Positions 1 through 64,000 of a stretch of 64,000 nt of DNA are shown piece by piece. How positions within the stretch are numbered: position 1 is the first letter of the stretch; every line of letters begins with the position of its first letter. Source of the DNA: an uncultured Bacteroidales bacterium (GTDB taxonomy: Bacteria > Bacteroidota > Bacteroidia > Bacteroidales > VadinHA17); the NCBI GenBank assembly GCA_963717685.1, contig OY970346.1, forward strand, positions 1,183,695 to 1,247,694, written 5' to 3'. Under the pieces are notes generated by a model. That model was not told the origin of the DNA. It saw only the letters and a program-made list of their open reading frames with translations, and ran no database searches. A program made the position numbers and the translations under genes.

Positions 1-166
1 CTAATTGATAACCTATCTCGGAACCTGTTAATATTGAAGTAGATTTGAAATAATTGTCTGGAGAAAAGGTTATTCCAATGCTCCAATTGCCTTTATTATC
101 TACTTTGTCTTGGGAAAACCCCATCAAGGAGTAAAAAAACAAGATACTGATTAGAAATGTTTTCAT
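1..166 (-). CDS. Partial CDS (N-terminus only, continues off the left edge): signal-peptide protein, possibly an outer-membrane beta-barrel
   Basis: ATG at 166-164 on the minus strand. Own translation is MKTFLISILFFYSLMGFSQDKVDNKGNWSIGITFSPDNYFKSTSILTGSEIGYQL. Absent from the ORF track because it is truncated. Confidence 0.4.
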   Translation of the reverse strand, partial: MKTFLISILFFYSLMGFSQDKVDNKGNWSIGITFSPDNYFKSTSILTGSEIGYQL

Positions 167-574
167 GGTTGGGATTTAAAAAGAGAGGTTTATTTTATGG
201 ATAGCCAGAAGTATTATTTTAACCGAATCAATTATTTGGTTTATAAATCTGTTAGATTAAAATGTTTTACAAACAAAACGAAGCACAATATAAAAGTTGC
301 AAAAATCATTCCATTCTTATACTTGTAGGATGAAATATATTACATATATCGATTTCTATAGTGGTTTTCAACTAAGTTGAATTTATCTAGATGCACTATC
401 GCTTAAGCCTAACGCTCTTATATATCTACCTATTAGGTAGATATATTTGTCAAATCGGGTATTTGTCGTTTAGCTTTTTGCCAGTTATTGTTTGTCCGTT
501 GTAGATAATAAGAAAGTTCAGTCATATAACCAGCACGCTGTCAGAGTTACACATCATTTTCCTTCCCTTTATCC

Positions 575-819
575 ATGCTTCCGCCCCGTCAGTCACATGG
601 GGAAAACCTTATCAAAACCTCTCTAATACCGATCTATTGGGTGTGCCTGACGAATGACCTTCTTTTATCCAATACAAGTTAAATAAATTCCGGGGAATGA
701 TGAAGGGATTTAAGAAAAATCAGATATATACAGTTGACTTTTTTGGGAATTTTGTTTATATTTTATTGAGAAAGGATTTACAAATGAGGGATGAAAAACA
801 GATAGAGGGATACAAGAAT
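575..819 (+). repeat. Repeat family D (~245-290 bp), copy D1 (precedes C1)
   Basis: ATGCTTCCGCCCCGTCAGTCACATGGGGAAAACCTTATCAAAACCTCTCTAATACCGATCTATTG..GACGAATGACCTTCTTTTATCCAATACAAGTTAAATAAATTCC... Confidence 0.65.
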
Positions 820-1065
820 GGTGTAAATTAACACCGACCTTTGTTTAAATTTAAACGAATTGTAATAAAATCCATCAAAAATCTAGTAAGAAACATGCAA
901 CAAAGAAAAACCAACTTATATTGGTTGTCATGACATAATATCTCCAGATGTCACCAGGTTAATTCTGGTTGCTTCTGGGGTAGTTACTAAGGATGGGAAG
1001 GGGAGATGCTTGGCAAAAGATAATCTGTCACCAGAACTCTTAAAACATAGTAGATATAATGAATT
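820..1065 (+). repeat. Repeat family C (~245 bp), copy C1, directly abutting MITE M1
   Basis: The head is a hairpin GGTGTAAATTAACACC plus CGACCTTTGTTTAAATTTAAACGAATTG. The body contains CCAGATGTCACCAGGTTAATTCTGGTTGCTTCTGGGG..GATGGGAAGGGGAGATGCTTGGCAAAAGATAATCTGTCACC. Confidence 0.7.
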
Positions 1066-1209
1066 AGATAAAATCCCTTCTTCCTTTGACCACTTCAAAA
1101 TCCGGTCAGATCTCACCGAACATACAAAACAAAACAACAAGGATTTAACTCCCCTTTAAAGGGTGGTCAATTTATTCCGGCGAAAAGTGGTCAGAGCCAC
1201 TGGCTTCTC
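1066..1209 (+). mobile_element. IS21-like MITE, full copy (M1)
   Basis: Left arm CTTTGACCACTTCAAAATCCGGTCA, core ACAAAACAAAACAACAA, right arm GGGTGGTCAATTTATTCCGGCGAAAAGTGGTCAG, and end GGCTTCTCC. Confidence 0.75.
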
Positions 1210-1292
1210 CGAAAATCAGGATTATCTGAAAAATCGCTCAAGTAATCGGAAATCAAAAGAGAAATAATCCGGACTTCTATTGAACCGTCAAG

Positions 1293-1487
1293 AAAGGTGT
1301 AAACGATCACCGACCTTTTCGTTTAAATTTAAACGAATATTTAAATAGATCAATAAAAAAATCGGCTGAATTGACCGATTTGAAGTGTTTGAATCAGGAT
1401 TTTTAAATCAGTTAGTGTCTTTGAATATTATTAGGGAGTATTTTTAATTTTGATTAACCCTGGACTATACTTTTCATGGCATTGTAT
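1293..1487 (+). repeat. Repeat family B (~190 bp), copy B1
   Basis: CACCGACCTTTTCGTTTAAATTTAAACGAAT, the hairpin AAAAAAATCGGCTGAATTGACCGATTT, and GTGTTTGAATCAGGATTTTTAAATCAGTTAGTGTCTTTGAATATTAT..GGAGTATTTTTAATT. Confidence 0.7.
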
Positions 1488-1690
1488 GAGTCAGCAGTTG
1501 TAATTCAAGAAAAAATAGTTGTCATTTCAGACAGTATGTCACAATTATTGCAAAAATATGTCAAACCAGTCTTTCGGATGAACATATGTGTTTTAATTAT
1601 GTTAAATCATCTAATTGAGAAGAGATTGATTTTTACTGACATGATCCTAATAAATTCATTATTAATTAAACAATTTAATTTCATAATAAC

Positions 1691-2434
1691 ATGTTCTCTT
1701 TGGCAAATTTATTTACTCAGAATAAGAGTATAGTCAAGTCACGAAGAAAAACCGAGAACAGAAACTTCCGTATTCCCTTAATCGGGGAGCAGGCCCCATC
1801 ATTTACTACTGAATCAACAGCAGGAACAATCCATTTTCCTTTTGATTTTGGCAGTAACTGGAAGGTAATTCTAAGTCACCCGATGGACTTTACTCCTGTT
1901 TGCTCGACAGAATTAATTGAGCTGGCCAACCTTCAGGATGAATTTGAAGAGCTTGGGGTCAAGATCATAACAGTTTCCACAGATCCCCTTGAAACACACA
2001 AACAATGGAAGAAAACTCTTGAACAGATTGAATATAAAGGATATCCCCGACAGAAGATTAATTTTCCAATTGTGGATGATTCCAGTTTGGTCATTGCAAA
2101 GTTATATGGGATGATCCATCTTGAATCGGAAAACAATCGAGATGTCAGGGGCGTATTTGTTATTGATCCCGACAACAAGATCAGAGCAGAATACTTTTAC
2201 CCGCAGGAGGTTGGGAGAAACATGGATGAGCTTCTAAGAACAATTATTGCTCTTCAGACAACAGACAATGACAAAGTTATGACACCAGCCAATTGGAAGA
2301 CCGGGAATGATGTGCTAATCCCCTTTCCCCTAAAAGCTAATATGTCAGCCATGAATAAAGAATCAGGAGAATATTATCAGGTTGCGTGGTTCCTGATATT
2401 TAAAAAAGGGATTGACGGAACCCTATTGGAATAA
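1691..2434 (+). CDS. Peroxiredoxin, 1-Cys (Prx6-like) AhpC/TSA family
   Basis: FTPVCSTELIELA peroxidatic-Cys motif, a thioredoxin-fold pattern, and a C-terminal 1-Cys Prx extension. TAA stop. Confidence 0.9.
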   Translation: MFSLANLFTQNKSIVKSRRKTENRNFRIPLIGEQAPSFTTESTAGTIHFPFDFGSNWKVILSHPMDFTPVCSTELIELANLQDEFEELGVKIITVSTDPLETHKQWKKTLEQIEYKGYPRQKINFPIVDDSSLVIAKLYGMIHLESENNRDVRGVFVIDPDNKIRAEYFYPQEVGRNMDELLRTIIALQTTDNDKVMTPANWKTGNDVLIPFPLKANMSAMNKESGEYYQVAWFLIFKKGIDGTLLE

Positions 2435-2501
2435 AACCGGACAATATGACCATATTCGCTTGACACACATCGCTATAAAACAAATATTCAGCTTTGGATT
2501 A

Positions 2502-2540
2502 TGGTGGTCAATTAATAATTACGGTCAACTATTGTCAATG
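2502..2540 (+). mobile_element. MITE fragment (right arm only)
   Basis: tggtggtcaattaataattacggtcaact. Confidence 0.4.
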
Positions 2541-2594
2541 TATGTGGGGTCGCGCCTTATATGATTATAAGAGATAAAGTGAAATTAAGCTGGT

Positions 2595-3413
2595 TCAATA
2601 AAGTTTGAAATTGAAGGGTACTGTAAACCATACGGGGACGGGTCTTCCGGACTGTTTGCCTGGTTTAAATGGTGGGAATGTTTTTACAACCCTTATCGCT
2701 TCAGCATCAAGTAAGGAATCGACACCTTTTATAATACTGATTTTATCGACATTGCCTTTAGAAGTCACGCAAAACCTTACAAATACTTTTCCCTGGATGT
2801 TGTTGTCTTTTTCTGTCTGCGGATATTTTGTGTTTTCAGCAATGTACTTTAAAAGGCCTGGCAACCCTCCGGGGGGCTCCGGCATCTCTTCAACCGATAT
2901 AAAAGGTTCGGGGTCAGCCTCAGCCTCCTGCGACTCTTCCCTGACTTCCTTCACCGGAATAGCTGCTTCTTCGTTCTTAATTTTGTTCTGTGCATCATCA
3001 GCAGTCATAAGTTGTGACATTTCTTCAGGTTTAACCGAGTCTACGACGACCGGTGGTAAATATTTAGCTTGCTGAAATGCGTCTGTGGGTGGGGGTGGAG
3101 GAGGAGGGGGGGGTGCAACGATTTCATTTGGCGGATCTAAATTTTCCAGCCTGATCTCTACCAGTCTTTCAGTATTATTTCTATGGTTTACCAAAGCTTT
3201 GGCATTAGCGTAAGGAATAAGAATTGCAGCAGCCATAATATTGATTCCAATCAAAAGAGAAATGATGACATTGAAGCTGTACTTCTTTCGCAGGATATAA
3301 GCTCCGTACCTCTTGTTCCTGCGCTCGAATACGATATCATTAAAATCAGGAATTCTGTTCAATTCTCTTGTCATGAAATATTTCATGATCAATATTTTAA
3401 TAAAATATGACAT
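2595..3413 (-). CDS. TonB family energy transducer
   Basis: N-terminal TM anchor (YGAYILRKKYSFNVIISLLIGINIMAAAILI), a PPPPPPPPP proline-rich spacer, and a C-terminal TonB domain (PGGLPGLLKYIAENTKYPQTEKDNNIQGKVFVRFCV..GRPVPVWFTVPFNFKL). The true start may be an internal Met. Confidence 0.85.
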   Translation of the reverse strand: MSYFIKILIMKYFMTRELNRIPDFNDIVFERRNKRYGAYILRKKYSFNVIISLLIGINIMAAAILIPYANAKALVNHRNNTERLVEIRLENLDPPNEIVAPPPPPPPPPTDAFQQAKYLPPVVVDSVKPEEMSQLMTADDAQNKIKNEEAAIPVKEVREESQEAEADPEPFISVEEMPEPPGGLPGLLKYIAENTKYPQTEKDNNIQGKVFVRFCVTSKGNVDKISIIKGVDSLLDAEAIRVVKTFPPFKPGKQSGRPVPVWFTVPFNFKLY

Positions 3414-3551
3414 GACACAAACAAAATGTGAAACAAAATGTTCAGATATATTAAATAAATGATATCAAATTTCTTCTTTTAAAAAACTATCTCATTTGTC
3501 TCATAATCAGCGCCCCCAATGCCGACCATTACATAATTATGAATCATGATC

Positions 3552-3690
3552 TTAAAATCAGCCCTTCCCTGACCACCTCAAAATCCGGTCAGATTCCCAT
3601 TGACATACAATACAAAACAACAAATCTTTAACTCCCCTTCTTAGGGTGGTCAATTTATTAAGGCCAATGGTGAGCCCCGTGAGTAGCGTT
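3552..3690 (+). mobile_element. IS21-like MITE (M2)
   Basis: CCCTGACCACCTCAAAATCCGGTCA .. GGGTGGTCAATTTATTAAGGCCAA. Confidence 0.7.
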
Positions 3691-3771
3691 ATCAACATAC
3701 CAAGAAACCCAGCAAGTTTATTGAGTATATTATGACTGGTTCCCTATTATAATTATAAGATAACTTTAAGA

Positions 3772-4755
3772 TTATCTCAGGAAAGTTCTTATCAAATTAA
3801 ATTCTTTATCCCGTTCTTCAATTTGCGGAAGGTGTCCTGAATGTTCAAACATCACAAACTTAGCTTGCGGACAATATTTTTTGTAGAGTATTGCTAATTT
3901 TGGAACTGCAACACGGTCATATCTTCCAGTAATAATTAAAACTGGCATTTTTAAATTCTTCAATTCATTTCTGACATCAAATTTTCCAACTTCATTTCCA
4001 ACAACAAAATCTCCATCCTCTCCTACATAGTGATAATATAACTTTCTATTGAAATTGTTTGGATAGCTTTTGTCTTCAAGAAGGAGATTAACATTATAAG
4101 GACAATAAAAATACAATAGAGGTGAATGAAATCTACCATATAAATCCGAATGTTTGGCATCTGAACTGCGGTATCCCTGGGAGCGCAAAACCATCAATGA
4201 GTCCCACAGTTCAGGATCATTTTCGGCATATTCACGATTAGAATTATCATTATTTTCCTGCCACATGGAGTTGCTGTATATTCCATCTGCAATAATGAGA
4301 TGCTTAAGATTTATTCCATATTTGACAGCGTACAATTTAGCAATTATACTCCCGAAAGAATGTCCTAACAAATTAATTTTATCGAATCCCAGTGCTTTAC
4401 GAATGCCTTAAACATCTTCGACATCTCGAGCAATGCTATACTGAGAAATATCACTTGTAGTGTCCGATTTCCCTCTCCCAAAGTTATCTATAAATACAAG
4501 GAGAGATGAATCTTTCAGTCCATCAAAATTATGCATATACACATGAGAATTTCCTGGGCCACCTGCAATTAAAAATAATGGATCCCCCTTCCCTTCAGTT
4601 TCAATCCAAAGTTTAGCTCCATTAACAATAACATACTTCCCTGGCGGATGTGTAAATGTAGTTTGAGTTTTAGTACAGCTTAGAAAAAGAAATAAGCTTA
4701 TGATAATAGCTATTATTTTATTTTCGGGAATTAAATTTAAATAAAGATATTTCAT
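3772..4755 (-). pseudogene. Alpha/beta hydrolase (proline iminopeptidase-like) interrupted by one in-frame TAA
   Basis: ORFs 4408-4755 and 3772-4371 are in the same frame. The TAA is at 4408-4410 (plus-strand tta). Read-through gives ..ARDVEDV*GIRKALGFDKINLLGHSFGS.., which joins the GGPG oxyanion region to the GHSFG nucleophile elbow. Confidence 0.8.
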
Positions 4756-4878
4756 TTGGTTATTTTTATTTCGTTCGATTCCTTAATATGTCTCCTAAAG
4801 GTAAACATATTTAACCAATTATAAAGATAATAGGTGACTTAAAACCAATCACAAAAGAAAGATAAGCTGGATTTAAAA

Positions 4879-5023
4879 TGTAAAATCTGTCCTTCTTTGA
4901 CCACCTCAAAAATCCGGTCATAGAGCACGTAACATACAATCCCAAACAACAATAATTTAACTCCCCTTTAAAGGGTGGTCAGTTCAGGACGGCCAAACAA
5001 AATCAAGGTCTCTGGCTTTTCCA
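4879..5023 (+). mobile_element. IS21-like MITE, full (M3)
   Basis: TGTAAAATCTGTCCTTCTTTGACCACC .. GGGTGGTCAG .. CTGGCTTTTCCA. Confidence 0.75.
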
Positions 5024-5161
5024 CCAAGGGGAGGAATGAGGTAAATTAGGACTGATTGCAGTATATTTTTTTGGAATATTCTATATAAAGTTATAATAAA
5101 CAAGAAAGAATCGGGATAATATTTTATAATTATATTTAAAAATTAATAATAATATTCAGGC

Positions 5162-5959
5162 ATGAAAACAGCAATTATTACTGGAGGTACCAGGGGCATT
5201 GGTGCTGGACTTGTAAGAGATTTCCTGCGATGTGGTTGGAATGTTGCATACTCAGGAACGACTGAGAGATCAATAGAAAAATCATTATTATCGCTTTCAG
5301 GAAAATTTAAAGAAGGAACCTATGTCGTATTGAAATGTGATGTAACAAATGAAAAGGATCTTAATGATCTATGGGAAAGTACCTTGAAAAGCTTTGGGAA
5401 GGTCGACATTTGGGTAAATAATGCAGGAGTTGCTAATGAGCAGGCTCCATTTCATCAGATTTCGCCTGATATATTCATAAAAATAATTGACACAAATGTT
5501 AAAGGGTTGATGCTTTCAACATATGTGGCTTATAACCGGATGTTAATACAGGGTTTTGGAGCAATTTACAATATGGAAGGTCTGGGAAGTGACGGAAGAA
5601 TGATTCCTGGATTGACACCATATGGGACATCTAAAAGAGCTGTTGGGTATTTTACTGATGCATTTGCAAAAGAGATAAAAAATGGTCCTGTGATTGTAGG
5701 CACTATTAGGCCTGGAATGGTTTTGACTGATATGACTCTTGAACCATTGAGGAAAGATCCGACTAAAAACAAACAGCTTATCAGGATATATAATATTCTT
5801 GCAAATGAACCTGAGACAGTAACTCCCTTCCTTGTAAGAAAGATGATAAAAAACAAAAAAAAGGGAGCAAAGATATCATGGCTTTCATCATTGAAGGTAA
5901 TGAAAAGATTTATATCCGCACCCTTCACTAAGAGAGATATAGTCGGCAAATATATTTAA
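5162..5959 (+). CDS. Short-chain dehydrogenase/reductase (SDR)
   Basis: TGGTRGIG cofactor motif, NNAG, and the catalytic YGTSK (YxxxK). Confidence 0.9.
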   Translation: MKTAIITGGTRGIGAGLVRDFLRCGWNVAYSGTTERSIEKSLLSLSGKFKEGTYVVLKCDVTNEKDLNDLWESTLKSFGKVDIWVNNAGVANEQAPFHQISPDIFIKIIDTNVKGLMLSTYVAYNRMLIQGFGAIYNMEGLGSDGRMIPGLTPYGTSKRAVGYFTDAFAKEIKNGPVIVGTIRPGMVLTDMTLEPLRKDPTKNKQLIRIYNILANEPETVTPFLVRKMIKNKKKGAKISWLSSLKVMKRFISAPFTKRDIVGKYI

Positions 5960-5976
5960 TTGGAAATCCTATAATA

Positions 5977-6117
5977 TCCAAAAACCAGACACCTTGAACA
6001 TATTTGTTCTGTCAGATTTCCCTCAACACCCAAAACAAAACAACAAATATTTAACTCCCCTTTAAAGGATGGTCAATTTGAAACGGCCAACGATGGTCAA
6101 GGGCAATGGCTTTTCGA
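5977..6117 (+). mobile_element. IS21-like MITE, diverged left arm (M4)
   Basis: .. GGATGGTCAATTTGAAACGGCCAACGATGGTCAAGGGCAATGGCTTTTCG. Confidence 0.7.
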
Positions 6118-6162
6118 GGCAGACAATTAATTATTTTAAGAAATATTTAGTAAAAGGACAAG

Positions 6163-6909
6163 TTAATGAATATATGAATATTTCTTCAATCGTTCCTTAT
6201 TCTTATTGAAATTATCAATACTCCTGTTAATGGGAATCCTGATTTTGATAGTTCCAACTAGAGTACCGATTGCAAGTCCATCTAAACCACCCAAAACTCC
6301 GCCAATTGTTGCCTTGTCCGATGCACTCCAGACAAATAAATCAAAAGAACCTGGTGTAGGATGATCACTGCCCTGTGAATATCCTATTATTGCACCCGCC
6401 AATGATCCTATAATTAAGCCGGACAAGGCTCCTCTTATAATAGAATTTTTACAACGCGTTTCAATAATTCCAATTTTTTTGTATTCTATTTCTGTTGTTT
6501 GATACTTGCCTGATAAAAAGTCCCTTTTATTTAAATAATTTGCTCCTATAATGGAAGAATCCTTTATTTGATACAAAACATCTGCTCTTCTTGGTTGCCC
6601 ATAAAAAACAGCTCCACTTTTTGTGTAGTTATCTAATTTAATCCATGTACGGTAAATCCTGGACTTTTGCAGGGTATCTTTTTTTTCAATGGAAGGCTCT
6701 TTTGTTATTTTTAAAATCTTATTCATATTAAAAACTAATAGCTTATTATCGGCAGTTTGAATCTCGACGGAGTTATCATTATCCCCTTCAATAATTTTCC
6801 CATTAATACTTGTTCCATTCTTCAGGTAAATTGTATCCTGATACCCTTTCTGGGCAAGCATGACACTGCTGACAGTGATCAAAATAATTAATGATAAAGA
6901 TTTCTTCAT
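6163..6909 (-). CDS. Secreted hypothetical protein with a C-terminal glycine-zipper membrane segment
   Basis: Signal peptide MKKSLSLIILITVSSVMLAQ, and a Gly-rich segment GALSGLIIGSLAGAIIGY..GGVLGGLDGLAIGTLVG. The first ~55 aa are shared with the CDS at 8585-9337. Confidence 0.6.
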   Translation of the reverse strand: MKKSLSLIILITVSSVMLAQKGYQDTIYLKNGTSINGKIIEGDNDNSVEIQTADNKLLVFNMNKILKITKEPSIEKKDTLQKSRIYRTWIKLDNYTKSGAVFYGQPRRADVLYQIKDSSIIGANYLNKRDFLSGKYQTTEIEYKKIGIIETRCKNSIIRGALSGLIIGSLAGAIIGYSQGSDHPTPGSFDLFVWSASDKATIGGVLGGLDGLAIGTLVGTIKIRIPINRSIDNFNKNKERLKKYSYIH

Positions 6910-7120
6910 GGCGTTATTCCTTTTTATTTATTCAAAAACCAACTCAAGGCAAAATAATATTTCAGTTTGTTTACTCATAAGGTCATTCACTCTTTACTCT
7001 TTATTGAAATTTCAAATATTTCTTTTCTTTTAATGCAGTAAGATGATTAATAATAAGAGCAACCCGAACGCCACTAATCGATAACTATAATGTTATAATC
7101 ACAGAACCTTAATGATTCCT

Positions 7121-7645
7121 TTAAAAATGACCTACATAAATATGACCTATATTAAAACTCCAATTTAGATTCGAAATACTTTTTAACGCCCGATACACAA
7201 GCCAATAAGACCCTGCGGCCAGAACTGCAGCGCCACAGATTTCAACAAGTAGAATAGTCTTTGCTTTATTAAAAGATTTCACATTAACCTTTACAATGCC
7301 ATTAAGAGGTACACTTAAAATATTATCCTCCGCATTAATCTTCAACTCTGTATCTGACGAGAGATAAACTTTAATTTTATCCCCTTTAGGAAAAAGTGTC
7401 ACTGTATTATTTATTTTACCTGATAATATCCCATTTGAGACCATGGTGTTATCAGGCTTATACTTTATTTTTTTGCCAGTAATTTCATTTTTGCCATATA
7501 TTATATAATGATGTTTCCCGGGATCAGGAATCGGGAGGCTGGAACCTGAAACAACTTTATAACTGTAGCAACCTGAAATTTGAATCGACAGAATGAAGAT
7601 CATAAATACAGAAATAATCTTCTGGAGCAGGGAATGTCTTTTCAT
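7121..7645 (-). CDS. Hypothetical lipoprotein with a C-terminal TM segment
   Basis: Lipobox-like ISGCYSYKV. The architecture resembles the N-terminal domain of the 542-aa protein at 10945-12564 (NGCYYFKV..). Confidence 0.55.
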   Translation of the reverse strand: MKRHSLLQKIISVFMIFILSIQISGCYSYKVVSGSSLPIPDPGKHHYIIYGKNEITGKKIKYKPDNTMVSNGILSGKINNTVTLFPKGDKIKVYLSSDTELKINAEDNILSVPLNGIVKVNVKSFNKAKTILLVEICGAAVLAAGSYWLVYRALKSISNLNWSFNIGHIYVGHF

Positions 7646-7703
7646 AGTTTTTAATTTTAAATAGTCTTCCAGGCAATTTTATTTGGTCATAGAAATGTTT
7701 CAG

Positions 7704-8462
7704 TTAGTAACTAAACTCACAGATTACAGAATCCTGTTGATATCCGTCATAAGAACTTTCATACATTTTGGTTGGTAATGAATTGCTGTTATATTCATAT
7801 TTTAATGACATCCTCGATGTGCTTTGTCCTGATGCTGCTATTGCCTCAATGACGTTATTCTTGGTGGGTGGTGACACAAAGTATGCTCCCACATTGATCA
7901 TGCCTGTTAAAACTGCGGGTTGCTCCGGAAAGCCAATAAAGGGGTTTACCATATTGTCGTATGTGACTGTATAATGGGCATTTAGAAAATCTGCAGAGAT
8001 TACATCTCCTTCAGAATTCCAATCCATACTTAAAGTATCTTCGGGGGAACCGGGATATGAGACGGACACAAGCTCATGCTGGTCATTGTAATGCCAGCAC
8101 TGCGTCCATGAATTCTGGATGTTTCTGACTGTATCAATATCGCCGTTTTTATCATAACTGTAATTAATAATAAGATTCTCAGAGTTCCACCTGATCTGAA
8201 TCAATTTGTTGTTGCTGTCATATTTAAAGAGCATCGAATCCCTGCTTTTATCGGAATAAATTACTGTCAATTGAACCGGGCTGCCAGACAGGTAACTGAA
8301 CTGATAAGTAGTCACAACATTATATGTCACATCTGTACTGATAATCTGTTTAATCCCGGAAGAAGCAAGATTTAAATCGCTCTCCTCGTTTTTCTTTGAA
8401 CAAGAATATAAGATCAAACCAGCCAGGCAGGACATAAATAATATCGAGTATCTTATTTTCAT
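7704..8462 (-). CDS. Hypothetical lipoprotein with YD-repeat-like segments
   Basis: Preferred start is the ATG at 8462 (MKIRYSILFMSCLAGLILYSCSKK, with a lipobox). The track start at 8522 is GTG. Repeats resemble YDKNGD / YDSNNKL. Confidence 0.6.
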   Translation of the reverse strand: MKIRYSILFMSCLAGLILYSCSKKNEESDLNLASSGIKQIISTDVTYNVVTTYQFSYLSGSPVQLTVIYSDKSRDSMLFKYDSNNKLIQIRWNSENLIINYSYDKNGDIDTVRNIQNSWTQCWHYNDQHELVSVSYPGSPEDTLSMDWNSEGDVISADFLNAHYTVTYDNMVNPFIGFPEQPAVLTGMINVGAYFVSPPTKNNVIEAIAASGQSTSRMSLKYEYNSNSLPTKMYESSYDGYQQDSVICEFSY

Positions 8463-8584
8463 TTTTAGAAGTTTTATTAAACCTTTTTTCATGATTTGAA
8501 ATTTTAGTTTTTCAACGTTCACTACTTACTCTTTTCTGAATTTTCATGTATCTCCTTACAGCCCATCAAAGAATTATTGACAGA

Positions 8585-9337
8585 TTATTTTAGTCTGTAT
8601 GCTATGCCGAACCCAATTGATATAGTCTCATAATGAATATAATAAGGCCACAATAAACCATTGATTGTCCCTGATGATGTGAAATAGCCGGCGTTTAAGA
8701 AAAATGCAATTCTTTCATCAGCATTATAATGAAATCCAGTATCAAAACCATATGCAAAGACAGGATTCCCATAAACGCTTACAAATGAAGCGCCAATCAT
8801 CGGCCTTAATTCCCACCGGAATTTTTCTGAAATTGGAAATGAAAACAATGGACCTGCCATACAATTGACATAGCTGTAATTCCAATTGGTGTAGTTCCCT
8901 GCAGAAGGGTTTGCTGCTCCGCATAATATAGCTGTGACTCCAAAATTGTCAGTGAATAAATAACCAAAATCTGCCAGGGTTAATTGAATACCTGTTTTAG
9001 TCTGATAATCATAGCCACTTAAAGGAATTGACGGGCCAGTTGACAAGCCAATGTATCCTTTTCTTTTTGCGACTGAATTAGTTGTTAAATCAGTAGCGTT
9101 ATTAGGTCTCTTTACTATTTTTTCAATCTGATCCATTTTAAAATAAAAATATATTTTATCGACAGATTGAATCTCGACGGATTTGTCTTTAGCCATTTCA
9201 ATGATTTTCCCATTAATACTTGTTCCGTTCTTAAGGTAAATTGTATCCTGATAACCTTTCTGGGCAAGCATGACACTGCTGACAGTAATCAAAATAATTA
9301 ATGATAAAGATTTCCTGATCGCATTATTCTTTTTCAT
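8585..9337 (-). CDS. Secreted hypothetical protein, probable small beta-barrel OMP
   Basis: Preferred ATG at 9337 (MKKNNAIRKSLSLIILITVSSVMLAQ). The C-terminal half has alternating aromatic/Gly residues and ends ..SIGFGIAYRLK. The N-terminal module is ~90% identical in DNA to 6740-6909. Confidence 0.6.
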   Translation of the reverse strand: MKKNNAIRKSLSLIILITVSSVMLAQKGYQDTIYLKNGTSINGKIIEMAKDKSVEIQSVDKIYFYFKMDQIEKIVKRPNNATDLTTNSVAKRKGYIGLSTGPSIPLSGYDYQTKTGIQLTLADFGYLFTDNFGVTAILCGAANPSAGNYTNWNYSYVNCMAGPLFSFPISEKFRWELRPMIGASFVSVYGNPVFAYGFDTGFHYNADERIAFFLNAGYFTSSGTINGLLWPYYIHYETISIGFGIAYRLK

Positions 9338-9404
9338 GGCATAATAATTATAAAGTTCCCTTACTCTTGAGTTTTTAAGCATATACTTTTAACTCTTAAA
9401 ACAG

Positions 9405-9539
9405 GAAGAGAAATTCAACAATCAGGCCAATAATTATAACTATAAGATAAACAGTTATTTATAAAAAAAGACAAGATAAAACTGAATCATTATTGTAGCG
9501 TTTTGGTACAATTAAGTGATTCAGAATACTACACTTATT
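9405..9539 (+). repeat. Repeat family E (~140 bp), copy E1 (precedes M5)
   Basis: AAATTCAACAATCAGGCCAATAATTATAACTATAAGATAAACAGTTAT..GAATCATTATTGTAGCGTTTTGGTACAATTAAGTGATTCAGAATACTACACTTATT. Confidence 0.65.
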
Positions 9540-9680
9540 CGTAAAAGTCAGACAGCCTGACCCCAATTGGCCAGTTAGATTATCATTGACATACAATACA
9601 AAAACACAATTGTTTAACTTCTCTTTAGATGGGAGTCAATTTAAACCGGCCAACTATGGGCAAGGGCACTGACTTTACCA
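9540..9680 (+). mobile_element. IS21-like MITE, diverged (M5)
   Basis: CGTAAAAGTCAGACAGCCTGACCCCA .. GGGAGTCAATTTAAACCGGCCAAC .. CACTGACTTTACCA. Confidence 0.6.
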
Positions 9681-9779
9681 TTATTTATCACAATTTATTT
9701 ACCGCAAGGCAAATGAATAAGCAGTTATGCAAATAATAAATCTTAGGTTTTATAGTGTTATATAGCCAACAGAGAGATA

Positions 9780-10934
9780 TTAGTCGATTAAATTAGTATT
9801 AAATTTCTGGCAACCACGCGACTTTAATATCGTTACGGTATCTTCGATTCGGTCTGTAACCGCATTACCGGCAGGGCGCCGGCAGAATGGGCAGGCATGA
9901 ATATCACCTTTCGGGTCAATGTAAAGATAGCGGCTTCCTGCACCGTAACATCCTATTCTTCGTTGAACATATCCGATATATGAGATTATGGGATATTCAG
10001 GAAATACTCCAGGTGAAGCTGCTCCCTGAAAAAACTCCTCAAGAAGTGCAATCTGTTGCTCTGACAGGGAAACTTCTTCGCCTTTAAATACACATGTTTC
10101 GCGGGGCTCAAGAATTCTGATGAAATTTATTCGCCAGCTCTTTGCCAGCTCAGCATATTTCTCCAGATTTTCAACTGTAACGAAACTTCTTGTGGCACAG
10201 AGTGAAAGACTGGTAAGAAGACCTGCCTCAAGACAATTTTTGGCAGCTTCCCTGACCCAGAAAAAAGATTTGCTATTGCCCCGGAACCTGTTGTGCTCAG
10301 CTTCATCCCAATGGTCAAGACTTATCTCTGCACCTGTAAGTCCCGCCTTTTTTAACAGGAGGGCTTTTTCATAAGTGAATCCAAATCCTGATGTATTTAT
10401 CCATAATTCAACATCTTCTGGTGCGTAATTAATCAGAGAAATAAGATCTTCCATTCGTTCAAGAGGCTCTCCGCCTGCCAGCTGAATAAGATTCACTCCA
10501 AGCCCCCTTATTTTTTTTATTATCTCTTTCATTTCTTCAAGAGACAGGTATTCATTTCTGGAAAGGTTTTCCCTCTCATAACAGTGCCTACATCTCATTG
10601 GGCACTTTGATGTAATAGCAAAAAAGACTGTTGAGAGAGGCACTCTGACGCTATCGCGACCTGAGACCCTTATTATTTCACCCATAAAATGTTCGTTAAA
10701 AGCAGCTGACGGCCAGCCTGGAACATCATCCGAGAAGAAATATCTTTCTCCTGATTTTATAAATTTCCTGATCTTCGGGAGACCTTGTACTATTTTTCTT
10801 TTATTGTTGATCTGCGACAGGGCTCTCAGAACATTGATAGGGATTTTTAAGTAAGAAAAGGCAAGTATAGCTATACTGTAGAGAATCCTTATTCTCAATA
10901 ATTCAGCTTTGAAACCAGTAACGATTTTATTCAT
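9780..10934 (-). CDS. Radical SAM enzyme with a C-terminal SPASM/twitch-like Cys cluster
   Basis: CPMRCRHCY (CxxxCxxC), a GGEPL SAM-binding motif, and the C-terminal cluster GCYGAGSRYLYIDPKGDIHACPFC..GC. Confidence 0.85.
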   Translation of the reverse strand: MNKIVTGFKAELLRIRILYSIAILAFSYLKIPINVLRALSQINNKRKIVQGLPKIRKFIKSGERYFFSDDVPGWPSAAFNEHFMGEIIRVSGRDSVRVPLSTVFFAITSKCPMRCRHCYERENLSRNEYLSLEEMKEIIKKIRGLGVNLIQLAGGEPLERMEDLISLINYAPEDVELWINTSGFGFTYEKALLLKKAGLTGAEISLDHWDEAEHNRFRGNSKSFFWVREAAKNCLEAGLLTSLSLCATRSFVTVENLEKYAELAKSWRINFIRILEPRETCVFKGEEVSLSEQQIALLEEFFQGAASPGVFPEYPIISYIGYVQRRIGCYGAGSRYLYIDPKGDIHACPFCRRPAGNAVTDRIEDTVTILKSRGCQKFNTNLID

Positions 10935-10944
10935 CTTATGGTAA

Positions 10945-12564
10945 TCATTTGGTTAATAGTGAGTCAAACATCTCCTTTGAGAATTCAGGGTACCGGTCTG
11001 GCTTACGAAATTTTCTTAATTTCTTTTTATCCGATTTCCCAGTTTGTTCTCTTAGAATTTTATAATGTCCCCTGGTATGCAGAAAAACCGAACGAGCACC
11101 CTCTCCTTGTAAGGGTGCTAAAAAAGTTAGAACTGCCTCATCACCAGGATGATTCTGTATATAGTAATCATTATCTGAATTAAGAAGCAATCCTTTGATG
11201 TCAAAATTATTGTTATCAATTGCAGTTACGATAGGCACTACCACTGGTTTAATTACTTCGTTCTTACTAAAATCCATTGCTACATAATCGATTTCCCAGA
11301 AAAGGAAGCCGGTCACCAGTTTTATTTTTATTGTGTCAGAATTAATTCCAGTCAGATCCATAGGAAGAATATCATCCTTTAAGGCTATCGGCCCTGCGAA
11401 ATTAAAATAATCAACGAATTTCCAGTCATTGTCTCTTTCGATGTAAACCGACAAGGGCATTTTCTGATCGAGAAACCATTTTTGCATCTTTTCTCCAGGT
11501 TCTTTTTCCTGTTTTGACCAGTAAGTATTGTATTTTCCCCCAAAGAGTTGATCTGTTTTGGACATAAGGCCTTCAAGCCAGAAGGAGTTTTTTGCCCTTA
11601 TTATCAGCCTTGATGATTGTGCACCTTTAGGCTTAATAAATTTTAATACGATATTTTCTATTCCGGTCTTGTCTGTTTCTTTTTCATTCCCGATGTAACT
11701 CATTGAATCTTTGCTGGCAATCAAAGGAAGAATATCACAATTGCCTGTACCGCGTGCAACAACTGGAGGAGATGGATTTTTGAAGGAATATGGGATTCCA
11801 TTCTTATCAATTAAAACTGAATTACCAGAGGGATGATCGATTACTAAAAGCTCAACAAGGTTTACCCATTGTATTTCCTTAACTTCATTTGTTATTTTTA
11901 CCTTATAAGTGCCATCAGTCGGCACAATTGATGGAAGTAGCAGATAATCATCGCGTTCAAGCTTAGGTTGCACTGCTCCGCTGAATATCTCCCCGGTGAG
12001 GACGAATTCCTTTCCATTATATGCATAGACAAAGGGACAAGAACTCTTGGTTAAAAGGATGATGACACCAACAATTCCTGCAGTTCCGGCAATCACTCCC
12101 AGACCAGAAAATACCCATGATGCAATTGTTGCTCCGGTATCCTTTTTATAAATCTCGATTTTGGTTATTGCTTTGATTGGAATAGAAACCTTTGATGCAT
12201 CAACAGTAGTGAATTCTGTTGTGTAAATATGAACTTCGTTCAGAATTAACGAATCTTTCATCCTGTAACGGTTTGCCACATCAGGTTTAACCTTTTTGTA
12301 CATTTCATGACCGGGAATATCAGTTATTATCCCATTTATATTTTCCTTTTCAATGGTTATATTTGATAAATGCCAAGCTTTATCATTAAGATGAAGGATA
12401 ATAAATTTTTGCTCTTCCTGCATCTTACTAATAACAGTAGGCGGTGCATTTGATGATCTGATCACCTTGAAGTAATAGCATCCATTAATCATCATCATGA
12501 ATGATAAAAGGATAACCCAGGTCAGTGACTTGGGACGGGTTAGTAAACGCAGAATTTTAAACAT
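10945..12564 (-). CDS. Hypothetical lipoprotein/membrane protein (about 539 aa), co-oriented 10 nt upstream of the radical SAM gene
   Basis: Preferred ATG at 12564 (the track start at 12573 is TTG). Lipobox MMMINGC, and a central TM segment ASWVFSGLGVIAGTAGIVGVIILL. I recognise no family. Confidence 0.65.
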   Translation of the reverse strand: MFKILRLLTRPKSLTWVILLSFMMMINGCYYFKVIRSSNAPPTVISKMQEEQKFIILHLNDKAWHLSNITIEKENINGIITDIPGHEMYKKVKPDVANRYRMKDSLILNEVHIYTTEFTTVDASKVSIPIKAITKIEIYKKDTGATIASWVFSGLGVIAGTAGIVGVIILLTKSSCPFVYAYNGKEFVLTGEIFSGAVQPKLERDDYLLLPSIVPTDGTYKVKITNEVKEIQWVNLVELLVIDHPSGNSVLIDKNGIPYSFKNPSPPVVARGTGNCDILPLIASKDSMSYIGNEKETDKTGIENIVLKFIKPKGAQSSRLIIRAKNSFWLEGLMSKTDQLFGGKYNTYWSKQEKEPGEKMQKWFLDQKMPLSVYIERDNDWKFVDYFNFAGPIALKDDILPMDLTGINSDTIKIKLVTGFLFWEIDYVAMDFSKNEVIKPVVVPIVTAIDNNNFDIKGLLLNSDNDYYIQNHPGDEAVLTFLAPLQGEGARSVFLHTRGHYKILREQTGKSDKKKLRKFRKPDRYPEFSKEMFDSLLTK

Positions 12565-12619
12565 TTTAGTCAATTTTTAATGAATAGTGAAGGAAATATT
12601 TTGTTCTTAAAAGTTTTTT

Positions 12620-13354
12620 TCAGAAACCAATTGAAATCCCAATTTGTGGACAGACAAAAGCTAAAAAAGGGATTATTGACAACTCTACCCCTCCCGAGAC
12701 CTGAAAATGATCACCCAGATATACCTTTTCTTCAATATTCCACAAAAGAGACTTAGCAAAACCCTGTTTTACGATATACGGATAATAGTATATATCTTGA
12801 TATTTATATGAGCTCATTAATATTGACCATCCTGTTAAAAACCTGAAATTGCTATGCTTGACAAGAGAATTGTTGAACGGATACCAGTTAATTTCCACCC
12901 TACCAGAAAAATAAAATGGACTATAAGTCATCCTCTCGAGTGGGTGTAATTTATATGAATTTGTATTAATTAGCAAGCCAGCAACAAAGCCTACTCTACC
13001 CGTTTTAAAAAGCCTTTCATAATTGAGGTTAAGCATACCTGCCAATGTATTAACAATCTCAACATTAAGAGAATTCCGGCTTATCTGTCTTGGCTCCGGT
13101 TCTCTAATACCTGAAGCAAATGTAAAATCGATTGATTTCCATTTAAGGCTGTCAAGAATTGATTTACTCAAATAATAAATTCTATCAGGGGACTCTCCCG
13201 GAATTTTATATGTTATCGATTTCCCATCAAAGTCTATAATATTAACTTTCACAATACTAGAATCTTTCTTAAATAAGATGTCCTGGCTGAATACTTGTAC
13301 TGAAATTAATGCCAGAAAGAAAAACAGAACACTTAATAATTTGAATATTCTCAT
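12620..13354 (-). CDS. Secreted hypothetical protein (possible beta-barrel)
   Basis: Signal peptide MRIFKLLSVLFFFLALISVQVFSQ. The C-terminus ends ..PQIGISIGF. Confidence 0.55.
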   Translation of the reverse strand: MRIFKLLSVLFFFLALISVQVFSQDILFKKDSSIVKVNIIDFDGKSITYKIPGESPDRIYYLSKSILDSLKWKSIDFTFASGIREPEPRQISRNSLNVEIVNTLAGMLNLNYERLFKTGRVGFVAGLLINTNSYKLHPLERMTYSPFYFSGRVEINWYPFNNSLVKHSNFRFLTGWSILMSSYKYQDIYYYPYIVKQGFAKSLLWNIEEKVYLGDHFQVSGGVELSIIPFLAFVCPQIGISIGF

Positions 13355-13419
13355 TATCTACTATAAATTTTACATCCTGGTTAAGCCAAAGTCAATTATA
13401 CTATAACATCAAAGGCAGA

Positions 13420-13567
13420 AGAAGAAATTCAACAATCAGGCCAAACATTATAACTATAAGATAAACAGTTATATATAACAGAAGGTAGAATGAAAATGAA
13501 TCATTATTGTAGCGTTTTGCTACAATAAAGTGATCCAGAATGCTACACTTATTAAAACATATATATA
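13420..13567 (+). repeat. Repeat E, copy E2 (precedes M6)
   Basis: Same blocks as E1. Confidence 0.65.
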
Positions 13568-13701
13568 TGTCAAATATATTTGGCCGGTCTGTTTGCTCTT
13601 AACATTCACAACTAAACAACGAGTACCTGTGACTCCATTATTTGGTGACCAATTTATTGCGGCCAACTATACACGGCCACTTACTTTTTCATTTAGTCAA
13701 T
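13568..13701 (+). mobile_element. Degenerate MITE (M6, inside tandem-duplication unit 1)
   Basis: TTTGGCCGGTC .. TGGTGACCAATTTATTGCGGCCAAC .. CTTACTTTTTCA. Confidence 0.5.
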
Positions 13702-13836
13702 TTTATTTTAGACAGCAAGTTCGGATGCTGATTTACGAGGGATGACAATAAGTTTTTATTACAAATAGTTAATTAATCTTTACGCATCGAAAAGAAAATC
13801 GATCCATTTGAATACCTATTTAATTTGACAGGCACC

Positions 13837-14376
13837 TTATTTAGATGAACATTCCCAGATATAGGTATATTGGCCAACCGTGACAGGAGGGGTGGCCTCG
13901 ATTACAACAAGATCGGCTCCACAGTATTCCGCTGCATCAGACATATTATGATCATACACGCCATTGATATAAACTACCTCTTGGCAACACTTACAATAAT
14001 TTAGAGTTGTGAATGAAAGTGCCATTCCATATCCTGTTCCAGCACTATTTGTGGCATAAGCCCTGACATAATAGGTCGAATCAGAATCCAAGCCTGATAT
14101 ATGACTTATAAAAGTACCAGCACCAGCGCCATCATTAGTTTTACTGTCAGCCAAGGTTGGAGTGGCTTTAAGACTCCAACAAACGCCTCGAGCTATTATA
14201 TTGCCTAAACCTTCATCGATTATGGTCCCTCCACATGTCGCGCTGTTTCCCGTGATATTAGTAATGGCTGCTGTTGTCAAAGTCGGAACATTTTCCTTCT
14301 TACAACTATTTATAAGAAATAAAACAAATCCAATCGCTATTATTGGAGAAAGCCAGATTCCATTTTTAGTTTTCAT
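13837..14376 (-). CDS. Lipoprotein with an Ig/FN3-like domain and a Cys-rich C-terminus (copy 1 of a tandem duplicate)
   Basis: Lipobox LINSCKK. The ITNITGNSATCGGTI..RGVCWS..YYVRAYATNSAGTGYG pattern is common in Bacteroidota surface proteins. The protein is identical to the one at 14812-15351. Confidence 0.7.
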   Translation of the reverse strand: MKTKNGIWLSPIIAIGFVLFLINSCKKENVPTLTTAAITNITGNSATCGGTIIDEGLGNIIARGVCWSLKATPTLADSKTNDGAGAGTFISHISGLDSDSTYYVRAYATNSAGTGYGMALSFTTLNYCKCCQEVVYINGVYDHNMSDAAEYCGADLVVIEATPPVTVGQYTYIWECSSK

Positions 14377-14395
14377 ATCTATATAATTGGCAGGA

Positions 14396-14542
14396 ATAGA
14401 AAATCAATAATCAGGCCAAACATTATAACTATAAGATAAACAGTTATATATAACAGAAGGTAGAATGAAAATGAATCATTATTGTAGCGTTTTGCTACAA
14501 TAAAGTGATCCAGAATGCTACACTTATTAAAACATATATATA
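14396..14542 (+). repeat. Repeat E, copy E3 (precedes M7)
   Basis: Identical to E2 from 13434 onward. Confidence 0.65.
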
Positions 14543-14676
14543 TGTCAAATATATTTGGCCGGTCTGTTTGCTCTTAACATTCACAACTAAACAACGAGTA
14601 CCTGTGACTCCATTATTTGGTGACCAATTTATTGCGGCCAACTATACACGGCCACTTACTTTTTCATTTAGTCAAT
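14543..14676 (+). mobile_element. Degenerate MITE (M7, identical to M6, in unit 2)
   Basis: Offset by 975 nt from M6. Confidence 0.5.
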
Positions 14677-14811
14677 TTTATTTTAGACAGCAAGTTCGGA
14701 TGCTGATTTACGAGGGATGACAATAAGTTTTTATTACAAATAGTTAATTAATCTTTACGCATCGAAAAGAAAATCGATCCATTTGAATACCTATTTAATT
14801 TGACAGGCACC

Positions 14812-15351
14812 TTATTTAGATGAACATTCCCAGATATAGGTATATTGGCCAACCGTGACAGGAGGGGTGGCCTCGATTACAACAAGATCGGCTCCACAGT
14901 ATTCCGCTGCATCAGACATATTATGATCATACACGCCATTGATATAAACTACCTCTTGGCAACACTTACAATAATTTAGAGTTGTGAATGAAAGTGCCAT
15001 TCCATATCCTGTTCCAGCACTATTTGTGGCATAAGCCCTGACATAATAGGTCGAATCAGAATCCAAGCCTGATATATGACTTATAAAAGTACCAGCACCA
15101 GCGCCATCATTAGTTTTACTGTCAGCCAAGGTTGGAGTGGCTTTAAGACTCCAACAAACGCCTCGAGCTATTATATTGCCTAAACCTTCATCGATTATGG
15201 TCCCTCCACATGTCGCGCTGTTTCCCGTGATATTAGTAATGGCTGCTGTTGTCAAAGTCGGAACATTTTCCTTCTTACAACTATTTATAAGAAATAAAAC
15301 AAATCCAATCGCTATTATTGGAGAAAGCCAGATTCCATTTTTAGTTTTCAT
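14812..15351 (-). CDS. Lipoprotein, identical copy 2 of 13837-14376
   Basis: The 179-aa translation is identical, offset by exactly 975 nt. Confidence 0.7.
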   Translation of the reverse strand: MKTKNGIWLSPIIAIGFVLFLINSCKKENVPTLTTAAITNITGNSATCGGTIIDEGLGNIIARGVCWSLKATPTLADSKTNDGAGAGTFISHISGLDSDSTYYVRAYATNSAGTGYGMALSFTTLNYCKCCQEVVYINGVYDHNMSDAAEYCGADLVVIEATPPVTVGQYTYIWECSSK

Positions 15352-15370
15352 ATCTATATAATTGGCAGGA

Positions 15371-15420
15371 ATAGAAAATCAATAATCAGGCCAAACATTA
15401 TAACTATAAGATAAACAGTT
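15371..15420 (+). repeat. Repeat E, 5' fragment E4 (end of the tandem duplication)
   Basis: AATCAGGCCAAACATTATAACTATAAGATAAACAGTT, then divergence. Confidence 0.65.
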
Positions 15421-15458
15421 GTTTATAATATATTATAGAATTATATAGATTAATTATT

Positions 15459-15598
15459 GAGCTAAAGCCGGACACTTTGACCACATTTAGCCGGTCATTT
15501 TGCAATTAGGATACAATTCTATATACCAATTATTTAACTTCGTCTATTAATGGTCAATTTTCTCCGGCGAAAGGTGGTCAGTGACACTGGCTTTTCCA
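15459..15598 (+). mobile_element. IS21-like MITE, subfamily 2 (M8)
   Basis: GCTAAAGCCGGACACTTTGACCACATTTAGCCGGTC .. TGGTCAATTTTCTCCGGCGAAAGGTGGTCAG .. CTGGCTTTTCCA. Confidence 0.75.
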
Positions 15599-15817
15599 CC
15601 TTATTGTTTATGTCTGTAAATTAAGTCAAATAAGACCAGATTTTGAAGCGGTCAAAGGAAAATGATTCAAAATCATAAGGTCGGGGGATCATGGTCCCCT
15701 CTCGCTATAACGAAAATCAGACACTATCACATTTAACCGGATAGGTGTTTTTTGTTTTATGCCAGGTTTTAGTGGATTTTTAAGTCTTTAAGTAACTCTA
15801 AATTATTTGGGGTATTA

Positions 15818-17104
15818 TCAGAAAGTTGAAACTTTTATTTCATCAAATTCAATTTTTTGCTTATTAGAACTATATATCCCCAAGAGCTTACTGCCAGGAT
15901 ATAAAAAATCTACAAATTTTTCAAGTCCGGGAAAGTAGTTATGAGGCGCCCGTGATACAAACATATCATTAACGTAATATGTGATTACCTTATCAATAAC
16001 CTGCACCCGAATGGTGTTTTGACCGCTACCATCAGTTTTAATTGATGGAATATTTTTCCAATTAGCAAGACCAGTTCTTGCCTTCACAATTTTATGTTTT
16101 TCCTTGTTATAATATAAACCTTCATACCAGATACAAGCAAATCCGTTCGAGGATATTCCAAAAATATAACCTCGTGGTTCCACTTCACCTTCAGGGCATT
16201 TTGGGTCAGTAAATTGATGTCCGGGGATAATAAGTCCATATGGAGAATTATTGAGTCCGGCTTTCCAGTTGCAGCGAAGTTCTATTTCAAATGTATTTCC
16301 TAATTTTTCAGGAAGCTCAATAATTTCAACGCCCAGGTTGTAACATGGTTTACCTTCTATGCAGTATTGCCCGTTTTCATAGGAGGCTATATGAAGGCTA
16401 TCGTTTGATTCATTCCATATTCCTTCACTTTTTGCAAAATGGCTCGAAAATATAACTTTTGTTGGCTGCACAGGTGTGGGAAAGGAAAAGGTAGCCGGAA
16501 TAAAATCATCTTTAAAACTGATGAAAGAGTTGGGATACTTTTTTTCAAAATCATGTATAATTTCATCGCTGATTACATTCTGATTAAATACTGAGTATGT
16601 ACATTTACCATTTTCATCAAAATTAATTTTTACTTCGCCCGCATAATAAGCTTTCCCGGCTTTTAGCTCTATGACGGTATTAATGGGGAATGACAAGTCT
16701 GGAGATCTATATACAGATGTAACACCGTTAAAGGAGGTACCTTTGCTTGAAGTACCCGGACTAAAAAAATCTAAAAGATCATATTTACCGGGTTTTGCTG
16801 CAAGATATACTATATCATCAAAATAAGTATAATAATCTTCGCTATAACCATGGAATTTTATCCAAACCTGAGACAATACCGGGCCGTCAAAATAGCGTAA
16901 TAAACGAGAACCTTCAGAATCATGCCGCCCCTTCTGCGTGATTACTTTACTTTTTGAGGTTTGATTCATTCTGAAGCATAAAATAGATGAATATTCACTA
17001 TCCTTAATCTTATTATCTTTTAATGGAATCAGATTAACACCGGCAAACGATAATTCCGGGAAAAAGAGCGACAATACTGAAATTGCAAAAATCATTCTTT
17101 TCAT
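15818..17104 (-). CDS. Secreted hypothetical protein (428 aa)
   Basis: Signal peptide MKRMIFAISVLSLFFPELSFA in a long uninterrupted ORF. No family recognised. Confidence 0.6.
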   Translation of the reverse strand: MKRMIFAISVLSLFFPELSFAGVNLIPLKDNKIKDSEYSSILCFRMNQTSKSKVITQKGRHDSEGSRLLRYFDGPVLSQVWIKFHGYSEDYYTYFDDIVYLAAKPGKYDLLDFFSPGTSSKGTSFNGVTSVYRSPDLSFPINTVIELKAGKAYYAGEVKINFDENGKCTYSVFNQNVISDEIIHDFEKKYPNSFISFKDDFIPATFSFPTPVQPTKVIFSSHFAKSEGIWNESNDSLHIASYENGQYCIEGKPCYNLGVEIIELPEKLGNTFEIELRCNWKAGLNNSPYGLIIPGHQFTDPKCPEGEVEPRGYIFGISSNGFACIWYEGLYYNKEKHKIVKARTGLANWKNIPSIKTDGSGQNTIRVQVIDKVITYYVNDMFVSRAPHNYFPGLEKFVDFLYPGSKLLGIYSSNKQKIEFDEIKVSTF

Positions 17105-17318
17105 ATTTATTTGAATTAATTATTATGTAAAGCTCAGCTCAAAAACGTTGATTGTCGGATATGCACGGGTTCAGACCATCTTTATAATGTGCGCCATTCC
17201 CAGAGCAAAATTTAGTCAAAGTCAAGTCGGGTTTTTATTAATAATGATAATGTGAAAAGGCCAATGCCCTTAACGACCCTTACCCAGAATTGAAAATTTA
17301 TTTTAGTATGATATTTGC

Positions 17319-18323
17319 TTAATTTCCACTATACTTATATAATCCATGATCGGTTCCAAACCACTTTACATTCTGCGAATCGATGACAATTGAAGTGGTC
17401 GTTGTATTCCCTCCGTTAGGATAAACCTCATCATAATCTTTATAGTTTGACCAGGAGGTCCCGTCAAATTTCCTTACACCGTCAGGAGTACCGAACCATT
17501 TATTACCATGTGAATCAATTGCGATTGCCAGAACAGTATTGTTGGCATAGCCTCGTCCATCCGGTATATCACTTATATCGTAGGTCGTCCAGTGGGTTCC
17601 GTCAAATTTCGATACTCCGCCGACAAAAGTGCCAAACCATTCATTCCCGGAAGCGTCTATTGCTACCGTTTCGACTTCATTACCAGCTAATCCATTTGAG
17701 GTCGTATAAGTAGTCCAGTTTGTATCGTCAAATTTTGACACCCCGCCACCATATGTACCAAACCATTTATTATTATTGGCATCTATGGCAATGGAAAAAA
17801 CAGTATTATTTGCTAAACCAGAATTAGCAGTCGAGTATGTAGTCCAGTTAACACCATCGAATTTTGATACTCCGCTGCTCTGATGAGTCACAGCATCAGC
17901 AAAAGTGCCAAACCAGACATTCCCGCTGGCATCTACTGCAATTGAAGCTATATCATTACCAGCCAGGCCATTGGAAGTATTATAATTTGTCCAGGTTGTA
18001 CCGTTAAATTCAGATACACCACCGCCATCAGTTCCAAACCATAAATTGTTTCTGGTATCTACTGCTATTGCCATGACATTATTCCCAGCTAAACCACTGG
18101 TTGTATCATATGTTGTCCAGTTTGTATTATTAAACATTGATACCCCGCCCTGGGTACCGATCCATTTGTTACCACTTTTATCGATAGCAAGGGATAAAAC
18201 TGAACTGCTTTTCAAACCATCAGTGTAAACTGTGAATGTCGGTTCGCTTGATTCTTTTTTACAGGAGTTAACCAGAAAAGACATAATAACAATTAAAACG
18301 ATTGTAAGGGATTGTTTTTTCAT
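17319..18323 (-). CDS. Beta-propeller lipoprotein with two-component-regulator propeller (Reg_prop) repeats
   Basis: Lipobox LVNSCKK and about 7 repeats of SGLAGNxVxAIAVDxxGNxWFGTxGGGVSxFDGTxWTxY. Confidence 0.8.
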   Translation of the reverse strand: MKKQSLTIVLIVIMSFLVNSCKKESSEPTFTVYTDGLKSSSVLSLAIDKSGNKWIGTQGGVSMFNNTNWTTYDTTSGLAGNNVMAIAVDTRNNLWFGTDGGGVSEFNGTTWTNYNTSNGLAGNDIASIAVDASGNVWFGTFADAVTHQSSGVSKFDGVNWTTYSTANSGLANNTVFSIAIDANNNKWFGTYGGGVSKFDDTNWTTYTTSNGLAGNEVETVAIDASGNEWFGTFVGGVSKFDGTHWTTYDISDIPDGRGYANNTVLAIAIDSHGNKWFGTPDGVRKFDGTSWSNYKDYDEVYPNGGNTTTTSIVIDSQNVKWFGTDHGLYKYSGN

Positions 18324-18503
18324 GTTTTATACTTATAATGTAGTAACTTATAAAACGAAGTTAATGCAATTTATTGAACCTGCAATAGTTATCCTGACAT
18401 TCGATTAAGCTAATAGTTGATTTATTAATGTCTTTTTTTTTAATTGATGCCTCCATTGCTGTATCATTGAGACAAAAAATTTCATTTGCAAAGATTTATA
18501 TAG

Positions 18504-18642
18504 TGCAAGAGCCGGACACCTTGACCACATCTGGCCGGTTCAATTACAATTATCATAAATATTTTAACAACAAACACTTAATTCCGGCCAAGAATAGTCA
18601 ATCTACTGCGGCGAAAAGTGGTTAGAGCCACTGGCTTCTCCA
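18504..18642 (+). mobile_element. IS21-like MITE, subfamily 2 (M9)
   Basis: TGCAAGAGCCGGACACCTTGACCACATCTGGCCGG .. GCGGCGAAAAGTGGTTAGAGCCACTGGCTTCTCCA. Confidence 0.75.
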
Positions 18643-18832
18643 CACCGACCTTTTCGTTTAAATTTAAACGAATTTTTAAATAGGTCAATAAAAAAACCGG
18701 CTGAATTGGCCGGTTTGAGGTGTTTGAATAAGGATTTTTAAATCAGTTAATGTCTTTGAATATTATCAAGGAGTATTTTTAATTATGATTAACCCGGGAC
18801 TTTGCTTTTCATAGCATTTGTAGATCGTCAGC
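18643..18832 (+). repeat. Repeat B, copy B2 (abuts M9)
   Basis: Same blocks as B1. Confidence 0.7.
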
Positions 18833-18943
18833 CTAAACTATTTACTGGTGCACTATAGGTTGACGATTTACAGTTTATTGTTATTAAGTTTCTTAAATTA
18901 GAATTTTTATTTTGAATTCACATTAAATTAATAAAGCTTAATC

Positions 18944-20437
18944 ATGGGAAAGAATCATCAAATTAATCTACATCATTTGTTAGTTGCAATAATCTCAGCT
19001 TTGGTGCTTAACTTGAATATTTATGCACAAAACCAGGGGAATGCGGTTACAGTGAATTGGAGCGATATCGTTATGGTATCAAGAACCACTCCAACCTTGC
19101 AGCTGGTCGAAAATCCCAAGGTTAGGCCTTCGTCACCGATACATGAAAAAGTTTTCAGTGCTTTGAAAAATCTGGGAGCAGCCGATGTCCGCTATGTGCC
19201 ATGGTTCCCCTATCCTAAAATGGCTGTGGCTGAATTAAAACCACCAACTAAAGATAAAACATTCTGGGATTTCTCCTATCTCGATAGCACTATGAATGCT
19301 TTTATGAAAGCTACCAAAGGGTATCCTGTCGTTATCAATTTCAGCACCACTCCGGCCTGGATGTGGAAGACAGAAAAGGAAGTAGCCTATCCCGAAAATC
19401 CTTATCAAACCTGCTGGGACTATAATCAGGGAAAGGAGCTTCGGGATACGACCGTGAAAGAGCTTTCTGGCTATTTTGCAAGATTGTTTAGCTGGTACAC
19501 AAAAGGAGGGTTTACAGATGAATTGGGCAAGTTTCACAAGTCGGATCATTTTTACAGAATAGCTTACTGGGAAGTTTTAAATGAACCTGACGGAGAACAT
19601 CAGATTTCACCTCAGATGTACACCAGGATTTACGATGCCATAGTGTCTGAATTGAAAAAAATATCCCCGGATACAAAGTTTGTAGGTCTTGCTCTGGCAG
19701 GAGAAAATAACCCCGAATATTTTGAATATTTCCTGAATCCAAAGAACCACAAACAGGGAATTCCGCTGGAAGGGATCTCCTATCACCATTATTCTTCCCC
19801 ATCGATTCCCGGCCAGCCACTGGAATGGTACCAGTATACTTTCTTTGAAAAGGCCGATTGTTTTTTAGACAAGGTCCGTTATATTGAGAATATAAGGAAG
19901 CGTCTGGCGCCCGGTACATTTACCATGGTTAACGAGATTGGTGTTATTCTGCAAGATCTGGCAGACCCCTCAATTATTACATCTGAATACTGGAATGTTG
20001 CGGGAACCATGTATGCACATATTTTTCTTGAGTTGACCAGGCTTGGGATTAATGTAGCAGGAGAATCCCAGCTCGTTGGTTATCCTTCTCAATACCCGGA
20101 TGTCAGTATGGTTAACTGGGAAACCGGGAACCCGAATGCAAGATATTGGGTTCTAAAACTTCTTATTGATAACTTTCGACCCGGAGATCAACTTGTTGAT
20201 ACCCATCTTAATACACAGGGCGTAGATGCTCAGGGGATAATAACAAAGACCGGAGAAAAGATCTTATTAATAAACAAAAGGAATGTTGAAGTTGAGCTTA
20301 GATTACCGTCATCTGGTAACAATTACAAAATCAGGTATGTCGATGTTGAAACAGGTGAAAATCCACCGGCTAAAGCTGAACTGAAAAGCGAAATAATTAA
20401 GCTAAAGCCTTTTTCAGTGATTGTAGTTGATTTATAA
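18944..20437 (+). CDS. Glycoside hydrolase, clan GH-A (GH39/GH5-like)
   Basis: Signal peptide, YWEVLNEPDGEH (the NEP acid/base motif) and a TIM-barrel-like pattern. The family assignment is not resolved. Confidence 0.65.
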   Translation: MGKNHQINLHHLLVAIISALVLNLNIYAQNQGNAVTVNWSDIVMVSRTTPTLQLVENPKVRPSSPIHEKVFSALKNLGAADVRYVPWFPYPKMAVAELKPPTKDKTFWDFSYLDSTMNAFMKATKGYPVVINFSTTPAWMWKTEKEVAYPENPYQTCWDYNQGKELRDTTVKELSGYFARLFSWYTKGGFTDELGKFHKSDHFYRIAYWEVLNEPDGEHQISPQMYTRIYDAIVSELKKISPDTKFVGLALAGENNPEYFEYFLNPKNHKQGIPLEGISYHHYSSPSIPGQPLEWYQYTFFEKADCFLDKVRYIENIRKRLAPGTFTMVNEIGVILQDLADPSIITSEYWNVAGTMYAHIFLELTRLGINVAGESQLVGYPSQYPDVSMVNWETGNPNARYWVLKLLIDNFRPGDQLVDTHLNTQGVDAQGIITKTGEKILLINKRNVEVELRLPSSGNNYKIRYVDVETGENPPAKAELKSEIIKLKPFSVIVVDL

Positions 20438-20456
20438 ATACCCCATTCTCCTGCAA

Positions 20457-20510
20457 ATAGCGGTCAAATTACTCCTTTGAAATGTGGTCGAAGTGGTCGA
20501 ATTATCCAGA
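20457..20510 (+). mobile_element. MITE fragment (right-arm repeats)
   Basis: agcggtcaaattactcc..aaatgtggtcgaagtggtcg. Confidence 0.4.
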
Positions 20511-20544
20511 CTATACATCGAGTCTCTTTAATTAATACTTAAAG

Positions 20545-20605
20545 TAGAAAAATAAGGAAGGATTTATAATTGAGGGATGAAAAACAGATAGGGGTATACA
20601 AGAAT
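20545..20605 (+). repeat. Repeat D, 3' fragment D3 (precedes C2)
   Basis: GGAAGGATTTATAATTGAGGGATGAAAAACAGATAGGGGTATACAAGAATGG versus 768-819. Confidence 0.55.
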
Positions 20606-20861
20606 GGTGGTAATTACCACCGACCTTTTCGTTTAAATTTAAACGAATTGTCATAAAATCCGTCAAAAACCTAGCAAGAACCTAGCAAGATGAAAAAACC
20701 AATTATACGAGTTGTCAAGTAATTGATATAACATAATACCACTAGATTTCACCAGGTTGATTCTGGTTGCTTCTGGGACAGTTTCTAAGGATGGCAAGAG
20801 GTGATGCTTGGCAAAAAATGATCTGTCACCAGGAACCTTAAAACATAGTAAAAATGGATAA
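20606..20861 (+). repeat. Repeat C, copy C2 (abuts M11)
   Basis: Same head and body as C1. Confidence 0.7.
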
Positions 20862-20999
20862 TGTAAAATCCAACCTTCTTTGACCACACCAAAATTCGGT
20901 CTGCTTTCACCGAACATACAATACAAAACAACAAGGATTTAACTCCCATATGAAGAGCGGTCAATTTATTACGGACAACTGGGGACAGTGGCTTTTCCA
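20862..20999 (+). mobile_element. IS21-like MITE, full (M11)
   Basis: TGTAAAATCCAACCTTCTTTGACCACACC .. GCGGTCAATTTATTACGG .. GTGGCTTTTCCA. Confidence 0.75.
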
Positions 21000-21006
21000 G
21001 AAATTA

Positions 21007-21292
21007 TTAAATCTTTATCCCAATCAGCAGAACATCGTCGGTTTGTTCATTTTTCCCTTTCCATGTCTCAAAAGCAGATTCAAGGATAATTTTTTGTTGA
21101 TCCATAGGAGTGTTGCATAGCTCTGTCAAAAGTTTCCTAAGCCTGGAATACATAAATATTTTATTATCTGAACCACCAAATTGATCAGCAAAGCCATCGG
21201 TGAAAAGATAGATAATATCGTTTCTATTTAATGTAAATGTATGATTGGTAAATGGTTTAAAATATTCATCTACTCCTATAGGTTGTTGCAAA
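21007..21292 (-). pseudogene. C-terminal remnant of a SpoIIE/PP2C phosphatase, truncated by a MITE
   Basis: PIGVDEYFKPFTNHTFTLNRNDIIYLFTDGFADQFGG..QTDDVLLIGIKI aligns with the C-terminus of the 716-aa protein at 50373-52523. The upstream 44 codons of the track ORF are MITE sequence. Confidence 0.8.
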
Positions 21293-21425
21293 AGCCGGAG
21301 AGCTTGACCACATTTGGCCGATAGAAATGCAATTACTATAAATAACTTAGCAACAAGAACATAGTTCCGGCTATGGGTGGTCAATATACTCCGGCTAAAA
21401 GTGGTCAAGGCCATTGGCTTTTCCA
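21287..21425 (+). mobile_element. IS21-like MITE, subfamily 2 (M12), 139 bp, identical to M18
   Basis: TGCAAAAGCCGGAGAGCTTGACCAC .. GGGTGGTCAATATACTCCGGCTAAAAGTGGTCAAGGCCATTGGCTTTTCCA. It truncates a SpoIIE gene. Confidence 0.8.
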
Positions 21426-21679
21426 CTCATAAGAGACCGTTTAATGAAGTTTAGAAGAACTGTTGGCCCGGAATGGATTATTGAGGGTGAAAAACTATGA
21501 AGTGCTTAATCCAGATTAAAAGGACCAATCTGCAAGAGGTTTTTAGACAGCTGTTGGGCATTCTCCGATGCAACCTTTTTGAGAGTTTTTAAATCTCAAT
21601 AAATAATCTAAAAAGATAGATTATGAAAATACGATCAAATTTAGTCCTACTTTTATTTTAAATTCTTCTATGCTATAAA

Positions 21680-22129
21680 ATGCGAAGCCAAATGAAATAT
21701 ATTATCGCAATCATCTTAGTATTTATAGTCTTTGCCTCGAGTTTTTGTAAAAAATCCCCTGTAAATGATTCTTCACTTATTGGGAAATGGAATATTATAA
21801 ATGACTCGACTTCGTTGCAAGGCGTTGGGCCACTCCTGACAGATATTCATTCAAACTACATCGGAGTCCAGACAGATTATTACAATTTTACATCAGAGGG
21901 TAATCTTTATGTAAAGGAAGGAACTAGTTTAGACACGTGTACATATACATTTGTGTCAAGCAATCAAATAAATATCATTGCATTTTACGTTGATGGCACT
22001 GAGTTTCTGGGCGGCGCAAGCATGGGTACTTATGTTATTGCAGGTCTGACGGAAAATAGTGTAACTTTAAGATTATCAGAACTGACTCCTGATGGAGAAG
22101 AAATTAAAATTATTAATTTAGAAAGGTAG
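21680..22129 (+). CDS. Small lipoprotein (149 aa), copy in the left inverted repeat
   Basis: Signal and lipobox IVFASSFCKK. The protein is identical to the one at 37662-38111. Confidence 0.65.
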   Translation: MRSQMKYIIAIILVFIVFASSFCKKSPVNDSSLIGKWNIINDSTSLQGVGPLLTDIHSNYIGVQTDYYNFTSEGNLYVKEGTSLDTCTYTFVSSNQINIIAFYVDGTEFLGGASMGTYVIAGLTENSVTLRLSELTPDGEEIKIINLER

Positions 22130-22185
22130 TATTGGAATAAAATATTTAAAACGAAGATAAATACTGCCCGCTAACACGGACAATG

Positions 22186-22360
22186 TTATGAAAACCAGAG
22201 TCCTGGGTTATCATAATTAAAAATACTCCTTGATAATATTTAAAGACATTAACTGATTTAAAAATCCTGATTCAAACACTTCAAACCGGTTAATCCAGCC
22301 GGTTTTTTTATTGATCTATTTAACAATCCGTTTAAATTTAAACGAAAAGGTCGGTAGCAG
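22186..22360 (-). repeat. Repeat B, copy B3 (inner end of the left inverted repeat)
   Basis: Reverse complement of B. Confidence 0.7.
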
Positions 22361-22614
22361 TTAACAACATTCTATTTCACATTAAAATTTTCGATTAAAT
22401 TCGTAGTTAAAAGCAAAAATTGATTTGATATTGAAAAACCAACAGATAAGTGCCCATTTCTAATTCAACTTGATTATTGATACCTATTTTTGCCGTTAAT
22501 CAAGAATGCACCAAGAGCTTAATTTGTTTAGTACTATGTTCTTTCCGCCATCATGATATCAAAGATCCATGAAGAAATATTTTTACAGAGTTACCAATTA
22601 AAATAAAAGAAAAA

Positions 22615-23349
22615 ATGATCATGGAAAAGTCACAATTCAATTCAGTCAACTCAAATATGAAAGGATTGTATAGAATGGGCGGTATATCTGCAATTGTTCT
22701 GGGTATGTCATATATAATCATTACTGTTTTGTATGCATTGAGCGGAGCTCTGCCGAGTGGAGGCGAGGAGTGGCTCAATCATATCTCTCGGCACATATTG
22801 GAGTGGCGTGCAATTCTTGGATTATCTGTCCTGACGGACTTCCTATTCATACTTGTTGCCTGGTCACTTTACATCGCGTTGAAAGAGGTCAACAGAAATG
22901 CCATACTAGCAGGTACCGGCTTCGTGGGATTGTTCGTTGTATTGGACTTGGCAGTCACATGGCCAAATTACTCATCGCTCATTAATCTTAGCTGCAAGTA
23001 TGCTGCAGCCATCAATGATACACATCGGGTTGCCCTTGTCGCGGCTGCAAATTATGCGGTTGGAGTACTATCATCCAAATTATTTGCTGTCTATGCAATT
23101 CTTGTGCCCGCCTTAGGGATTCTTATAATAGGATTTGTAATGATAAAAGGTACTTTTAGCAAGGTTACGGGCTATTTAGGAGTGGTCACGGGAATCCTCG
23201 GGATAATTTCAGTGGTAGGTCCGTTTTTCATTGCTGCTCTAGGTATAACAACAATCATTACTTCTGTTCTCACAACACTCTGGGTTTTATTTGTAGGCTA
23301 TAAACTATTAATACTTTGTCAGCAGAACACAATCTCGAAGAGCCGTTGA
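22615..23349 (+). CDS. Polytopic membrane protein (about 6 TM)
   Basis: Repeated hydrophobic segments. Possibly DUF4386-like, but unverified. Confidence 0.6.
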   Translation: MIMEKSQFNSVNSNMKGLYRMGGISAIVLGMSYIIITVLYALSGALPSGGEEWLNHISRHILEWRAILGLSVLTDFLFILVAWSLYIALKEVNRNAILAGTGFVGLFVVLDLAVTWPNYSSLINLSCKYAAAINDTHRVALVAAANYAVGVLSSKLFAVYAILVPALGILIIGFVMIKGTFSKVTGYLGVVTGILGIISVVGPFFIAALGITTIITSVLTTLWVLFVGYKLLILCQQNTISKSR

Positions 23350-23362
23350 TAAAGAAGTCAAA

Positions 23363-23506
23363 TAGGAAAACCATTGCCCCATACCCTATCTGGCCAGCAT
23401 AAATTGACCACCCAATAAAGGGTAGTTAAAAACTTGTTGTTTTGTATTGTATGTTCGGTGAAAGCAGACCGAATTTTGGTGTGGTCAAAGAAGGACGGGT
23501 TTTGTA
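23363..23506 (-). mobile_element. IS21-like MITE, full (M13)
   Basis: The reverse complement contains all blocks, and the plus strand ends ..GGTGTGGTCAAAGAAGGACGGGTTTTGTA. Confidence 0.7.
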
Positions 23507-23650
23507 TTATTCATTATTTCTACTATGTTTAAGGTTCCTGGTGACAGATCATCTTATGCCAACATTCTCCCCTTCCCATCCTTAGAAACTACTCCAGAAG
23601 CAACCAGAAGCAACCTGGTGACATCTGGTGGTATAATGTCATAATAATTA
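23507..23650 (-). repeat. Repeat C, partial copy C3 (abuts M13; the palindrome head is missing)
   Basis: Reverse complement of the C body. Confidence 0.55.
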
Positions 23651-23740
23651 CATGATAACCCATCAAAAAAATCACCAGCTTTGCAGACAGGTGGTCTTTT
23701 TGCTCGCCCTAATTTCACGAAAACAGGAATATAAAAAGTT

Positions 23741-24499
23741 CTATTTTATAAATTTGAACTCTCTCCATTCGCTCCATTTTCCACCTTTGCCTTCTACAAA
23801 TGCACGAACTCTCCAGCGTCCGGGCTGTGCTCCCACAAAAGTAATCTCGAAAGCGTTTGGAATAACCATCTGGACATACTGGTTCTTCCAGGCTCCATCA
23901 TTATACTGAACCTGTATCTGATACTGTCTGGCTCCTTCAATTTTATTCCATCTGAATATAAATCTCCGTGGAAAAAAGTCAAGTGTTGCTCCTGCGGCCG
24001 GGTATGTCAATTCAGGAGCGGGTAACTCCTGTTCGGTCTTACTACCTCCGGCATTCGTCTTTGTTCCGGTGCTCGTTCCTGAACTTCCTTCCTTTGAAGT
24101 TTTATATCTGAATACCCATACATCACTCCATATTCCCGGCTTGCCGTCCTCATAGATTGCACGTACTGCCCAATGGCCTGTATTATCGCCAATAAAATTT
24201 ACAGTTGCGGTCGTACCTGCAACTTTTAAAGTTTTGAGCGTTTTCCACTGCCCGTCAAAGTAATCAACACGCAGTTCATACGATTTTACTCCAGATAGTG
24301 CCTCCCATTCGAATTTTGTCTCCCTTGGAAAATTTTTAAGGATCGCTCCATTATCAGGCTTAATTATTTTTGGCTGCACGCCTCGATGCAGATTAGGATC
24401 ATTTTTGAATTCCTGGCCGCTTAGTGAAGTGCCAGAAGCCAGCAGAAATGTACCGGCAGTGATTACTCTAAGAAAAAGACAATAGGATTTACTTTTCAT
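23741..24499 (-). CDS. Secreted protein with two tandem ~95-aa Ig-like domains
   Basis: Preferred ATG at 24499 (MKSKSYCLFLRVITAGTFLLASG). The domains repeat the pattern P..GA.L..FPR...F.W....G...Y...V.Y.DG.WK. The track's N-terminal extension reads into a MITE. Confidence 0.65.
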   Translation of the reverse strand: MKSKSYCLFLRVITAGTFLLASGTSLSGQEFKNDPNLHRGVQPKIIKPDNGAILKNFPRETKFEWEALSGVKSYELRVDYFDGQWKTLKTLKVAGTTATVNFIGDNTGHWAVRAIYEDGKPGIWSDVWVFRYKTSKEGSSGTSTGTKTNAGGSKTEQELPAPELTYPAAGATLDFFPRRFIFRWNKIEGARQYQIQVQYNDGAWKNQYVQMVIPNAFEITFVGAQPGRWRVRAFVEGKGGKWSEWREFKFIK

Positions 24500-24585
24500 A
24501 TTTACCTCCAACCTTAATGTTTGATTCTTAAAGATATTAAAATATTCAATAAATATTTTTGGATAATCAATAAGTGTTTGATTTG

Positions 24586-24726
24586 TGGAAACGCCAGTAT
24601 CCTTGCCCATAGTTGTCCGTAATAGATTGACCACCCTTTAAAGTGGAGTTAAATAATTGTTGTTTTGTTTTGTATGTTAATGGTAATATGACCCACCAAA
24701 TGTGGTCAAGACCTCCAGCTTTTGCA
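24586..24726 (-). mobile_element. IS21-like MITE, full (M14)
   Basis: TGGAAACGCCAGT .. ATTGACCACCCTTTAAAG .. CCAAATGTGGTCAAGACCTCCAGCTTTTGCA. Confidence 0.75.
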
Positions 24727-24973
24727 ACAACATTTATTTGACTCATTTATAAGCGTTTTGTAATTTTATAAAAAATTGAAATCATGCCTAAGAGAATTAA
24801 GATTGTACTTACTTTCATTTTAGCTTTATTGCTGCTGGTTATAATTGGCTCAATCTGTAATTGGGCTTATGTTAAAATTAAGCATGGAATCGGGAAAAAT
24901 ACTCATCCGGTAGATTCGATAGAGAATAAAAAATAGTAAGTCAGAACAATTCACTCCTCAAGCTTTTACTGAA

Positions 24974-25070
24974 TTCGATTCCGGCAGGGCCCACTTCAGT
25001 AAATCAACCACTTACGAGGAAAATCAGTAAGTGGTTTTTTATTTTACGCCAGGTTTACGCCAGGTTTTTG
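24974..25070 (+). repeat. att-like unit i: tRNA-3'-end-like stub, hairpin, and 2x ACGCCAGGTTT
   Basis: ttcgattccggcagggcccact .. aaccacttacgaggaaaatcagtaagtggttttttatttt acgccaggttt acgccaggttt. Confidence 0.6.
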
Positions 25071-25092
25071 AGAGATTCGTTTAAATTTAAAC

Positions 25093-25385
25093 GAATTTTG
25101 GAATGAACTATCACACTTTTTATACCTGCATTACCTGTCCCTATTTCTTTCCTAACCTTCATTTATTATCACTGTCTTTCTATAATAAATATTAAATAAA
25201 ATTCCCTAAAAAGTCAACTGATTTCAACTGATTTATCTTTTTCCCCTTCATCGTTCTTAGGAATTTATTTAACTTGTATTGGATAAAAGAAGGTCATTCG
25301 TCAGACACACACAATAGATCGATATTAGAGAGGTTTTGATAAGGTTTTTCTCCTGTGACTGACGGGGCGGAAGCATACCTGAAGA
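25093..25385 (-). repeat. Repeat D, copy D2 (inverted relative to D1)
   Basis: The reverse complement aligns with 575-870 at roughly 85% over the first 140 nt. Confidence 0.65.
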
Positions 25386-25448
25386 GAAGAAAAAAGAACA
25401 AAGAAGATAGATCTATGATATATATGATTATTATTAACTTCAAAAATT

Positions 25449-25892
25449 ATGAGAGCGTGCATTTTATTTGTGGGTTTTATTATAGCATTTGCATCTTGTA
25501 ATAAAGATGACAATAATGATTCTACCAAGGTTTATAATGATTCAAAAGGCACTTCGCTTAGTATTTCATTTTCTAAATGGTTTATATCTACATATAATGA
25601 TTCAGCAGGTGGTTTTTTTGCTCTGAATTTGATAGTTTCTGGCTCAACCAATGCGGATAGGATAACTGTGGAAACTTATAATGGACTAACCCAATGGAAA
25701 GAGCTTATTGGTGAACATGATGTTTTATTAGATTCAAACAAGAGTTTTAAAAAAGATACTATTGGTATTGCATTTGTATATTATTCAGGTACCCAACCAA
25801 CTGGAGCATTTGCCACTAATACTGTAATTACTGCTTATAAAGGGTTAGATACATTAGCGGTTACATTAAATAGTGGGACATTGAACTATTGA
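25449..25892 (+). CDS. Hypothetical lipoprotein (147 aa)
   Basis: Lipobox IIAFASCNK. Confidence 0.55.
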   Translation: MRACILFVGFIIAFASCNKDDNNDSTKVYNDSKGTSLSISFSKWFISTYNDSAGGFFALNLIVSGSTNADRITVETYNGLTQWKELIGEHDVLLDSNKSFKKDTIGIAFVYYSGTQPTGAFATNTVITAYKGLDTLAVTLNSGTLNY

Positions 25893-26151
25893 TAAATTCA
25901 TGTTGAATTAAACCCCTCTGGCAATATCCTATGGGGATTAGAGTGGTTTTTTTATGCTATGCTCATGTGACTGACGGGGTGGTGCTGTAAGAAGACTATA
26001 CTAAAACCCTGGGATTTGAGAGTTGAATAACTAAGAAAAAAGGTGGTGATTTTATTGAATTACTTTTATCCATTCTGGATGAATAAGATTAATTTTATTT
26101 ATTCAATAAACTAGTTATTAGGCATTTTCTCCTACTCCAAACATAATTACC

Positions 26152-26622
26152 ATGAAAGAAGCATTATCAATCACGAATGAAATTCTCGATCTCATTAAGA
26201 CTTGGGAACCAAAACTTGAATCTTTCCCTGATGAGAAAATCAAAGGACCAAAAAATAATCAAAATAGATCTATAAAAATGATTCTTGGCCATTTGATTGA
26301 TTCAACATCAAATAACATTCATAGAATAATCCATCTACAAAATCTGCCAAGTCCACTTTCCTTTCCAAATTATGCTTCATTGGGAAACAATGACAGGTGG
26401 ATTTCTATTCAGAACTATCAAAACGAAGACTGGTATAATATGATTCAACTTTGGAAGTACTCAAATTTCCACCTTTGTCATATAATTAAGAATGTAGATG
26501 ATGCCAAACTTGAAAATAAGTGGATTGCTGGACCAGACAGATTGATTTCTTTAAAAGAAATGATTATTGACTTTTTAAGACACTTCAAATTGCATCTTTC
26601 CGAGATTAATGATCTTATTTAA
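26152..26622 (+). CDS. DinB-family (DinB_2-like) four-helix-bundle protein
   Basis: ILGHLIDSTSNNIHRIIHLQ and FLRHFKLHLSEI, a His-triad pattern typical of the DinB superfamily. Confidence 0.6.
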   Translation: MKEALSITNEILDLIKTWEPKLESFPDEKIKGPKNNQNRSIKMILGHLIDSTSNNIHRIIHLQNLPSPLSFPNYASLGNNDRWISIQNYQNEDWYNMIQLWKYSNFHLCHIIKNVDDAKLENKWIAGPDRLISLKEMIIDFLRHFKLHLSEINDLI

Positions 26623-26769
26623 TCTCCACATAATCAAGATTTAATATATAATTCTTAAATTAACAACGTCTTATAATACATAAGGCTTCATACGGTGCGT
26701 AGCACCCAGTTATGGAGCCCCGGTTGAACTAAATCCCTTAATCCCTTAATACCATTCTTTTATTAAAAC

Positions 26770-26860
26770 GCTGGTTCGATCCCAGCTGGGCCCACTCTTG
26801 AAAATCAACCACTTACAAGTTTTTTTCGTAAGTGGTTTTTTATTTTACGCCAGGTTTTGG
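26770..26860 (+). repeat. att-like unit ii: T arm plus acceptor fragment, hairpin, and 1x ACGCCAGGTTT
   Basis: gctggttcgatcccagctgggcccactcttgaaaatcaaccacttacaag ttttttt cgtaagtggttttttattttacgccaggttttgg. Confidence 0.7.
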
Positions 26861-27042
26861 ATAAAAATCGGGTGTTTTTGACCTAAAAAATGAGTTGGAA
26901 ATATTCCTCCTCCTACAAGAGCATCATCCAACAAACACTGATGCGGTATAAATACTGTCAATTATCTGTATATTGATACATTATAAAAACAGAATGCCCA
27001 AAAATTTTAAATCTTGGGGCAAATATTTGGAGTTAAGAACCA

Positions 27043-27543
27043 CTATTTTATTCGTGTAAATGTATAGGTGTTAAGAAGTTTCCCATTCATAATAATTGTT
27101 TGTGTTAACATATTGGGTGATTTAATTTCAATTTCACATTTTAATGATGCGTTGTCAGGACTCGTAATATCACTATAAAGAATTTCTATTAATTTATTAT
27201 TTGATATAAACCACAGCACATATATTCCGATATCCTGTCCTTTTTCCAGACTAGCCTCAACGATTTTATCAATTTTCTTATCATAACCCCAAAGTTGCTT
27301 CCTTTCCATTACAATTTTTCCTTTGGAAATCTCTTTCCAATTACTCTCTAAACCTGTTCCAAAAGGTTTAGCTTCCCATAAGCCAGTTGTGTCCTTATTT
27401 CCCCAATCACATTTCCAAGAGCCTATTAACTGCTTCATTAACTCAACCTGATTAAGTTTTGGTTGAGTTGTTTGTGCCTGAATTTCTGATAAACCTATGA
27501 GCAGAAATCCAGTAATTACCAGAATAAAAATAGATTTTTTCAT
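27043..27543 (-). CDS. Secreted hypothetical protein, paralog of 49164-49661
   Basis: Preferred ATG at 27543 (MKKSIFILV..). About 50% aa identity by eye to the 165-aa protein at 49164 (QAQTxQPKLNQVELMKQxIGxWK..). Confidence 0.6.
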   Translation of the reverse strand: MKKSIFILVITGFLLIGLSEIQAQTTQPKLNQVELMKQLIGSWKCDWGNKDTTGLWEAKPFGTGLESNWKEISKGKIVMERKQLWGYDKKIDKIVEASLEKGQDIGIYVLWFISNNKLIEILYSDITSPDNASLKCEIEIKSPNMLTQTIIMNGKLLNTYTFTRIK

Positions 27544-27635
27544 ATGATTAAAATTGGTTTTAATAATTAACTGTAAATCAAAGACATTGACTAAATTACG
27601 CAATTATTAAACACAAGTCAATTAATTCTTTATTT

Positions 27636-27740
27636 CACCACAATCACCCCAACCCGGAGTTATGGAGTTATTGTTTTGTTTTGTATGTTCGTTATTATGT
27701 GACCGGTTTTTGAGATGGTCAAAGAAGGACGGATTTTACA
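27636..27740 (-). mobile_element. MITE, partial (M15)
   Basis: .. TGACCGGTTTTTGAGATGGTCAAAGAAGGACGGATTTTACA. The other arm is degraded. Confidence 0.6.
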
Positions 27741-27990
27741 TTATTCATTATTTTTACGATGTTTTAAGGTTCCTGGTGTCAGATTATCTTTTGCCAACTT
27801 TCTCCCCTTCCCATCACCAGAAATAGTAACAGAAGCAACCAGAATCAATCTGGTGACATCTGGTGAATTAGGTCATATTAATTACATGATAAAACATCCA
27901 AGCGGTTTTGGCTTGTTGCTTGGTTTTTGATGGATTTTATTACAATTCGTTTAAATTTAAACGAAAAGGTCGATGGTTTTAACACCACAG
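27741..27990 (-). repeat. Repeat C, copy C4 (abuts M15)
   Basis: Full body plus ATTCGTTTAAATTTAAACGAAAAGGTCG. Confidence 0.7.
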
Positions 27991-28020
27991 TTCTTATAAA
28001 TTAGGGGTAGTAAATTATAG

Positions 28021-28111
28021 CCCATCTGAGCCCACTCCTGAAAATCAACCACTTACGAGGAAAATCAGTAAGTGGTTTTTTATTTTACGCCAGGGTTACG
28101 CTAGGTTTTGG
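28021..28111 (+). repeat. att-like unit iii (diverged stub)
   Basis: cccatctgagcccactcctgaaaatcaaccacttacgagg..gtaagtggttttttattttacgccagggttacgctaggttttgg. Confidence 0.6.
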
Positions 28112-28416
28112 AGTGATTTTGTTTAAATTTAAACAAACATCAACATGAATTAACTTTATTTTAATATGGACTGATCTTAATAAAATCCAACTTGACTTTG
28201 ACTAAATCTTGCCCCGGGAATGGGGTATATTATAGCCACTCGCAAACAAATTATAGCTGTAAGGTTAAAGACTTTCCCTTTTGTACATTTGAGTTATTCT
28301 TCGCAAATTTGATACAACATCATAAGAAATGTGATTTTAGATTACGGATGTTTGATATTAATTTAACTCTAAACCTCATTATCTCACTTTCACATGTCAA
28401 TTAAAAACTTAATAAA

Positions 28417-29697
28417 ATGAAAAAGACAATCTTCTTACAGGTATCGATGCTTATACTAATCTTTGCATGCTCATGTTCACAAACATCAACTCTTAAAGAG
28501 GCTGCTCCGGATTCAGTAAAGGTATCGGAAAAGCGTCTTGTCAGAATTGATAAGATGCTTCAGCAAAGTATTGACAGTGGATGGATTTCAGGAGCAGTAG
28601 GTTTTATAGTTCGTGATGGGAAAATTATTTATAATAAATCGTTTGGGGTAAAGGATCTTGAGACAAAAATGCCTATGCTAAGCGATGATATTTTTAGAAT
28701 CGCATCTCAAACAAAAGCCATAACCAGCATTGGGTTGATGATGTTGTACGAAGAAGGAAAATTTCTACTGGATGATCCCATCTCAAAATATATTCCTGAA
28801 TTTCATAATCCAACCGTTCTTGACAAGTATAATGAGAAGGATTCAACTTATTCAACTATTCCTGCAAAACGTGAAATAACCATAAGAGATCTTTTAACAC
28901 ATACTTCTGGAATTGATTATGCTCAAATAGGCTCAGATAATATGAGGGCTATTTATGCAAAAGCCGGTATTCCGGCAGGTTTTGTCAGTGAGAAAATATT
29001 ACTAGCTGATAAAATTAGGATTTTAGGCAAAATGCCTCTTGTTCATCAACCTGGAGAAAGATTCACCTATGGATTGAATGTGGATGTTCTCGGCTACCTT
29101 ATTGAGATTTTATCAGGTGAAAGTCTGGATCAGTATTTTAGGAATCACATCTTCGTACCGCTGGGCATGAATGATACCTATTTCTATCTACCATCATCAA
29201 AAGCAAAGAGACTGGTAAAAGTTGTCACAGAAAATCAGAACCATCACCTGACAAATGTTCCAGAAAACGTAACAGGCTTTGGAAGTTTTAACTATCCACT
29301 TGTCAATGGTACCTACTATTCAGGTGGAGCAGGACTTAGCTCAACTGTAAAGGACTACGCAATTTTTTTACAGATGCTTTTGAATAAAGGGGAATATAAT
29401 GGTAAAAGACTACTCTCAAGACGTACAGTTGAATTAATTACATCGAACCAGATTGGAGAGTTGAATCTGGGAAGGGATAAGTTTGGTCTAGGATTTGAGA
29501 TCACGACAGAATATGGGCAGGCTAGACTTGGTATTACAAAAGGATCTTTTTCATGGGGAGGTTTTTTCGGAACAATATACTGGGCTGATCCAAAAGAACG
29601 TCTGGTTTGTCTTATGTTCATACAACAATTCCCTTTAAGTCATTCCGAGATTCAGGACAAATTCAGAACGCTGGTTTATCAGGCATTGGATGACTAA
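28417..29697 (+). CDS. Serine hydrolase, beta-lactamase (class C / PBP4*-like) fold
   Basis: Lipoprotein signal LIFACSCS and the SxxK motif FRIASQTKAITS. Length and pattern match the Beta-lactamase family. Confidence 0.8.
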   Translation: MKKTIFLQVSMLILIFACSCSQTSTLKEAAPDSVKVSEKRLVRIDKMLQQSIDSGWISGAVGFIVRDGKIIYNKSFGVKDLETKMPMLSDDIFRIASQTKAITSIGLMMLYEEGKFLLDDPISKYIPEFHNPTVLDKYNEKDSTYSTIPAKREITIRDLLTHTSGIDYAQIGSDNMRAIYAKAGIPAGFVSEKILLADKIRILGKMPLVHQPGERFTYGLNVDVLGYLIEILSGESLDQYFRNHIFVPLGMNDTYFYLPSSKAKRLVKVVTENQNHHLTNVPENVTGFGSFNYPLVNGTYYSGGAGLSSTVKDYAIFLQMLLNKGEYNGKRLLSRRTVELITSNQIGELNLGRDKFGLGFEITTEYGQARLGITKGSFSWGGFFGTIYWADPKERLVCLMFIQQFPLSHSEIQDKFRTLVYQALDD

Positions 29698-29825
29698 AAC
29701 GATTTTGAATCTTAATTTCTAAACCTCAAGAAGAGTATTATCCTTTGTGAAGTTACTTCTATTAATACTTCTGACAGATCAGTTTTAGTCTATGGCAGAA
29801 ATAATTTCCGAGATTTACTGCTAAC

Positions 29826-29967
29826 TGGAATAGCTAATGTCCTTAACCACTTTTGGCCTGAATAAAATGACCTCCCAAAACCCGGAGTTAAATCCTTGTT
29901 GTTTTGAATTGTCTGTTCGGTGAAGTCAAACCGGATTTTGAGGTGGCCAATGAGCTAGGCTTTTGCA
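29826..29967 (-). mobile_element. IS21-like MITE, full (M16)
   Basis: TGGAATAGCTAATGTCCTTAACCACTTTTGGCCTGAATAAAATGACCTCCC .. GAGGTGGCCAATGAGCTAGGCTTTTGCA. Confidence 0.75.
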
Positions 29968-29968
29968 A

Positions 29969-30442
29969 TTATTTAGGATTCTGTTTCAATTTAAGAATTA
30001 TATTATTGTTGGAATAAACTGAAGCAGTACCGTCTTCGTTGAACTTGAATTGAATATCATATTCTCTCGAATCCATTTTCGTACCATTTTCATAATGAAT
30101 ATCAGGGAAAACTGCTTTCCCAGTAAAAATCCCATTTTTATCAACTTTACCTTCTATTGAAATATTATACTTTTCTTCCTCGCCTAAGCCTCTAAATTTA
30201 ACCAGTTCTGAAGGAATTCTTATCTTCATATTATTGGTTTTATCTAATTCTACACTACTGATATTCGCTGACTCATTACCCCATTCAACTAAAGAGGAAA
30301 TTTGAGTAATATCAATCGAATATTTATCAAAATAATTATAAAACTTTATTACTCCGTCCCATCTTGATTGACAGTGAATGTTTAAAGGAATAATACAAAA
30401 CAAGACGAGATTAACCACAAGATGTTTAAAAAGTGTTTTCAT
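29969..30442 (-). CDS. Secreted hypothetical protein (157 aa)
   Basis: Signal peptide MKTLFKHLVVNLVLFCIIPLNIHCQ. Confidence 0.5.
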   Translation of the reverse strand: MKTLFKHLVVNLVLFCIIPLNIHCQSRWDGVIKFYNYFDKYSIDITQISSLVEWGNESANISSVELDKTNNMKIRIPSELVKFRGLGEEEKYNISIEGKVDKNGIFTGKAVFPDIHYENGTKMDSREYDIQFKFNEDGTASVYSNNNIILKLKQNPK

Positions 30443-30708
30443 GCTGTTATCTTTTAATGTTATGTATAGTTCATAAAACTAACAATTTACCTCTTTCCCT
30501 TGGTTATTACAACAGAATATTCATAAATAATAGTCCGTTTTTAATTTTTGCCTTTGGGTTTCATCATTAACTGGTATGATATAGCTCATGACAAACAAAA
30601 AAAGCAGTAAATTACTACTTGAAACAGTTGATAAAAATGGATACTATTCCAAAGTCAAAAACGAACATCATTGTTGCAATGGAAACTTGTTGATCTTAAT
30701 TTAATTGT

Positions 30709-31323
30709 ATGAAAAGAATTGCAATTATATTGACAATTTTTTGTACGATTCAAACTGGATATTCTCAAAAGGAATATTCTACCCTTATTGATCACGACAA
30801 ATATCTGATATTGATTGACAATACATCTTTTGGTGGTAAAGATACAGTCATAATAAGATATTATAAGGATGGACATATTCAATCAATTGGGAAATATGCA
30901 ATTGACTCAAATGGGAAATCGAGCAGTTTAAGAATTGGCAAATGGACTGAGTATTATTCAAATGGAGCAATCAAATCTATCGGAGATTATCAAATAAGTT
31001 CTTATTTGGATTGCGGAGTTGCCGGACTTGAAAGGATGTTTTACAACTACAAGGTTGGTGACTGGACTTATTATGATCAGGATTCAACAATTGAAGCAAA
31101 AGGAAACTATAAAATTATTAATACAAGGATCAGTACACGATGTAAAGGAGGTGATAACTTGATTTTTATGACAATAACGAATAATTGGTATTTTTTAAAG
31201 CCATATGATGACACAAAATTGATTGATAGAATCAAATTTTTATCTACATCTGTAGAATTCGAAGATGGTTTTAATATTCATTATGCCTATGACATAAAAC
31301 AAAAAAAAGTGATTACATTTTAA
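30709..31323 (+). CDS. MORN-variant repeat protein (YwqK-like)
   Basis: Signal peptide plus GKWTEYYSNGAIKSIGDY and GDWTYYDQDSTIEAKGNY repeats. Confidence 0.6.
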   Translation: MKRIAIILTIFCTIQTGYSQKEYSTLIDHDKYLILIDNTSFGGKDTVIIRYYKDGHIQSIGKYAIDSNGKSSSLRIGKWTEYYSNGAIKSIGDYQISSYLDCGVAGLERMFYNYKVGDWTYYDQDSTIEAKGNYKIINTRISTRCKGGDNLIFMTITNNWYFLKPYDDTKLIDRIKFLSTSVEFEDGFNIHYAYDIKQKKVITF

Positions 31324-31346
31324 GTTAATCATATTAATAATCTTGC

Positions 31347-31438
31347 AAAACCCAGCTGTTGAAGAATTGTTGTTTTTTTTTGGATGTTCGGGGAAATCTG
31401 ACCGGATTTTGAGGTGGTCAAAAAAGAACGGATTTTAA
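31347..31438 (-). mobile_element. MITE, partial (M17)
   Basis: .. CTGACCGGATTTTGAGGTGGTCAAAAAAGAACGGATTTTA. Confidence 0.6.
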
Positions 31439-31589
31439 AAAACATCAGACACTTACAAGACCAATTGTGGGTGTCTTTTTGTTTGGTACCAGTTTGGTGT
31501 CAGGATCTACTATTAATTGATTACTTATCTCTCCAATATGGTCCTGAAATAGGAAGAGTCTCATCATTTGGCCCCTTAATAAACATGGG

Positions 31590-31728
31590 TGCAAAAGCCG
31601 GAGAGCTTGACCACATTTGGCCGATAGAAATGCAATTACTATAAATAACTTAGCAACAAGAACATAGTTCCGGCTATGGGTGGTCAATATACTCCGGCTA
31701 AAAGTGGTCAAGGCCATTGGCTTTTCCA
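31590..31728 (+). mobile_element. IS21-like MITE, subfamily 2 (M18), identical to M12
   Basis: 139 bp identical by eye to 21287-21425. The flanks differ. Confidence 0.8.
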
Positions 31729-31940
31729 ATAAGGAATGAACCTGAGGCTGTTTATTACCCAGACGAGGAAAGTGAGTTAAGTAATTTACTTGATGAGATT
31801 TATACTGAATCTATCCTATTCGTTCGTTACGAATTAACCGCTCTCGGGTTGGAGGTTGATGACTACTTCAGGGACTATCTATAATGGGTATAGTAGGTTA
31901 ATAATGAATAAGATAAATAAAGTGTTAAGAGCTGTAATTC

Positions 31941-32408
31941 TCAGAAATTATAGCTCTTTTTTATTTTGGATTCGTAAACAGTCTTAACCAGATCGATGCT
32001 ACATTCTACCACCAAATATCTATTTCTGGACTTGAAGGTCAAATAATAGAATATCAATGTGATAAATAGAATAATTATAACTAATAAACTTATTGTTTGG
32101 ATCACCCATACTATTATGGTTGTCATTGAAAAGAATACTGCCAAAGCACTTGCAAGACGAAAAAGGGTATAAAATATGTCCTTTTCTTCAATCAGATATT
32201 TTATCACCAGATCTCTCTCCCCTATAAAATCTTCAGCATCTTCAAGTCGTTTTCTAGCTATCAGAAAACAGTCAGTTTTCATCACCTGAGAGTGCGAAAA
32301 TCTGAGTTTATTGATGCAGATTCCTTCTTTTGTCCAAAATATTAACCCGGCTCCTTTAATCATTAAAAAGTAGAATAGAGTGCAAAGGTAACGTGATCTG
32401 GCCATCAT
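31941..32408 (-). CDS. Hypothetical membrane protein (155 aa)
   Basis: Two or three hydrophobic segments. No family recognised. Confidence 0.4.
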   Translation of the reverse strand: MMARSRYLCTLFYFLMIKGAGLIFWTKEGICINKLRFSHSQVMKTDCFLIARKRLEDAEDFIGERDLVIKYLIEEKDIFYTLFRLASALAVFFSMTTIIVWVIQTISLLVIIILFITLIFYYLTFKSRNRYLVVECSIDLVKTVYESKIKKSYNF

Positions 32409-32699
32409 TACAAGCCAGATATAATAGATATTTGTTTATCTGTTTACCTCTGGCCAAAGGGAAATCTTTTTCCCGAAGGAAGTAGATTCGGGTGAAACCC
32501 AGGAAAGTAAATTATTGCAAGAAAAGTATCATTTTGGGGTATCACATTGGTATATATGGATAAATCGGCCATATTGACCACCCTTAATCGTTTTTAAGAG
32601 ACCATGCTTTTCCGGCAGTGAAAGACCACCCCTAAGTTAACCTCCTTTTTTGCTTCATTTTCATCATGATTTTCAGGGTGATTTTACAAAGTTATTTTT

Positions 32700-33455
32700 T
32701 TAGTTTGTTCCTCCAAGTGATATGATTGTTTTCTTAATCTGTTTTCTCATGGATTCACCAGAGAGTTCAATACGGTGTGCCTGGTGTACGATGCGATCCA
32801 GTATAGCATCTGCAATGGTATTTTCTCCGATAATCTCATACCATTGTAAGACCGGGAGTTGTGAGGTGATGATCGTTGACCGTTTACCATGACGGTCTTC
32901 GATAATCTCCATGAGTGAAGAACGACTTTGATTATCAAAGGGCTGTATCCCAAAGTCATCAAGTATTAACAAGTCCTGCTTTTCAATGCGTGCTATTTCT
33001 TTGATATAGGACCCATCAGCTTTCGACATTTTTAGTTTGGCAAAAAGCTTTGTGGTATTGGCATATAAAACTTTATATCCCAGAGTACATGCCTGATTTC
33101 CGATAGCTGAAGCCACAAAGCTTTTCCCGATGCCAGTACTTCCAGTGATAATAATTGTTTCTGACTTATCAATAAAACTACAATCGGCAAAGCGCATGAT
33201 CTGGTTTTTATCAAGGTTCCGGTCGGTTTCAAAGTCGAGGTGCTCAATATCTGCCTTGTAACGAAAACGGGCTTGATTTATGTGCCGTTCAATACGGAGG
33301 TTGTTACGATGGTCCCATTCCGATTCAACCATGAAAGCTACCATCTCATCTGCTGTCATGCTGGCCATGCGACCGTCTTCAAGTGTGGTTTTAAAGGCCG
33401 TAGCCATTCCCTGGAACTTCATTTGTTTAAGTCGCTGTAATGTTTGCTCATTCAT
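32700..33455 (-). CDS. istB: IS21-family helper ATPase IstB
   Basis: Walker A GSTGIGKS and Walker B LLILDDFG, with the typical IstB length. Confidence 0.95.
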   Translation of the reverse strand: MNEQTLQRLKQMKFQGMATAFKTTLEDGRMASMTADEMVAFMVESEWDHRNNLRIERHINQARFRYKADIEHLDFETDRNLDKNQIMRFADCSFIDKSETIIITGSTGIGKSFVASAIGNQACTLGYKVLYANTTKLFAKLKMSKADGSYIKEIARIEKQDLLILDDFGIQPFDNQSRSSLMEIIEDRHGKRSTIITSQLPVLQWYEIIGENTIADAILDRIVHQAHRIELSGESMRKQIKKTIISLGGTN

Positions 33456-33532
33456 AGATTTTTATTTTTAAAAGTTAATAATAGTGTTAATCCAGCCACG
33501 ATCTTCCCGTGACTGGATAACTGATAAATTGA

Positions 33533-35086
33533 CTATTTGTAATATCCTCCCCCACGAACATTGCGATGCCCGGGCATTTTCTTATTGTCATCTTCTGAGT
33601 CGAAAGGTTCCTGGTCAAGTCGTTTTTCTATGATGGTACGGATAGCATTATAACTGAAGTCGCCATAATATAATGCCCTCCGACAGGCTCTATTCAAACG
33701 ATCACTACCAACATGTATAACAAAACTGAGGATTCCCTGGCATGTTTTATAGGCTTGCTCGGGATGTTGCCTTATCTCAAGAATATGGACAATATAATCC
33801 CTGGTATCATCACCAATAAAGGTTGCCCGCTGAATAAACTTCTCCGCGGTCCAGTCGCTTTTAAACTGGTGGTGGGATGCCAGATGATCTTCGTTGGTGG
33901 TGTATCCGTAGAGTTTAAAATTGCGAGTATATGTTGCTATAAGATCATATCGGTAATATATCTCCACCAGGTCAGAAGTGTAAAGTATGGTAACCTTCTT
34001 TCCAATATACCGGTAAGGGACGCTGTAATAATGTTTGTCTTCAGCCAGACATACATGATTGTTTTTCATTACTGTAACTACTTTCTTCCTTTTAGCCTGG
34101 TACCTGTATTGTGGCAGCGGCTGCAGATCCGATTTCTCTATTTCTTCGAACAATTGCCTTCTGCTATAGGGACGGCCGGATAAGAGTTTGTTGTTGTGAT
34201 CCTCAAGTGCTTCCCTGATAGCAGTATTTAAGTCTGTTAAAGAAAAGAAAGTGCGTTGCTTAATCGTGTAAAAAATAGTCCGGTATATTATTTTAACTGC
34301 TCCCTCAACCAGAGCTTTGTGTTTAGGTTTATAGGGACCGGCCGGAAGCGCTGTCATATGATAATGCTCTACAAAATCACGGAACATCTCGTTAAGCGTT
34401 GGTTCGTACCTGTCACTTTTGATTACTGCCGATTTTAAGTTGTCTGTTACTATGGCCAGTGGCATACCACCATAATAATGAAGAGCATTCTCGCAGGAAC
34501 ATATAAAGTCTTCTTTCCTTTGGGTCATAGATGCCTCAACATAGGTAAGCTGGCTGGACCCCAGGATCGCAACAAAGATTTCTACCGGAACCACTTCCCC
34601 TGTTGCCTGATCAACAAAGGACAGCTTATCGCCTGTATAATCTACATACATCTTGTCACCGCTCTTATGCTCCATGTGCATCGAAGAGTTGACCTTCTTG
34701 CTCCATAGATTATAATGTTCATTAAACTGTGTTTTACGATAGCCATCAGGATGTTTTAAAAAATATTGCTCCCACTGTTTTTCCCGTGTCTCCCCTTTGC
34801 GTTTAAGGGCTTTCTCCATACCAGGAAAGAAGGCTATCAGATCTGCTTTGCGCTGATCTGTCGGTACCTCCTGACGGGGCATTGAAAACAAGGCCTCCAT
34901 CTGAGTATCACTGAGTTTATCAATTTCTTCCAGTGTCTTACCCATGGCAGTAAATTGCCGGATATACTTCTTAACCGTGTTTCGTGTAGCTCCTGTGCGG
35001 ATGCTGATCGATTGCTTACTTACACCCTCGGTGTACATCTTTAAAATACTTCTTGCTTTACTCATAATAATTAAATTGTTAGACAT
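33533..35086 (-). CDS. istA: IS21-family transposase IstA
   Basis: N-terminal HTH (RNTVKKYIRQF) and a DDE/rve-like core. 517 aa, located upstream of istB. Confidence 0.95.
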   Translation of the reverse strand: MSNNLIIMSKARSILKMYTEGVSKQSISIRTGATRNTVKKYIRQFTAMGKTLEEIDKLSDTQMEALFSMPRQEVPTDQRKADLIAFFPGMEKALKRKGETREKQWEQYFLKHPDGYRKTQFNEHYNLWSKKVNSSMHMEHKSGDKMYVDYTGDKLSFVDQATGEVVPVEIFVAILGSSQLTYVEASMTQRKEDFICSCENALHYYGGMPLAIVTDNLKSAVIKSDRYEPTLNEMFRDFVEHYHMTALPAGPYKPKHKALVEGAVKIIYRTIFYTIKQRTFFSLTDLNTAIREALEDHNNKLLSGRPYSRRQLFEEIEKSDLQPLPQYRYQAKRKKVVTVMKNNHVCLAEDKHYYSVPYRYIGKKVTILYTSDLVEIYYRYDLIATYTRNFKLYGYTTNEDHLASHHQFKSDWTAEKFIQRATFIGDDTRDYIVHILEIRQHPEQAYKTCQGILSFVIHVGSDRLNRACRRALYYGDFSYNAIRTIIEKRLDQEPFDSEDDNKKMPGHRNVRGGGYYK

Positions 35087-35257
35087 GAATGATTGGTATT
35101 AATAATACCATCAACGTTAATCATTCATCCTAATAAATCATGATAAAAAAGCAATCCGGATGGGGTGGTCTCTTTACTCCGGTTTTGGGTGGTCAATTTC
35201 CTCCGGTTAAGGGTGGTCAGTTTGCTCCGGCGAGGGGGTGGTCTTTTTGCTCCGGTC

Positions 35258-35569
35258 TCAGGTGATCATTTTGACCGTTTTTTCCAATATGTCCCCTTCG
35301 CAAGCATAACAAAACACTGTTTTACCATTTTTTTGCCTAATAGGGGTAAGCTCAATGAAATTACCAGATAAAGGAATTCCAATTTCCTCTTTAAATTCTC
35401 TTATCGCTGCAGCTAAGGGACCTTCTTCTTCAGTAAATTCTCCTTTTGGTATAGACCAGCAATGCAAATCTTTTTTAACCCAGAAAGGTCCTCCTGGATG
35501 TACTAAAAGTACTTCTAACTTGGAATGAGTTAATCGATATAAGAGAATACCTGCACTTTTCTTTTCCAT
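35258..35569 (-). CDS. NUDIX hydrolase whose 3' end abuts or is replaced by the IS21 terminus
   Basis: Perfect Nudix box GEFTEEEGPLAAAIREFKEEIGI. The last ~9 codons (LEKTVKMIT*) are IS21 end sequence, and the protein is short for its family. Confidence 0.75.
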   Translation of the reverse strand: MEKKSAGILLYRLTHSKLEVLLVHPGGPFWVKKDLHCWSIPKGEFTEEEGPLAAAIREFKEEIGIPLSGNFIELTPIRQKNGKTVFCYACEGDILEKTVKMIT

Positions 35570-35593
35570 ATAGGATGATATGAACTGTTCGTG

Positions 35594-36043
35594 TTATGTC
35601 TTCAATTCCCATGTTTGAAGTTCAATTATGTTACCCTCAGGATCTTTTGCATAAGTAAATACTAAGCTTCCTTTCGCATAGTCTTTTTTTACAATTTTAC
35701 CAAGTTTTGAGCCACCATTCAGAATCATTTTTTCAAGAATCATTTCTATATTGTCTACTGAAAAGGCAATATGGCCAAAACCTTCTCTGTTAGCCATGGG
35801 ATAAGGTTTGTCTTCATTTTCTTGATATTGGAAAATTTCTAAAGTCGGGCCATCTTTATCAAAGCCAGGTAAAAGTAGATGAATACCTTGTAAAGCGGCA
35901 TTTTTAACACCTGTGCCGTTTTCCAGCCAAACTCCCTTGAGATTTCTTTCCGGAGGTATTGGTTTGCATTCAAAGACTTTAATATAGAATTCTGATAGAA
36001 GCCTCCAATTTTTAGCAATGATGTTAGTATGAACAAATTTCAT
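35594..36043 (-). CDS. VOC-family (glyoxalase/bleomycin-resistance fold) protein
   Basis: FGHIAFSVDNIEMILEKM and AKDPEGNIIELQ. Confidence 0.8.
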   Translation of the reverse strand: MKFVHTNIIAKNWRLLSEFYIKVFECKPIPPERNLKGVWLENGTGVKNAALQGIHLLLPGFDKDGPTLEIFQYQENEDKPYPMANREGFGHIAFSVDNIEMILEKMILNGGSKLGKIVKKDYAKGSLVFTYAKDPEGNIIELQTWELKT

Positions 36044-36144
36044 AGGAATGATGTTTTAAAGTATTTTCTCAATACCAGAATCATAAGCTGTTAATCGTGG
36101 TTAAATAAGTAAGTTTAAATTACTTCTGTAATATGTCAAAGTTA

Positions 36145-36284
36145 CAGCTAAAGCCGGACACTTTGACCACATTTAGCCAGTCATTTTGTATTTAGGATAC
36201 AATTCTATATACCAATTATTTAGCTTCTTTCATTAATGGTCAATTTTCTCCAACGAGAGTTAGTCAGAGACACTGGCATTTCCA
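36145..36284 (+). mobile_element. IS21-like MITE, subfamily 2 (M19)
   Basis: GCTAAAGCCGGACACTTTGACCACATTTAGCCAGTC .. TGGTCAATTTTCTCCAACGAGAGTTAGTCAG .. CTGGCATTTCCA. Confidence 0.7.
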
Positions 36285-36648
36285 CTCAAACATCTGATTC
36301 AAAAAATGTTGATTTGGATGTATTAACTCAAGAATGGAGACAAGCAAGTGATAGGATTAAAGAAATTGGAGTATAAGAAGCTGAACAACCCAAAGGTGAG
36401 CTCGAAATTAAGAAAATAAGGATGCTTGATGATGGATCGCTGAGTGAAGAAATGGGCCCAGGATTTTTCTATGAAGAATACAGCTTGGCATTGGATATTG
36501 TAAACATCAGGAGAAGTCAGAAGAACTGATCACATCTGTCCGGAGGTAAGCATACAACTCTATATAACTTAAATTGCTATTTTAACATATTCTGGTAATA
36601 TTTTGATTTACCTTTACATTGACTTTTAAACTTAAATTAAATAGAGCT

Positions 36649-37131
36649 ATGGGTAAAATATTACGTTGGACAGGTTATGTATCAACACTTATTGGTGCAA
36701 TATTTATTATTATGTCTATTATTGGTGGTTTTAGATACCATCATCATTACATTCAAGCGCATGCGCAGACTTGCTGTAATATGCAACATCCTGGTGGCAA
36801 CATGGCTGTTGTTATAAGTGATTCTGTAAGGTGCAAACAACATTCAGTTACTGTTACAGGAACCAGGGGAAAACAAGATTCTGTTAAATATTCAATTACT
36901 GTTACAGGGACTATGGGGAAACAAGATTCTGTAAAATGTTGTAAAAAACAACCAGTGTATTTAACGACTGCTCCTATGATTTGCCATGGTTGCCAAATGT
37001 ATCATCACCGTATTGGATTTCATATGGGATTGGCAATATGTTTTCTATTGTTAGCGATTTCTTTATTTATGATAAGTAATAGTTGCTGTTGTAAAAAAAA
37101 TAGCGAAAACAACGAAGAAAAGAAGGAATAA
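36649..37131 (+). CDS. Cys/His-rich small membrane protein with an internal 16-aa tandem repeat
   Basis: Preferred ATG at 36649. It has N- and C-terminal TM segments and the motifs HHHYIQAHAQTCCNMQHPGG, CHGCQMYHHR and SNSCCCKK. The repeat is VTVTGTRGKQDSVKYS / ITVTGTMGKQDSVKCC. Confidence 0.55.
   Translation: MGKILRWTGYVSTLIGAIFIIMSIIGGFRYHHHYIQAHAQTCCNMQHPGGNMAVVISDSVRCKQHSVTVTGTRGKQDSVKYSITVTGTMGKQDSVKCCKKQPVYLTTAPMICHGCQMYHHRIGFHMGLAICFLLLAISLFMISNSCCCKKNSENNEEKKE
36844..36939 (+). repeat. In-frame 48-bp x2 tandem repeat inside the Cys/His-rich CDS
   Basis: tcagttactgttacaggaaccaggggaaaacaagattctgttaaatat versus tcaattactgttacagggactatggggaaacaagattctgtaaaatgt. Confidence 0.8.
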
Positions 37132-37424
37132 TAGATTATAAGCGAGTTTCACACCTGAAATTATAACTTAACAAAGCATTTGGTGGAGCGTACTTCACTG
37201 AATGCTTACGTCCTGAGAAAATCAAGTCTCCTCAGGGGAAAAAATCAAACGGCAACAACAGAACACCTGACATATCTAACTGATTCCTATTATATCGAAG
37301 ACAGAATACGAGAAAAAATTTTTGCTCAGAGATTTTAAAAAATCCCAAGATCGGAAAAGTGAAAGAAAAATTTCCAGCAAAATATTAGGAAAATCCTGAC
37401 TTTGATTGGTCTATTAAGAAAGGT

Positions 37425-37605
37425 GAAAACGACCACCGACCTTTTCGTTTAAATTTAAACGGATGATCATAGAATTCAATAAAAAAACCGGCTGAATTGG
37501 CCGGTTTGAAGTGTTTGAATCAGGATTTTAAAATCAGTTAATGTCTTTGAATATTATCAGGGAGTATTTTTAATTATGATTAACCAGGGACTTTGCTTTT
37601 CATAG
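37425..37605 (+). repeat. Repeat B, copy B4 (inner end of the right inverted repeat)
   Basis: Same blocks as B1. Confidence 0.7.
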
Positions 37606-38234
37606 CATTGTCCGTGTTAGCGGGCAGTATTTATCTTCGTTTTAAATGTTTTAATCCAATACTACCTTTCTAAATTAATAATTTTAATTTCTTCTCCATC
37701 AGGAGTCAGTTCTGATAATCTTAAAGTTACACTATTTTCCGTCAGACCTGCAATAACATAAGTACCCATGCTTGCGCCGCCCAGAAACTCAGTGCCATCA
37801 ACGTAAAATGCAATGATATTTATTTGATTGCTTGACACAAATGTATATGTACACGTGTCTAAACTAGTTCCTTCCTTTACATAAAGATTACCCTCTGATG
37901 TAAAATTGTAATAATCTGTCTGGACTCCGATGTAGTTTGAATGAATATCTGTCAGGAGTGGCCCAACGCCTTGCAACGAAGTCGAGTCATTTATAATATT
38001 CCATTTCCCAATAAGTGAAGAATCATTTACAGGGGATTTTTTACAAAAACTCGAGGCAAAGACTATAAATACTAAGATGATTGCGATAATATATTTCATT
38101 TGGCTTCGCATTTTATAGCATAGAAGAATTGAAAATAAAAGTAGGACTAAATTTGATCGTATTTTCATAATCTATCTTTTTAGATTATTTATTGAGATGT
38201 AAAAACTCTCAAAAAGGTTGCATCGGAGAATGCC
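37430..38234 (-). repeat. Right arm of the inverted repeat (core 37606-38234)
   Basis: See the left arm. Confidence 0.8.
37662..38111 (-). CDS. Small lipoprotein (149 aa), copy in the right inverted repeat
   Basis: Identical to 21680-22129. The track's 19-codon upstream extension exists only in this copy, because the left copy has TAA where this one has a sense codon. Confidence 0.65.
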   Translation of the reverse strand: MRSQMKYIIAIILVFIVFASSFCKKSPVNDSSLIGKWNIINDSTSLQGVGPLLTDIHSNYIGVQTDYYNFTSEGNLYVKEGTSLDTCTYTFVSSNQINIIAFYVDGTEFLGGASMGTYVIAGLTENSVTLRLSELTPDGEEIKIINLER

Positions 38235-38235
38235 C

Positions 38236-38304
38236 GCTAGGGGAGAACTTGGCAAAAGATGATCTGTCACCAGGAACCTTTAAAATAGTAGAAATAATGA
38301 ATAA
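38236..38304 (+). repeat. Repeat C, 3' fragment C5 (abuts M20; cut off by the right inverted repeat)
   Basis: GGGGAGAACTTGGCAAAAGATGATCTGTCACCAGGAACC... Confidence 0.55.
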
Positions 38305-38446
38305 TGTAAAATCCGTCCATCTTTGACCACCTCAAAATCCGGTCATCCTTCACCGAACATTCAAAACAAAACAACAATTCTTTAACTCCCCTTTAAAGGG
38401 TGGTCAATTAATTCCTTCCAATTAGGGTCAGATTGTCTGGTTTTTG
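38305..38446 (+). mobile_element. IS21-like MITE (M20)
   Basis: TGTAAAATCCGTCCATCTTTGACCACCTCAAAATCCGGTCA .. GGGTGGTCAATTAATTCC .. GGGTCAGATTGTCTGG. Confidence 0.7.
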
Positions 38447-38454
38447 TAAATTTG
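38447..38454 (+). promoter_or_regulatory. Candidate Bacteroidetes -7 promoter element (TAnnTTTG)
   Basis: TAAATTTG lies about 55 nt upstream of the S8 peptidase ATG. This is a motif match only. Confidence 0.25.
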
Positions 38455-38507
38455 TATAGACTTGGACCTCAATCGATAATATCATAGTTTCCAAATTCAT
38501 TATTCAA

Positions 38508-41500
38508 ATGAAAAATAAAATAGCCCTAATTACCCTGGTAGTCTTTGTTTTTGGATTAGGAATTCTGAACGCACAGGAAGCCAGTTCTTTTACGAAAGCA
38601 AATGGGAATACCAGCCATAGGCTGGATACGACTGATTTTGTAACTAATGAGATACTTGTCAAATTCAAAGACGAAGTGGAAGTTACTCCTGATAAGCTTA
38701 TGAATTACTCTTTAGCATCAAAAGGGGTAAACAGCATCCTTGAGGAGAATAATATTAAAACTGCTGAAAAGCTCTTCCCGGGGGCACAGATGCATAAGGG
38801 CGTGAAAACTGTGAAGACTCCTCTTGGCAAAGATATGGTTATACCCAATCTTCATAATATCTATAGGATTGTTCTTGGCGGAAACAAATCCTCAGGGTTA
38901 AATCCATTTGAATTAAAAGCGCTTATAAATCAGTTGAAAACGCTTCCAGAGGTTGAATATGCTGAACCGAACTATTATTATTCGATAGGCGATTTCAAAC
39001 CCGTTTCACCGGTGATGAACCAGATGGAAGCTATGAAGTGGGCTGACAGTCATCAATCAAAAGGTGGCTCCGGGCTTGTCCCGAATGACCCTCTTTACAG
39101 CCAGCAATGGGGCATTCCCGCCATTCATGCCGATCAGGTTTGGAATACTTTTACAGGTGATACAAGTGTCATAATTGCTATCCTTGATACGGGTGTAGAC
39201 TGGCACCATCCTGATCTGGCAGAGAACATCTGGATCAATCCCGGTGAAATCCCAGGTAACGGCAGGGATGATGACGGGAATGGATTTATTGATGATGTGA
39301 GAGGATGGGATTTTATTAATAATGATAATGATCCGATGGATGATAATTCGCACGGTACGCACTGTGCAGGAATTGCAGCAGCCGCAGGTAATAATGGAAT
39401 AGGGATTGCAGGTGTCAACTGGAAAGCAAAAATAATGCCGATAAAAGTATTCCAATCCGACGGATGGGGAGATGCAGCAACTATCTCCAAGGGTATAAAT
39501 TATGCCGCCCAGAATGGAGCGAAGGTCATTTCAATGAGCTTCGGAGGATACGGAGAATCTCAGACCATGAGAATTGCTCTTGCGAATGCATATGCAACGG
39601 CAGTTCTCGTTGCAGCTGCAGGGAATGACGGACTTTGTATCGGTCCAGGTAAGTGCCCCGATGATAAAATAGGCCAACCATTATTCCCAGGAGCTTATTC
39701 ATTTGTTTTAGGAGTTCAGGCTCCGCCATTACCAGCAGATGGAGGTTTTACAAATTATGACCAGGATGGCCCAGTCTTTTCAAATTACCCTGACCAATAT
39801 AATTATGAGCTTTCAGCCCCTGGCACTGGCATAATTTCTTGTGTCCCAGGAGGGAATTACAGGATAGCCTCAGGCACATCAATGGCAACTCCTTTTGTTG
39901 CGGGTGCAGTTTCTCTTTATAGAGAATTGAAACCAAAGGACGGTCAGGAAATTATGTGGGGAAACCTCATTAACAGTTCATCTGAATATATTGATATCAA
40001 TGGTGCACTCAATATTGTTTCTATACCAGTCATAAATATTACCAATTTTGTTATGTCAGATACAATGCCGGGTGATGACAGGGATGGTAAAGCAGACGCA
40101 GGGGAGACGATACAGCTTGAGGTTTTTGTACATAACACCTGGGGACCGGCAGATTCTGTTTATGTGGGCATTCAATTTGCAGAATTTGAGGATACCACGA
40201 CAGCAACCATTCTACAGAAGCAGGCATTTGTAGGCTCAATAGGAGCCTATGGAACCCTTTCAAATCATCTTAATTTATTAGAGATAAAAATCAGTCCAAA
40301 CATAGCAAACGGCCGTGATATAAGATTTGTTCTTAAAACCTGGCAAGGTAAGAATCATCTTTATCAGACATCTGTTCCAGCCATTATCAATGTCACGCAT
40401 GGAACAGAGCTTAAAGGTATTCTTGACGACACGCTCCGGCTCACTTCTGATAAATTCTGGTTGGTTGACAATAGCTTTAAAATTGGTCCCAACGGGGTAT
40501 TAATAATTGAACCTGGAACTACCTTAGAAATAGAAAAACAGATAACTAATCTTGGGGAGATTTTCGCATTTGGGAAGGCCGATTCAATAGTGACAATAAT
40601 TGGTCCCTACGGTATTACTGGAGGGTTTATTTCATGTCAATATACTCATTTTGAATCATTTTATTGTGCTCCATTTTTCACAAGTTCAACTGCAAATTTT
40701 GAATATTGTAGATTCGAGAATGCTCAAAATATTATATGTTTTCAGGCAACTGATGCAAATTTTTTGCATTGTGAATTACTTAATCTTACAAGCAATTATT
40801 GGGGAACTTTCTATGGTGGTAATCTTACTTTTAAATACATTAATTTTTATAATAATAATACAGGTCCATTTATAGCGTCGAGTAGTTGGGAATTTACATA
40901 TTGTAACTTTGCAAATTCTCCTGGAACATCTCTTTATGAGAGCGGTAATTGTAATATATCTTATTGTAATTATTTAAGCATTTGTAAAAACTTTTACTAT
41001 ACAGCTACAGGCTTATATTCATTTTTGCCAAATATATACTGGGGAACTTTAGACACTTTAAAGATTGAAGATAAGATTTATGATTTTTGGGATGATGCCA
41101 GCTATTCAATCCTTAATTATAAACCATTACTGGAAAAGCCAACCTCACTTGCTCATGGTTGTGTCTGGAAAGTCGTAGTAAATGGTTTTGATGCACAGGA
41201 TCAGTTTAATCAACTAGATGCATTAGGTGTAGGCAAGCATAAATTTGAAGTCTACTTTAACAGGCCAATGGATATTAAGTATACACCTGCAATTACAATG
41301 GGTGTCAGGTATCCCTATAACCAGGTTCCTATTAATGAAAATGGTTCATGGAGCTCCGACTCTGTAATATATACTGTTTATAAAACACTAGGACTTTCAC
41401 AGTCGGACGGCCTTAACAGGCTGCAAGTCGTGGGAGGGAAAGATCCTGAAGGATTTGACCTTGTTCCTGAAAATGAGAGGTTTAATGTCAATATACAGTC

Positions 41501-42632
41501 CCAGGGTTCTCTTTCAGTTGGCTTTTTAGCGACACCGGGGATGGGTAAAGTTGCACTTCAGTGGAACTCTCCCTCCGGAACTGTGCCGGATCTCTTTGGC
41601 TATAATATGTACCGTTACACCTATATAAATGACTCGACGACAACAGATACACTTCTTATCAATAAATCTCTGATAACCGATACGGTTTATACTGATTATA
41701 ATGTTGTCCCGGGGACGAAGTATTTTTACACATATAAGACTGTCCGCACTGACCTTTCTCAAAGCTCCTTCTCAAAAATAGTAGCCGCTACGCCATATAC
41801 GGCCGCAAAAGGCGATGCCAATGGTGACCTGACAGTTAATGTAGCAGATATTATATGTGTTGTAGCATATATTCTTATGGAGAATCCGCAGCCTTTCATT
41901 TTCGATGCTGCCGACTATAACTCGGATGGTGTGGTGAATGTGCTTGACATAACGGGGATAGTGCATAAGATTCTATATCCGGGCAAGGGGGACATTACTA
42001 AAGGAACACCAGAATCTGCAACACTTTTCCTCAGAGGAGATACGCTGTTTGTAGATACACCAGTAGCACTTGGTGGTATCCAATTTACCATTAGGAATAC
42101 AAAAACTACAGATTATACGGTCCTTAGTGCCCTAGAATCATTTGAGAGAGCTACAATATCAAATGCCGACTCGCTGTTCTTTCTTGCTTACAGTATGACT
42201 GGTAAGACATTTGGACCGGGGATTGTTCCATTACTGAAATTCAATAACGGGATTCTGGATATTGACGGCATAGTGCTTTCAACAGCAACCGGTAATAGCG
42301 TCAGTCCCGTATATAAGGGTAGCAATGGAACCACTTCCGTAAACGAAATAAGGGATGTCATAACTAATAGTCTGAAGGCCACACCTAATCCGTTTTCCAA
42401 TGAGACAATTTTATTATTCAAACTTCCGGTCAAAGTTGATTTGGTGATATTCTCTGTATTTAACATATCAGGCATAAAGGTTGATGAGATAATCCTGAAA
42501 AACTTAATTGTAGGAGAAAATCAATATACATATAGACCAAATCTCAGGCAAGGCTTCTACATATTAAAGATGTCAGGGATCGTGAATGGTAAGACCAGTG
42601 TGGAGAGCAATCTTAAAGTCCTTGTGGAATAA
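38508..42632 (+). CDS. S8 subtilisin-family serine peptidase with a dockerin-like module and a T9SS C-terminal sorting domain
   Basis: Catalytic triad DTGVDWHHPDL / HGTHCAGIAAA / SGTSMATPFVAGA. Duplicated Ca-loop motifs GDANGDLTVNVADI and DYNSDGVVNVLDI lie at about nt 41811-41975. The C-terminal ~85 aa (TPNPFSNETILLFKLP..) look like a T9SS CTD. Confidence 0.9.
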   Translation: MKNKIALITLVVFVFGLGILNAQEASSFTKANGNTSHRLDTTDFVTNEILVKFKDEVEVTPDKLMNYSLASKGVNSILEENNIKTAEKLFPGAQMHKGVKTVKTPLGKDMVIPNLHNIYRIVLGGNKSSGLNPFELKALINQLKTLPEVEYAEPNYYYSIGDFKPVSPVMNQMEAMKWADSHQSKGGSGLVPNDPLYSQQWGIPAIHADQVWNTFTGDTSVIIAILDTGVDWHHPDLAENIWINPGEIPGNGRDDDGNGFIDDVRGWDFINNDNDPMDDNSHGTHCAGIAAAAGNNGIGIAGVNWKAKIMPIKVFQSDGWGDAATISKGINYAAQNGAKVISMSFGGYGESQTMRIALANAYATAVLVAAAGNDGLCIGPGKCPDDKIGQPLFPGAYSFVLGVQAPPLPADGGFTNYDQDGPVFSNYPDQYNYELSAPGTGIISCVPGGNYRIASGTSMATPFVAGAVSLYRELKPKDGQEIMWGNLINSSSEYIDINGALNIVSIPVINITNFVMSDTMPGDDRDGKADAGETIQLEVFVHNTWGPADSVYVGIQFAEFEDTTTATILQKQAFVGSIGAYGTLSNHLNLLEIKISPNIANGRDIRFVLKTWQGKNHLYQTSVPAIINVTHGTELKGILDDTLRLTSDKFWLVDNSFKIGPNGVLIIEPGTTLEIEKQITNLGEIFAFGKADSIVTIIGPYGITGGFISCQYTHFESFYCAPFFTSSTANFEYCRFENAQNIICFQATDANFLHCELLNLTSNYWGTFYGGNLTFKYINFYNNNTGPFIASSSWEFTYCNFANSPGTSLYESGNCNISYCNYLSICKNFYYTATGLYSFLPNIYWGTLDTLKIEDKIYDFWDDASYSILNYKPLLEKPTSLAHGCVWKVVVNGFDAQDQFNQLDALGVGKHKFEVYFNRPMDIKYTPAITMGVRYPYNQVPINENGSWSSDSVIYTVYKTLGLSQSDGLNRLQVVGGKDPEGFDLVPENERFNVNIQSQGSLSVGFLATPGMGKVALQWNSPSGTVPDLFGYNMYRYTYINDSTTTDTLLINKSLITDTVYTDYNVVPGTKYFYTYKTVRTDLSQSSFSKIVAATPYTAAKGDANGDLTVNVADIICVVAYILMENPQPFIFDAADYNSDGVVNVLDITGIVHKILYPGKGDITKGTPESATLFLRGDTLFVDTPVALGGIQFTIRNTKTTDYTVLSALESFERATISNADSLFFLAYSMTGKTFGPGIVPLLKFNNGILDIDGIVLSTATGNSVSPVYKGSNGTTSVNEIRDVITNSLKATPNPFSNETILLFKLPVKVDLVIFSVFNISGIKVDEIILKNLIVGENQYTYRPNLRQGFYILKMSGIVNGKTSVESNLKVLVE

Positions 42633-42675
42633 TGGACGAATCATATTTGATGCACCTTAACATTAATTAAAAACA

Positions 42676-44817
42676 TTGAAACCACTTTATAGAATAATTA
42701 CGACCGTTCTGCCAGTCCTGTTGCTCAATCAGCTGTGCATTGGTACAAATGTCATTTACGTGCAAAACGCTGTAAGTCCACCTAACAGTTCTGTAATCAT
42801 TCATGTTGGAGTAAACAATGATTCTTTATTCAATGCAGTGCAGTTTGACCTTCTGTTCCCTTCAGAATTAACATGGATCAATGATAGTGTAAGTCTTACA
42901 GTCCGGGCCGATGGTCATTCTGTTTCATCTGCATTAATTGAGCCCGGACGGTTAAGGGTTGTTGCCTGGTCATCTGTGAATGCGGACTTCACAGGTACAT
43001 CAGGAGATATTGTGGAGATCGGTTTCATTTCAGGAATGGACCCGGGAACATATCCTGTCACAATTGAGAATGCAACTCTCAGCGGCACAAACAGCAATAT
43101 ACTGACAGGAGTAACAGACGGAACCTTTACTCTTACAGCTCCAAAGGCGAAACTCTCTGTGGGATCTATTGACTGGGGGCGGATTCCACTGTTACAGGAG
43201 GCATATCGGACATTGGCAATTACCAACAGTGGAAATTTACCGTTGACTATAACTGCCCTTGATTTTGCAGATAATCGTTTTTCGAGCTCGCTGACATTAC
43301 CATTTACCCTGGCAGCAAACAATTCAGTAAATATTGATATCAGGTTTTATTCCACGATTAAAGGCACAATAACCAGCAATCTCACTGTCTATTCAAATGA
43401 TCCGGACGGCCAGCAGCTATGTGATCTGTCAGTTATTGCTTTTGCTGTCAATGAGATCCATATAGGAAATGCAACAGGGCGTTCAGGTTATGAAATGGTA
43501 ATTCCAATATCAATAAATAACATGGAGCCATTTAATGCATTCCAGGTAAAAATAAAGCTTCCTGCAGTTGCTAAATTCATCAAAGGTTCTGACGTACTAA
43601 GCACAACAAGAAAGGTTGACCATGTAGTGGCCGCAGATACCTTAAAAGATACGCTTACCATAGTTGCCTATTCTCCTTCAAATAAGCCATTCCTGTCAAA
43701 TGATGGTGTTGTCATGAACTTTACCCTTTTTGTCCAGGGACAAGGTGGAAGTTATCCCTTATCCCAATCCGGGTCAATAATTTCAGATTCAACCGGGGCG
43801 AATTCATTATCAGCAAGCTATGACGGATGGATAGATATTACAGCTCCTATTCTTGCCGTCAGTTCCAGCGAAATAGATTTCGGAAATGTTTCAACTCTTG
43901 ACAGTGCTACAACTGAACTTGTACTATTCAATAATGGCAATGATGATTTGATAATAAACCAGATCGATATTGCAGATACTGCATTTGCTTATTATGAGAC
44001 ACTGCCTTTTACGATACCTCCGGGTAAAAATAAAGTCGTGACATTAAGTTTTCGAGCTGTCGATGGGCTGGAACACAAGACTGTTTTAAGAATCCAAAGC
44101 AACGATCTTCCAAGGGATCCGACGGATGTAATATTAACAGCCAAATCCTTTTTCCCAAATGAATTAAGGGTGACTGATCTGATAGTTAAAGCCGGCACTT
44201 CTGATACTCTGTTTATAAACTTATTCAACCAATCGCTGGTCTCCGGATTCCAGTTTGATATTGGACTTCCTGTTGGAATTAATCCTTCCGCAATTGGTGT
44301 TTTCCTCACAGGACGAAAGGCCGATCATGTCGTAATGGCATCAGAAATAGATTCGGGTAAACTAAGGGTTTTATCTTATTCGGGCAGCCTGAAATCATTT
44401 TCCGGAAATTCCGGGAATATAATAGGTATTCCTATCCAGGTATCCGCAGCCTTATTGGGAACTTACCCAGTTGATATTTCTGGTGTCGTAATAAGTGATA
44501 GTATCGGGAAATCGATTGGAACAGGCTATAAATCAGGTAATATTACAATTAATGCAGCAAACGGGATTAAAAGTATAATTCTATTATCAGAAATAAATGT
44601 TTACCCAAATCCAATCACTGATGAGCTTAACATCAATTTTGGTGACGAAACAATAACAAGGATTAGTCTATGTCAACTTAATGGGTTGATAGTTTGGACG
44701 GAAGAAAAAGTAAGTAGTCATATTTTAGTCAATACGGAAATGCTTAAACCGGCAATGTACCTGCTTATTGTTGAGAGTAATAAAGGTATAGAGGTCATAA
44801 AAATTATAAAGAAATAA
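42676..44817 (+). CDS. Tri-cohesin-like surface protein with a T9SS C-terminal sorting domain
   Basis: TTG start. Three ~130-aa cohesin-like modules sit at about nt 42745-43140, 43450-43850 and 44160-44570 (FNAVQFDLLFPSEL, FNAFQVKIKLPAV, VSGFQFDIGLPVG). They are separated by Ig-like modules, and the protein ends with INVYPNPITDELNINF. Confidence 0.7.
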   Translation: MKPLYRIITTVLPVLLLNQLCIGTNVIYVQNAVSPPNSSVIIHVGVNNDSLFNAVQFDLLFPSELTWINDSVSLTVRADGHSVSSALIEPGRLRVVAWSSVNADFTGTSGDIVEIGFISGMDPGTYPVTIENATLSGTNSNILTGVTDGTFTLTAPKAKLSVGSIDWGRIPLLQEAYRTLAITNSGNLPLTITALDFADNRFSSSLTLPFTLAANNSVNIDIRFYSTIKGTITSNLTVYSNDPDGQQLCDLSVIAFAVNEIHIGNATGRSGYEMVIPISINNMEPFNAFQVKIKLPAVAKFIKGSDVLSTTRKVDHVVAADTLKDTLTIVAYSPSNKPFLSNDGVVMNFTLFVQGQGGSYPLSQSGSIISDSTGANSLSASYDGWIDITAPILAVSSSEIDFGNVSTLDSATTELVLFNNGNDDLIINQIDIADTAFAYYETLPFTIPPGKNKVVTLSFRAVDGLEHKTVLRIQSNDLPRDPTDVILTAKSFFPNELRVTDLIVKAGTSDTLFINLFNQSLVSGFQFDIGLPVGINPSAIGVFLTGRKADHVVMASEIDSGKLRVLSYSGSLKSFSGNSGNIIGIPIQVSAALLGTYPVDISGVVISDSIGKSIGTGYKSGNITINAANGIKSIILLSEINVYPNPITDELNINFGDETITRISLCQLNGLIVWTEEKVSSHILVNTEMLKPAMYLLIVESNKGIEVIKIIKK

Positions 44818-44865
44818 CTTCAAACTCTGAATAGTAGAAACGACACTTATTTTGTTTATAATATT

Positions 44866-45040
44866 GAAAGAAAGGTTGGTGTTAATTACCACCAACCTTT
44901 GTTTAAATTTAAACGGATTGTCATAGAATCTTCAAAAACCTAGCGACAAGCCAAAACCACTTGAACAGGTTGTAATGTAATTATTATGACACGATACCAC
45001 CAGATGTCACCAGATTGAATCTGGTTGCTTCTGGGACTAT
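44866..45040 (+). repeat. Repeat C, copy C6, 5' part (interrupted by IS256)
   Basis: Head hairpin and palindrome, ending ..GGTTGCTTCTGGGACTAT at the IS256 junction. Confidence 0.75.
44871..44905 (+). terminator. Hairpin plus T-rich tail 3' of the S8/cohesin gene pair (this is the head of a repeat-C copy)
   Basis: aaaggttggtg-ttaatta-ccaccaaccttt followed by gttta. Confidence 0.5.
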
Positions 45041-46410
45041 AGTAGTGTTCCCTTTTGTGTGTCTGGGTAGGTTCGGTACCCTGTAAGAATTTTGCATATC
45101 TAAAATACATTTTATTTATTTAACAGATCAAGAAATGAATCTTTTTCATCCGGGAAGAGATCCTTATCGACATCCACTGCCGGCAGAGCACGGTAATAAG
45201 CCGTTTTGTCCATCGCCGTTTTCGACATTAAAACGATGACTGACTCTTCACTGGGCATTGCTCCCCGCATCCTTAAAACCCTTCTGAAATCCCTCTGCAG
45301 GCGTTCTATCCAATTGGTTGTGTATATCATCGACTGGATCCGGTAATGATATTTAAGGTATGTAAAATAATACCTGTAAAAGGGATCTTCCCCCATCTTC
45401 TTAATGCTCCTGTAATCATTACCCCATTTTCTGCAAAGTTCCTGCCATGCAATCCATCCTTTCTCCGAAGTATAGGTTCTGTCTCCCGTCCTGAATACAT
45501 CTCTAAGATCATTGGCCAGTTCACCTTTGTCTCCATGTCTTACCCGGTTAAACATATTACGCTTGAGATGGGTGACGCACTTTTGCAGATCGCTGCCGGG
45601 ATATATCTCGGCTAATGCGTCCTCAAGATATTTTATGCCATCAGCAACTGTTAATCCTATTCTTTCAACTCCACGCTCCTGCAGAGACATAAACATCTCT
45701 TTCCAGCCTTCAGCGCTCTCTGAAGGACGATTAAAGATACCAAGCACATCTCTGGTTTTGTCTTCCTTCACGGCCATTACAACATAAAATGCTTCATTTT
45801 CCACGCTTCGCTTGCGATGGACCTTGATATGAATGGCATCTACAAAAACTATCGGGTAATAGTTCTCAAGCGACCTGGTAAGCCACTGTTCCACATCAGC
45901 TCTCAGATACTCGATCATACGGCTAATGCTGGCTTTACTCTATTGCTTACCGTATACCTCACCAAATACCTCACCTACCTGTGACTGGGTCAAGCCCTTA
46001 CAGTATAAACTGCTGGCCAGCTGCTCACATTCTACTTCCTGGTCTTTTAAAAGTGCCAGAATAGTAGGATGAAAATTACCGTATCTGTCTCTTGGTATCC
46101 TGAACTCAAGTATCCTGCCCTGTCCGTAACTCTTACCCTGACGAAAACCGTTGCCTTTGTTCCCCCGGCTCCCGTCAAGAAAATCCCGGCGCTCGGCCTT
46201 CATCATGCTTTCAATCATCAGTTCCATTAAGTCTTGCAACCCTCTTTCACGGTTTAAATGGTTGACAAATACATCCGAAAGTTGTTCCTTTGTGAAATCC
46301 ATTGGTCTTCCTGGTTTTTAGTTTTACATTTTTTGTTTGCCTTTGCAAAACTAATCCAGGGAGACCTTTTTTAAAATACCTATGTGAGACACACTTTTTT
46401 GAACACTATC
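45041..46410 (-). mobile_element. IS256-family insertion sequence (1370 bp) inserted into a repeat-C copy
   Basis: Imperfect IRs AGTAGTGTTCCCTTTTGTGTGTCT and GATAGTGTTCAAAAAAGTGTGTCT (rc). An 8-bp direct duplication GGGACTAT lies at 45033-45040 and 46411-46418. Repeat-C sequence resumes on both sides. Confidence 0.85.
45112..46302 (-). pseudogene. IS256-family (Mutator-type) transposase with an in-frame TAG
   Basis: ORFs 45940-46302 and 45112-45918 share a frame, with TAG at 45940-45942 (..EVYGKQ*SKASISRMIEYLR..). Motifs are YPIVFVDAIHIKV, VADGIKYLEDA and TTNWIERLQ. Confidence 0.85.
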
Positions 46411-46510
46411 GGGACTATTTCTTGTGATGGGAAGGGGAGAAGCTTGGCAAAGGATGATCTTTCACCAGGAACCTTAAAACATAGTAGAAATAATGAATAA
46501 TGTAAAATCC
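46411..46510 (+). repeat. Repeat C, copy C6, 3' part (after IS256; abuts M21)
   Basis: Resumes GGGACTATTTCTTGTGATGGGAAGGGGAGAAGCTTGGCAAAGG... Confidence 0.75.
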
Positions 46511-46621
46511 GTCCTTTTGTGACCACTTCAAAAGACGATCAGATTCCACATAACATACACTATAAAACAACAAGGATTTAACTCCCCTGTAATGGGTGGT
46601 TTGCAAAAACCGTGACAAGCC
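46511..46621 (+). mobile_element. MITE, right arm degraded (M21)
   Basis: TGTAAAATCCGTCCTTTTGTGACCACTTCAAAAG .. ATGGGTGGTTTGC. Confidence 0.6.
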
Positions 46622-46653
46622 TACTTATTATATTGACCGTGTTATAAGCAGTT

Positions 46654-47571
46654 TTATTTTAATGTGCTTAATATTTTATTTAAAATTGGGTAGAAAATTG
46701 CAGGTTTTTCATACATTGGAAAGTGTCCGCAATTTTGAATCCAGAACAATTCAAAGTTTGGATTAGCTATTTTCAATTCATAAGAAACGTATGAAAAAAT
46801 GTCCTGTCTGCCACAAATTATATAAACTGGCTTATTCAATTTTTTTAGTGATTGTCTAAAATCTATTTTACTTTTACTGGCATCATTGTCCATTAAAGAT
46901 TGCATCTTTTGATTTACAGGCGCATCTATTTTTTTGAATAGACTGTCAATCTTTTCTTTATTTGAAATATAGGCTAACCTTATCATGTATTTTAGAACAT
47001 ACAATTGCTCATTTGTAATAATGTTCTTTTCTCTTTTTGCTGTCAATGAGTCAATCATTTTTTTCTCATTTATACTCCATCTGGTAAGTATAGTGTAATC
47101 ATATGTGTGAAATATTTCGTCTCCTAAAGAATAGTTACCTGGGTCTATTAAAATAAGTGATTTGACTTTTTCTGGATGAATAGAAGCAAAGTACATTGCC
47201 AAAGATGCACCCCATGAATGTCCACATAAGACTGCTTGCTTAAGATGTAATTTGTCTAAAAGTAATTTAATATCTGAAACCGCTGATGCTGTGTTAATTG
47301 TAGTTGAATCAAAAGGAGTCGGGATAGAAAGTCCTGTTCCACGTTGTTCAAGTAAAATAATTCGGTGATCACCACTTAGCACTGAAGCCATCTCCGCAAG
47401 TTGCACACAATTATTTCCGGGTCCTCCTGTTAATAATATTATAGTCTCACCTTTTCCATATTCATGGTAGTAAAGGAAGCCGTTATCATACTTTATAGAG
47501 TCAAGTATTTGTCCGAAAGAGGAAAACCAAATAACAAAAAGTAAACTTAATATAAGTAAAATCTGTTTCAT
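46654..47571 (-). CDS. Alpha/beta hydrolase (proline iminopeptidase-like)
   Basis: TGGPGNN, the nucleophile elbow GHSWGAS, and a C-terminal GHFP. Confidence 0.8.
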   Translation of the reverse strand: MKQILLILSLLFVIWFSSFGQILDSIKYDNGFLYYHEYGKGETIILLTGGPGNNCVQLAEMASVLSGDHRIILLEQRGTGLSIPTPFDSTTINTASAVSDIKLLLDKLHLKQAVLCGHSWGASLAMYFASIHPEKVKSLILIDPGNYSLGDEIFHTYDYTILTRWSINEKKMIDSLTAKREKNIITNEQLYVLKYMIRLAYISNKEKIDSLFKKIDAPVNQKMQSLMDNDASKSKIDFRQSLKKLNKPVYIICGRQDIFSYVSYELKIANPNFELFWIQNCGHFPMYEKPAIFYPILNKILSTLK

Positions 47572-47586
47572 AATGCGGTGAGTTTA

Positions 47587-48792
47587 TCACACTATTTTTT
47601 TCAATCTTAATTGATACAATACAAAAAGGGAAATAACTACAAAGCAAATTCCCAAAAATGTTTCTCCAAGCAACATAATCTTTATGCTATATGCATCATG
47701 CAGCCTGCCATCAAAAAAGGTCATATATGCATAAGGAATGTTACCAATTGAAGAAAGTAAAGCATACTTGGTGGAAGCCAAACCTTTACCAATTGAATGA
47801 AGGACAACGGCAGAGAAAGCAGCATTAGATAATCCAAATGTAAAAGCATATAATAAAACTCCGATTATATATGTTGTTGGTACATAAACAGAAAAACTCA
47901 TTACCAAAGTAACGAGTGCCATCAATGTTCCTGCCCCGAAATATAACCACCATCTGCCTAATCTATCGGCTATCCATCCACCTATTACACAACCTATCAC
48001 ACATATTACTCCACTGAGAGTTCCTGTGATTAAAGCAACTGTATCAGCATTCACCTTCCAATCAGTTGCTACAGATGACCACAAAAAAGAGGCAGCACCA
48101 ATACCAATTGGCATAATAATGACAGCCATAGTAAAAATAGCAACAGGTGAGCGGAATAAATCTCTGATATCAACCGTAATCATTTTAAATCTTTCTTTCA
48201 AGAGTCTATCCTTTTCTGCATAAACTTGTGGGACAAAATGCAGTGCTACCGAGCAGATAAGGATAGCAATGGATAAAATAATAATTGCGGCTTGATAAGA
48301 AAAATGACTTGAAAACCAAATGCCAGCGCCACCACCTATACCTATCCCACCTAAATTACCAGCCTGATACCATCCACCTGCTCTACCTTTCTTTTCTTCA
48401 GGTACTGTTTTAGCCATAAACCCACCAACAGGTGATACAATTAAAGTTGCGGCAATTTGAGATAGGAAAACTGTAATTGTCAATACTCCCATTGAACTAA
48501 TTTTCAGTGGTATGAAACAAAGCAATAATAAAGTTGAAGTGCAAAGACCTATTCCAATCAAATACCATTTATGAAGGCTCAGTGATAAATCTGTCATGGG
48601 TGCCCAAAGGAAACGCCAAATGTTTGCTGACAGTCCTAATGCAGTAATTGATGCTGCTGCTGCAACCGAAAATCCATGTTGTGTTAATAGAAATGGTAGT
48701 GTGACAGAGACAAAGCCACCACTAACGCCATAAGGTAATACAAGAAAAAGAAAAGTAAATGGATTTGCAGTATTTCTTTTAAATGTCATCAT
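47587..48792 (-). CDS. MFS transporter (about 12 TM)
   Basis: Hydrophobic throughout, with an MFS-like loop (DRLGRW). Possibly AmpG-like, but unverified. Confidence 0.75.
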   Translation of the reverse strand: MMTFKRNTANPFTFLFLVLPYGVSGGFVSVTLPFLLTQHGFSVAAAASITALGLSANIWRFLWAPMTDLSLSLHKWYLIGIGLCTSTLLLLCFIPLKISSMGVLTITVFLSQIAATLIVSPVGGFMAKTVPEEKKGRAGGWYQAGNLGGIGIGGGAGIWFSSHFSYQAAIIILSIAILICSVALHFVPQVYAEKDRLLKERFKMITVDIRDLFRSPVAIFTMAVIIMPIGIGAASFLWSSVATDWKVNADTVALITGTLSGVICVIGCVIGGWIADRLGRWWLYFGAGTLMALVTLVMSFSVYVPTTYIIGVLLYAFTFGLSNAAFSAVVLHSIGKGLASTKYALLSSIGNIPYAYMTFFDGRLHDAYSIKIMLLGETFLGICFVVISLFVLYQLRLKKIV

Positions 48793-49163
48793 GACAGATT
48801 GCAGTTACGGGATGGTTATTTCATTAAGCGTTGTTTTAGAATTAGGACACTCTTTGACAGATTATAACAGTCGATTTTCATTATTGCATGAATCATGCTT
48901 TTTTATATTCCTTTTCTTTATAATTAATTTTAGGTGTGGTATGTAATCAAATTTACATCTTTATTTTAAATCATTAAACGGACTCTTTTTATCATAGCAG
49001 AAATTCCGTATCAATATACTATAGTGCTGTAAAGATTTATTTTTCGACAGAATCAATATCATTTTAAAAAGATTTATTTGACTTTGCCTTTTAACTGGAG
49101 TAACTTGCTTCATATTTCTGAATTACAGGTATTTATTTTATCTATTAACCAAATCTCAATCAA

Positions 49164-49661
49164 ATGAAAAAAATTTGTTTAACAATTTCAATTGCTGTAT
49201 TCCTATTATTCTTATTAAACGGAATACAGGCACAAACAAGGCAACCAAAACTTAATCAGGTTGAACTTATGAAGCAATTCATTGGTAACTGGAAGGTTGA
49301 CATGGCAAAAGATACTGTTCTTTATTGGGATGCAAAAGCATTTGGGACAGGATTTGAAAGTTATTTTAAGACAGTTGTAAAAGACAAAATAATTTCAGAA
49401 GGGAAACAACTTTTCGGGTATGATAGTAAACTTGATAAATGTGTTGCCGCTACTATATTTAAGGGGATGGATATTGAGATATGGGCATTGTGGTTTACAT
49501 CAAATAATAAATATGTTATCACCTATTATAGTGATATTTCAAATCCTGACAAGTCATCCTTTAAAATAGATGGAGAATTTACCTCACCAAATTCTTATTC
49601 AGAAACCTTATTTATGAATGGGAAGGCTGTAATGAAATATAATTATGTAAGGGTTAAATAA
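49164..49661 (+). CDS. Secreted hypothetical protein, paralog of 27043-27543
   Basis: See 27043-27543. Confidence 0.6.
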   Translation: MKKICLTISIAVFLLFLLNGIQAQTRQPKLNQVELMKQFIGNWKVDMAKDTVLYWDAKAFGTGFESYFKTVVKDKIISEGKQLFGYDSKLDKCVAATIFKGMDIEIWALWFTSNNKYVITYYSDISNPDKSSFKIDGEFTSPNSYSETLFMNGKAVMKYNYVRVK

Positions 49662-49841
49662 TCAGTTTAAATAAATCAATGTGCTTTGAAAGATATTATT
49701 TTGGGGCATTTTGTTTTTATAAAGTATTAATATACTGATACCTGACTATATTTTTACCAAATCAGATATTATTGGATGTTGCTCTTGTAGGGGAGGAGTA
49801 TTACAAACTTATTTTTTAGGTCAAAAACACCCCATTTTTCT

Positions 49842-49932
49842 CCAAAACCTGGCGTAAACCTGGCGTGAAATAAAAAACCACTTACGAAAAAAACTTGTAA
49901 GTGGTTGATATTCAAGAGTGGGCCCAATTGGG
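49842..49932 (-). repeat. att-like unit iv (inverted relative to units i-iii)
   Basis: The reverse complement reads caattgggcccactcttgaatatcaaccacttacaag..gtaagtggttttttatttcacgccaggtttacgccaggttttgg. Confidence 0.7.
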
Positions 49933-49965
49933 AATTAATCTACTCCCAAGATATATAAGTACTAT

Positions 49966-50222
49966 AGTGTCAATTACCACCAACCTTTGTTTAAATTTAA
50001 ACGAATTGAAATAAAATCCATCCAACATCCGTCAAAAACCTGGCAACAAGTCAAAACCACTTATAAGGGTTGTCATTTAATTTTTAAGATATAATATCAC
50101 CAGATGTCACCAGGTTGATTCTGGTTGCTTCTGGGGTAGTTTCTAAGGATGGGAAGGGGAGATGCTTGGCAAAAGATAATCTGTCACAAGAACTCTTAAA
50201 ACATAGTAGAAATAATGAATAA
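49966..50222 (+). repeat. Repeat C, copy C7 (abuts M22)
   Basis: Full head and body. Confidence 0.7.
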
Positions 50223-50338
50223 TGTAAAATCCGTCCTTCCTTGACCACCTGAGAATCCGGTCATCCTTCACAGAACATACATCATAAACAACAATTTTTT
50301 AACTCCGGATTTGGGTGGTCAATTTGTCCGTTTTTCCA
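50223..50338 (+). mobile_element. MITE, short right arm (M22)
   Basis: TGTAAAATCCGTCCTTCCTTGACCACCTGAGAATCCGGTCA .. TGGGTGGTCAATTTGTCCGTTTTTCCA. Confidence 0.7.
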
Positions 50339-50372
50339 TCTATATTTGATTATATTGTATTGATGATCAAAG

Positions 50373-52523
50373 TCAGACCTTTAATCCAACGATTAAAACA
50401 TCATCAGTCTGTTCAATAGTATTTTTCCAGCTAAAAAATGCTGATTCAAGACTCTTTTTTTGTTCATTCATCGTCTTGCCGGCAATTGATATTAATAAAT
50501 CCTGAAAAGGTTTATATTTAAATTTCTTACAAAATTCACCACCGAATTGATCAGCAAATCCATCTGAGAAGAGATAGAGATTATCTCCTTTAATAAGTTG
50601 AAATTCATTTAAATTAAACTTATCCATCTTTTCATAAATAGAAATTGGCATTTTATCAGCTTTAATTTCAATCAAATTGTCATTTCTAATGATATAGAGT
50701 GGATTATTAGCTCCGGAAAACTGAAGAAAATTGTTATTTAAATTAATGCTTATTAATGCTATATCCATACCATCTTTTTGTTCTCCCGCTCTGCCCTCCT
50801 GTTTTAAGGTAGTCATGATCTCTTTTCTCAATTTTCTTAGAATAACATCAGGTTGAATAATATATTCTTTGTTAACAATTTCTCGTAAAAACGAAACGCC
50901 AAGCATACTCATAAATGCACCAGGAACCCCGTGTCCGGTACAATCAGCAACAGCTACTATCAGTGAATCCTCAATGTCCGCCCACCAATAAAAATCACCG
51001 CTTACCCTGTCTCTTGGTTGCAACATAATGAAATGATCCGAAAGATATTTGTCAAGAAGCGATTCATCAGGGAAAATTGATGACTGTATCCGTTTTGCAT
51101 AATCTATACTTTGAGAAACCTCGTGGTGGATCATCTCAATATGTTCCTTTTGTTGCTGGAGAATCACTTTCTTATCTTCAATCTCCTTTTTCTGCGCTGC
51201 AAGAAGTATATTGGATTTTTTCTTTATATAATAGCTTCTGATAACAAAAGATAAACCGAAAATCAACAGAATAATTCCTCCGACTGCAAAATTCCTTACA
51301 AGTTTCTGCTGTCTAATCTCTGTTTTCACCTTTTCATCTTTCTGCTTCTGAATTAATTCCTGTGCCTTTAATTCGGATGAAAACTCGTTTTTCATTTCGA
51401 CCTGGATAATTTTTTGTTTGTTTTCATCTATATTCAGGCTATCTGAGTACGCATTAAATATTCTGTAATATTTGAAAGCCGATTGGAAATCTCCAAGACC
51501 CTCATATGCGTTCGTAAGGTTTTCAGCAGCATTCTTGAGCATCTCCTTAGATCTTTCTTGTTTTGCTATCTGGTAACTTTCCTCACTATATTTAAGAGAC
51601 TTGTTGAATTGTTTCAATTTATTATAAGTAGCCCCGATATTGCTGAAATAACACGAAATACCTTCCTTAAAACCCACTCGTTTCGCAGCAACTACAGCTT
51701 TTAAATAATATTCCAAAGCCTTCTGATAATTACTCTGTTGAAAATAAACTTCCCCGATATTATTGTAACATTCCCCAAGCATTTCAATATTATTGATACT
51801 GTCAAATATTTTTTCTGATTTGTGAAGATATTCAAGAGATTTTAGGTAATTTTTTAACGATGAATAAGTACCTGAAATTTCAAAAAAACACCTTGCGATT
51901 TCACCTTTACCAAATCTGATATCAAGTCTTTCTTTTCCAATAAGTTTTAGATAATCTAATGCTTTTAAATTATATTCAAGTTCTTTCTGGTGATCTCCGG
52001 TTATTGAGTAAATATTTGCAACATTCATTAATGATCGAACCAGACCAAAGGTATCAGATATCTCCTGAAACAAATTGAGTGACTTCAGGTAATTTTCCGT
52101 AGCTTCAGGGTAGAAATTTTGAGTGTAATAAACATTTCCTATGTCTACAAGGCCGTAAGCTTCATCTCGTTTATCTCCGCTTTCACGAGATAATACCAAT
52201 TGCTTGTTGTACGCTGATATTGCAGCCGCATACATCTTAAAATCTAGATATGCACCACCCATATAATAATACATCATTCTAAGGCTCTTCTTATCTTTGT
52301 CCCCGATTATCCTGAACATTCTATCAATGAATGCATTAGCTGAATCCTCTGACAATCTTAGATATTCATGCAAAAGCTCGTAGACTATTGCTCCCTGGGC
52401 TTTTTTATCTTTTTCATTTCTAAATGCGATCTGGAGACTGTCAATAACAGAATGGCTCTGTGGAAAAACTGAGGCAGAGATTAAAATAAAATATAAAACC
52501 CCCAGAACCCTTTTCATATTCAT
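50373..52523 (-). CDS. TPR-repeat, single-TM, SpoIIE/PP2C-type protein phosphatase
   Basis: N-terminal signal, about 8 TPR-like repeats, the TM segment FAVGGIILLIFGLSFVI, and a PP2C core (GDFYWW..AVADCTGHGVPGAFMS..FSDGFADQFGG..TDDVLIVGLKV). Confidence 0.85.
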   Translation of the reverse strand: MNMKRVLGVLYFILISASVFPQSHSVIDSLQIAFRNEKDKKAQGAIVYELLHEYLRLSEDSANAFIDRMFRIIGDKDKKSLRMMYYYMGGAYLDFKMYAAAISAYNKQLVLSRESGDKRDEAYGLVDIGNVYYTQNFYPEATENYLKSLNLFQEISDTFGLVRSLMNVANIYSITGDHQKELEYNLKALDYLKLIGKERLDIRFGKGEIARCFFEISGTYSSLKNYLKSLEYLHKSEKIFDSINNIEMLGECYNNIGEVYFQQSNYQKALEYYLKAVVAAKRVGFKEGISCYFSNIGATYNKLKQFNKSLKYSEESYQIAKQERSKEMLKNAAENLTNAYEGLGDFQSAFKYYRIFNAYSDSLNIDENKQKIIQVEMKNEFSSELKAQELIQKQKDEKVKTEIRQQKLVRNFAVGGIILLIFGLSFVIRSYYIKKKSNILLAAQKKEIEDKKVILQQQKEHIEMIHHEVSQSIDYAKRIQSSIFPDESLLDKYLSDHFIMLQPRDRVSGDFYWWADIEDSLIVAVADCTGHGVPGAFMSMLGVSFLREIVNKEYIIQPDVILRKLRKEIMTTLKQEGRAGEQKDGMDIALISINLNNNFLQFSGANNPLYIIRNDNLIEIKADKMPISIYEKMDKFNLNEFQLIKGDNLYLFSDGFADQFGGEFCKKFKYKPFQDLLISIAGKTMNEQKKSLESAFFSWKNTIEQTDDVLIVGLKV

Positions 52524-52669
52524 ATAATAATAAAAATACTAAACCCCGAACTATAATATTTGTTACAATTACTATCGGGTCAAAATTTATAGTTAATATT
52601 CTCTTTTACACGGGAGTAGTGCAAATGAGATGAGAACAAATAAGAAGGTTTTTATTAGCTGTAAGTCAA

Positions 52670-52849
52670 TTATTGATTTTTGTCAATTTTATATATATAA
52701 ATTGCCAAAAGCACAGCAAAGATAGCTGTTGTAAAGCCTGAAGCAACAAGCATTATAGTTCCTCCAGGCCATTGCATCCTTTTAAATAAGGAGCCAAGAA
52801 TTATCAGGTCCGCACTTACTGCACCAAAAATGTAAACAGCTTTTTTCAT
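52670..52849 (-). CDS. Small two-TM membrane protein (59 aa, below the track cutoff)
   Basis: Own translation is MKKAVYIFGAVSADLIILGSLFKRMQWPGGTIMLVASGFTTAIFAVLLAIYIYKIDKNQ. The K-x-MQWPGG motif resembles the HWPG motif of small Bacteroidota membrane proteins. Confidence 0.45.
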   Translation of the reverse strand: MKKAVYIFGAVSADLIILGSLFKRMQWPGGTIMLVASGFTTAIFAVLLAIYIYKIDKNQ

Positions 52850-53086
52850 AATGGTAAGATTTAAAATATTAAAACTATAATAAAACTCGAAGTCTCTTTC
52901 AAATTCTATTAATTGAATAAATGAACCCTGAAATTATTTTACTTCAAATGATTAATTCTAAGTAATGTAAATATAATAGTTTTCTGTTTAATTAAAAGGC
53001 ATTTAAGTCTATTTGTTGAAAGATTCAATAGAGAAAGAATTTCCCTTTAAAGTTTTAAGGGATTAACATAACTTTCTTCCAAAAGT

Positions 53087-53205
53087 CCAAAACCTGGCGT
53101 AAACCTGGCGTGAAATAAAAAACCACCTACAAAAAAAACTTGTAAGTGGTTGATTTTCAAGAGTGGGCCCAGCTGGGATCGAACCAGCGACCCCCTGATT
53201 ATGAG
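53087..53205 (-). repeat. att-like unit v: longest tRNA fragment (anticodon loop to 3' end), hairpin, and 2x ACGCCAGGTTT
   Basis: See the tRNA fragment feature. Immediately left of the integrase. Confidence 0.75.
53164..53205 (-). other. 3' fragment of a tRNA (CAT anticodon loop, T arm, acceptor 3' strand), not an intact gene; candidate att core
   Basis: The minus strand reads ctcataa-tcagg-gggtc-gctgg-ttcgatc-ccagc-tgggccc-a. Upstream there is no matching 5' acceptor strand or D arm. Confidence 0.75.
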
Positions 53206-53306
53206 TGAGATATAACCCTGATTTTCTGATTGTACCGGTTTTCATGGGTATTCATTATCATTCATTTACGATTTTTCGATTTTATTGTTTTTCACTGGTT
53301 TTCATA

Positions 53307-53329
53307 AAACCTGGCGGAAAACCTAGCCG
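53307..53329. promoter_or_regulatory. Tandem AAACCTGGCG-like motifs between the att core and the integrase gene (candidate arm-type sites)
   Basis: aaaacctggcggaaaacctagccg. The same motif pair, in the same orientation, lies at 53089-53112 on the other side of the tRNA fragment. Confidence 0.35.
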
Positions 53330-53351
53330 ATTTTTCTATCCACTTTTTTCT

Positions 53352-54560
53352 TTAAAGAATTGCTTCATTAATACCAAAAGTACTGTCTGGATCAAGCCCG
53401 GCTAAATAGTGTTCAGTAATCACAACATTGCTGTGGCCTAACATGTGACTAATATCTTCGGTTGGAATCTTCTTTCGGCGAAGTGTATTGGCATAGCAAT
53501 CACGGGCCGATCCTAAATTGAGTGGTTGAGATAATTTAAGCTGGTCTCCTATATCTTTCAACTTCCGATTTATTTGTTGCCTGATTTTATGATTCCTGTT
53601 TTTAAAGGACATCTCATCATAACCTTCTTTAATTAATCCCAATAAATATGGACTATTTTGATCTCCGACATGGGCAATTGAGTCCTTGATCTTATCGGTC
53701 AAAGGAACAATAATCTGTTTTTTATTATTTCGTCTTGTCGATTCAGTCTTCTTGCGAGTAAAGAAAATATAATCCCCGTCTATCTGGCTCCATTTCATTC
53801 GAAGTAAATCTGCAAAGTTTGCTCCATTACAGCGATATAGCATAACCCAAACATCCCTGGCAAATTCATGCTCCCTGGTCTTGAACTCCTTTAAATCAAT
53901 TACAGATTGGATCTCTGACTCTTTAAGCACCTGTGTGGAGGGGAAATAACCTGATACTGAAAATCCCCCTGGCCCGAAGGGATATTCATATTCTTTTGGA
54001 ATTACCTTAACATAATGGGTGAAGTAGTTGATAATAGTCCTCAGATTTCTCATGTGGTGATCAACGGTTGCCTGAGAATGTCCCAAATCAATTTCTTTCT
54101 TTTCAAACTTCTTGAGGAAACTTACAGTGACATCTCCGACAGTAGCCCCGGACTTGAAATTCTCAAACCTGTTTTTAGTGTACCTTATTGAGGCAATGGT
54201 TGTGGGCTTGATATTCTCTTTATTTTGGATATAATAATCAAAAAACTCAGATAGGAGCAGGGACTTTGGTTTATCGTTCTCTGTTTCCCAGAAGAGTTTT
54301 CTAAAAGTCTCTTTATTAAATGGTTTCAGTTCAGAAAAGATCCTCTCGCATTTTGAGATATAGCCGTTGCATGTATCCAGAAACTTCCTACTCTCCTCGT
54401 CTTTAGCTTTACTGTTGAACAGTCTGTCATACTGACTTTCTGATATTTTCTGAAGGTTGATATACATTACATCGTTCCCATTTACCATACGAACTGCAAG
54501 ATTGTATTTACTGTCCTTCAGCTTACTTCGCTTGTCCAAGACAATGTTGAATGTAGCCAT
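53352..54560 (-). CDS. Tyrosine site-specific integrase (Bacteroidetes type)
   Basis: C-terminal catalytic region: ..ANFADLLRMKW.., ARDCYANTL, and HMLGHSNVVITEHYL with the catalytic Tyr. It is adjacent to the tRNA fragment. Confidence 0.9.
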   Translation of the reverse strand: MATFNIVLDKRSKLKDSKYNLAVRMVNGNDVMYINLQKISESQYDRLFNSKAKDEESRKFLDTCNGYISKCERIFSELKPFNKETFRKLFWETENDKPKSLLLSEFFDYYIQNKENIKPTTIASIRYTKNRFENFKSGATVGDVTVSFLKKFEKKEIDLGHSQATVDHHMRNLRTIINYFTHYVKVIPKEYEYPFGPGGFSVSGYFPSTQVLKESEIQSVIDLKEFKTREHEFARDVWVMLYRCNGANFADLLRMKWSQIDGDYIFFTRKKTESTRRNNKKQIIVPLTDKIKDSIAHVGDQNSPYLLGLIKEGYDEMSFKNRNHKIRQQINRKLKDIGDQLKLSQPLNLGSARDCYANTLRRKKIPTEDISHMLGHSNVVITEHYLAGLDPDSTFGINEAIL

Positions 54561-54572
54561 GTCTGTTTAAAT

Positions 54573-54785
54573 TTAAACTTTTGGTAGCTGAGGAAGTTTT
54601 TCTTCCATAACTCCACCGCTAATCACCCAAGAGTCAATCTGACTTCTTTCGAACAGGGTTCTTGTTCCAAGCTTGATATGAGGGATAGCGTTTTTCATTA
54701 CTTTTTTGTAGACAAAACTCTCAGACACATCAATGTAATCACACAGATCCTTCACATTCAGAAATCTCTTTTCTTCAATTAACAT
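54573..54785 (-). CDS. Excisionase-family helix-turn-helix protein (HTH_17/AlpA-like)
   Basis: FLNVKDLCDYIDVSESFVYKKVMKNAIPHIKLGTRTLFERSQIDSWV. 70 aa, 12 nt upstream of the integrase. Confidence 0.8.
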   Translation of the reverse strand: MLIEEKRFLNVKDLCDYIDVSESFVYKKVMKNAIPHIKLGTRTLFERSQIDSWVISGGVMEEKLPQLPKV

Positions 54786-54973
54786 CTAATTTTGGATTCT
54801 TTTTTGACCCGCAATAATCACAGGTTATTATCCATTATATTAAGATGTCAAATATTTGTTTGAATTATTTTTTACTTTTTTTTGTTTTTTCTGGTTTTTT
54901 CCACTTTTCTGTCTGCAAATTTTAATATATATAGTATATGATTTAATTTCTTCATATCGTTTCTAAACTATTA

Positions 54974-55009
54974 AGAACTTCATTTTCTACAAGATGAAGT
55001 TCTTTTTTT
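54974..55009. terminator. 10-bp-stem hairpin with a T6 tail on the plus strand, 3' of the minus-strand cargo genes
   Basis: agaacttcat-tttctacaag-atgaagttct-tttttt. The U-tract is on the plus strand only, so its function for the minus-strand genes is uncertain. Confidence 0.4.
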
Positions 55010-55064
55010 GCTGTCTAAGCAACCTTGAATGATAAATTATAGGAGAAGATGTAAAAGGTAATTA

Positions 55065-55391
55065 TTATACCCCGAAGAGTTCTCTTATCTTCTTAAGTTC
55101 ATCAAATTGCTTTTGGGGTGCATTTGTGTTTTTTAATCTTTCTAATTCATTTTCAAGCTCTGAAATGAACTTGGACGGATAGAATAGGTCTAATAGATCT
55201 ACCTTTTGACTGGCCACCATAGCGTTTTCCATAGTTGAATCCTTGCAAAGAATAAAAATTGTCATAGGGTTCTCTGAAAAATCGTAGATGATGATGTTGT
55301 AATACTTCATCCCTTCGTCCAATGAGTTTATATCCCATTGAAGCTGATCCACCATCTTTTGAAGTCGTTCTATTCTTTGCTTTATTGTCAT
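55065..55391 (-). CDS. Hypothetical protein (108 aa, coiled-coil ends)
   Basis: The ORF is tightly spaced, 13 nt after the ClpS-like gene. No family recognised. Confidence 0.5.
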   Translation of the reverse strand: MTIKQRIERLQKMVDQLQWDINSLDEGMKYYNIIIYDFSENPMTIFILCKDSTMENAMVASQKVDLLDLFYPSKFISELENELERLKNTNAPQKQFDELKKIRELFGV

Positions 55392-55404
55392 ATATATCAG
55401 TTAT

Positions 55405-55698
55405 TTAGTTTAAATAAGAACTAATTCTGACAATTGTTGTTTTTAATTGAAATTTGCTCAACTCATGTCTTAAAAGGTTCAAATCATGAAAAGTCCCGTA
55501 TCGTATTATTGCATTTTGCTTATCAGCCATCTTCATAATCCTTACAGAATTTTCGTAAGACCAACCATTTTGGTACAATGCCATGACAACGTCGATAGCT
55601 TTGTTAGGGCCATCCCATAAAAGAAGAAAACAACTTTCACCTTCAGTGTACTGATTCTTATAAGTCTCTTTCTTTTTATGGCTATCGTTGTTCAGCAT
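55405..55698 (-). CDS. ClpS-like (N-recognin adaptor fold) protein
   Basis: CFLLLWDGPNKAIDVVMALYQNGWSYENSVRIMKMADKQNAIIRYGTF aligns by eye with the E. coli ClpS core ([47 protein letters not shown]). Confidence 0.6.
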   Translation of the reverse strand: MLNNDSHKKKETYKNQYTEGESCFLLLWDGPNKAIDVVMALYQNGWSYENSVRIMKMADKQNAIIRYGTFHDLNLLRHELSKFQLKTTIVRISSYLN

Positions 55699-55770
55699 AT
55701 CAAATTAATTTACATTAAAAAGGTACTTCTAAGTATTAAAGGTTATCATTCAAGATATCATGATAATCAG

Positions 55771-55831
55771 CTTATCCTAAGCAACTTAGAAAGGTCGGCA
55801 AAAATACAGCAAAAAACCGGAACTGCCTAAT
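55771..55831 (-). promoter_or_regulatory. Conserved ~60-bp upstream element, copy A (73 nt upstream of the ClpS-like gene)
   Basis: cttatcctaagcaacttagaaaggtcggcaaaaatacagcaaaaaaccggaactgcctaat. About 80% identical to 57240-57300. Confidence 0.5.
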
Positions 55832-55879
55832 CAAAGCATATTATTGATTCGAGATGGATTACGCAAAGTCGAATTAGGG

Positions 55880-56320
55880 CTATTTAACTGAAAAGATCAG
55901 TTCAATCATTGGAGGTGAGATCAATATACATTGATAGTATCCTTTTGCTTTCAGAGAAGAATAGAAACTCACTGATAACATGAATATACAAAAAGAGGAA
56001 CTAATAATTGTTCCCAAAGTACTTCCTAAAATTAACAATATCAAGGCAATAACAAGAAATAAAATAGCTAGAAATCTTGCAATAACATCTCTAGAAAGCC
56101 AGATATGAATGTTTTCTAATGATTCATTTATAAACATGCGGATGTATAACTGCATGTTAAACTCAGATTTATCCTCAAGTAACCTGGCATAGTATGCTCC
56201 ATGTTCAATTTTGTTCTTCCACGGAAATTCTACATACTTTCTCAATTTTAGACCATTAAAAGAATACTTACCGTATTTAATTTCTGAAAGATCTATGATG
56301 TTTATTAATCGGTTAATCAT
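55880..56320 (-). CDS. Hypothetical membrane protein (146 aa, 2 TM)
   Basis: TM segments FLAILFLVIALILLILGSTLGTIISSSFCIFMLSVSFY. Confidence 0.45.
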   Translation of the reverse strand: MINRLINIIDLSEIKYGKYSFNGLKLRKYVEFPWKNKIEHGAYYARLLEDKSEFNMQLYIRMFINESLENIHIWLSRDVIARFLAILFLVIALILLILGSTLGTIISSSFCIFMLSVSFYSSLKAKGYYQCILISPPMIELIFSVK

Positions 56321-56393
56321 TTAATAGGTAATTATTGATTTATAAATAAAAGACCCTAATATTAGTATATCTGTCAGTTAGTTAATTAAAAAT

Positions 56394-56699
56394 TCAATTC
56401 AAACAGTGATTGTCAGTTACCAGCTCAATCGTAGTCGTTAAATTCAGTTCGTTGAGTCCTTCTCTTATTATCTCCAACTCAGAAAACGTCCCATACCTGA
56501 CTATCGAATTCCCGTGATTATGAGCCGTTAACATAATTCTAACGGAGTTCTCATCTGAAATGCCGATTTGGCATAAAGCTGTGACAACATCAATTGCTTT
56601 ATGAAAATCATCGTTCCATAGTACCAGAAAACAATTTTCCTCTTCCTGCTGCCAGATTTATTTTGAGGTATTGTCCTTATTTTTACTGCTTTGTGTCAT
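56394..56699 (-). pseudogene. Second ClpS-like gene, interrupted by an in-frame TAA at codon 14 (not in the ORF track)
   Basis: Own translation is MTQSSKNKDNTSK*IWQQEEENCFLVLWNDDFHKAIDVVTALCQIGISDENSVRIMLTAHNHGNSIVRYGTFSELEIIREGL... TAA is at 56658-56660. LWNDDF and IMLTAHNHGNSIV match ClpS LVNDDY and LMLAVHYQGKAIC. Confidence 0.6.
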
Positions 56700-56721
56700 G
56701 TTTTTTCTCTTATTAATACCC

Positions 56722-57147
56722 TTATTTGAATTTATAAATCTCAACCTGTAAGTCAAGAGTGACAAAATCCAACTTCCTGAATTCTTTGACAAAGTCAATG
56801 AATTGATCGTCTTCTGTCTCGAAGTAACCTGACCAGTTATTTATGTAATATACCTGTCCATTCCTGCATTTAATTTGTCCTGCCATTATGATTTCATTTT
56901 CTTTCTTTGCTAGCTTGAAATGTCCAATTCCAAAGAATAGTTTGAATTTTGTATCAATAAGGAAATTTACTGCGTCACCATCGGTAACAATAGGGTCGAA
57001 TCTTAGTTTCTTGTCTAGAATAACGGCTTTTAACATTTTGGTAGCAACTTGTGGCACCAAATTCTTCATTTTAATTAAAGGCAAATTTGGTGTTATCAAG
57101 TCACTTAAATCAATAAAGAAGTCATTATCCTTACTTATTTCCTTCAT
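56722..57147 (-). CDS. Hypothetical protein (141 aa)
   Basis: Clean ORF, divergent from the HEPN-motif gene. No family recognised. Confidence 0.5.
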   Translation of the reverse strand: MKEISKDNDFFIDLSDLITPNLPLIKMKNLVPQVATKMLKAVILDKKLRFDPIVTDGDAVNFLIDTKFKLFFGIGHFKLAKKENEIIMAGQIKCRNGQVYYINNWSGYFETEDDQFIDFVKEFRKLDFVTLDLQVEIYKFK

Positions 57148-57239
57148 ATGGTAATAAAAATTTATTAATTGATAGTTTATATAAAAAAAGGTCCCTTCAG
57201 GTTCCTAAGAATATTGACCACGACGCTATAATTAATATG

Positions 57240-57300
57240 CTAATCTTAAGTAACTTAGAAGGGTAGACAAAATTAAGGCAAAAAACCGGAACTGCCTAAT
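57240..57300 (-). promoter_or_regulatory. Conserved ~60-bp upstream element, copy B (93 nt upstream of the 141-aa gene)
   Basis: ctaatcttaagtaacttagaagggtagacaaaattaaggcaaaaaaccggaactgcctaat. Confidence 0.5.
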
Positions 57301-57384
57301 AGATTCTAAAAATGATAGATATTTAAGATTAATTAATTATCTGATTTTATATAACTTGCAATTGAATAATAAAACCACATATAG

Positions 57385-57909
57385 ATGAATATAGAAGATC
57401 TTAAGAATGTCAATCAACTCGTAAAAAATGTCGAAGCCCAGATGCCAAAGGGGCGGGAATTAATTTACTACTTTACAATTACCTTTGCCAGATTTGAATT
57501 CGCTTTGAAACAAATAGATCGATATTTAAAATCAAATCCGGAATATGGTACGGCAGAAGCTAACTGGATTGCCTTTTCAAAATTTGTCAAGCAGCGATAC
57601 TATTTGAACAAAAACAGTGATGCTATTCGTCCCTCCATTGATTTTCTCTTAGGTAACCCTCCAGGAGTTCAAATGGTTGTAAATAGAAATCTAGAATTTG
57701 TTCACAAATATGATGATCGTGGTGAAATTGGAAATATTATTTGTTTTATTAATGTCATAAGAAATAACTTATTACATGGAAATAAATTTGACGGTGATTA
57801 TGAACCAGATTCACGAAACTTCAAATTAATTACCTCTGCTCTTATTATCCTAGATTTCTTACTAGACCTTGATCCGGATGTAAAAGGTCATTTTCGATCA
57901 ACCTTATAG
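57385..57909 (+). CDS. Putative HEPN-domain protein (candidate RNase)
   Basis: An Rx4H motif in an all-alpha context: NVIRNNLLHGNKF (R-NNLL-H followed by G). 174 aa. Confidence 0.5.
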   Translation: MNIEDLKNVNQLVKNVEAQMPKGRELIYYFTITFARFEFALKQIDRYLKSNPEYGTAEANWIAFSKFVKQRYYLNKNSDAIRPSIDFLLGNPPGVQMVVNRNLEFVHKYDDRGEIGNIICFINVIRNNLLHGNKFDGDYEPDSRNFKLITSALIILDFLLDLDPDVKGHFRSTL

Positions 57910-57946
57910 AACTATTTAGAGGTTGTTTTTAAGATTTACTGTATTA

Positions 57947-58891
57947 TTAGTTCCAGGTTATACAATTTAAAACTCCAGCTTTCATTGCAATGCATCGAGA
58001 GTTAGTAGGAATTATAGTTTTATTTATTCCAGAAAAGATGGTTGTGAATACTTTAATTGCCTGAATGTCGCTTTTTTCAAATCCTTCTCCAAATTGAGGA
58101 AGAAAAACAAAATTTTTAGTATCCAGATAATTAATATAAAGACCTAAGGCAGCAGGCATTTCATCCTCTCCGATTTCATCAACAGGGGAATATGTCACCT
58201 GAAGTATATTCAATCCAGCTTTACCAAGAACTCCAAATAAATTATTTAAATAATGATTACTCTCTTCAAATTCAGAACCTATAACAGAAGAGAAGTCATT
58301 TATGAGAACGGTCTTCTCGTCTATGAATCTGACAACTCCATCTGCATGTGAAAGCACATCATACGGTGTGCGAGGAATAATAATAATTTCTGAATTAAGC
58401 AGTTTCTGAATCCTATTTAATAATTGACTCTGCTCTGAAATGCTATTCTGAATACCATTTTCTCTGAATATGGCATCGGTCATAATGATCTTTGCACCAA
58501 ATTGGACAACATTTCCACCATCGATAAGAATATCATCAACAGATTCAAATTCAATATATAATTCATTTAATATCCGAATTATATCTTTTCTTAGAGTAAG
58601 TTTTTCTTTCCATTTACCCCTTAAATAGGAGGGATTGTAATTAAAAAGGAACAAGGTACCATTGGCACCTTTGACAGGCATAAAATCACGACACCAGATA
58701 TCTTTAGTATAAGGTAATCCAATTAATTCTATATTCGTATTTACTGTAAGTTTTTCAAAGAATTCATGGTAAAAAGCCTGTTCTCCTTTTAATAAATTTG
58801 AGATATAAACCTTCTCATTGCTGCTATTTAATGGATCTGAAATCTGCTTCTCATTAGCATTTAAAACACCATGTTTCTGAATATTCTCCAT
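57947..58891 (-). CDS. Agmatine deiminase / PAD_porph-fold guanidino-group-modifying enzyme
   Basis: DIWCRDFMPV (the D-W-RD motif), IDGGNVVQFG, SHADGVVRF (catalytic His) and C-terminal AGVLNCITWN (nucleophile Cys). Confidence 0.7.
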   Translation of the reverse strand: MENIQKHGVLNANEKQISDPLNSSNEKVYISNLLKGEQAFYHEFFEKLTVNTNIELIGLPYTKDIWCRDFMPVKGANGTLFLFNYNPSYLRGKWKEKLTLRKDIIRILNELYIEFESVDDILIDGGNVVQFGAKIIMTDAIFRENGIQNSISEQSQLLNRIQKLLNSEIIIIPRTPYDVLSHADGVVRFIDEKTVLINDFSSVIGSEFEESNHYLNNLFGVLGKAGLNILQVTYSPVDEIGEDEMPAALGLYINYLDTKNFVFLPQFGEGFEKSDIQAIKVFTTIFSGINKTIIPTNSRCIAMKAGVLNCITWN

Positions 58892-58936
58892 AGTCTCTAA
58901 ACTTTTATTCCAACTGTTTAAATAATAATTAATTAC

Positions 58937-59596
58937 TTATAAACTATTACCGTATTTATCTAACCACCTTATTGCTTCCTGGTATTCAGGATATAATGAA
59001 CGCAGTTCTGTCCAAAATCTTTGAGTGTGATTCATTGTTCTGGTGTGAACCAATTCGTGATAAAGCAAGTAATCAATCACAAATTGAGGAGTTTTTATAA
59101 GTCGCCAATTAAATGACAGGTTTTTCTCTGTCGAACAATTACCCCATTTTGTTCTTTGATCTCGAATAAAAATCTTCTTGTATTTGAATTTATGTTTCTT
59201 TGAAATGTCTATCAATCGAATTGTAATGTATCGTTTCCCATAACGTTTATACCATTTTAGCAACTCTGTGTTCTCAAGTAAATTTATTTTTGATTGGATT
59301 GTCTTATGTTCCTGATTGATTAAAACTTTGTTGTACAAGTCGGACCTATAGAAATAGCGGTATTTATCACCAAACAGAAGGATTTGGTTTTGAGGTAGTT
59401 TAATTTTTTCAGTTTTCCCTCTGAACTTATTCAGGTTTTTATCAATCCAGTCTTGTTTTTTCTTTATTAGTTTTTCTATTTCAGAATCGGTAAAAGTGGC
59501 AGGCACAAGCACTCTGACAGACAAGTTTTCTCTTACCCTGATCCTGGCATGCTTCACATTTTTGCGTTCAAGTATATAGTTTTCCGGGAGTTCCAT
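58937..59596 (-). CDS. DUF45/YgjP-type HExxH metal-dependent hydrolase
   Basis: KWGNCSTEKNLSFNWRLIKTPQFVIDYLLYHELVHTRTMNHTQRFW. The start overlaps the hsdR stop (TAATG). Confidence 0.8.
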   Translation of the reverse strand: MELPENYILERKNVKHARIRVRENLSVRVLVPATFTDSEIEKLIKKKQDWIDKNLNKFRGKTEKIKLPQNQILLFGDKYRYFYRSDLYNKVLINQEHKTIQSKINLLENTELLKWYKRYGKRYITIRLIDISKKHKFKYKKIFIRDQRTKWGNCSTEKNLSFNWRLIKTPQFVIDYLLYHELVHTRTMNHTQRFWTELRSLYPEYQEAIRWLDKYGNSL

Positions 59597-62500
59597 TAAT
59601 CTAAACCATAATTTTGAACTACTCTTTTCATTATATTTTCCATTAATTCAGCATCTTCGTCAATATTCAATGATGCAAACGTATCATCAACAGAAAGTAT
59701 TTCAATTTCTGCCTGTATCCGTTTCAATTCTCGATCATTGTCCTGCCATCCAATATATCTTTTTGTCTTAATCATTGAAGAAATAGCTTTTGCGAATGCT
59801 TTTGACAACTCAGAATTGAAATTTTCTTTCTTTTGATTCTTTATTTCTGTGTAAATATCGAACTCTCCCCTATCTTCAAATCCCATTCTATTTGGTAAAG
59901 ATGCCACATTATCTATTTCAGAATAAAGTCCTTCTAATTCTTGCAAGCTAGCTGCAATATTATCAGCTTCGGTTTCTTTCCGTTTTATTAATTCATCCAA
60001 ACGAACCTGAAATTCAATGAAAATCGGGCTTTCTATTTCATTTTTCCTAATGACTGTTTCAATATCACGGATAATTTTTTCGGCTTTATCACTCGGGTTG
60101 AGCCTACTTCTGTTCAAATTATCTAAGTATTTCTCATCTACCTTAATTTCAGGTAAATGTCCTTTAAAACTTAGCAGTATTACATTTTCCTGAATGAGTT
60201 TTCGTGTTTTTACTGCATAAACTTCTGCATCAAAATCCAAACGTTTGAATTCTTCTAGATAAATCTCATAAATCTCATTTAACCATAGATATTTTTCTCT
60301 GCTTTCCCTCAGTTTTGGATGTGGTGATATAGCTTCGTACAATTGGATAACCTGTTTTGTATCTGATTCGAACTTGCCCTGATCAAGCAATGTAAGTGTT
60401 CTGACAATTGCAATGCTACATTCATAACTATCTTCCAAAACAATATCCTTAAAAGGTTCAAATGCTTTGTTCAACACACTCGGGAATGATTCTACCAGCT
60501 TATCTACATCTTCAAATTCACCAATATCAGCAGGGTCATAGTTAAGTGCTTCATTGTAATTTGTAAATACGCCCACATAGTCCACAATTCTGCCAAATTG
60601 TTTGGTCATCTTAGTTACTTTGTCATCATATGGTCTATTTGTTCTGGCAACGGCCTGCAAAAGATTATGATCACGGAGTGGACTGTCCAAATACATCGTC
60701 TGCTCAACCGGTGCATCAAATCCAGTCAGAAGCATATTGCATACAATAAAAATTTTCAGATTATTTCCTCTATTAACTTCTTCATCAGTAATTCTACGTT
60801 TGAATTGTTTTATCAATTTCTTCCTATCCCCATCACTTAAATAATGGTCTCTATATAATTCATAATGGTCAGCGTCGTCATAATTGCTTTCTGAGAAAAT
60901 AATTTTGATTTCACTCCTTTCAAAACCACATTTTATCAATTCGTTGTAATATAAAACACAAGCTTCCTTATCACACCCGACAACCTGTGCTTTATAACCT
61001 AATGGTTCTACAACTGTCCTGTAATCATCATAAATATCCTTTGCTAATGTTTTTATCCTGTCAGGATGTTTTAAAAACTGTTTCCAGGCTTGCGTTCGTC
61101 GTTCAACTAATCTGGTTTCATCCTCACTTAATTCTGCAGTAATAGCTTCCCACCCGTCTTTGAGTTTATCCTTATCTAAATGCCATTTTTGAGGACCGAA
61201 GGTATATCTAATAGCTACCGTTGCTCCATCTTCTATTGCATCTATAATATTATACTGATCAAGAAATGGTTCTATCAGTTTTGTCCCCTCACGGATACCG
61301 AAATCACGATGAGTCTTTGGAATTGGAGTCCCGGTAAAAGCAAATCGTCTAGCTTGAGGAAAAACATTTTGCAGTTCAATCTGAAAATCACCATATTGTG
61401 TTCTATGTGCTTCATCAATTAGTAAAATCACATTAGTTCTATCGTCTTTCCGATTACCTAATTCCTGAAACTTTTGAATTGTTGTAATAAAAACACCAGC
61501 TGGTCGACTATCTATCTTGTGCTTTAAATCTCCAATGTTCCTTATAGTATCAACATTGGGGAATTCACAATCATCGAATGTTCCACCAATTTGTTCTTTA
61601 AGATCTTTGCGGTCAACTACTATATAGACAGTGGGGTCTTTTAATTTATCATTCTGTCTCAATTTGTATGCGGTATATAACATTGTCAAACTCTTGCCGC
61701 TTCCTTGTGTGTGCCAGATAACTCCCTGCTTCAATTCTTCTTTAACTACACGGTCAACAATTTTATTAGCTGCTCTCAATTGTTGATATCTTGCGACCTT
61801 TTTAACTATTCCAGAATCTTCTGTCCTTTCAAAAACAACGAAATTTCTTAGAATATCTAAAACTCTTGCAGGCTGAAGCAATCCAAGAATCCCCCATTTC
61901 ATTTGTTCTTCAGGAATTTGTTTGCCATCAGAAGTTTTCAGATATTTTACCTTGAAATGAACATATCCTTCTTTTTCTTCCCACTCACACAAATCATTTT
62001 CTCTATCCAAAATCGGATTTTCGAATGATGTGTCAATTATTGTGTCCTTCCATTCATTGAAATACGATGAAGATGCCCCTATTATGCCATATTTTGTAAT
62101 CTTTCCGTTACATGCAACGCCAAAACAATGGCTCATCCAGTATTGAGCCGCTCTTTGCTGATAAGTACTGAACTGTTTTACTCCTTCCAGCCAGTTTGTA
62201 CCCTTTCTGGCTCTTTGCTTCGCTTCAATGGGTATAAGAGGAATTCCATTGACAAGTAATACAAGATCGGTCTTGACTATTTTGTATCCCTGCACCCAAT
62301 ATTGTTGTGTCACCCTGAAATCATTCTTCCAGATATTATCAAAATCAATGTATTTGCAATCTTGAGGCTCGCCCTGTATGTTCATTGTAATGCCTTCAAT
62401 TAGCCTCTTCAAGAATCTTTCATTGCCATCAATAGGTGTTGGATTGTTAAGGTTCTGCGTTAATGTTTCAATAGCACTTTGCGTATCTATATCATTAAGA

Positions 62501-62667
62501 TTGTTAAACTCCTTTATTTTGTTAAATAAAATCGGTTCAATAATCGGATTAGAGAATGGACGATGAAATTCCTGCAAATCTTCCAAAGAATTATAATTCC
62601 AACCCATCTTGCTTAACCATTCGCAAACAGGTCTTTCAACTCCGTTTAATTCAGAAATATTTGCCAT
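59596..62667 (-). CDS. hsdR: Type I restriction enzyme R subunit
   Basis: N-terminal PD-ExK nuclease motif (DLVLLVNGIPLIPIEAKQ), helicase motif I HTQGSGKSLT, and the DEAH box LLIDEAHRTQYG. 1023 aa. Confidence 0.9.
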   Translation of the reverse strand: MANISELNGVERPVCEWLSKMGWNYNSLEDLQEFHRPFSNPIIEPILFNKIKEFNNLNDIDTQSAIETLTQNLNNPTPIDGNERFLKRLIEGITMNIQGEPQDCKYIDFDNIWKNDFRVTQQYWVQGYKIVKTDLVLLVNGIPLIPIEAKQRARKGTNWLEGVKQFSTYQQRAAQYWMSHCFGVACNGKITKYGIIGASSSYFNEWKDTIIDTSFENPILDRENDLCEWEEKEGYVHFKVKYLKTSDGKQIPEEQMKWGILGLLQPARVLDILRNFVVFERTEDSGIVKKVARYQQLRAANKIVDRVVKEELKQGVIWHTQGSGKSLTMLYTAYKLRQNDKLKDPTVYIVVDRKDLKEQIGGTFDDCEFPNVDTIRNIGDLKHKIDSRPAGVFITTIQKFQELGNRKDDRTNVILLIDEAHRTQYGDFQIELQNVFPQARRFAFTGTPIPKTHRDFGIREGTKLIEPFLDQYNIIDAIEDGATVAIRYTFGPQKWHLDKDKLKDGWEAITAELSEDETRLVERRTQAWKQFLKHPDRIKTLAKDIYDDYRTVVEPLGYKAQVVGCDKEACVLYYNELIKCGFERSEIKIIFSESNYDDADHYELYRDHYLSDGDRKKLIKQFKRRITDEEVNRGNNLKIFIVCNMLLTGFDAPVEQTMYLDSPLRDHNLLQAVARTNRPYDDKVTKMTKQFGRIVDYVGVFTNYNEALNYDPADIGEFEDVDKLVESFPSVLNKAFEPFKDIVLEDSYECSIAIVRTLTLLDQGKFESDTKQVIQLYEAISPHPKLRESREKYLWLNEIYEIYLEEFKRLDFDAEVYAVKTRKLIQENVILLSFKGHLPEIKVDEKYLDNLNRSRLNPSDKAEKIIRDIETVIRKNEIESPIFIEFQVRLDELIKRKETEADNIAASLQELEGLYSEIDNVASLPNRMGFEDRGEFDIYTEIKNQKKENFNSELSKAFAKAISSMIKTKRYIGWQDNDRELKRIQAEIEILSVDDTFASLNIDEDAELMENIMKRVVQNYGLD

Positions 62668-62672
62668 AATGG

Positions 62673-63839
62673 TTATATTGAAATATTAAAATGATCCTTA
62701 AGAATTTTTTTGATTTGCAACGATTGGTCAGTTCCTTCATAAGTCACAATAAGTCTACCAGGAAAATTATTATCATACCATCTTTTCTTTGTTTCCCAGT
62801 GTTTTTTGTATTCAGGTAAATCTAATCTGCCAATATGTTCCCAATAAAACTCCTCACCTTTCCATCGAATGGTAAAATCAGGTAAATACATTGACCCGTC
62901 TTTAGCAAACTTCGAAACTTCATAACTAAATGGTATTTTTTGTTGGTAAAGAGTATTGGCTATGTTCATTTCAGATTTTGAACGGACAAAATATTCTGAA
63001 AGAGTTGAAATAACTTTCTGATCTTCGTACCAATTTGTCCTTAATGCAAAAAGAGAATCAGGAATTGGTTTAAATTCAAATATGGAAGAATTGATTTTGC
63101 GAATATTTGATTTTTCAATCCTAGTCAGGTCAATAAAAGTAGTAACATCCTCTTGGGCGAAAATTGTAAGACTCTTTTGGGCTCTTGTTATCGCTGTATA
63201 AAAAAGCTCCATTGAAATCAATGAACTGTTTCTTTTGGGAAGAACTAAATAGACTCTGTTGAATTCGCTTCCTTGTGCTTTATGAACTGAAATAACATAT
63301 CCCAATTCTAGATTCTCATCTACTGGTTCATAAAACATTGGTTTATAGTCATATCCTTCAAGGTAACCATAGTTGACCGAGTATTCGTCCCTTCTTTCGA
63401 ACTTAACTTGAAATTTCTTCAAATTAAATTCACTCCAACCAGTATTCTTGTCAAAAGGATGGGGGTAAACAAATCCTAATTCTCCATTGTAAATATCAAT
63501 TTTTATATTTTTCTTTTCCTTAAAACTATAGGCAGATATCTTATTTGATTGTGGCCTATTCCTAAACTGGATAACTTTATCATAAAGAGCAATGCCATCT
63601 AATTGAGTTTTATTGGCTTGTTCTGTATTGAAAAGATTTTGAAAGTAAGAATTAAGATAGTCTGTCCCATAAAATTCACCACGAAAAGGGGATAATATTT
63701 GTAAGTAACTTGGATTAGGATATTGGGTGCCAGTTCTTATGGTTTTCCTCCAAAGATCGACAAAATTTGATTGTTCAAAATCCGACCCTAGTTCTTTTTT
63801 CAGATCAGCATGAATTGTTGATTTAATTAAAGGCTCCAA
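62673..63839 (-). CDS. SF1 (RecD/UvrD_C-like) helicase C-terminal half fused to a PD-(D/E)xK-like nuclease domain; N-terminal ATPase part not in this ORF
   Basis: ILSPFRGEFYGTDYLN, YNGELGFVY (SH3-like), ISVHKAQGSEFNRVYLVL, and YTAITRAQKSLTIF. The C-terminal region is YLPDFTIRWKGEEFYWEHIG. TTG start. Confidence 0.65.
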   Translation of the reverse strand: MEPLIKSTIHADLKKELGSDFEQSNFVDLWRKTIRTGTQYPNPSYLQILSPFRGEFYGTDYLNSYFQNLFNTEQANKTQLDGIALYDKVIQFRNRPQSNKISAYSFKEKKNIKIDIYNGELGFVYPHPFDKNTGWSEFNLKKFQVKFERRDEYSVNYGYLEGYDYKPMFYEPVDENLELGYVISVHKAQGSEFNRVYLVLPKRNSSLISMELFYTAITRAQKSLTIFAQEDVTTFIDLTRIEKSNIRKINSSIFEFKPIPDSLFALRTNWYEDQKVISTLSEYFVRSKSEMNIANTLYQQKIPFSYEVSKFAKDGSMYLPDFTIRWKGEEFYWEHIGRLDLPEYKKHWETKKRWYDNNFPGRLIVTYEGTDQSLQIKKILKDHFNISI

Positions 63840-63840
63840 T

Positions 63841-64000
63841 TCAGAACATCTCTTTCCAATAATGGACGGTCAGATCTTTGTCAATTAGTCCCCCTTGTTG
63901 AACTTTTTTTAGAATAGTTTCCTGATTTGTTTTATTGAAGTTTTCCGATTGATTTTCCTGAATGTAAATCTCGGCTAATTCTAAAATTCCATTACCCTTC
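63841..64000 (-). CDS. Partial ORF (3' end only), in a different frame, ending 1 nt before the helicase-C ORF
   Basis: Own translation is ..KGNGILELAEIYIQENQSENFNKTNQETILKKVQQGGLIDKDLTVHYWKEMF* with TGA at 63841-63843. It may be the helicase N-terminal part (frameshifted or a separate gene). Confidence 0.4.
   Translation of the reverse strand, partial: KGNGILELAEIYIQENQSENFNKTNQETILKKVQQGGLIDKDLTVHYWKEMF

What the first reader, a model, noticed from the sequence alone, without database searches (positions are those of the whole stretch)
1066..50338. Burst of a ~135-bp MITE with IS21-type termini (at least 22 copies in 50 kb) alongside a resident IS21
A 115-145 bp unit fills almost every intergenic gap from 1 to 50 kb, in both orientations. 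It begins TG(T/C)AAAA(T/G)CC and ends GGCTTTTCCA, so the ends are terminal inverted repeats. Its arms are inverted copies of TGACCAC-N-CCGG. Its right arm, GGGTGGTCAATTTATTCCGGCGAAAAGTGGTCAG, is about 80% identical by eye to the tandem repeats upstream of istA (TGGGTGGTCAATTTCCTCCGGTTAAGGGTGGTCAGTTTGCTCCGG, about 35195-35240). The IS itself starts TGGATAAATCGG and ends CGTTTTTTCCA, matching the MITE ends. IS21-family elements are known to have multiple terminal repeats bound by IstA, so these are most simply non-autonomous IS21 derivatives mobilised in trans. At least two subfamilies exist, with TGTAAAATCC-type and TGCAAAAGCC-type left ends. Copies M12 and M18 (139 bp) are identical, which argues for recent movement. 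One caveat: I could not see convincing target-site duplications by eye.
Basis: partly seen in the sequence, partly recalled or inferred. Interest (0 to 1): 0.65.

Follow-up and report, generated by a model that had tools for sequence, protein, structure and literature searches.

The report
IS21-like mini-repeats punctuating gene arrays
A ~140-bp repeat built like the two ends of an IS21 insertion sequence sits, almost always in the same orientation, between nearly every gene of a 50-kb strain-variable island in an uncultured wetland Bacteroidales bacterium, and it behaves more like the joints of a shuffled gene-module array than like a recent burst of jumping mini-transposons.

Summary
There are 24 loci of a 139-145-bp unit between 1067 and 50327, including one 100% identical pair. 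A 2730-bp IS21 (istA/istB) lies at 32557-35286. The unit has IS21 geometry: outward termini TG…CA, a TGACCAC box 18 nt from each terminus, then CCGG, and a second box on the right. It matches both ends of the resident IS in register (34/56 and 31/56 identical; HMM E=9e-8).

The "burst of a trans-mobilised MITE" reading fits poorly:
- 80 full-length copies show no target-site duplications.
- Window copies are only about 62% identical, no closer to each other than to copies in other species.
- A 97%-identical strain carries the same five units at the same sites.
- The family occurs in about 30 uncultured peat/fen Bacteroidales MAGs. There, 77 of 85 neighbouring copies are co-oriented, and most intervals hold one gene.
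- Single gene modules are shared between species with different neighbours.
- The left ~105 nt of a unit travels with the upstream DNA and the right ~37 nt with the downstream DNA.

Best reading: IS21-end-derived units serve as recombination joints of a modular, hypervariable array, resembling IS26 translocatable-unit arrays or integrons. The enzyme is not identified.

The parts
1067..1211 (+). unit, full length, A-type left arm, preceded by P repeat
2429..2555 (+). unit, degenerate (127 bp); overlaps the stop codon of the peroxiredoxin ORF
3551..3694 (+). unit, full length
4879..5023 (+). unit, full length, TG…CA
5977..6117 (+). unit, full length; its right arm differs (66%) from the same unit in strain L002 while the left 103 nt are identical
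9540..9680 (+). unit, full length; the only copy with a perfect 5-bp flanking repeat (TTATT)
13581..13690 (+). unit, lacks the left terminus (model 32-141); part of a 975-bp tandem duplication
14556..14665 (+). unit, duplicate of 13581-13690
15460..15598 (+). unit, full length, B-type; abuts a partial inverted unit; flanks match 6 of 8
15599..15659 (-). partial unit (model 15-75) abutting the previous copy
18504..18642 (+). unit, full length, B-type
20448..20506 (+). solo right end (model 82-140), weak hit E=0.007
   Evidence: (D8)
20862..20999 (+). unit, full length, preceded by P repeat
21287..21425 (+). unit, 139 bp, 100% identical to 31590-31728
23363..23506 (-). unit, full length, preceded by a partial P repeat
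24586..24726 (-). unit, full length
27644..27740 (-). left part only (model 2-97), preceded by P repeat
29826..29967 (-). unit, full length; B-type outer arm with A-type inner arm (recombinant)
31349..31439 (-). left part only (model 2-90)
31590..31728 (+). unit, 139 bp, identical twin of 21287-21425
32557..35286 (-). IS21-family element (istA 33533-35086, istB 32700-33455). It has 5 GACCACCC boxes at 24-bp spacing at the istA side (35154-35270) and 3 at the istB side (32575-32635). It interrupts a NUDIX gene.
36146..36284 (+). unit, full length, B-type
38305..38448 (+). unit, full length, preceded by a partial P repeat
46501..46600 (+). left part only (model 2-98), preceded by a P repeat that is split by an IS256-like pseudogene
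50223..50327 (+). short variant with a single right box followed by ATTTGTCCGTTTTTCCA, very like the IS end GACCGTTTTTTCCA; last unit of the array

Best explanation
The ~140-bp units are miniature derivatives of an IS21 lineage that lives in the same genomes. Each has a left end with one IstA-type box (L1), a 45-nt A-rich centre, and a right end with two direct boxes (R2, R1), closed by outward TG…CA termini.

They are not a recent burst. They form an old family shared by many uncultured wetland Bacteroidales. In those genomes they punctuate hypervariable arrays, usually one gene per interval, with the units in direct orientation and the genes in either orientation.

Modules consisting of a gene plus a unit are reassorted within and between genomes by recombination inside the units. 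The crossover zone runs from the conserved centre to the inner right box, about positions 65-110. As a result the left ~105 nt travels with the upstream module and the right ~37 nt with the downstream module. This explains three things together: the co-orientation, the lack of target-site duplications, and the diversity of units within one array.

The outcome resembles arrays of directly oriented IS26 copies built from translocatable units, or integron cassette arrays.

Shown here: the unit architecture, its similarity to the IS ends, the co-orientation, the absence of TSDs, the mosaic linkage, cross-species sharing of single modules, and strain variability of the island.

Inferred: that the exchange is catalysed or assisted by the IstA/IstB of this IS lineage acting on its cognate boxes, as opposed to host homologous recombination; and that circular or linear gene+unit intermediates exist.
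For: Architecture and IS similarity:
- In-register matches to both IS ends, 34/56 and 31/56 against 14.4 +/- 3.3 for random 56-mers.
- HMM hit on the IS repeats at E=9e-8, plus terminal in-register hits, repeated in the IS relatives L067 and L069.
- Box motif differs in a distant IS21.
- 74% of 184 copies reach both termini.

Array behaviour:
- 77 of 85 adjacent pairs are co-oriented.
- 67 of 99 intervals hold one ORF. Gene strand relative to unit strand is 53:53 in foreign loci.
- No TSD in 80 copies.
- Within-locus identity 0.618 equals between-locus identity 0.625.
- 222 of 264 ORF clusters are singletons.

Module exchange:
- One-module homologies between species with unrelated neighbours: L030/L058/L061; window 6173-7008 with L058; window 1662-2420 with L059.
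- Pairs sharing only the left flank (n=32) are elevated in unit positions 1-106 and at or below background beyond. Pairs sharing only the right flank (n=10) are elevated from about position 103.
- The same switch is seen between two 97%-identical strains at unit 5977-6117.
- A chimeric unit in L040/L017/L022 joins an inverted L1 box to an R1 arm at the box.
- Six copies combine a B-type outer left arm with an A-type inner arm, with the junction at the L1 box. Left-arm type and right-arm type are not associated.

Context:
- Window 9334-53085 is replaced by 2.5 kb in strain L002.
- Published analogues are arrays interspersed with directly oriented IS26 formed from translocatable units without new TSDs (PMC4196232, PMC7885326).
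- IstA acts on single and tandem elements and has a cointegrase isoform (PMC10122671).
Against: - No intermediate (circle) and no strain-level gain or loss of a single module bounded by units was observed. The one large strain difference has its left breakpoint in a paralogous gene 5' region (9334), not in a unit.
- The 655-bp 99% inverted duplication (21556-22210 / 37581-38235) does not end in units.
- The crossover zone coincides with the best-conserved stretch of the unit, so ordinary homologous recombination could explain it without any dedicated enzyme.
- The left-flank-linked set is dominated by one composite family (P repeat + unit), so the 32 pairs are not independent events.
- IstA is reported to need two complete direct repeats per end (PMC10122671), and the unit's left end has only one clear box.
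- No conservative, IS26-like reaction is known for IS21.
- Only 1 of 59 foreign array loci holds an IS21.
- Reciprocal arm recombinants (A-type outer, B-type inner) were not seen, 0 against 6.
Confidence: 0.5

Rival explanations
1. Classical MITE. Each unit was inserted on its own by the IS21 transposase acting in trans. Today's pattern reflects old insertions, decayed duplications and some targeting bias.
For: - IS21-type termini and boxes in register with the resident IS.
- Discrete ends in about 3/4 of copies.
- One identical pair whose identity stops exactly at TG and CA, with unrelated flanks.
- Two copies with possible duplications: TTATT 5/5 at 9540, and 6/8 at 15460, against 0/240 and 3/240 in cross-pairings.
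- Unit termini abutting the centre of another unit in the window and in L008, as expected from insertion into, or strand transfer to, another unit.
- The IS lineage is abundant in the same habitats.
Against: - No TSD excess in 80 copies, including the identical pair.
- 91% co-orientation of neighbours.
- Units cluster at one per 2-3 kb in islands and are near absent outside them: 0 in window 50.4-64 kb, 0 in L067, 1 in the 19 kb of L068.
- Copies within a genome are no more alike than between species, so there was no burst.
- No empty site was found.
- Flank-linked mosaicism inside units.
Confidence: 0.2
2. A dedicated integron-like cassette system. The unit is an attachment site for a site-specific recombinase not yet identified, for instance a tyrosine recombinase as in Bacteroidales rAID-1 arrays. 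On this view the likeness to IS21 ends is secondary.
For: - Co-oriented sites, mostly one per gene.
- Each module carries its own diverged site, and modules are shared across species.
- Exchange points lie at or near short conserved boxes.
- A tyrosine recombinase gene (53352-54560) lies next to the array end here and in relatives, with the units downstream in one orientation.
- rAID-1 shows that Bacteroidales do have recombinase-associated arrays with conserved intergenic motifs (10.1101/471110, PMC12247911).
Against: - The integrase is separated from the array by a displaced tRNA-Met 3' fragment and looks like the integrase of an island inserted in that tRNA.
- It scores far below the XerC/XerD cut-offs, 40 bits against 330.
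- RNAalifold finds no conserved hairpin in 87 copies, and there is no GTTRRRY/RYYYAAC core.
- Genes are not co-oriented with the sites.
- The detailed in-register match to IS21 termini, including TG…CA, would be left unexplained.
Confidence: 0.15
3. A host-maintained intergenic element, REP-like. On this view the unit is a binding platform for a host protein, or an insulator or terminator, inherited with neighbouring genes. The IS would have adopted similar sites, or simply share ancestry with them.
For: - The centre and the boxes are more conserved than the termini across about 30 species.
- Units occur at equivalent places after the same gene in different species: peroxiredoxin in the window and L059, and next to glnS in L013, L014 and L029.
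- Units are stable between close strains.
Against: - No conserved secondary structure and no Rfam family.
- No fixed relation to gene ends or strand.
- Units are confined to variable islands rather than to all intergenic regions.
- Many truncated and chimeric copies exist.
- TG…CA termini and IS21 register are hard to explain by function alone.
Confidence: 0.1

Closest known systems
IS21-family insertion sequences and their terminal inverted repeats (L1/L2, R1/R2 IstA sites; PMC10122671)
   Same: - Outward 5'-TG…CA-3' termini.
- The box lies at the same distance (18 nt) from the terminus as in the resident IS, followed by CCGG.
- Two direct boxes about 24 bp apart at the right end.
- 31-34 of 56 terminal bases are identical in register to the resident IS.
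   Different: - 140 bp with no genes.
- Only one clear box at the left end.
- No target-site duplications.
- Co-oriented arrays instead of scattered copies.
MITEs (non-autonomous derivatives of DDE insertion sequences)
   Same: - Short and non-coding.
- Terminal inverted repeats like those of a co-resident IS.
- Many copies, subfamilies, intergenic location.
   Different: - No TSDs and no empty sites found.
- No within-genome similarity excess.
- Orientation strongly concordant.
- Left and right parts are inherited with different flanks.
- My literature searches found no description of an IS21-derived MITE. This is absence in the held library only.
IS26 translocatable units / pseudo-compound arrays (PMC4196232, PMC7885326)
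   Same: - Directly oriented repeats interspersed with single passenger segments of arbitrary gene orientation.
- No duplications around internal copies.
- Modules shared between replicons.
   Different: - The repeats here are 140-bp non-coding units, not full ISs.
- The related transposase is IS21 family (IstA + IstB), not IS6 family.
- The reaction has not been demonstrated.
Integron cassette arrays (attC sites)
   Same: - One co-oriented site per cassette.
- Each cassette carries its own diverged site.
- The site is split asymmetrically between neighbouring cassettes.
- Very diverse gene content.
   Different: - No IntI and no attC core motifs.
- No conserved hairpin.
- Cassette genes are not co-oriented.
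rAID-1 recombinase-associated arrays of gut Bacteroidales (10.1101/471110; PMC12247911)
   Same: - Found in Bacteroidales.
- Low-GC arrays of short genes with conserved intergenic motifs.
- A tyrosine recombinase gene at one end, with its stop codon facing the array.
   Different: - rAID genes are co-oriented immunity genes. Here the orientation is mixed and no immunity domain was seen.
- The recombinase here is explained by a tRNA-Met integration site.
- The 21-mer scan of 185,579 species genomes hit only environmental MAGs.

Membership tests
IS21-derived MITE | Short non-coding element with terminal inverted repeats resembling those of an IS21-family element | tested here: met
   - Units are 139-145 bp.
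- In-register identity to the IS ends is 34/56 and 31/56, against a random 14.4 +/- 3.3.
- HMM E=9e-8 on the IS repeats.
IS21-derived MITE | Terminal 5'-TG … CA-3' | tested here: met
   - The identical pair begins at TG and ends at CA.
- The right CCA is conserved at about 70-80%.
- The left TG is conserved at only about 40% across 97 copies.
IS21-derived MITE | Two or more direct IstA-binding repeats in each end (needed for integration in vitro, PMC10122671) | tested here: inconclusive
   The right end has two boxes (R2, R1). The left end has one clear box and at most a degenerate second one.
IS21-derived MITE | Target-site duplication of family-typical length (4-8 bp) flanking copies | tested here: not met
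   Among 80 full-length copies, for k=4,5,6,8 and offsets of +/-1, observed counts equal permutation expectation. In the window, 14 of 16 copies have none.
IS21-derived MITE | Presence/absence (empty-site) polymorphism at unit boundaries | tested here: not met
   - 5 of 5 units are shared with strain L002.
- A flank-junction search over 125 copies found no empty site.
- A metagenome scan for the empty site of 31590 found nothing.
- Sampling of close strains was small.
IS21-derived MITE | Recent amplification: copies within a genome more alike than between genomes | tested here: not met
   Within-locus identity is 0.618 against 0.625 between loci. The window median is 0.62, with 1 of 120 pairs at or above 0.9.
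IS21-derived MITE | Mobilisation by IstA/IstB in trans | not testable with these tools
   Needs a transposition or binding assay.
Integron | IntI-type integrase and attI next to the array | tested here: not met
   The only tyrosine recombinase (53352-54560) scores 40 bits against a cut-off of 330 for XerD and 26 against 220 for the XerA/integron-integrase model. It sits beside a tRNA-Met fragment.
Integron | attC: imperfect palindrome folding as a hairpin, with RYYYAAC / GTTRRRY cores | tested here: not met
   RNAalifold on 87 copies gives 0 consensus pairs. The cores are absent from the consensus.
Integron | Co-oriented sites, one per cassette | tested here: met
   77 of 85 neighbours are co-oriented. 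67 of 99 intervals hold one ORF.
Integron | Cassette ORFs co-oriented with the sites | tested here: not met
   53:53 in foreign loci and 10:28 in the window.
IS26-type translocatable-unit array | IS6/IS26-family transposase and full IS copies as the repeats | tested here: not met
   The repeats are non-coding 140-bp units. The only related transposase is IS21 family.
IS26-type translocatable-unit array | Directly oriented repeats interspersed with passenger segments, without duplications around internal copies | tested here: met
rAID-1 | XerD-family recombinase followed by co-oriented short immunity genes with conserved intergenic motifs | tested here: not met
   Genes are not co-oriented. Pfam shows ordinary enzymes, transporters and hypotheticals, with no immunity domain. 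The motif sequence of rAID-1 was not available.

The most novel reading that the evidence does not exclude
Environmental Bacteroidales may carry a gene-capture platform that has not been described. In it, miniature IS21 ends (IstA-binding boxes) serve as the joints of cassette-like modules. IstA/IstB, or a relative, would carry out a conservative, orientation-preserving exchange between units. That would make it an IS21-based counterpart of integrons and IS26 translocatable units, building islands of 50 kb or more next to tRNA-Met.
Probability: 0.3. Interest if true: 0.85.

Novelty: new variant of a known kind. Interest (0 to 1): 0.62.

Why it matters
If the units really are exchange points, this would be a third way, besides integrons and IS26-type units, in which bacteria assemble and shuffle single-gene modules. 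It would also give IS21-type ends, and possibly the IstA/IstB machinery, a role beyond moving the IS itself.

The sequences needed to test this are in hand: one IS and 24 cognate units in a single window.

There is also a practical point. The family is abundant in peat and fen Bacteroidales MAGs and breaks short-read assemblies at each unit. One same-sample contig ends at neighbouring repeats.

Even under the modest reading, an IS21-derived miniature element would be new to the literature I could search.

Tried and rejected
- **Rfam:** gathering threshold on the whole window gave no family. E-value mode on 500-1700 gave only a sub-threshold sxy hit.
- **tRNA scan:** no intact tRNA in the window or in L002.
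- **Structured DNA/RNA:** RNAalifold on 87 copies gave no consensus pair. The attC-like or REP-like hairpin idea was dropped.
- **TSDs:** own-flank versus cross-flank test in the window and a permutation test on 80 copies gave no signal.
- **Composite-transposon idea (left flank of unit i matching right flank of unit j):** 0 of 240 exact matches of 5 bp or more.
- **Empty sites:** the flank-junction BLAST found only a 116-nt indel unrelated to a unit. The metagenome pattern for the 31590 site found nothing.
- **Exact-protein look-ups for strain comparison inside the variable region:** IstA, 31941-32408 and 28417-29697 are not on record. 18944-20437 occurs only on a 1.9-kb contig.
- **Plasmid and viral collections:** no match.
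- **Replication-strand bias as the cause of co-orientation:** GC skew against unit orientation was 32:21, p=0.17. This is not supported but not excluded with 8-kb loci.
- **Integrase as the array recombinase:** its neighbourhood is conserved, but this is explained by a shared tRNA-Met fragment.
- **Local duplication as the source of arrays:** rejected, because 222 of 264 ORF clusters are singletons and units within a locus are no more alike than between loci.
- **Abutted IRR|IRL junction model (units as junctions of adjacent transposons):** rejected, because the box polarity puts both termini on the outside of the unit.
- **Consensus promoter/terminator scan:** uninformative for Bacteroidota.

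Full report
**1. What is there**

A repeat search and two independent profile searches confirm a 139-145-bp unit at 24 loci between 1067 and 50327. Sixteen copies are full length. Four lack the right ~40-50 nt, two lack the left terminus, one is a solo right end, and one is a partial copy abutting another unit. There is none in 50.4-64 kb.

Copies 21287-21425 and 31590-31728 are identical. The identity begins exactly at TG and ends exactly at CA, with unrelated flanks.

The consensus of 97 full-length copies (window plus other genomes) is TTTAAAATCCGTCCTTCTTTGACCACTTCAAAATCCGGTCTGATTACACTTAACATACATAACTAAACAACAAGTATTTAACTCCGGATTTGGGTGGTCAATTTATTCCGGCCAAATATGGTCAAGGTCACTGGCTTTTCCA. Its parts are:
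- a left arm with one TTGACCAC box followed by CCGG;
- an A-rich centre;
- an inner right box, GGTGGTCAA (R2);
- an outer right box, TGGTCAA (R1);
- outward termini.

The IS21 element is real. IstA and IstB pass the NCBIfam cut-offs. Its ends, 32557 and 35286, are fixed by three foreign copies that are 79-90% identical with unrelated flanks. It interrupts a NUDIX gene whose frame continues across the insertion. Only an ambiguous duplication is visible: ATA, or ATATA/ATATG at 4 of 5.

**2. Is the unit IS21-like?**

Yes. Reading inward from the terminus, four sequences share the same layout: the unit's right end, the B-type left end, and both IS ends. Each has TGGAAAA-like bases at 1-7, the box at 19-25 and CCGG at 32-35. 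The unit's right end and the istA-side IS end also carry a second box at 44-51.
- The unit's right end is identical to the istA-side IS end at 34 of 56 positions (counted directly from the sequences printed).
- It is identical to the istB-side end at 31 of 56 positions. Random 56-mers of the window give 14.4 +/- 3.3, with a fraction of 3e-4 reaching 31.
- A profile that contains no IS sequence hits the IS subterminal repeats at E=9e-8. It aligns both IS termini to the model's last positions and does the same in the IS relatives L067 and L069.
- A distant IS21 in L012 (46% IstA identity) uses TTGACCCCC boxes instead, so the resemblance is specific to this IS lineage.
- That lineage is common in metagenomes.

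Published work defines IS21 ends by L1/L2 and R1/R2 repeats and a terminal CA, and reports that IstA needs two complete repeats per end (PMC10122671). The unit meets this on the right and only doubtfully on the left.

**3. Why it is not a simple MITE burst**

- *No duplications.* In the window 14 of 16 full-length copies have none, including the identical pair. Among 80 full-length copies from all genomes, the counts of matching flanks for k=4, 5, 6 and 8 at nine offset combinations equal permutation expectation.
- *Old copies.* Median pairwise identity in the window is 0.62, and only the one pair exceeds 0.9. Copies within a locus (0.618) are no closer than copies from different species (0.625).
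- *Stable sites.* A metagenome contig (L002) is 97.1% identical to window 1-9334 and carries all five units at the same sites. No empty site turned up in a flank-junction search over 125 copies or in a metagenome scan.
- *Wide distribution.* A 21-mer from the left arm found 59 loci in about 34 assemblies among 185,579 species genomes. About 28 of these are labelled Bacteroidales, Bacteroidia, Bacteroidota or Rikenellaceae, from peat, fen and Danish soil and sediment surveys. Four loci were chance hits without a unit. PLSDB plasmids and IMG/VR gave nothing.
- *Co-orientation.* In those 8-kb loci, 77 of 85 neighbouring units point the same way (p=3e-15). The window shows blocks of 13 (+), 5 (-) and 5 (+), apart from the nested partial copy.
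- *Clustering.* Density is one unit per 2-3 kb inside arrays and almost none outside. There are none in window 50.4-64 kb, none in the first 7.6 kb of L002, none in L067, and one in the 19 kb of L068.

**4. Array behaviour**

Of 99 intervals between co-oriented units, 67 hold a single ORF. Interval length has a median of about 1.2 kb. Gene strand relative to the unit is 53:53 in foreign loci.

Gene content is extremely diverse: 348 ORFs fall into 264 clusters, of which 222 are singletons. It includes ordinary enzymes and transporters, and a glnS gene sits at an array edge.

Homology between arrays of different species is typically one module long, with unrelated neighbours. Examples are L030/L058/L061 at 85-90%, window 6173-7008 with L058 at 82%, and window 1662-2420 with L059 at 83%.

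Within the unit, linkage switches.
- Pairs that share only the left flank (n=32) show elevated identity from position 1 to about 106, and background or below after that.
- Pairs that share only the right flank (n=10) show elevated identity from about position 103.
- Individual alignments place the switch between position 88 and about 110, in and around the inner box.
- The same switch separates the two 97%-identical strains at unit 5977-6117.
- A chimeric unit present in L040, L017 and L022 joins an inverted L1 box directly to an R1 arm.
- Six copies have a B-type outer arm joined to an A-type inner arm at the L1 box.
- Left-arm type is not associated with right-arm type.

There are caveats. 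The left-linked set is dominated by one composite family (P repeat + unit). The switch zone is also the best-conserved part of the unit, so homologous recombination cannot be excluded. Reciprocal arm recombinants were not seen.

**5. Mechanism**

The pattern consists of direct orientation, one unit per module, arbitrary gene orientation, no duplications, and modules drawn from a cross-species pool, each with its own diverged unit. This is the pattern produced by insertion and excision of gene+unit modules through recombination between units. It is not the pattern produced by independent transposition.

The closest documented analogue is the IS26 translocatable unit, which builds arrays interspersed with directly oriented IS26 copies without new duplications (PMC4196232, PMC7885326). 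Integron arrays are the other analogue.

Because the boxes are those of a co-resident IS21 lineage, IstA/IstB are the obvious candidate proteins. IS21 is known for tandem-dependent cointegrate formation and a cointegrase isoform (PMC10122671). This step is inference, and host recombination may suffice.

Some true transposase activity is suggested by unit termini joined to the centre of other units (window 15598/15599 and L008 1809/1810) and by two possible duplications.

**6. Alternatives examined**

- A hairpin-type site (attC-like or REP-like) is not supported. RNAalifold finds no consensus pair in 87 copies, and Rfam has no match.
- The tyrosine recombinase at 53352-54560 adjoins the array here and in relatives, with units downstream in one orientation. 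However, a displaced tRNA-Met 3' fragment lies between them. The gene therefore looks like the integrase of an island inserted in that tRNA, and it scores far below the Xer cut-offs.
- rAID-1 arrays of gut Bacteroidales share the general idea of a recombinase, short genes and conserved intergenic motifs. They differ in having co-oriented immunity genes (10.1101/471110; PMC12247911).
- Unit orientation does not follow GC skew: 32:21, p=0.17.

**7. Verdict**

The IS21-type nature of the termini is supported. The 'burst' and simple trans-mobilisation reading is not supported.

The most likely description is an old, lineage-wide family of IS21-end-derived units acting as joints of a hypervariable, modular gene array downstream of tRNA-Met. 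Of that array, 44 kb (9334-53085) is replaced by 2.5 kb in a closely related strain.

In the literature I could search, I found no description of IS21-derived miniature elements or of such arrays.

Noticed in passing
window 9334-53085; L002 17617-20133: A related strain (L002, 97% identical over window 1-9334) has only 2.5 kb where the window has 44 kb. It rejoins the window at 53085 (92%). The left breakpoint lies in the 5' region of a paralogous gene family (6701-6927 resembles 9111-9337).
   Followed up: partly
window 53086-53210 (-), also 24974-25071 (+), 26769-26857 (+), 28021-28112 (+), 49841-49933 (-): There are five copies of a ~95-nt segment holding the 3' part of a tRNA-Met gene plus its terminator hairpin. 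No intact tRNA occurs in the window. Their orientation relative to the units is constant. The segment also lies next to integrase relatives in other metagenomes.
   Followed up: partly
window 53352-64000: This is an integrative element beside the tRNA fragment. It carries a tyrosine integrase (53352-54560), small hypothetical ORFs, YgjP-like and PAD_porph proteins, a type I restriction HsdR (59596-62667) and a RecD-like helicase fragment (62673-63839). It contains no units.
   Followed up: partly
window 814-1066, 20600-20850, 23509-23642(-), 27743-27987(-), 38239-38302, 44877-45035 + 46426-46498, 49964-50220; also L002, L047, L062: A ~250-nt non-coding repeat ('P') always abuts the left end of an A-type unit and is variably truncated on its far side. 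It starts with a terminator-like hairpin, GGTG-N8-CACC, followed by a T-rich stretch. It has no Rfam match.
   Followed up: partly
window 1266-1500, 18643-18818, 22180-22373(-), 37392-37611: A second ~230-nt intergenic repeat ('Q') shares with P the hairpin plus the perfect palindrome TCGTTTAAATTTAAACGA. The motif has 14 matches in the window against 0.14 expected. Function unknown.
   Followed up: no
window ~45036-46425: An IS256-family (Transposase_mut) element, with its transposase split into two ORFs (45112-45918 and 45940-46302), is inserted into a P repeat.
   Followed up: no
window 21556-22210 and 37581-38235: A 655-bp inverted duplication at 99% identity carries a ~150-aa ORF. It is flanked on one side by Q repeats at 87% identity. 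Its ends are not in units. It could mediate inversion of 22.2-37.6 kb.
   Followed up: no
window 13414-13713 and 14389-14688: A tandem duplication with a 975-bp period (98% identity) covers a module made of a 179-aa ORF plus a unit.
   Followed up: no
window 3772-4755: An alpha/beta-hydrolase gene is split into two ORFs (199 and 115 aa). The orthologue in L002 is intact at 327 aa.
   Followed up: no
window 35287-35569 and 32409-32556 (-): A NUDIX hydrolase gene is interrupted by the IS21. The reading frame continues across the joined flanks, giving a ~130-aa product.
   Followed up: yes
L038, L066: Contigs binned as Bathyarchaeia and Chrysiogenales are 98.8% and 99.8% identical to Bacteroidales/Bacteroidota contigs (L027, L052) that carry units. 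They are probably binning errors.
   Followed up: no
L017 ~5770-6050 (rc), L022, L040 2540-2600: A 116-nt segment flanked by TTATA is present in L017 and L022 and absent in L040. It lies between a chimeric unit and a short B-type unit.
   Followed up: partly

What the first reader, a model, noticed from the sequence alone, without database searches (positions are those of the whole stretch)
24974..53205. Five to six diverged copies of a tRNA-3'-end plus hairpin plus ACGCCAGGTTT unit, in both orientations
Units at 24974, 26770 and 28021 are in plus orientation, and units at 49842 and 53087 are in minus orientation. All share the hairpin AACCACTTAC..GTAAGTGGTTTTTT and one or two ACGCCAGGTTT motifs. 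They retain progressively shorter stubs of the same tRNA 3' end: 42 nt, 25 nt, about 14 nt and about 9 nt. A sixth, more diverged unit lies near 15679-15775. This looks like the scars of repeated integration and decay events at one tRNA locus, later rearranged by inversion, since the plus copies face the minus copies across ~22 kb. Alternatively it is a mobile att-carrying cassette. If the scar reading is right, the whole 25-53 kb stretch is old island material.
Basis: partly seen in the sequence, partly recalled or inferred. Interest (0 to 1): 0.55.

Follow-up and report, generated by a model that had tools for sequence, protein, structure and literature searches.

The report
Leftover tRNA-Met integration sites in island
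The repeated units are copies of the attachment site that mobile elements leave each time they insert into one methionine tRNA gene of an uncultured Bacteroidales bacterium, so this is a well-known way of building a genomic island, seen here in a new integrase family.

Summary
There are five units, each a tRNA 3' piece, a terminator hairpin and one or two ACGCCAGGTTT repeats, plus a diverged sixth, and nothing else like them in the window. The tRNA is tRNA-Met(CAT). The longest stub (53209-53163, minus strand) starts in the anticodon loop. It lies 142 nt downstream of a tyrosine integrase (53352-54560) and an excisionase (54573-54785), and that spacer holds two more CGCCAGG repeats.

Two public contigs show the complete form: intact tRNA-Met plus unit, an 8 or 15.6 kb element, xis-int, then stub plus unit. 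Of 56 public units, 42 follow an intact or partial tRNA-Met, so a generic REP or terminator repeat is excluded.

The best reading is serial integration at one tRNA-Met, each newcomer pushing older site copies inward. Inversion is plausible but unproven. The three plus-strand units lie inside a 15 kb segment bracketed by 0.8 kb inverted repeats (99% identical over 655 nt), so the breakpoints need not be at the units. The sixth unit derives from another tRNA.

The tRNA gene is outside the window, and the closest relative has none within 10 kb of int. This is a known kind of structure in a new integrase family. ACGCCAGGTTT as an Int arm-type site is inferred, not shown.

The parts
53086..53209 (-). 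Unit 5. Holds a 44-47 nt tRNA-Met 3' half starting in the anticodon loop (53209/53206-53163), the terminator hairpin (53151-53121) and two ACGCCAGGTTT repeats (53111-53101 and 53100-53090).
   Evidence: It is 95.7% identical over 47 nt to the 3' part of the tRNA-Met gene of L001 and 97.6% over 124 nt to the tRNA-Met plus unit of L043.
53210..53351 (-). Spacer between the int stop codon and the stub, read as the P arm. It carries two more repeats, GGCTAGGTTTT and CCGCCAGGTTT (53328-53307), in the same orientation as the downstream pair.
   Evidence: The same pair sits at the same place in 7 public loci that carry an int homologue.
53352..54560 (-). Tyrosine integrase, 402 aa.
   Evidence: Pfam Phage_integrase 6.9e-12 and Phage_int_SAM_5 9.4e-9. 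R235, R353, H376 and Y385 are invariant in 32 homologues. The AF2 model has an N-terminal three-stranded sheet plus helix (residues 3-49), and full-length lambda Int aligns over about 400 columns.
54573..54785 (-). Excisionase-family HTH protein, 70 aa. The palindrome GTTTAAATTTAAAC (54565-54578) spans the 12 nt gap between this gene and the int start codon and overlaps this gene's last two codons (its stop codon included).
   Evidence: TIGR01764 at 35.8 bits, cutoff 28.8. HTH_17. Palindrome position.
54786..57148 (-). Small genes that travel with xis-int: orf108, two ClpS-like genes (one broken), orf146 and orf141.
   Evidence: 81-95% nt identity to L058/L059 over 57148-53086; homology stops at 57148.
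49840..49934 (-). Unit 4. Holds a stub of about 17 nt (TTCCCAATTGGGCCCAC), the hairpin and two repeats. A conserved 100 nt extension follows at 49743-49844.
24974..25071 (+). Unit 1. Holds a 21 nt stub starting in the T loop, the hairpin and two repeats, followed by the palindrome at 25079.
   Evidence: Its downstream flank is what follows the intact tRNA-Met in L043 and the int-side unit in L058, at about 85% identity.
26769..26857 (+). Unit 2. Holds a 27 nt stub (T arm plus acceptor), the hairpin and one repeat. The conserved extension follows at 26858-26960.
   Evidence: It is 97% identical to unit 5 over 89 nt.
28019..28112 (+). Unit 3. Holds a stub of about 17 nt (AGCCCATCTGAGCCCAC), the hairpin and two degenerate repeats, followed by the palindrome at 28121.
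15672..15775 (+). Unit 6. It has the same architecture (tRNA 3' half, hairpin, ATGCCAGGTTT) but derives from a different tRNA.
   Evidence: E 3e-8. In L024 the same hairpin and repeat follow a tRNA-Asn.
27645..27987 (-). Copy of the ~420 nt long repeat (LR) that abuts the stub of unit 3.
49964..50325 (+). Copy of the same long repeat (LR), abutting the stub of unit 4 in the same relative orientation.
   Evidence: The region 27645-28113 matches 49840-50317 at 78% over 484 nt.
21556..22373 (+). Left arm of the inverted repeat that brackets units 1-3.
   Evidence: 819 nt at 96%, of which 655 nt at 99%.
37417..38235 (-). Right arm of the same inverted repeat.

Best explanation
Each unit is a copy of the attachment-site repeat made when an integrative element inserts into a tRNA-Met(CAT) gene.

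How it works. An element of this family carries xis and int at one end. Next to int it carries an attP site made of, in order: two CGCCAGG repeats; its own copy of the tRNA 3' half from the anticodon loop onward; its own terminator hairpin; and two more ACGCCAGGTTT repeats. Strand exchange takes place in the anticodon-loop/variable region. The element's copy then completes the tRNA. The old 3' half, with its old terminator and old repeats, ends up beside int at the far end of the element. Each further arrival pushes earlier copies deeper into the island, where the tRNA part, no longer needed, decays or is trimmed.

In this window. Unit 5 is the copy beside a still intact xis-int module. Units 4, 1, 2 and 3 are older copies. 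The DNA between them is old cargo: accessory genes, one IS21-family element, one IS256-family remnant, and many miniature transposon-derived repeats (MITEs). The three plus-strand units most simply got their orientation by one homologous inversion between the 0.8 kb inverted repeats at 21.6-22.4 and 37.4-38.2 kb.

What is shown and what is inferred. Shown: the anatomy, the link to tRNA-Met, the linkage to int and xis, and the complete elements in comparators. Inferred: that ACGCCAGGTTT is the arm-type site for Int (or a site for Xis), that the short-stub units arose the same way, and the inversion.
For: 1. tRNA identity. An intact tRNA-Met(CAT) is followed directly by the same hairpin and repeats in L003 and 11 metagenome loci.

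2. Recombinase linkage. Int and Xis lie beside unit 5. The layout xis-int, two repeats, long stub, hairpin, two repeats recurs in L002, L008, L020, L029, L034, L038 and L055, with int 45-80% identical.

3. Complete elements.
- Contig Ga0364860_10032 has tRNA-Met plus unit at about 28.6 kb, xis-int-stub plus unit at about 44.2 kb, and a short-stub unit at about 46.95 kb. The two flanking copies are near-identical for about 150 nt from the anticodon loop.
- L062 has methionine-salvage genes, tRNA-Met plus unit, a 7.8 kb element, xis-int, two repeats, then stub plus unit. Its two copies differ by a compensated T-stem pair and by their hairpins. The crossover therefore lies 5' of the T stem, and the element supplies its own tRNA end, terminator and repeats.

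4. The hairpin is a real terminator. 40 of 49 distinct units fold at -11.8 to -17.8 kcal/mol, with at least five different stem sequences, each followed by T6.

5. Arm-type site idea. The repeat pairs flank the core on both sides in one orientation with an 11-12 nt period. Int has an extra N-terminal sheet-plus-helix domain and aligns full-length to lambda Int. IntDOT-type Bacteroides integrases are known to have an arm-binding N domain and arm-type sites (PMC2817482).

6. Serial arrival. The closest relative, L058 (int 97% aa), has int, stub, unit, then a flank like that of unit 1. One gene further on it has the long repeat (LR), a unit like unit 4, and the same extension as in the window, but with different cargo between the two units.

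7. Inversion. Units 1-3 lie inside 22.4-37.4 kb, bracketed by 99% identical inverted repeats. In L058 and L043 the unit-1-type flank has the same orientation as int or the tRNA, opposite to the window.

8. Precedent. Serial integration that leaves partial tRNAs scattered through an island is documented for tycheposons (10.1101/2020.12.28.424599).
Against: - No tRNA-Met gene is in the window, so the left end of the int-carrying element is unseen.
- In the closest relative (L058/L059) there is no tRNA within 10 kb upstream of int, and groES-groEL lie 7.5 kb upstream. The int module may therefore be cut off from its tRNA.
- No integrase accompanies the older units.
- The pre-existing side of the site also carries the repeat pair, including next to serine-recombinase elements, which need no arm sites. 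The repeats could therefore be a host feature.
- In the older copies the tRNA part is far more decayed than the hairpin and repeats. This needs selection, gene conversion or a second crossover class to explain.
- Pfam Arm-DNA-bind_5 is only sub-threshold.
- No comparator crosses an inversion breakpoint.
Confidence: 0.78

Rival explanations
1. The units are a generic REP-like or terminator repeat scattered through the genome that merely resembles a tRNA end.
For: The hairpin is a plain intrinsic terminator. Eleven of 56 public units have no recognisable stub. The window is full of other intergenic repeats.
Against: Of 56 public units, 12 follow an intact tRNA-Met, 18 follow a long tRNA-Met stub and 12 a short one, and 1 follows tRNA-Asn. 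Eleven long stubs have a recombinase within 900 nt. In the window the repeat occurs only in the units and beside int. The many other gene ends in the window lack it.
Confidence: 0.03
2. The short-stub units did not arise by separate integrations. They spread passively as part of a larger repeat, the 420 nt long repeat (LR) fused to a unit. The spread would be by segmental duplication, by homologous recombination among repeats, or by transposition driven by the IS21-family transposase.
For: Units 3 and 4 are each fused to a copy of the long repeat in the same relative orientation, 78% identical over 484 nt. The same repeat lies next to units in L004, L039 and L058. The repeat ends in IS21-type terminal repeats, and the derived MITEs are active: L025 is 99% identical to the window but has a MITE inserted after unit 2. 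Units fall into two within-genome subgroups.
Against: The same short stub boundary (about 17-18 nt) recurs in unrelated contexts without the long repeat (L002b, L034b, L053-L055). The long repeat also occurs five times in the window without a unit.
Confidence: 0.12
3. The resident int with its adjacent complete site works as a capture platform, like an integron. Circular cassettes that each carry one unit are inserted at the int-side site and can be excised again.
For: The site beside int has both repeat pairs and a full core, so it looks like attP rather than a recombined junction. No tRNA lies within 10 kb upstream of int in the closest relative. Cargo between unit 5 and unit 4 differs between the window and L058 while both boundaries are kept. 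Small one- or two-gene segments lie between units 1, 2 and 3.
Against: Two comparators show ordinary elements bounded by the tRNA gene. A junction between two tandem elements also looks like attP. The integrase is far below the integron-integrase cut-off (26 bits against 220). Cassette genes have no common orientation. Homologous recombination in the conserved flanks explains the cargo swaps equally well.
Confidence: 0.07

Closest known systems
Tandem (serially accreted) genomic islands at tRNA genes, for example tycheposon islands of Prochlorococcus (10.1101/2020.12.28.424599)
   Same: Site-specific insertion into a tRNA gene. The element is flanked by a full tRNA and a partial tRNA. Newcomers push older elements inward. 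Partial tRNAs and degraded elements are scattered through the island. Inversions between repeated cargo occur.
   Different: The host here is Bacteroidales, not cyanobacteria, and the integrase family is different. The duplicated segment is long (about 130-150 nt), reaching about 95 nt past the tRNA to include a terminator and a repeat pair. Tycheposon hallmark genes were not looked for.
Bacteroides integrative elements with arm-binding integrases: CTnDOT IntDOT (PMC2817482), and NBU1/NBU2, which insert at tRNA-Leu and tRNA-Ser 3' ends (own knowledge)
   Same: A Bacteroidota tyrosine integrase with a SAM_5-type core-binding domain and an extra N-terminal domain. A small excisionase. Short direct repeats on both sides of the core.
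   Different: The target is tRNA-Met with the crossover in the anticodon-loop region. No mobilisation or transfer genes were seen in the 10.8 kb of the element that lies in the window. No detectable sequence match to any solved integrase. Binding of Int to the repeats is untested.
Lambda attP architecture (arm-type sites P1/P2 and P'1-3 around a core, plus tandem Xis sites; own knowledge and PMC2817482)
   Same: Repeats with about one helical turn spacing on both arms. Int has three domains. Xis is encoded next to int.
   Different: The same repeat pair is also present on the pre-existing chromosomal side, which lambda attB lacks.
Integrons
   Same: An integrase beside a recombination site, followed by short gene segments separated by a repeated structured site.
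   Different: There is no IntI-type integrase, no attC-like folded site, no common cassette orientation and no evident common promoter. The repeated site is a tRNA end plus a terminator.

Membership tests
tRNA-targeting integrative element with a tyrosine integrase | Tyrosine recombinase with catalytic R..R..H..Y | tested here: met
   Pfam PF00589 and PF13102. R235, R353, H376 and Y385 are invariant in 32 homologues. Foldseek matches Tn1549 Int, XerA and lambda Int at E 2e-9 to 1e-7.
tRNA-targeting integrative element with a tyrosine integrase | Element bounded by a complete tRNA gene on one side and a direct repeat of its 3' part on the other | tested here: inconclusive
   Met in comparators L015/L034 and L062. 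In the window only the stub end is present. The closest relative has no tRNA within 10 kb upstream of int.
tRNA-targeting integrative element with a tyrosine integrase | Excisionase gene adjacent to int | tested here: met
   TIGR01764 at 35.8 bits against a cutoff of 28.8. xis-int adjacency is conserved in 7 loci.
tRNA-targeting integrative element with a tyrosine integrase | Excision and integration actually occur (circle and empty-site junctions) | not testable with these tools
   No read data are available. L043 looks like an empty-site allele relative to L058, 93% over 221 nt, which is indirect.
Heteronomous (arm-binding) integrase system of the lambda/IntDOT type | N-terminal arm-binding domain | tested here: inconclusive
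   The AF2 model has a three-stranded sheet plus helix at residues 3-49, pLDDT about 80-88. Full-length lambda Int aligns over about 400 columns, against about 330 for N-truncated integrases. Pfam Arm-DNA-bind_5 reaches only E 0.08 and 1.9 in two homologues.
Heteronomous (arm-binding) integrase system of the lambda/IntDOT type | Arm-type sites on both sides of the core that are bound by Int | not testable with these tools
   Repeat pairs are present on both arms in 8 loci. Binding is untested. The same pair also lies next to serine-recombinase elements.
Integron | IntI-type integrase | tested here: not met
   The NCBIfam XerA/integron-integrase model scores 26 bits against a cutoff of 220.
Integron | Co-oriented cassettes, each ending in an attC site | tested here: not met
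   Genes between units lie on both strands. The units are a tRNA end plus a terminator.
REP/BIME or MITE | Many dispersed copies without link to a specific gene; terminal inverted repeats or a cognate transposase | tested here: not met
   42 of 56 public units (75%; 78% of the 54 that can be judged) are tied to tRNA-Met. The units have no terminal inverted repeats. The genome-wide count in the source genome could not be made.
Tycheposon | Hallmark tyrosine-recombinase clade and replication-module genes | not tested
   Only the island-building behaviour was compared.

The most novel reading that the evidence does not exclude
The intact xis-int module with its complete two-armed site is not the end of an ordinary element. 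It would be a resident capture platform that inserts and swaps small circular gene cassettes, each carrying one tRNA-Met-end unit. The 420 nt long repeat (LR) and the GTTTAAATTTAAAC palindrome would serve as further recombination or control sites. That would make it a tRNA-derived, integron-like cassette system in Bacteroidota.
Probability: 0.07. Interest if true: 0.7.

Novelty: new member of a known kind. Interest (0 to 1): 0.3.

Why it matters
The finding gives a clean, checkable example of how a flexible island grows at one tRNA gene in uncultured peat and freshwater Bacteroidales.

It also defines a large integrase family: 374 homologues, nearly all 402 aa. For this family the target (the tRNA-Met anticodon loop), the attP layout and a candidate 11 nt protein-binding repeat can now be stated. 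That helps delimit mobile elements in metagenome-assembled genomes, where islands are usually mis-assembled.

Large serine recombinases use the same tRNA-Met site, so this gene is a shared hot spot.

None of this changes current understanding of how islands form.

Tried and rejected
- Rfam at gathering thresholds found nothing in the window. The units and the other repeats are not a known RNA family.
- RNAalifold on 21 units failed to recover the hairpin, because stems of different length were misaligned. I replaced it with single-sequence folds.
- The simple terminator scan flagged only unit 5, because the other loops exceed its 8 nt limit.
- The viral-contig scan for the unit found nothing.
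- I could not reach beyond the window. The source is a 3.5 Mb contig, but only 2-7 kb Logan contigs were returned.
- I tried to test the inversion through relatives. The gene in the inverted repeat is not on record in three start variants. Contigs holding the DUF4386 gene are too short to cross the repeat.
- GC skew is weakly positive over about 20-44 kb and negative outside. It follows gene orientation and does not match the candidate breakpoints, so I did not use it.
- I first took the 428 aa, 426 aa and 401 aa ORFs next to units for integrases. They are an unknown protein, a beta-lactamase-family protein and an MFS transporter.
- I considered that the palindrome is a site for the small resolvase seen in L058. 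The window has no resolvase homologue.
- I asked whether the long repeat (LR) and the MITEs occur only downstream of tRNA-Met. There were 0 hits in 39.8 kb upstream against 4 in 59.2 kb downstream, too few to decide.

Full report
**Observation**

The motif ACGCCAGGTTT (at most one mismatch) occurs 11 times in the window, against 0.54 expected by chance. The hairpin is exact in four places. ARAGORN finds no tRNA gene in the window.

Reading the sequence and aligning the units confirms five units of one design. Each has a piece of a tRNA 3' end, about 11 nt of spacer, a 10-13 bp hairpin followed by T6, ATTTYA, and one or two ACGCCAGGTTT repeats. A sequence profile made from 54 such units finds exactly these five in the window (E 2e-27 to 3e-20), plus the sixth at 15708-15772 (E 3e-8). 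The only other hits at E<=0.05 are weak (E 0.003-0.04): opposite-strand matches to the near-palindromic hairpins of three units, and one inside the long repeat described below. All hairpins fold at -12.5 to -15.9 kcal/mol.

**Which tRNA**

A scan of one genome per species for a 23 nt core of the unit returned five Bacteroidota metagenome-assembled genomes. In L003 an intact tRNA-Met(CAT) gene runs straight into the same hairpin and two repeats.

A metagenome scan returned 50 more loci. I classified all 56 public units:
- 12 follow an intact tRNA-Met.
- 1 follows a tRNA-Asn.
- 18 follow a long tRNA-Met stub that begins in the anticodon loop.
- 12 follow a short or decayed stub.
- 11 have no recognisable stub.
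- 2 are cut by contig ends.

Across these loci the stem of the hairpin changes on both sides while pairing is kept. There are at least five stem versions, and 40 of 49 distinct units fold at -11.8 to -17.8 kcal/mol. The hairpin is therefore a working terminator of the tRNA gene.

**Recombinases**

The ORF at 53352-54560 (minus strand) is a tyrosine integrase (Phage_integrase and Phage_int_SAM_5). The 70 aa ORF at 54573-54785 is an excisionase-family protein (TIGR01764 above its cut-off).

Read on the minus strand, the order is: xis; int; a 142 nt spacer with two CGCCAGG-type repeats; a 44-47 nt tRNA-Met 3' half starting at the anticodon loop; the hairpin; and two ACGCCAGGTTT repeats. The same order, with int 45-80% identical, is seen in L002, L008, L020, L029, L034, L038 and L055.

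Six other long stubs lie next to a large serine recombinase instead (L004, L011, L028, L033, L041, L046). Two unrelated recombinase families therefore use the same part of tRNA-Met.

The integrase family is large. There are 374 homologues at E<=1e-20, and nearly all of the top 120 are 402 aa long.

**Complete elements elsewhere**

Contig Ga0364860_10032 has, all on one strand:
- tRNA-Met plus unit at about 28.6 kb
- xis-int-stub plus unit at about 44.2 kb
- a short-stub unit at about 46.95 kb

The first two copies are near-identical for about 150 nt, from the anticodon loop to about 95 nt past the tRNA end, and then diverge.

L062 has methionine-salvage genes, then tRNA-Met (3230-3308) plus hairpin and two repeats, then a 7.8 kb element, then xis-int, two repeats, stub, a different hairpin and two repeats. 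In L062 the two copies differ by a compensated T-stem pair (GTTGG/CCAAC against GCTGG/CCAGC) and by their hairpins. Two conclusions follow. The crossover lies 5' of the T stem, in the 19 nt that are identical (ACTCATAATCAGGGGGTCG). And the element brings its own tRNA end, terminator and repeats, while the former ones are displaced to the int side.

**What the repeats may do**

Pairs of 11-12 nt-spaced repeats lie on both sides of the core, all in one orientation.

The AF2 model of the integrase (mean pLDDT 79) has an extra N-terminal three-stranded sheet plus helix. Full-length lambda Int aligns over about 400 columns, whereas N-truncated integrases align over about 330. Bacteroides IntDOT is known to have an arm-binding N domain and arm-type sites (PMC2817482).

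I therefore read ACGCCAGGTTT as an arm-type Int site, or possibly an Xis site. This is inference, for three reasons. Pfam's arm-binding model is only sub-threshold. No binding data exist. And the displaced side also carries the pair, even next to serine-recombinase elements. The pair may therefore be a standing feature of this tRNA locus, either native or left by earlier elements.

**The array in the window**

Unit 5 lies beside the intact int module. Units 4, 1, 2 and 3 have shorter stubs (17-27 nt) and no integrase.

The closest relative, L058 (int 97% aa, 95% nt over 55388-53086), has the following order: int, stub, unit, a flank like that of unit 1, one gene, the long repeat, a unit like unit 4, and the same 100 nt extension as in the window. 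The cargo between the two units differs from the window. L043 looks like the corresponding allele with an intact tRNA-Met.

This fits serial arrival and cargo turnover between conserved boundaries, as described for tycheposon islands (10.1101/2020.12.28.424599).

The DNA from 0.5 to 53 kb is accessory in character. It holds a beta-lactamase-family protein, an MFS transporter, hydrolases, a subtilase, type IX secretion system (T9SS) proteins, many ORFs without a family, an IS21-family element and an IS256-family remnant. Repeats cover 19% of the window, and almost all of them lie below 53.2 kb.

**Orientation**

Units 1-3 (plus strand) lie inside 22.4-37.4 kb. That segment is bracketed by inverted repeats at 21556-22373 and 37417-38235 (819 nt at 96%, of which 655 nt at 99%). 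One homologous flip would put all five units on the minus strand in the order 5, 4, 1, 2, 3. In L058 and L043 the unit-1-type flank has the same orientation as int or the tRNA, unlike in the window. This supports a rearrangement but does not show where it happened. Attempts to find a comparator that crosses a breakpoint failed.

**Caveats**

- The tRNA-Met gene is not in the window.
- In L058/L059 there is none within 10 kb upstream of int, and groES-groEL lie 7.5 kb upstream. The int module may therefore have been separated from its tRNA.
- The short stubs share a boundary in several unrelated loci (L002b, L034b, L053-L055). This may mean a second crossover class rather than decay.
- In older copies the tRNA part is much more diverged than the hairpin and repeats.
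- Units 3 and 4 are fused to the 420 nt long repeat (78% identity over 484 nt), so passive spread of that composite cannot be excluded.
- Unit 6 has the same design but a different tRNA end. In L024 the same hairpin and repeat follow tRNA-Asn.

**Verdict**

This is a tRNA-Met island built by site-specific integration, a known kind of structure. It involves a previously undescribed integrase family and an unusually long duplicated site. It is of interest to specialists in mobile elements of environmental Bacteroidota, but it is not surprising.

Noticed in passing
window 804-1210, 20590-21004, 23399-23659(-), 27645-27987(-), 38248-38431, 44877-46586 (split), 49964-50325: A non-coding repeat of about 420 nt (the long repeat, LR) in 7 copies, 75-86% identical. 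It consists of a hairpin, the palindrome described in the next item, a middle part rich in CACCAGG, and a MITE-like end. It abuts the stubs of units 3 and 4. It also lies near units in L004, L030, L035, L039 and L058. Its function is unknown.
   Followed up: partly
window 843, 1321, 18656, 20631, 22330, 25079, 27949, 28121, 37447, 44901, 49989, 54565: The perfect 14 nt palindrome GTTTAAATTTAAAC occurs 12 times. One copy spans the 12 nt gap between xis and the int start codon. Two copies follow units 1 and 3 directly. A near copy follows the int-side unit in L062. Different sequence modules are joined at it, so it may be a protein-binding or recombination site.
   Followed up: partly
window about 32560-35265: An IS21-family element (IstA at 33533-35086, IstB at 32700-33455) with three or four CCGGAG..GACCACCC terminal repeats at each end. 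It cuts a NUDIX gene (35258-35569) that is full length in L058.
   Followed up: partly
window 15461-15598, 18504-18642, 21287-21425, 31590-31728, 36146-36285; and 3553-3667, 4878-4996, 6007-6118, 9589-9655, 24581-24678, 29884-29967, 31367-31437: Two families of miniature elements (139 nt and about 125 nt) with IS21-type inverted ends. L025 is 99% identical to window 26674-26928 but has the 139 nt element inserted about 70 nt past unit 2, so these elements are or recently were mobile.
   Followed up: partly
window 45112-46302: A frameshifted IS256-family (Mutator) transposase inserted into one copy of the long repeat (LR). The two halves of that copy are at 44877-45037 and 46411-46586.
   Followed up: no
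window 13414-15459: A tandem duplication of a 975 bp segment (98% identical) that holds a 179 aa ORF of unknown family (13837-14376 and 14812-15351).
   Followed up: no
window 35288-36288; L058 2673-3672; L059 2890-3706: A glyoxalase-NUDIX gene pair next to a 139 nt miniature element is 95-97% identical in three relatives but has different neighbours in each. It lies upstream of int in L058/L059 and on the other side of the array in the window.
   Followed up: partly
window 57385-64000: The DNA beyond the conserved int module carries a type I restriction R subunit (59596-62667), a YgjP-like metallopeptidase, a PAD_porph-family protein, and a 388 aa ORF matching only the last third of the candidate defence protein PDC-S68 (E 6.5e-154). 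This part is absent from L058/L059.
   Followed up: partly
L001 5857-6132; L005 about 280-577; L037: A small GIY-YIG-like gene with its own terminator is inserted between an intact tRNA-Met and the displaced tRNA 3' half or unit. This is a third kind of insert at the same tRNA.
   Followed up: no
L004 4710-6194, L011, L028, L033, L041, L046: Large serine recombinases (494 aa; Resolvase plus Recombinase domains) lie beside long tRNA-Met stubs that begin at the same anticodon-loop position as those of the tyrosine integrase elements.
   Followed up: partly
L003 4780-4800: A 21 nt copy of the tRNA-Met anticodon arm (CCTGACTCATAATCAGGGGGG) lies about 25 nt upstream of the intact tRNA-Met gene, on the side opposite to all other stubs.
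   Followed up: no
window 55764-55831 and 57233-57300: A 68 nt direct repeat (84% identical), ATTAGGCAGTTCCGGTTTTTTGC..CTAAGTT, lies upstream of two small genes of the int module. It may be a shared promoter or operator.
   Followed up: no
protein P0003: An integrase 84% identical to the window's is labelled as coming from an Ignavibacteria MAG. This is either cross-phylum transfer or a binning error.
   Followed up: no

What the first reader, a model, noticed from the sequence alone, without database searches (positions are those of the whole stretch)
38508..44817. Adjacent dockerin-bearing S8 protease and tri-cohesin-like protein, both with T9SS sorting domains
The 1374-aa subtilase carries a canonical duplicated dockerin Ca-loop pair (GDANGDLTVNVADI ... 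DYNSDGVVNVLDI) upstream of its T9SS CTD. The gene 43 nt downstream encodes three cohesin-like modules separated by Ig-like spacers, and also ends in a T9SS CTD. A cognate-looking cohesin/dockerin pair encoded side by side suggests a cell-surface scaffold that displays up to three copies of a protease, or other dockerin proteins. That would be a cellulosome-style assembly repurposed for proteolysis in a T9SS organism. Cohesin and dockerin modules outside cellulosomes are known from surveys. Functional non-cellulolytic complexes exported by T9SS are poorly characterised.
Basis: partly seen in the sequence, partly recalled or inferred. Interest (0 to 1): 0.55.

Follow-up and report, generated by a model that had tools for sequence, protein, structure and literature searches.

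The report
Conserved protease–cohesin/dockerin surface cassette
A large secreted subtilisin-type protease carrying a calcium-binding "plug" (dockerin) sits next to a surface protein carrying three matching "sockets" (cohesins); the pair recurs in many Bacteroidota-related bacteria, so it is probably an uncharacterised cellulosome-like docking system built around a protease.

Summary
ORF 38508-42632 (1374 aa) is an S8 subtilase with an intact catalytic triad, a canonical two-loop dockerin and a T9SS type A sorting domain. ORF 42676-44817 (713 aa), 43 nt downstream, has three mutually homologous modules, two Ig-like spacers and a T9SS sorting domain. Sequence profiles place all three modules in the cohesin family.

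- The pair is a strongly conserved cassette. 47 of 53 related genome loci with upstream DNA have the protease family directly upstream, and 4 of 4 look-ups that started from protease homologs found the cohesin protein adjacent. It occurs in Bacteroidota, Ignavibacteriota, Calditrichota, Kryptoniota and Cloacimonadota.
- The three cohesins are ancient, position-specific classes (A, B, C), not interchangeable repeats.
- The protease carries its own short cohesin-like domain between the dockerin and the sorting domain.

The dockerin is the best conserved non-catalytic part of the protease, and cohesin B is the best conserved part of the partner.

Dockerin-cohesin binding could not be tested. It is the most likely mechanism (about 0.5). 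The "three copies of one protease" picture is doubtful. I rate this a new variant of a known kind, of moderate to high interest.

The parts
38508..38573 (+). P1 signal peptide (residues 1-22, ...ILNA|QE)
   Evidence: Read directly from the translation: charged N-terminus, hydrophobic core, A-Q junction. Inference; no predictor was run.
39165..39956 (+). P1 subtilase (Peptidase_S8) catalytic domain, residues 220-483. Triad D227 (DTGVD), H282 (HGTHCAG), S458 (GTSMATP).
   Evidence: Pfam PF00082 at 162.8 bits. Motif positions. The triad columns are nearly invariant in 107 family members. A Fervidolysin_NPro-like prodomain hit lies upstream.
39957..41792 (+). P1 middle region (residues 484-1095). 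It is unassigned here; some homologs show a weak Beta_helix_4 hit. It ends in an FN3-like segment (about 991-1095).
   Evidence: No Pfam hit for residues 501-1100. Homologs carry PF28492. Conservation is 29-57% by sub-region. The FN3 label is my reading of the sequence and was not tested.
41808..41972 (+). P1 dockerin, residues 1101-1155. Two Ca-binding loops: DANGDLTVNVAD and DYNSDGVVNVLD.
   Evidence: Pfam PF00404 at 29.2/31.1 bits against a cutoff of 22.9. A family profile hits solved dockerins first: 2y3n_B at 2.5e-5, then 6kg9, 4fl4, 5nrk and CelS 2mte/1daq. The Ca ligands are invariant in 107 sequences. AF2 gives three helices with pLDDT above 90.
42015..42323 (+). P1 short cohesin-like beta-sandwich, about residues 1170-1272
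   Evidence: hhalign against P2 modules A/B/C gives probability 96-97%, E 2e-9 to 1e-11. AF2 gives 9 strands with pLDDT about 90-96. The Foldseek top hit is 2w1n, the cohesin+FN3 construct of C. perfringens GH84C (1.9e-8); the A. fulgidus cohesin 2xdh is also listed. The P2 cohesin HMM detects the domain directly in 22 of 119 homologs. A direct profile search against PDB sequences found nothing.
42375..42632 (+). P1 T9SS type A C-terminal sorting domain (residues about 1290-1374, plus the stop codon)
   Evidence: TIGR04183 at 26.2 bits, cutoff 23, on the last 95 aa. AF2 gives a 7-strand sandwich. The PNPF motif is present and the family consensus is YPNPF. About 45 of the 120 best homologs carry a precomputed PF18962 hit.
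42633..42675 (+). 43-nt spacer between P1 and P2 with no terminator-like hairpin
   Evidence: Co-transcription is inferred, not shown.
42745..43155 (+). P2 cohesin module A, residues about 24-160
   Evidence: Homologous to modules B and C. Profile A1 hits solved cohesins: 5n5p at 2.3e-5, and 6kg8 over its full length. 13 of 26 orthologs match Pfam Cohesin. AF2 pLDDT is about 95, with roughly 9-11 strands. The window copy alone gives no Pfam hit.
43156..43425 (+). P2 Ig-like spacer 1 (HYDIN/ASH, 'choice-of-anchor D')
   Evidence: NF012200 at 65.3 bits, residues 146-244. Pfam PF22544 and PF15780.
43435..43851 (+). P2 cohesin module B, residues about 254-392. It is the best conserved module.
   Evidence: Pfam Cohesin at 25.5 bits, cutoff 24.1, covering profile positions 3-135 of 139 when scanned alone. 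Profile A2 hits solved cohesins 3l8q and 5n5p. Mean identity to homologs is 43%, against 32% for A and 29% for C.
43861..44133 (+). P2 Ig-like spacer 2 (HYDIN/ASH)
   Evidence: Pfam PF22544 at 68.4 bits; best stretch is residues 391-481.
44143..44565 (+). P2 cohesin module C, residues about 490-630
   Evidence: Profile A3 hits solved cohesins: 5n5p at 1.8e-6, 6kg8 at 9.7e-5. 12 of 24 orthologs match Pfam Cohesin. The window copy alone gives no Pfam hit.
44599..44817 (+). P2 T9SS type A sorting domain (residues 642-713, plus the stop codon)
   Evidence: PF18962 at 33.5 bits and TIGR04183 at 30.9 bits. Matches the C-terminus of solved structure 5jvk.
44871..44900 (+). Terminator-like hairpin (11-bp stem plus a T-rich tail), 54 nt after the P2 stop
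   Evidence: It is also part of a dispersed repeat.

Best explanation
P1 and P2 form a conserved two-gene cassette, probably one operon, whose products are exported by the type IX secretion system.

Proposed mechanism:
- P2 is the surface-attached receptor. Its core is CohA-Ig-CohB-Ig-CohC, and its sorting domain is exchanged for a surface anchor.
- P1 is a large active subtilase. Once folded with calcium outside the cell, its dockerin plugs into at least one P2 cohesin. Module B is the best candidate.
- This holds or organises the protease at the cell surface.
- P1's own cohesin-like domain and the other two P2 cohesins offer further docking sites, so higher-order assemblies are possible.

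Shown here: the domain identities, the intact catalytic and calcium-binding residues, the conservation pattern and the synteny.
Inferred: co-transcription, surface anchoring, and any dockerin-cohesin contact, including which module binds.
For: - Domain identities.
- Models: AF2 models are confident (P2 pLDDT 93; P1 C-terminal region pLDDT 85).
- Synteny from the P2 side: at 63%, 35%, 32% and 29% P2 identity, the upstream gene is always an S8+dockerin protein of about 1330-1375 aa. In 61 genome loci found with a module-B pattern, 47 of 53 with upstream DNA have a P1-family ORF upstream on the same strand. Thirty are directly adjacent and 17 sit behind one small gene. Of the other six, four show a C-terminal P1-family fragment at the contig edge and all have under 2.8 kb of upstream DNA.
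- Synteny from the P1 side: 4 of 4 look-ups that started from P1 homologs find the A-B-C cohesin protein next door, in either gene order.
- Conservation: the dockerin is 62% conserved, second only to the catalytic domain (68%). The adjacent cohesin-like domain is 32% and the sorting domain 26%. CohB is the most conserved part of P2. The dockerin's Ca ligands and the PF..AAD linker are invariant in 107 sequences.
- Modular variation as in cellulosomes: many loci hold a small CohA+sorting-domain gene. In L074 the P2 homolog ends in a second, canonical dockerin instead of a sorting domain and is followed by two ~405-aa proteins that each carry a cohesin module.
- Operon structure: no terminator in the 43-nt spacer and a strong hairpin after P2.
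Against: - No binding test of any kind was possible. The structure tool returns no contacts, and both jobs were single chains.
- P1 has its own T9SS sorting domain, so it does not need P2 to reach or stay on the surface.
- P1 carries a cohesin-like domain right after its dockerin in all 119 homologs that include the C-terminal region. The dockerin's partner could therefore be internal.
- The Cohesin assignment of window modules A and C is indirect. The whole-protein Pfam scan lists no Cohesin, and Foldseek on the full P2 model was swamped by multi-Ig proteins.
- Three differentiated cohesins but only one dockerin type in the cassette leaves the stoichiometry unexplained.
Confidence: 0.5

Rival explanations
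1. Self-contained protease. The P1 dockerin binds P1's own neighbouring cohesin-like domain. This could be within one molecule (a stabilising clasp) or between molecules (head-to-tail chains). P2 is linked to the protease for another reason, such as substrate capture or adhesion, and its cohesins bind something else.
For: - The order dockerin, cohesin-like domain, sorting domain is invariant in all 119 homologs that include the C-terminal region.
- The cohesin-like domain is homologous to the P2 cohesins.
- The Foldseek top hit is an enzyme-borne cohesin, 2w1n.
- pTM of 0.64 for the three-domain fragment is compatible with some fixed domain packing.
Against: - The cohesin-like domain is poorly conserved (32%) while the dockerin is highly conserved (62%). 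A co-evolving internal pair would be expected to drift together, whereas a highly conserved dockerin argues for a conserved partner, and CohB fits that better.
- This reading does not explain the near-obligate synteny with a three-cohesin protein.
Confidence: 0.2
2. No cohesin-dockerin docking at all. The dockerin-like segment is only a calcium-binding stabiliser and the cohesin-like modules are beta-sandwich spacers. P2 is an adhesin, a substrate-binding protein or a maturation/inhibitor partner, co-expressed with the protease.
For: - Non-cellulosomal dockerin and cohesin modules are common, and most have no demonstrated partner (background knowledge; the survey of Peer et al. 2009 could not be read).
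- Both proteins have independent sorting domains.
- The Cohesin scores of the window modules are marginal.
Against: - Finding the only dockerin and the only cohesins of a 64-kb window in adjacent genes, and the same pairing conserved across at least five phyla, is hard to explain without an interaction.
- The two-fold symmetric NVLDI helices and the invariant inter-helix linker look like a constrained binding surface rather than just a Ca site.
- The L074 variant swaps a sorting domain for a second dockerin and adds extra cohesin genes.
Confidence: 0.2
3. General scaffold. P2 is a cellulosome-like scaffoldin that recruits many different dockerin-bearing enzymes encoded elsewhere in the genome, and the protease is only one client.
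For: - Three differentiated cohesins could have three specificities.
- A multi-enzyme reading was proposed for Cloacimonadota MAGs (PMC8542988).
Against: - Across all inspected loci the only enzyme consistently linked to P2 is the P1-family subtilase, sometimes in 2-3 tandem copies.
- P2 has no carbohydrate-binding module.
- There are no other dockerins in the window.
- A genome-wide census could not be done.
Confidence: 0.1

Closest known systems
Clostridial cellulosome (scaffoldin cohesins plus type I dockerin enzymes, e.g. C. thermocellum CipA/CelS, C. acetobutylicum CipA)
   Same: The same two module families. The P2 module profiles hit 6kg8/6kgc, 3l8q and 5n5p, and the P1 dockerin profile hits 2y3n_B, 6kg9 and CelS 2mte/1daq. 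Other shared features are a duplicated, symmetric Ca-loop dockerin and several cohesins on a surface-targeted non-catalytic protein.
   Different: - The host is a Gram-negative relative of Bacteroidota with T9SS sorting domains, not a Firmicute with SLH or sortase anchoring.
- The client is a subtilase, not a glycoside hydrolase.
- There is no CBM.
- The cohesins are three fixed, differentiated classes separated by ASH/Ig domains, not variable near-identical repeats.
- The enzyme has its own anchor signal and its own cohesin-like domain.
Clostridium perfringens non-cellulosomal cohesin-dockerin enzyme complexes (GH84C NagJ cohesin; structures 2w1n, 2jh2, 2ozn)
   Same: An enzyme that itself carries a cohesin next to an FN3/Ig domain. 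2w1n is the top Foldseek hit for the P1 C-terminal region, and NagJ cohesins appear in the profile hits. The complex is non-cellulolytic.
   Different: Those are Firmicute toxin/glycosidase complexes. They have no protease, no T9SS and no separate three-cohesin partner.
Predicted cellulosome-like complex of 'Ca. Stygibacter' (Cloacimonadota), Williams et al. 2021, PMC8542988
   Same: A bioinformatic inference of dockerin-bearing enzymes, including an S8/S53 peptidase, docking to a cohesin scaffoldin that ends in a T9SS-type C-terminal domain. Cloacimonadota loci also appear in my synteny set (L028, L029).
   Different: That scaffoldin is a 3755-aa protein with tandem cohesins and CBM2/CBM3, interpreted as a multi-enzyme polysaccharide/peptide degrader. 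The compact, conserved protease + CohA-Ig-CohB-Ig-CohC cassette and the protease-borne cohesin-like domain are not described there.
Archaeoglobus fulgidus non-cellulosomal cohesin (2xdh)
   Same: A stand-alone cohesin outside any cellulosome. It is hit by the module profiles and by Foldseek for the P1 cohesin-like domain.
   Different: Archaeal, with a different context and no T9SS.
Porphyromonas gingivalis gingipain-adhesin surface complexes (T9SS cargo)
   Same: Works alike in outline: T9SS-exported proteases held on the cell surface in non-covalent complexes with adhesin domains (background knowledge, not tested here).
   Different: Different protease class (C25) and different assembly domains (cleaved-adhesin/HagA). 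No cohesin or dockerin.

Membership tests
Peptidase S8 (subtilase) | Match to the family profile above the curated cutoff | tested here: met
   PF00082 at 162.8 bits against a cutoff of 21.8, residues 220-483.
Peptidase S8 (subtilase) | Asp-His-Ser catalytic triad in the DTG / HGTH / GTSMA motifs | tested here: met
   D227, H282 and S458 are present. The columns are nearly invariant in 107 homologs.
Dockerin (PF00404, type I-like) | Profile match above the cutoff covering both repeats | tested here: met
   29.2/31.1 bits against 22.9, covering profile positions 1-56 of 57. A family profile hits solved dockerins first.
Dockerin (PF00404, type I-like) | Two 12-residue Ca-binding loops (D1, N3, D5, N/D9, D12), each followed by a helix | tested here: met
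   DANGDLTVNVAD and DYNSDGVVNVLD. The ligand columns are invariant. AF2 gives helices at construct residues 23-33, 43-46 and 56-67 with pLDDT above 90.
Dockerin (PF00404, type I-like) | Ca-dependent binding to a cognate cohesin | not testable with these tools
Cohesin (PF00963) | Profile match above the curated cutoff | tested here: inconclusive
   Module B alone scores 25.5 bits against 24.1 over the full profile length. Modules A and C alone, and the whole protein, give no hit. Orthologs match in 13 of 26 (A) and 12 of 24 (C).
Cohesin (PF00963) | Homology to solved cohesins | tested here: met
   Profiles of A, B and C hit almost only cohesins in the PDB, with best E-values of 2.3e-5, 3.7e-4 and 1.8e-6. 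A and C align to 6kg8 over their full length.
Cohesin (PF00963) | Nine-stranded beta-sandwich (jelly-roll) fold | tested here: inconclusive
   The AF2 model is all-beta with roughly 9-11 strands per module and pLDDT about 95. Foldseek on the six-domain model returned multi-Ig proteins only, and no single-module model could be made.
Cohesin (PF00963): P1 post-dockerin domain | Homology to cohesins | tested here: inconclusive
   hhalign to the P2 modules gives probability 96-97%. The Foldseek top hit is 2w1n (cohesin+FN3), and 2xdh is listed. A direct profile search against PDB sequences found nothing, and there is no Pfam hit.
T9SS type A C-terminal sorting domain (TIGR04183 / PF18962) | Profile match above the cutoff at the extreme C-terminus | tested here: met
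   P2: 33.5 bits (Pfam) and 30.9 bits (TIGR04183). P1: TIGR04183 at 26.2 bits against 23 on the last 95 aa, but no hit in whole-protein scans.
T9SS type A C-terminal sorting domain (TIGR04183 / PF18962) | The host encodes the T9SS machinery (PorK/L/M/N, Sov/SprA, PorU/V) | not tested
   None was seen among the 10 neighbouring ORFs scanned. The rest of the genome is not available.
Cellulosome | Scaffoldin with a carbohydrate-binding module, and dockerin-bearing glycoside hydrolases | tested here: not met
   P2 has no CBM. The only dockerin protein in the cassette and in the window is a protease. It works like a cellulosome but is not one.

The most novel reading that the evidence does not exclude
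The cassette builds a self-extending proteolytic surface lattice. Each protease brings one symmetric dockerin and one cohesin-like socket, and P2 brings three non-equivalent sockets. Proteases could then dock both to P2 and to each other, giving a branched, calcium-dependent 'proteolysome' coat. This would be conserved across the FCB superphylum and exported by the T9SS, an assembly principle not described for any protease.
Probability: 0.15. Interest if true: 0.8.

Novelty: new variant of a known kind. Interest (0 to 1): 0.6.

Why it matters
Cohesin-dockerin docking has mostly been characterised experimentally in Gram-positive cellulosomes. A compact, widely conserved cohesin-dockerin cassette dedicated to a subtilase and exported by the type IX system would extend that assembly principle to protein degradation in Bacteroidota-related phyla. 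More than 2000 protease homologs were found, and full-length partner proteins fill the whole list of the 150 best 50%-identity representatives.

It would give a defined function to two very common but uninformatively annotated protein families: 'S8 family serine peptidase' and 'choice-of-anchor D domain-containing protein'.

It would also supply new orthogonal cohesin-dockerin pairs for surface display. The three differentiated cohesins and the enzyme-borne cohesin-like domain make a directly testable question: who binds whom.

Tried and rejected
- Foldseek of the full P2 model against the PDB was dominated by multi-Ig ciliary, titin and macroglobulin chains. It says nothing about cohesin.
A linked cohesin-dockerin chimera was considered but dropped.
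A 10-sequence alignment worked.
- A direct HMM of P2 cohesins against P1 gave only 2.8 bits. Profile-profile comparison was needed.
- A profile of the P1 cohesin-like domain found nothing in PDB sequences.
- BLASTP of the P1 sorting domain against the P2 sorting domain found no similarity.
- The Peer et al. 2009 survey is not held in the library. Four literature searches found no description of this cassette.
- Rfam found nothing in the window.
- The source organism could not be named.
- I rejected the idea that the split P1 ORF in assembly L001 means a pseudogene. It differs from the window by a single 1-nt indel, and the window ORF is intact.

Full report
**Observation**

The window holds two same-strand ORFs exactly as described. 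P1 is 38508-42632 (1374 aa, ATG start). P2 is 42676-44817 (713 aa, TTG start). They are separated by 43 nt.

P1 features:
- Pfam finds Peptidase_S8 at residues 220-483 (162.8 bits), a Fervidolysin-type N-terminal prodomain signal, and Dockerin_1 at residues 1101-1155. The dockerin scores 29.2 bits, or 31.1 bits on the C-terminal fragment, against a cutoff of 22.9.
- The catalytic motifs DTGVD (D227), HGTHCAG (H282) and GTSMATP (S458) are present. They are nearly invariant in the family.
They have the canonical D1-N3-D5-N9-D12 pattern.
- The T9SS sorting domain escaped every whole-protein scan. The last 95 residues scanned alone reach TIGR04183 at 26.2 bits, above the cutoff of 23. The AF2 model shows a seven-strand sandwich there.

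P2 features:
- It ends in a clear type A sorting domain (PF18962 33.5 bits, TIGR04183 30.9 bits).
- It contains two HYDIN/ASH 'choice-of-anchor D' Ig domains.

**Are the three P2 modules cohesins?**

- Modules at about 24-160, 254-392 and 490-630 are 27-32% identical to each other, with E 1e-12 to 1e-15.
- The whole-protein Pfam scan lists no Cohesin. Module B scanned alone reaches 25.5 bits, above the cutoff of 24.1, over almost the whole profile. Modules A and C alone give nothing.
- Profiles built from orthologs of each module hit almost only cohesin structures in the PDB: 5n5p, 6kg8/6kgc, 3l8q, 2xdh and the C. perfringens NagJ cohesin. The best E-values are 2.3e-5 (A), 3.7e-4 (B) and 1.8e-6 (C). 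Profiles A and C align to 6kg8 over their full length.
- Scanned individually, 13 of 26 module-A orthologs and 12 of 24 module-C orthologs match Pfam Cohesin. The best E-values are 6.5e-9 and 2.1e-10.
- The AF2 model of P2 is confident (pLDDT 93) and all-beta, with roughly 9-11 strands per module.
- Foldseek on this six-domain model returned only multi-Ig proteins and is uninformative.

I therefore accept cohesin homology on sequence evidence. The fold check remains formally open.

**The dockerin**

- A profile of the family's dockerin segment hits solved dockerins first: 2y3n_B at 2.5e-5, then 6kg9, 4fl4, 5nrk and CelS 2mte/1daq.
- Across 107 family members, the residues G13, D14, N16, G17, D25, F41, A45, D47, D51 and D58 of the fragment are invariant.
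- The consensus is KGDANGDL.VNVLDI..IVAYLL..NPQPFIFEAADVN.D..INVLDI. Both halves carry the same (V/I)NVLDI helix start, which gives the internal two-fold symmetry typical of type I dockerins.
- The inter-helix linker is also conserved.
- By region, the dockerin is 62% identical to homologs on average. Only the catalytic domain is higher (68%). The domains that follow it are at 32% and 26%.

- Between the dockerin and the sorting domain, P1 has a beta-sandwich of about 100 residues (about 1170-1272).
- A profile of this region aligns to P2 modules A, B and C with hhalign probability 96-97% (E 2e-9 to 1e-11), sharing the GGIQF / L..YS..GK motifs.
- AF2 gives nine strands at high confidence.
- The best Foldseek match of the P1 C-terminal model is 2w1n, the cohesin+FN3 construct of C. 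perfringens GH84C (1.9e-8). The A. fulgidus cohesin 2xdh is also listed.
- The P2-cohesin HMM detects this domain directly in 22 of 119 homologs. The order dockerin, cohesin-like domain, sorting domain is invariant in the family.
- A direct profile search of PDB sequences found nothing. I call it cohesin-like, not a proven cohesin.

**Conservation of the pair**

- P2 homologs at 63%, 35%, 32% and 29% identity all lie just downstream of a dockerin-bearing S8 gene of about 1330-1375 aa, directly or (L005) behind one small gene, in otherwise unrelated neighbourhoods.
- A scan of one genome per species with a module-B pattern gave 61 loci. They come from Bacteroidota (Prolixibacteraceae, Draconibacterium, Lentimicrobiaceae, Paludibacter, Chitinophagaceae, Flavobacteriaceae), Ignavibacteriota, Kryptoniota, Calditrichota and Cloacimonadota.
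- With local family HMMs, 47 of the 53 loci that have upstream DNA show a P1-family ORF upstream on the same strand. Thirty are directly adjacent and 17 sit behind one small gene.
- Of the other six loci, four show a C-terminal P1-family fragment at the contig edge. All six have less than 2.8 kb of upstream DNA.
- Ten loci have two proteases in tandem.
- Going the other way, 4 of 4 look-ups that started from P1 homologs found an adjacent protein with the same CohA-Ig-CohB-Ig-CohC core. In the two Ancylomarina genomes it lies upstream and is 1608 or 2277 aa long.
- The protease family is large: 2141 hits at E no greater than 1e-3 among the scored candidates. Full-length P2-type proteins make up many of the 150 best 50%-identity representatives, all of which score at least 747 bits; the rest are giant multi-repeat proteins.

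**Architecture of P2**

- All 79 homologs that yielded three hits keep the three modules at the same positions, while the C-terminal extension varies.
- HMMs trained on half of the sequences assign every held-out module to its own positional class. The result is 39 of 39 for A, B and C, with median margins of 40-68 bits.
- The three cohesins are therefore old, differentiated and non-interchangeable, unlike the near-identical repeats of many scaffoldins.
- CohB is the best conserved: 43%, against 32% for CohA and 29% for CohC.
- The small gene often found between protease and P2 encodes a CohA-type module plus a sorting domain.
- In a distant variant (L074) the protease keeps its dockerin and cohesin-like domain. 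The P2 homolog ends in a second, canonical dockerin instead of a sorting domain, and two genes of about 405 aa with N-terminal cohesin modules follow. This mix-and-match of cohesins, dockerins and anchors is what one sees in cellulosome gene clusters.

**Local context**

- There is no terminator-like hairpin in the 43-nt spacer. A strong one (11-bp stem plus T-rich tail) lies at 44871-44900, after P2. This is consistent with a two-gene operon, which I infer.
- No other dockerin or cohesin is encoded in the window.
- The neighbours are unrelated: an IS21 pair, NUDIX, glyoxalase, an IS256-family transposase, a hydrolase, an MFS transporter and a SpoIIE/TPR protein.

**Mechanism**

The best-supported reading is a T9SS-exported, calcium-dependent cohesin-dockerin assembly specialised for a subtilase. 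P2 is the surface receptor and the P1 dockerin binds at least one P2 cohesin. CohB is my candidate, on conservation grounds only.

No binding step is shown. I put the probability at about 0.5. The rivals are:
- The dockerin binds P1's own cohesin-like domain, within one molecule or head-to-tail between molecules (0.2).
- There is no docking at all, and the pairing reflects co-expression of a protease with an adhesin or chaperone (0.2).
- P2 is a general scaffold for many dockerin enzymes encoded elsewhere (0.1).

Also, P1 carries its own sorting signal, so docking is not needed for export.

**Comparison with known systems and novelty**

- The modules belong to the same families as cellulosomal cohesins and type I dockerins. 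The system is not a cellulosome: it has no CBM, the client is a protease, it is exported by the T9SS, and it has a fixed three-cohesin core with Ig spacers.
- The nearest precedents are the non-cellulosomal cohesin-dockerin enzyme complexes of C. perfringens and a bioinformatic proposal for Cloacimonadota MAGs. That proposal has S8-dockerin and other dockerin enzymes docking to a large cohesin/CBM scaffoldin with a C-terminal sorting domain (PMC8542988).
- Four literature searches found no description of this compact cassette or of the protease-borne cohesin-like domain. The key 2009 survey could not be read.
- I rate it a new variant of a known kind, interest 0.6.

Noticed in passing
window 38239-38430 and 44877-45040; further copies at 819-1178, 3535-3659, 4877-4984, 6025-6078, 20605-20988, 23383-23660, 24626-24678, 27656-27987, 29860-29953, 31358-31437, 46433-46600, 49967-50324: A dispersed intergenic repeat of about 350 nt flanks the cassette. 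It has an 'R part', which includes the terminator-like hairpin after P2, usually followed directly by an 'L part', which includes a palindrome at 38376-38413 just upstream of P1. There are at least 5 full and several partial copies in 64 kb, at 75-94% identity, in both orientations. There is no Rfam match. It may be a MITE/REP-like element, or it may carry promoter and terminator signals.
   Followed up: partly
window 45112-46302 (- strand), with repeat parts at 44877-45040 and 46433-46600: An IS256/Mutator-family transposase is split into two ORFs (120 aa and 268 aa). It appears to have inserted between the R and L parts of one copy of the dispersed repeat, right after the cassette. An IS21 transposase/IstB pair lies at 32700-35086 on the other side.
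   Followed up: partly
L001 (Logan contig ERR11594402_5607561), equal to window 38380-44900: An independent assembly of the same sequence differs by a single 1-nt indel, which splits P1 into 847-aa and 454-aa ORFs. That contig ends exactly at the flanking repeats. The window and NCBI version are intact.
   Followed up: yes
L074 750-10369 (ENA ERZ27234819 k141_1243062): A variant cluster. It holds a protease with a dockerin and a cohesin-like domain, then a three-cohesin protein ending in a second, canonical dockerin instead of a T9SS domain, then two proteins of about 405 aa that each have an N-terminal cohesin module. This layout looks like a hierarchical scaffold with anchors.
   Followed up: partly
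L005 9185-9994, and similar small genes in L020, L030, L031, L033, L040, L046, L049, L054, L055, L057: Many related loci have an extra gene of about 260-350 aa between protease and P2. It encodes a single CohA-type module plus a T9SS sorting domain. The window lacks it.
   Followed up: partly
window 13837-14376 and 14812-15351 (- strand): Two ORFs encode identical 179-aa products (MKTKNGIWLSPIIAIGFVLFLINSCKK..., lipoprotein-like with a Cys-rich tail). This points to a recent tandem duplication.
   Followed up: no
window 36619-37131 (+ strand), repeat at 36839-36934: A small His/Cys-rich putative membrane ORF (170 aa, TTG start) contains a 48-nt tandem duplication at 85% identity.
   Followed up: no
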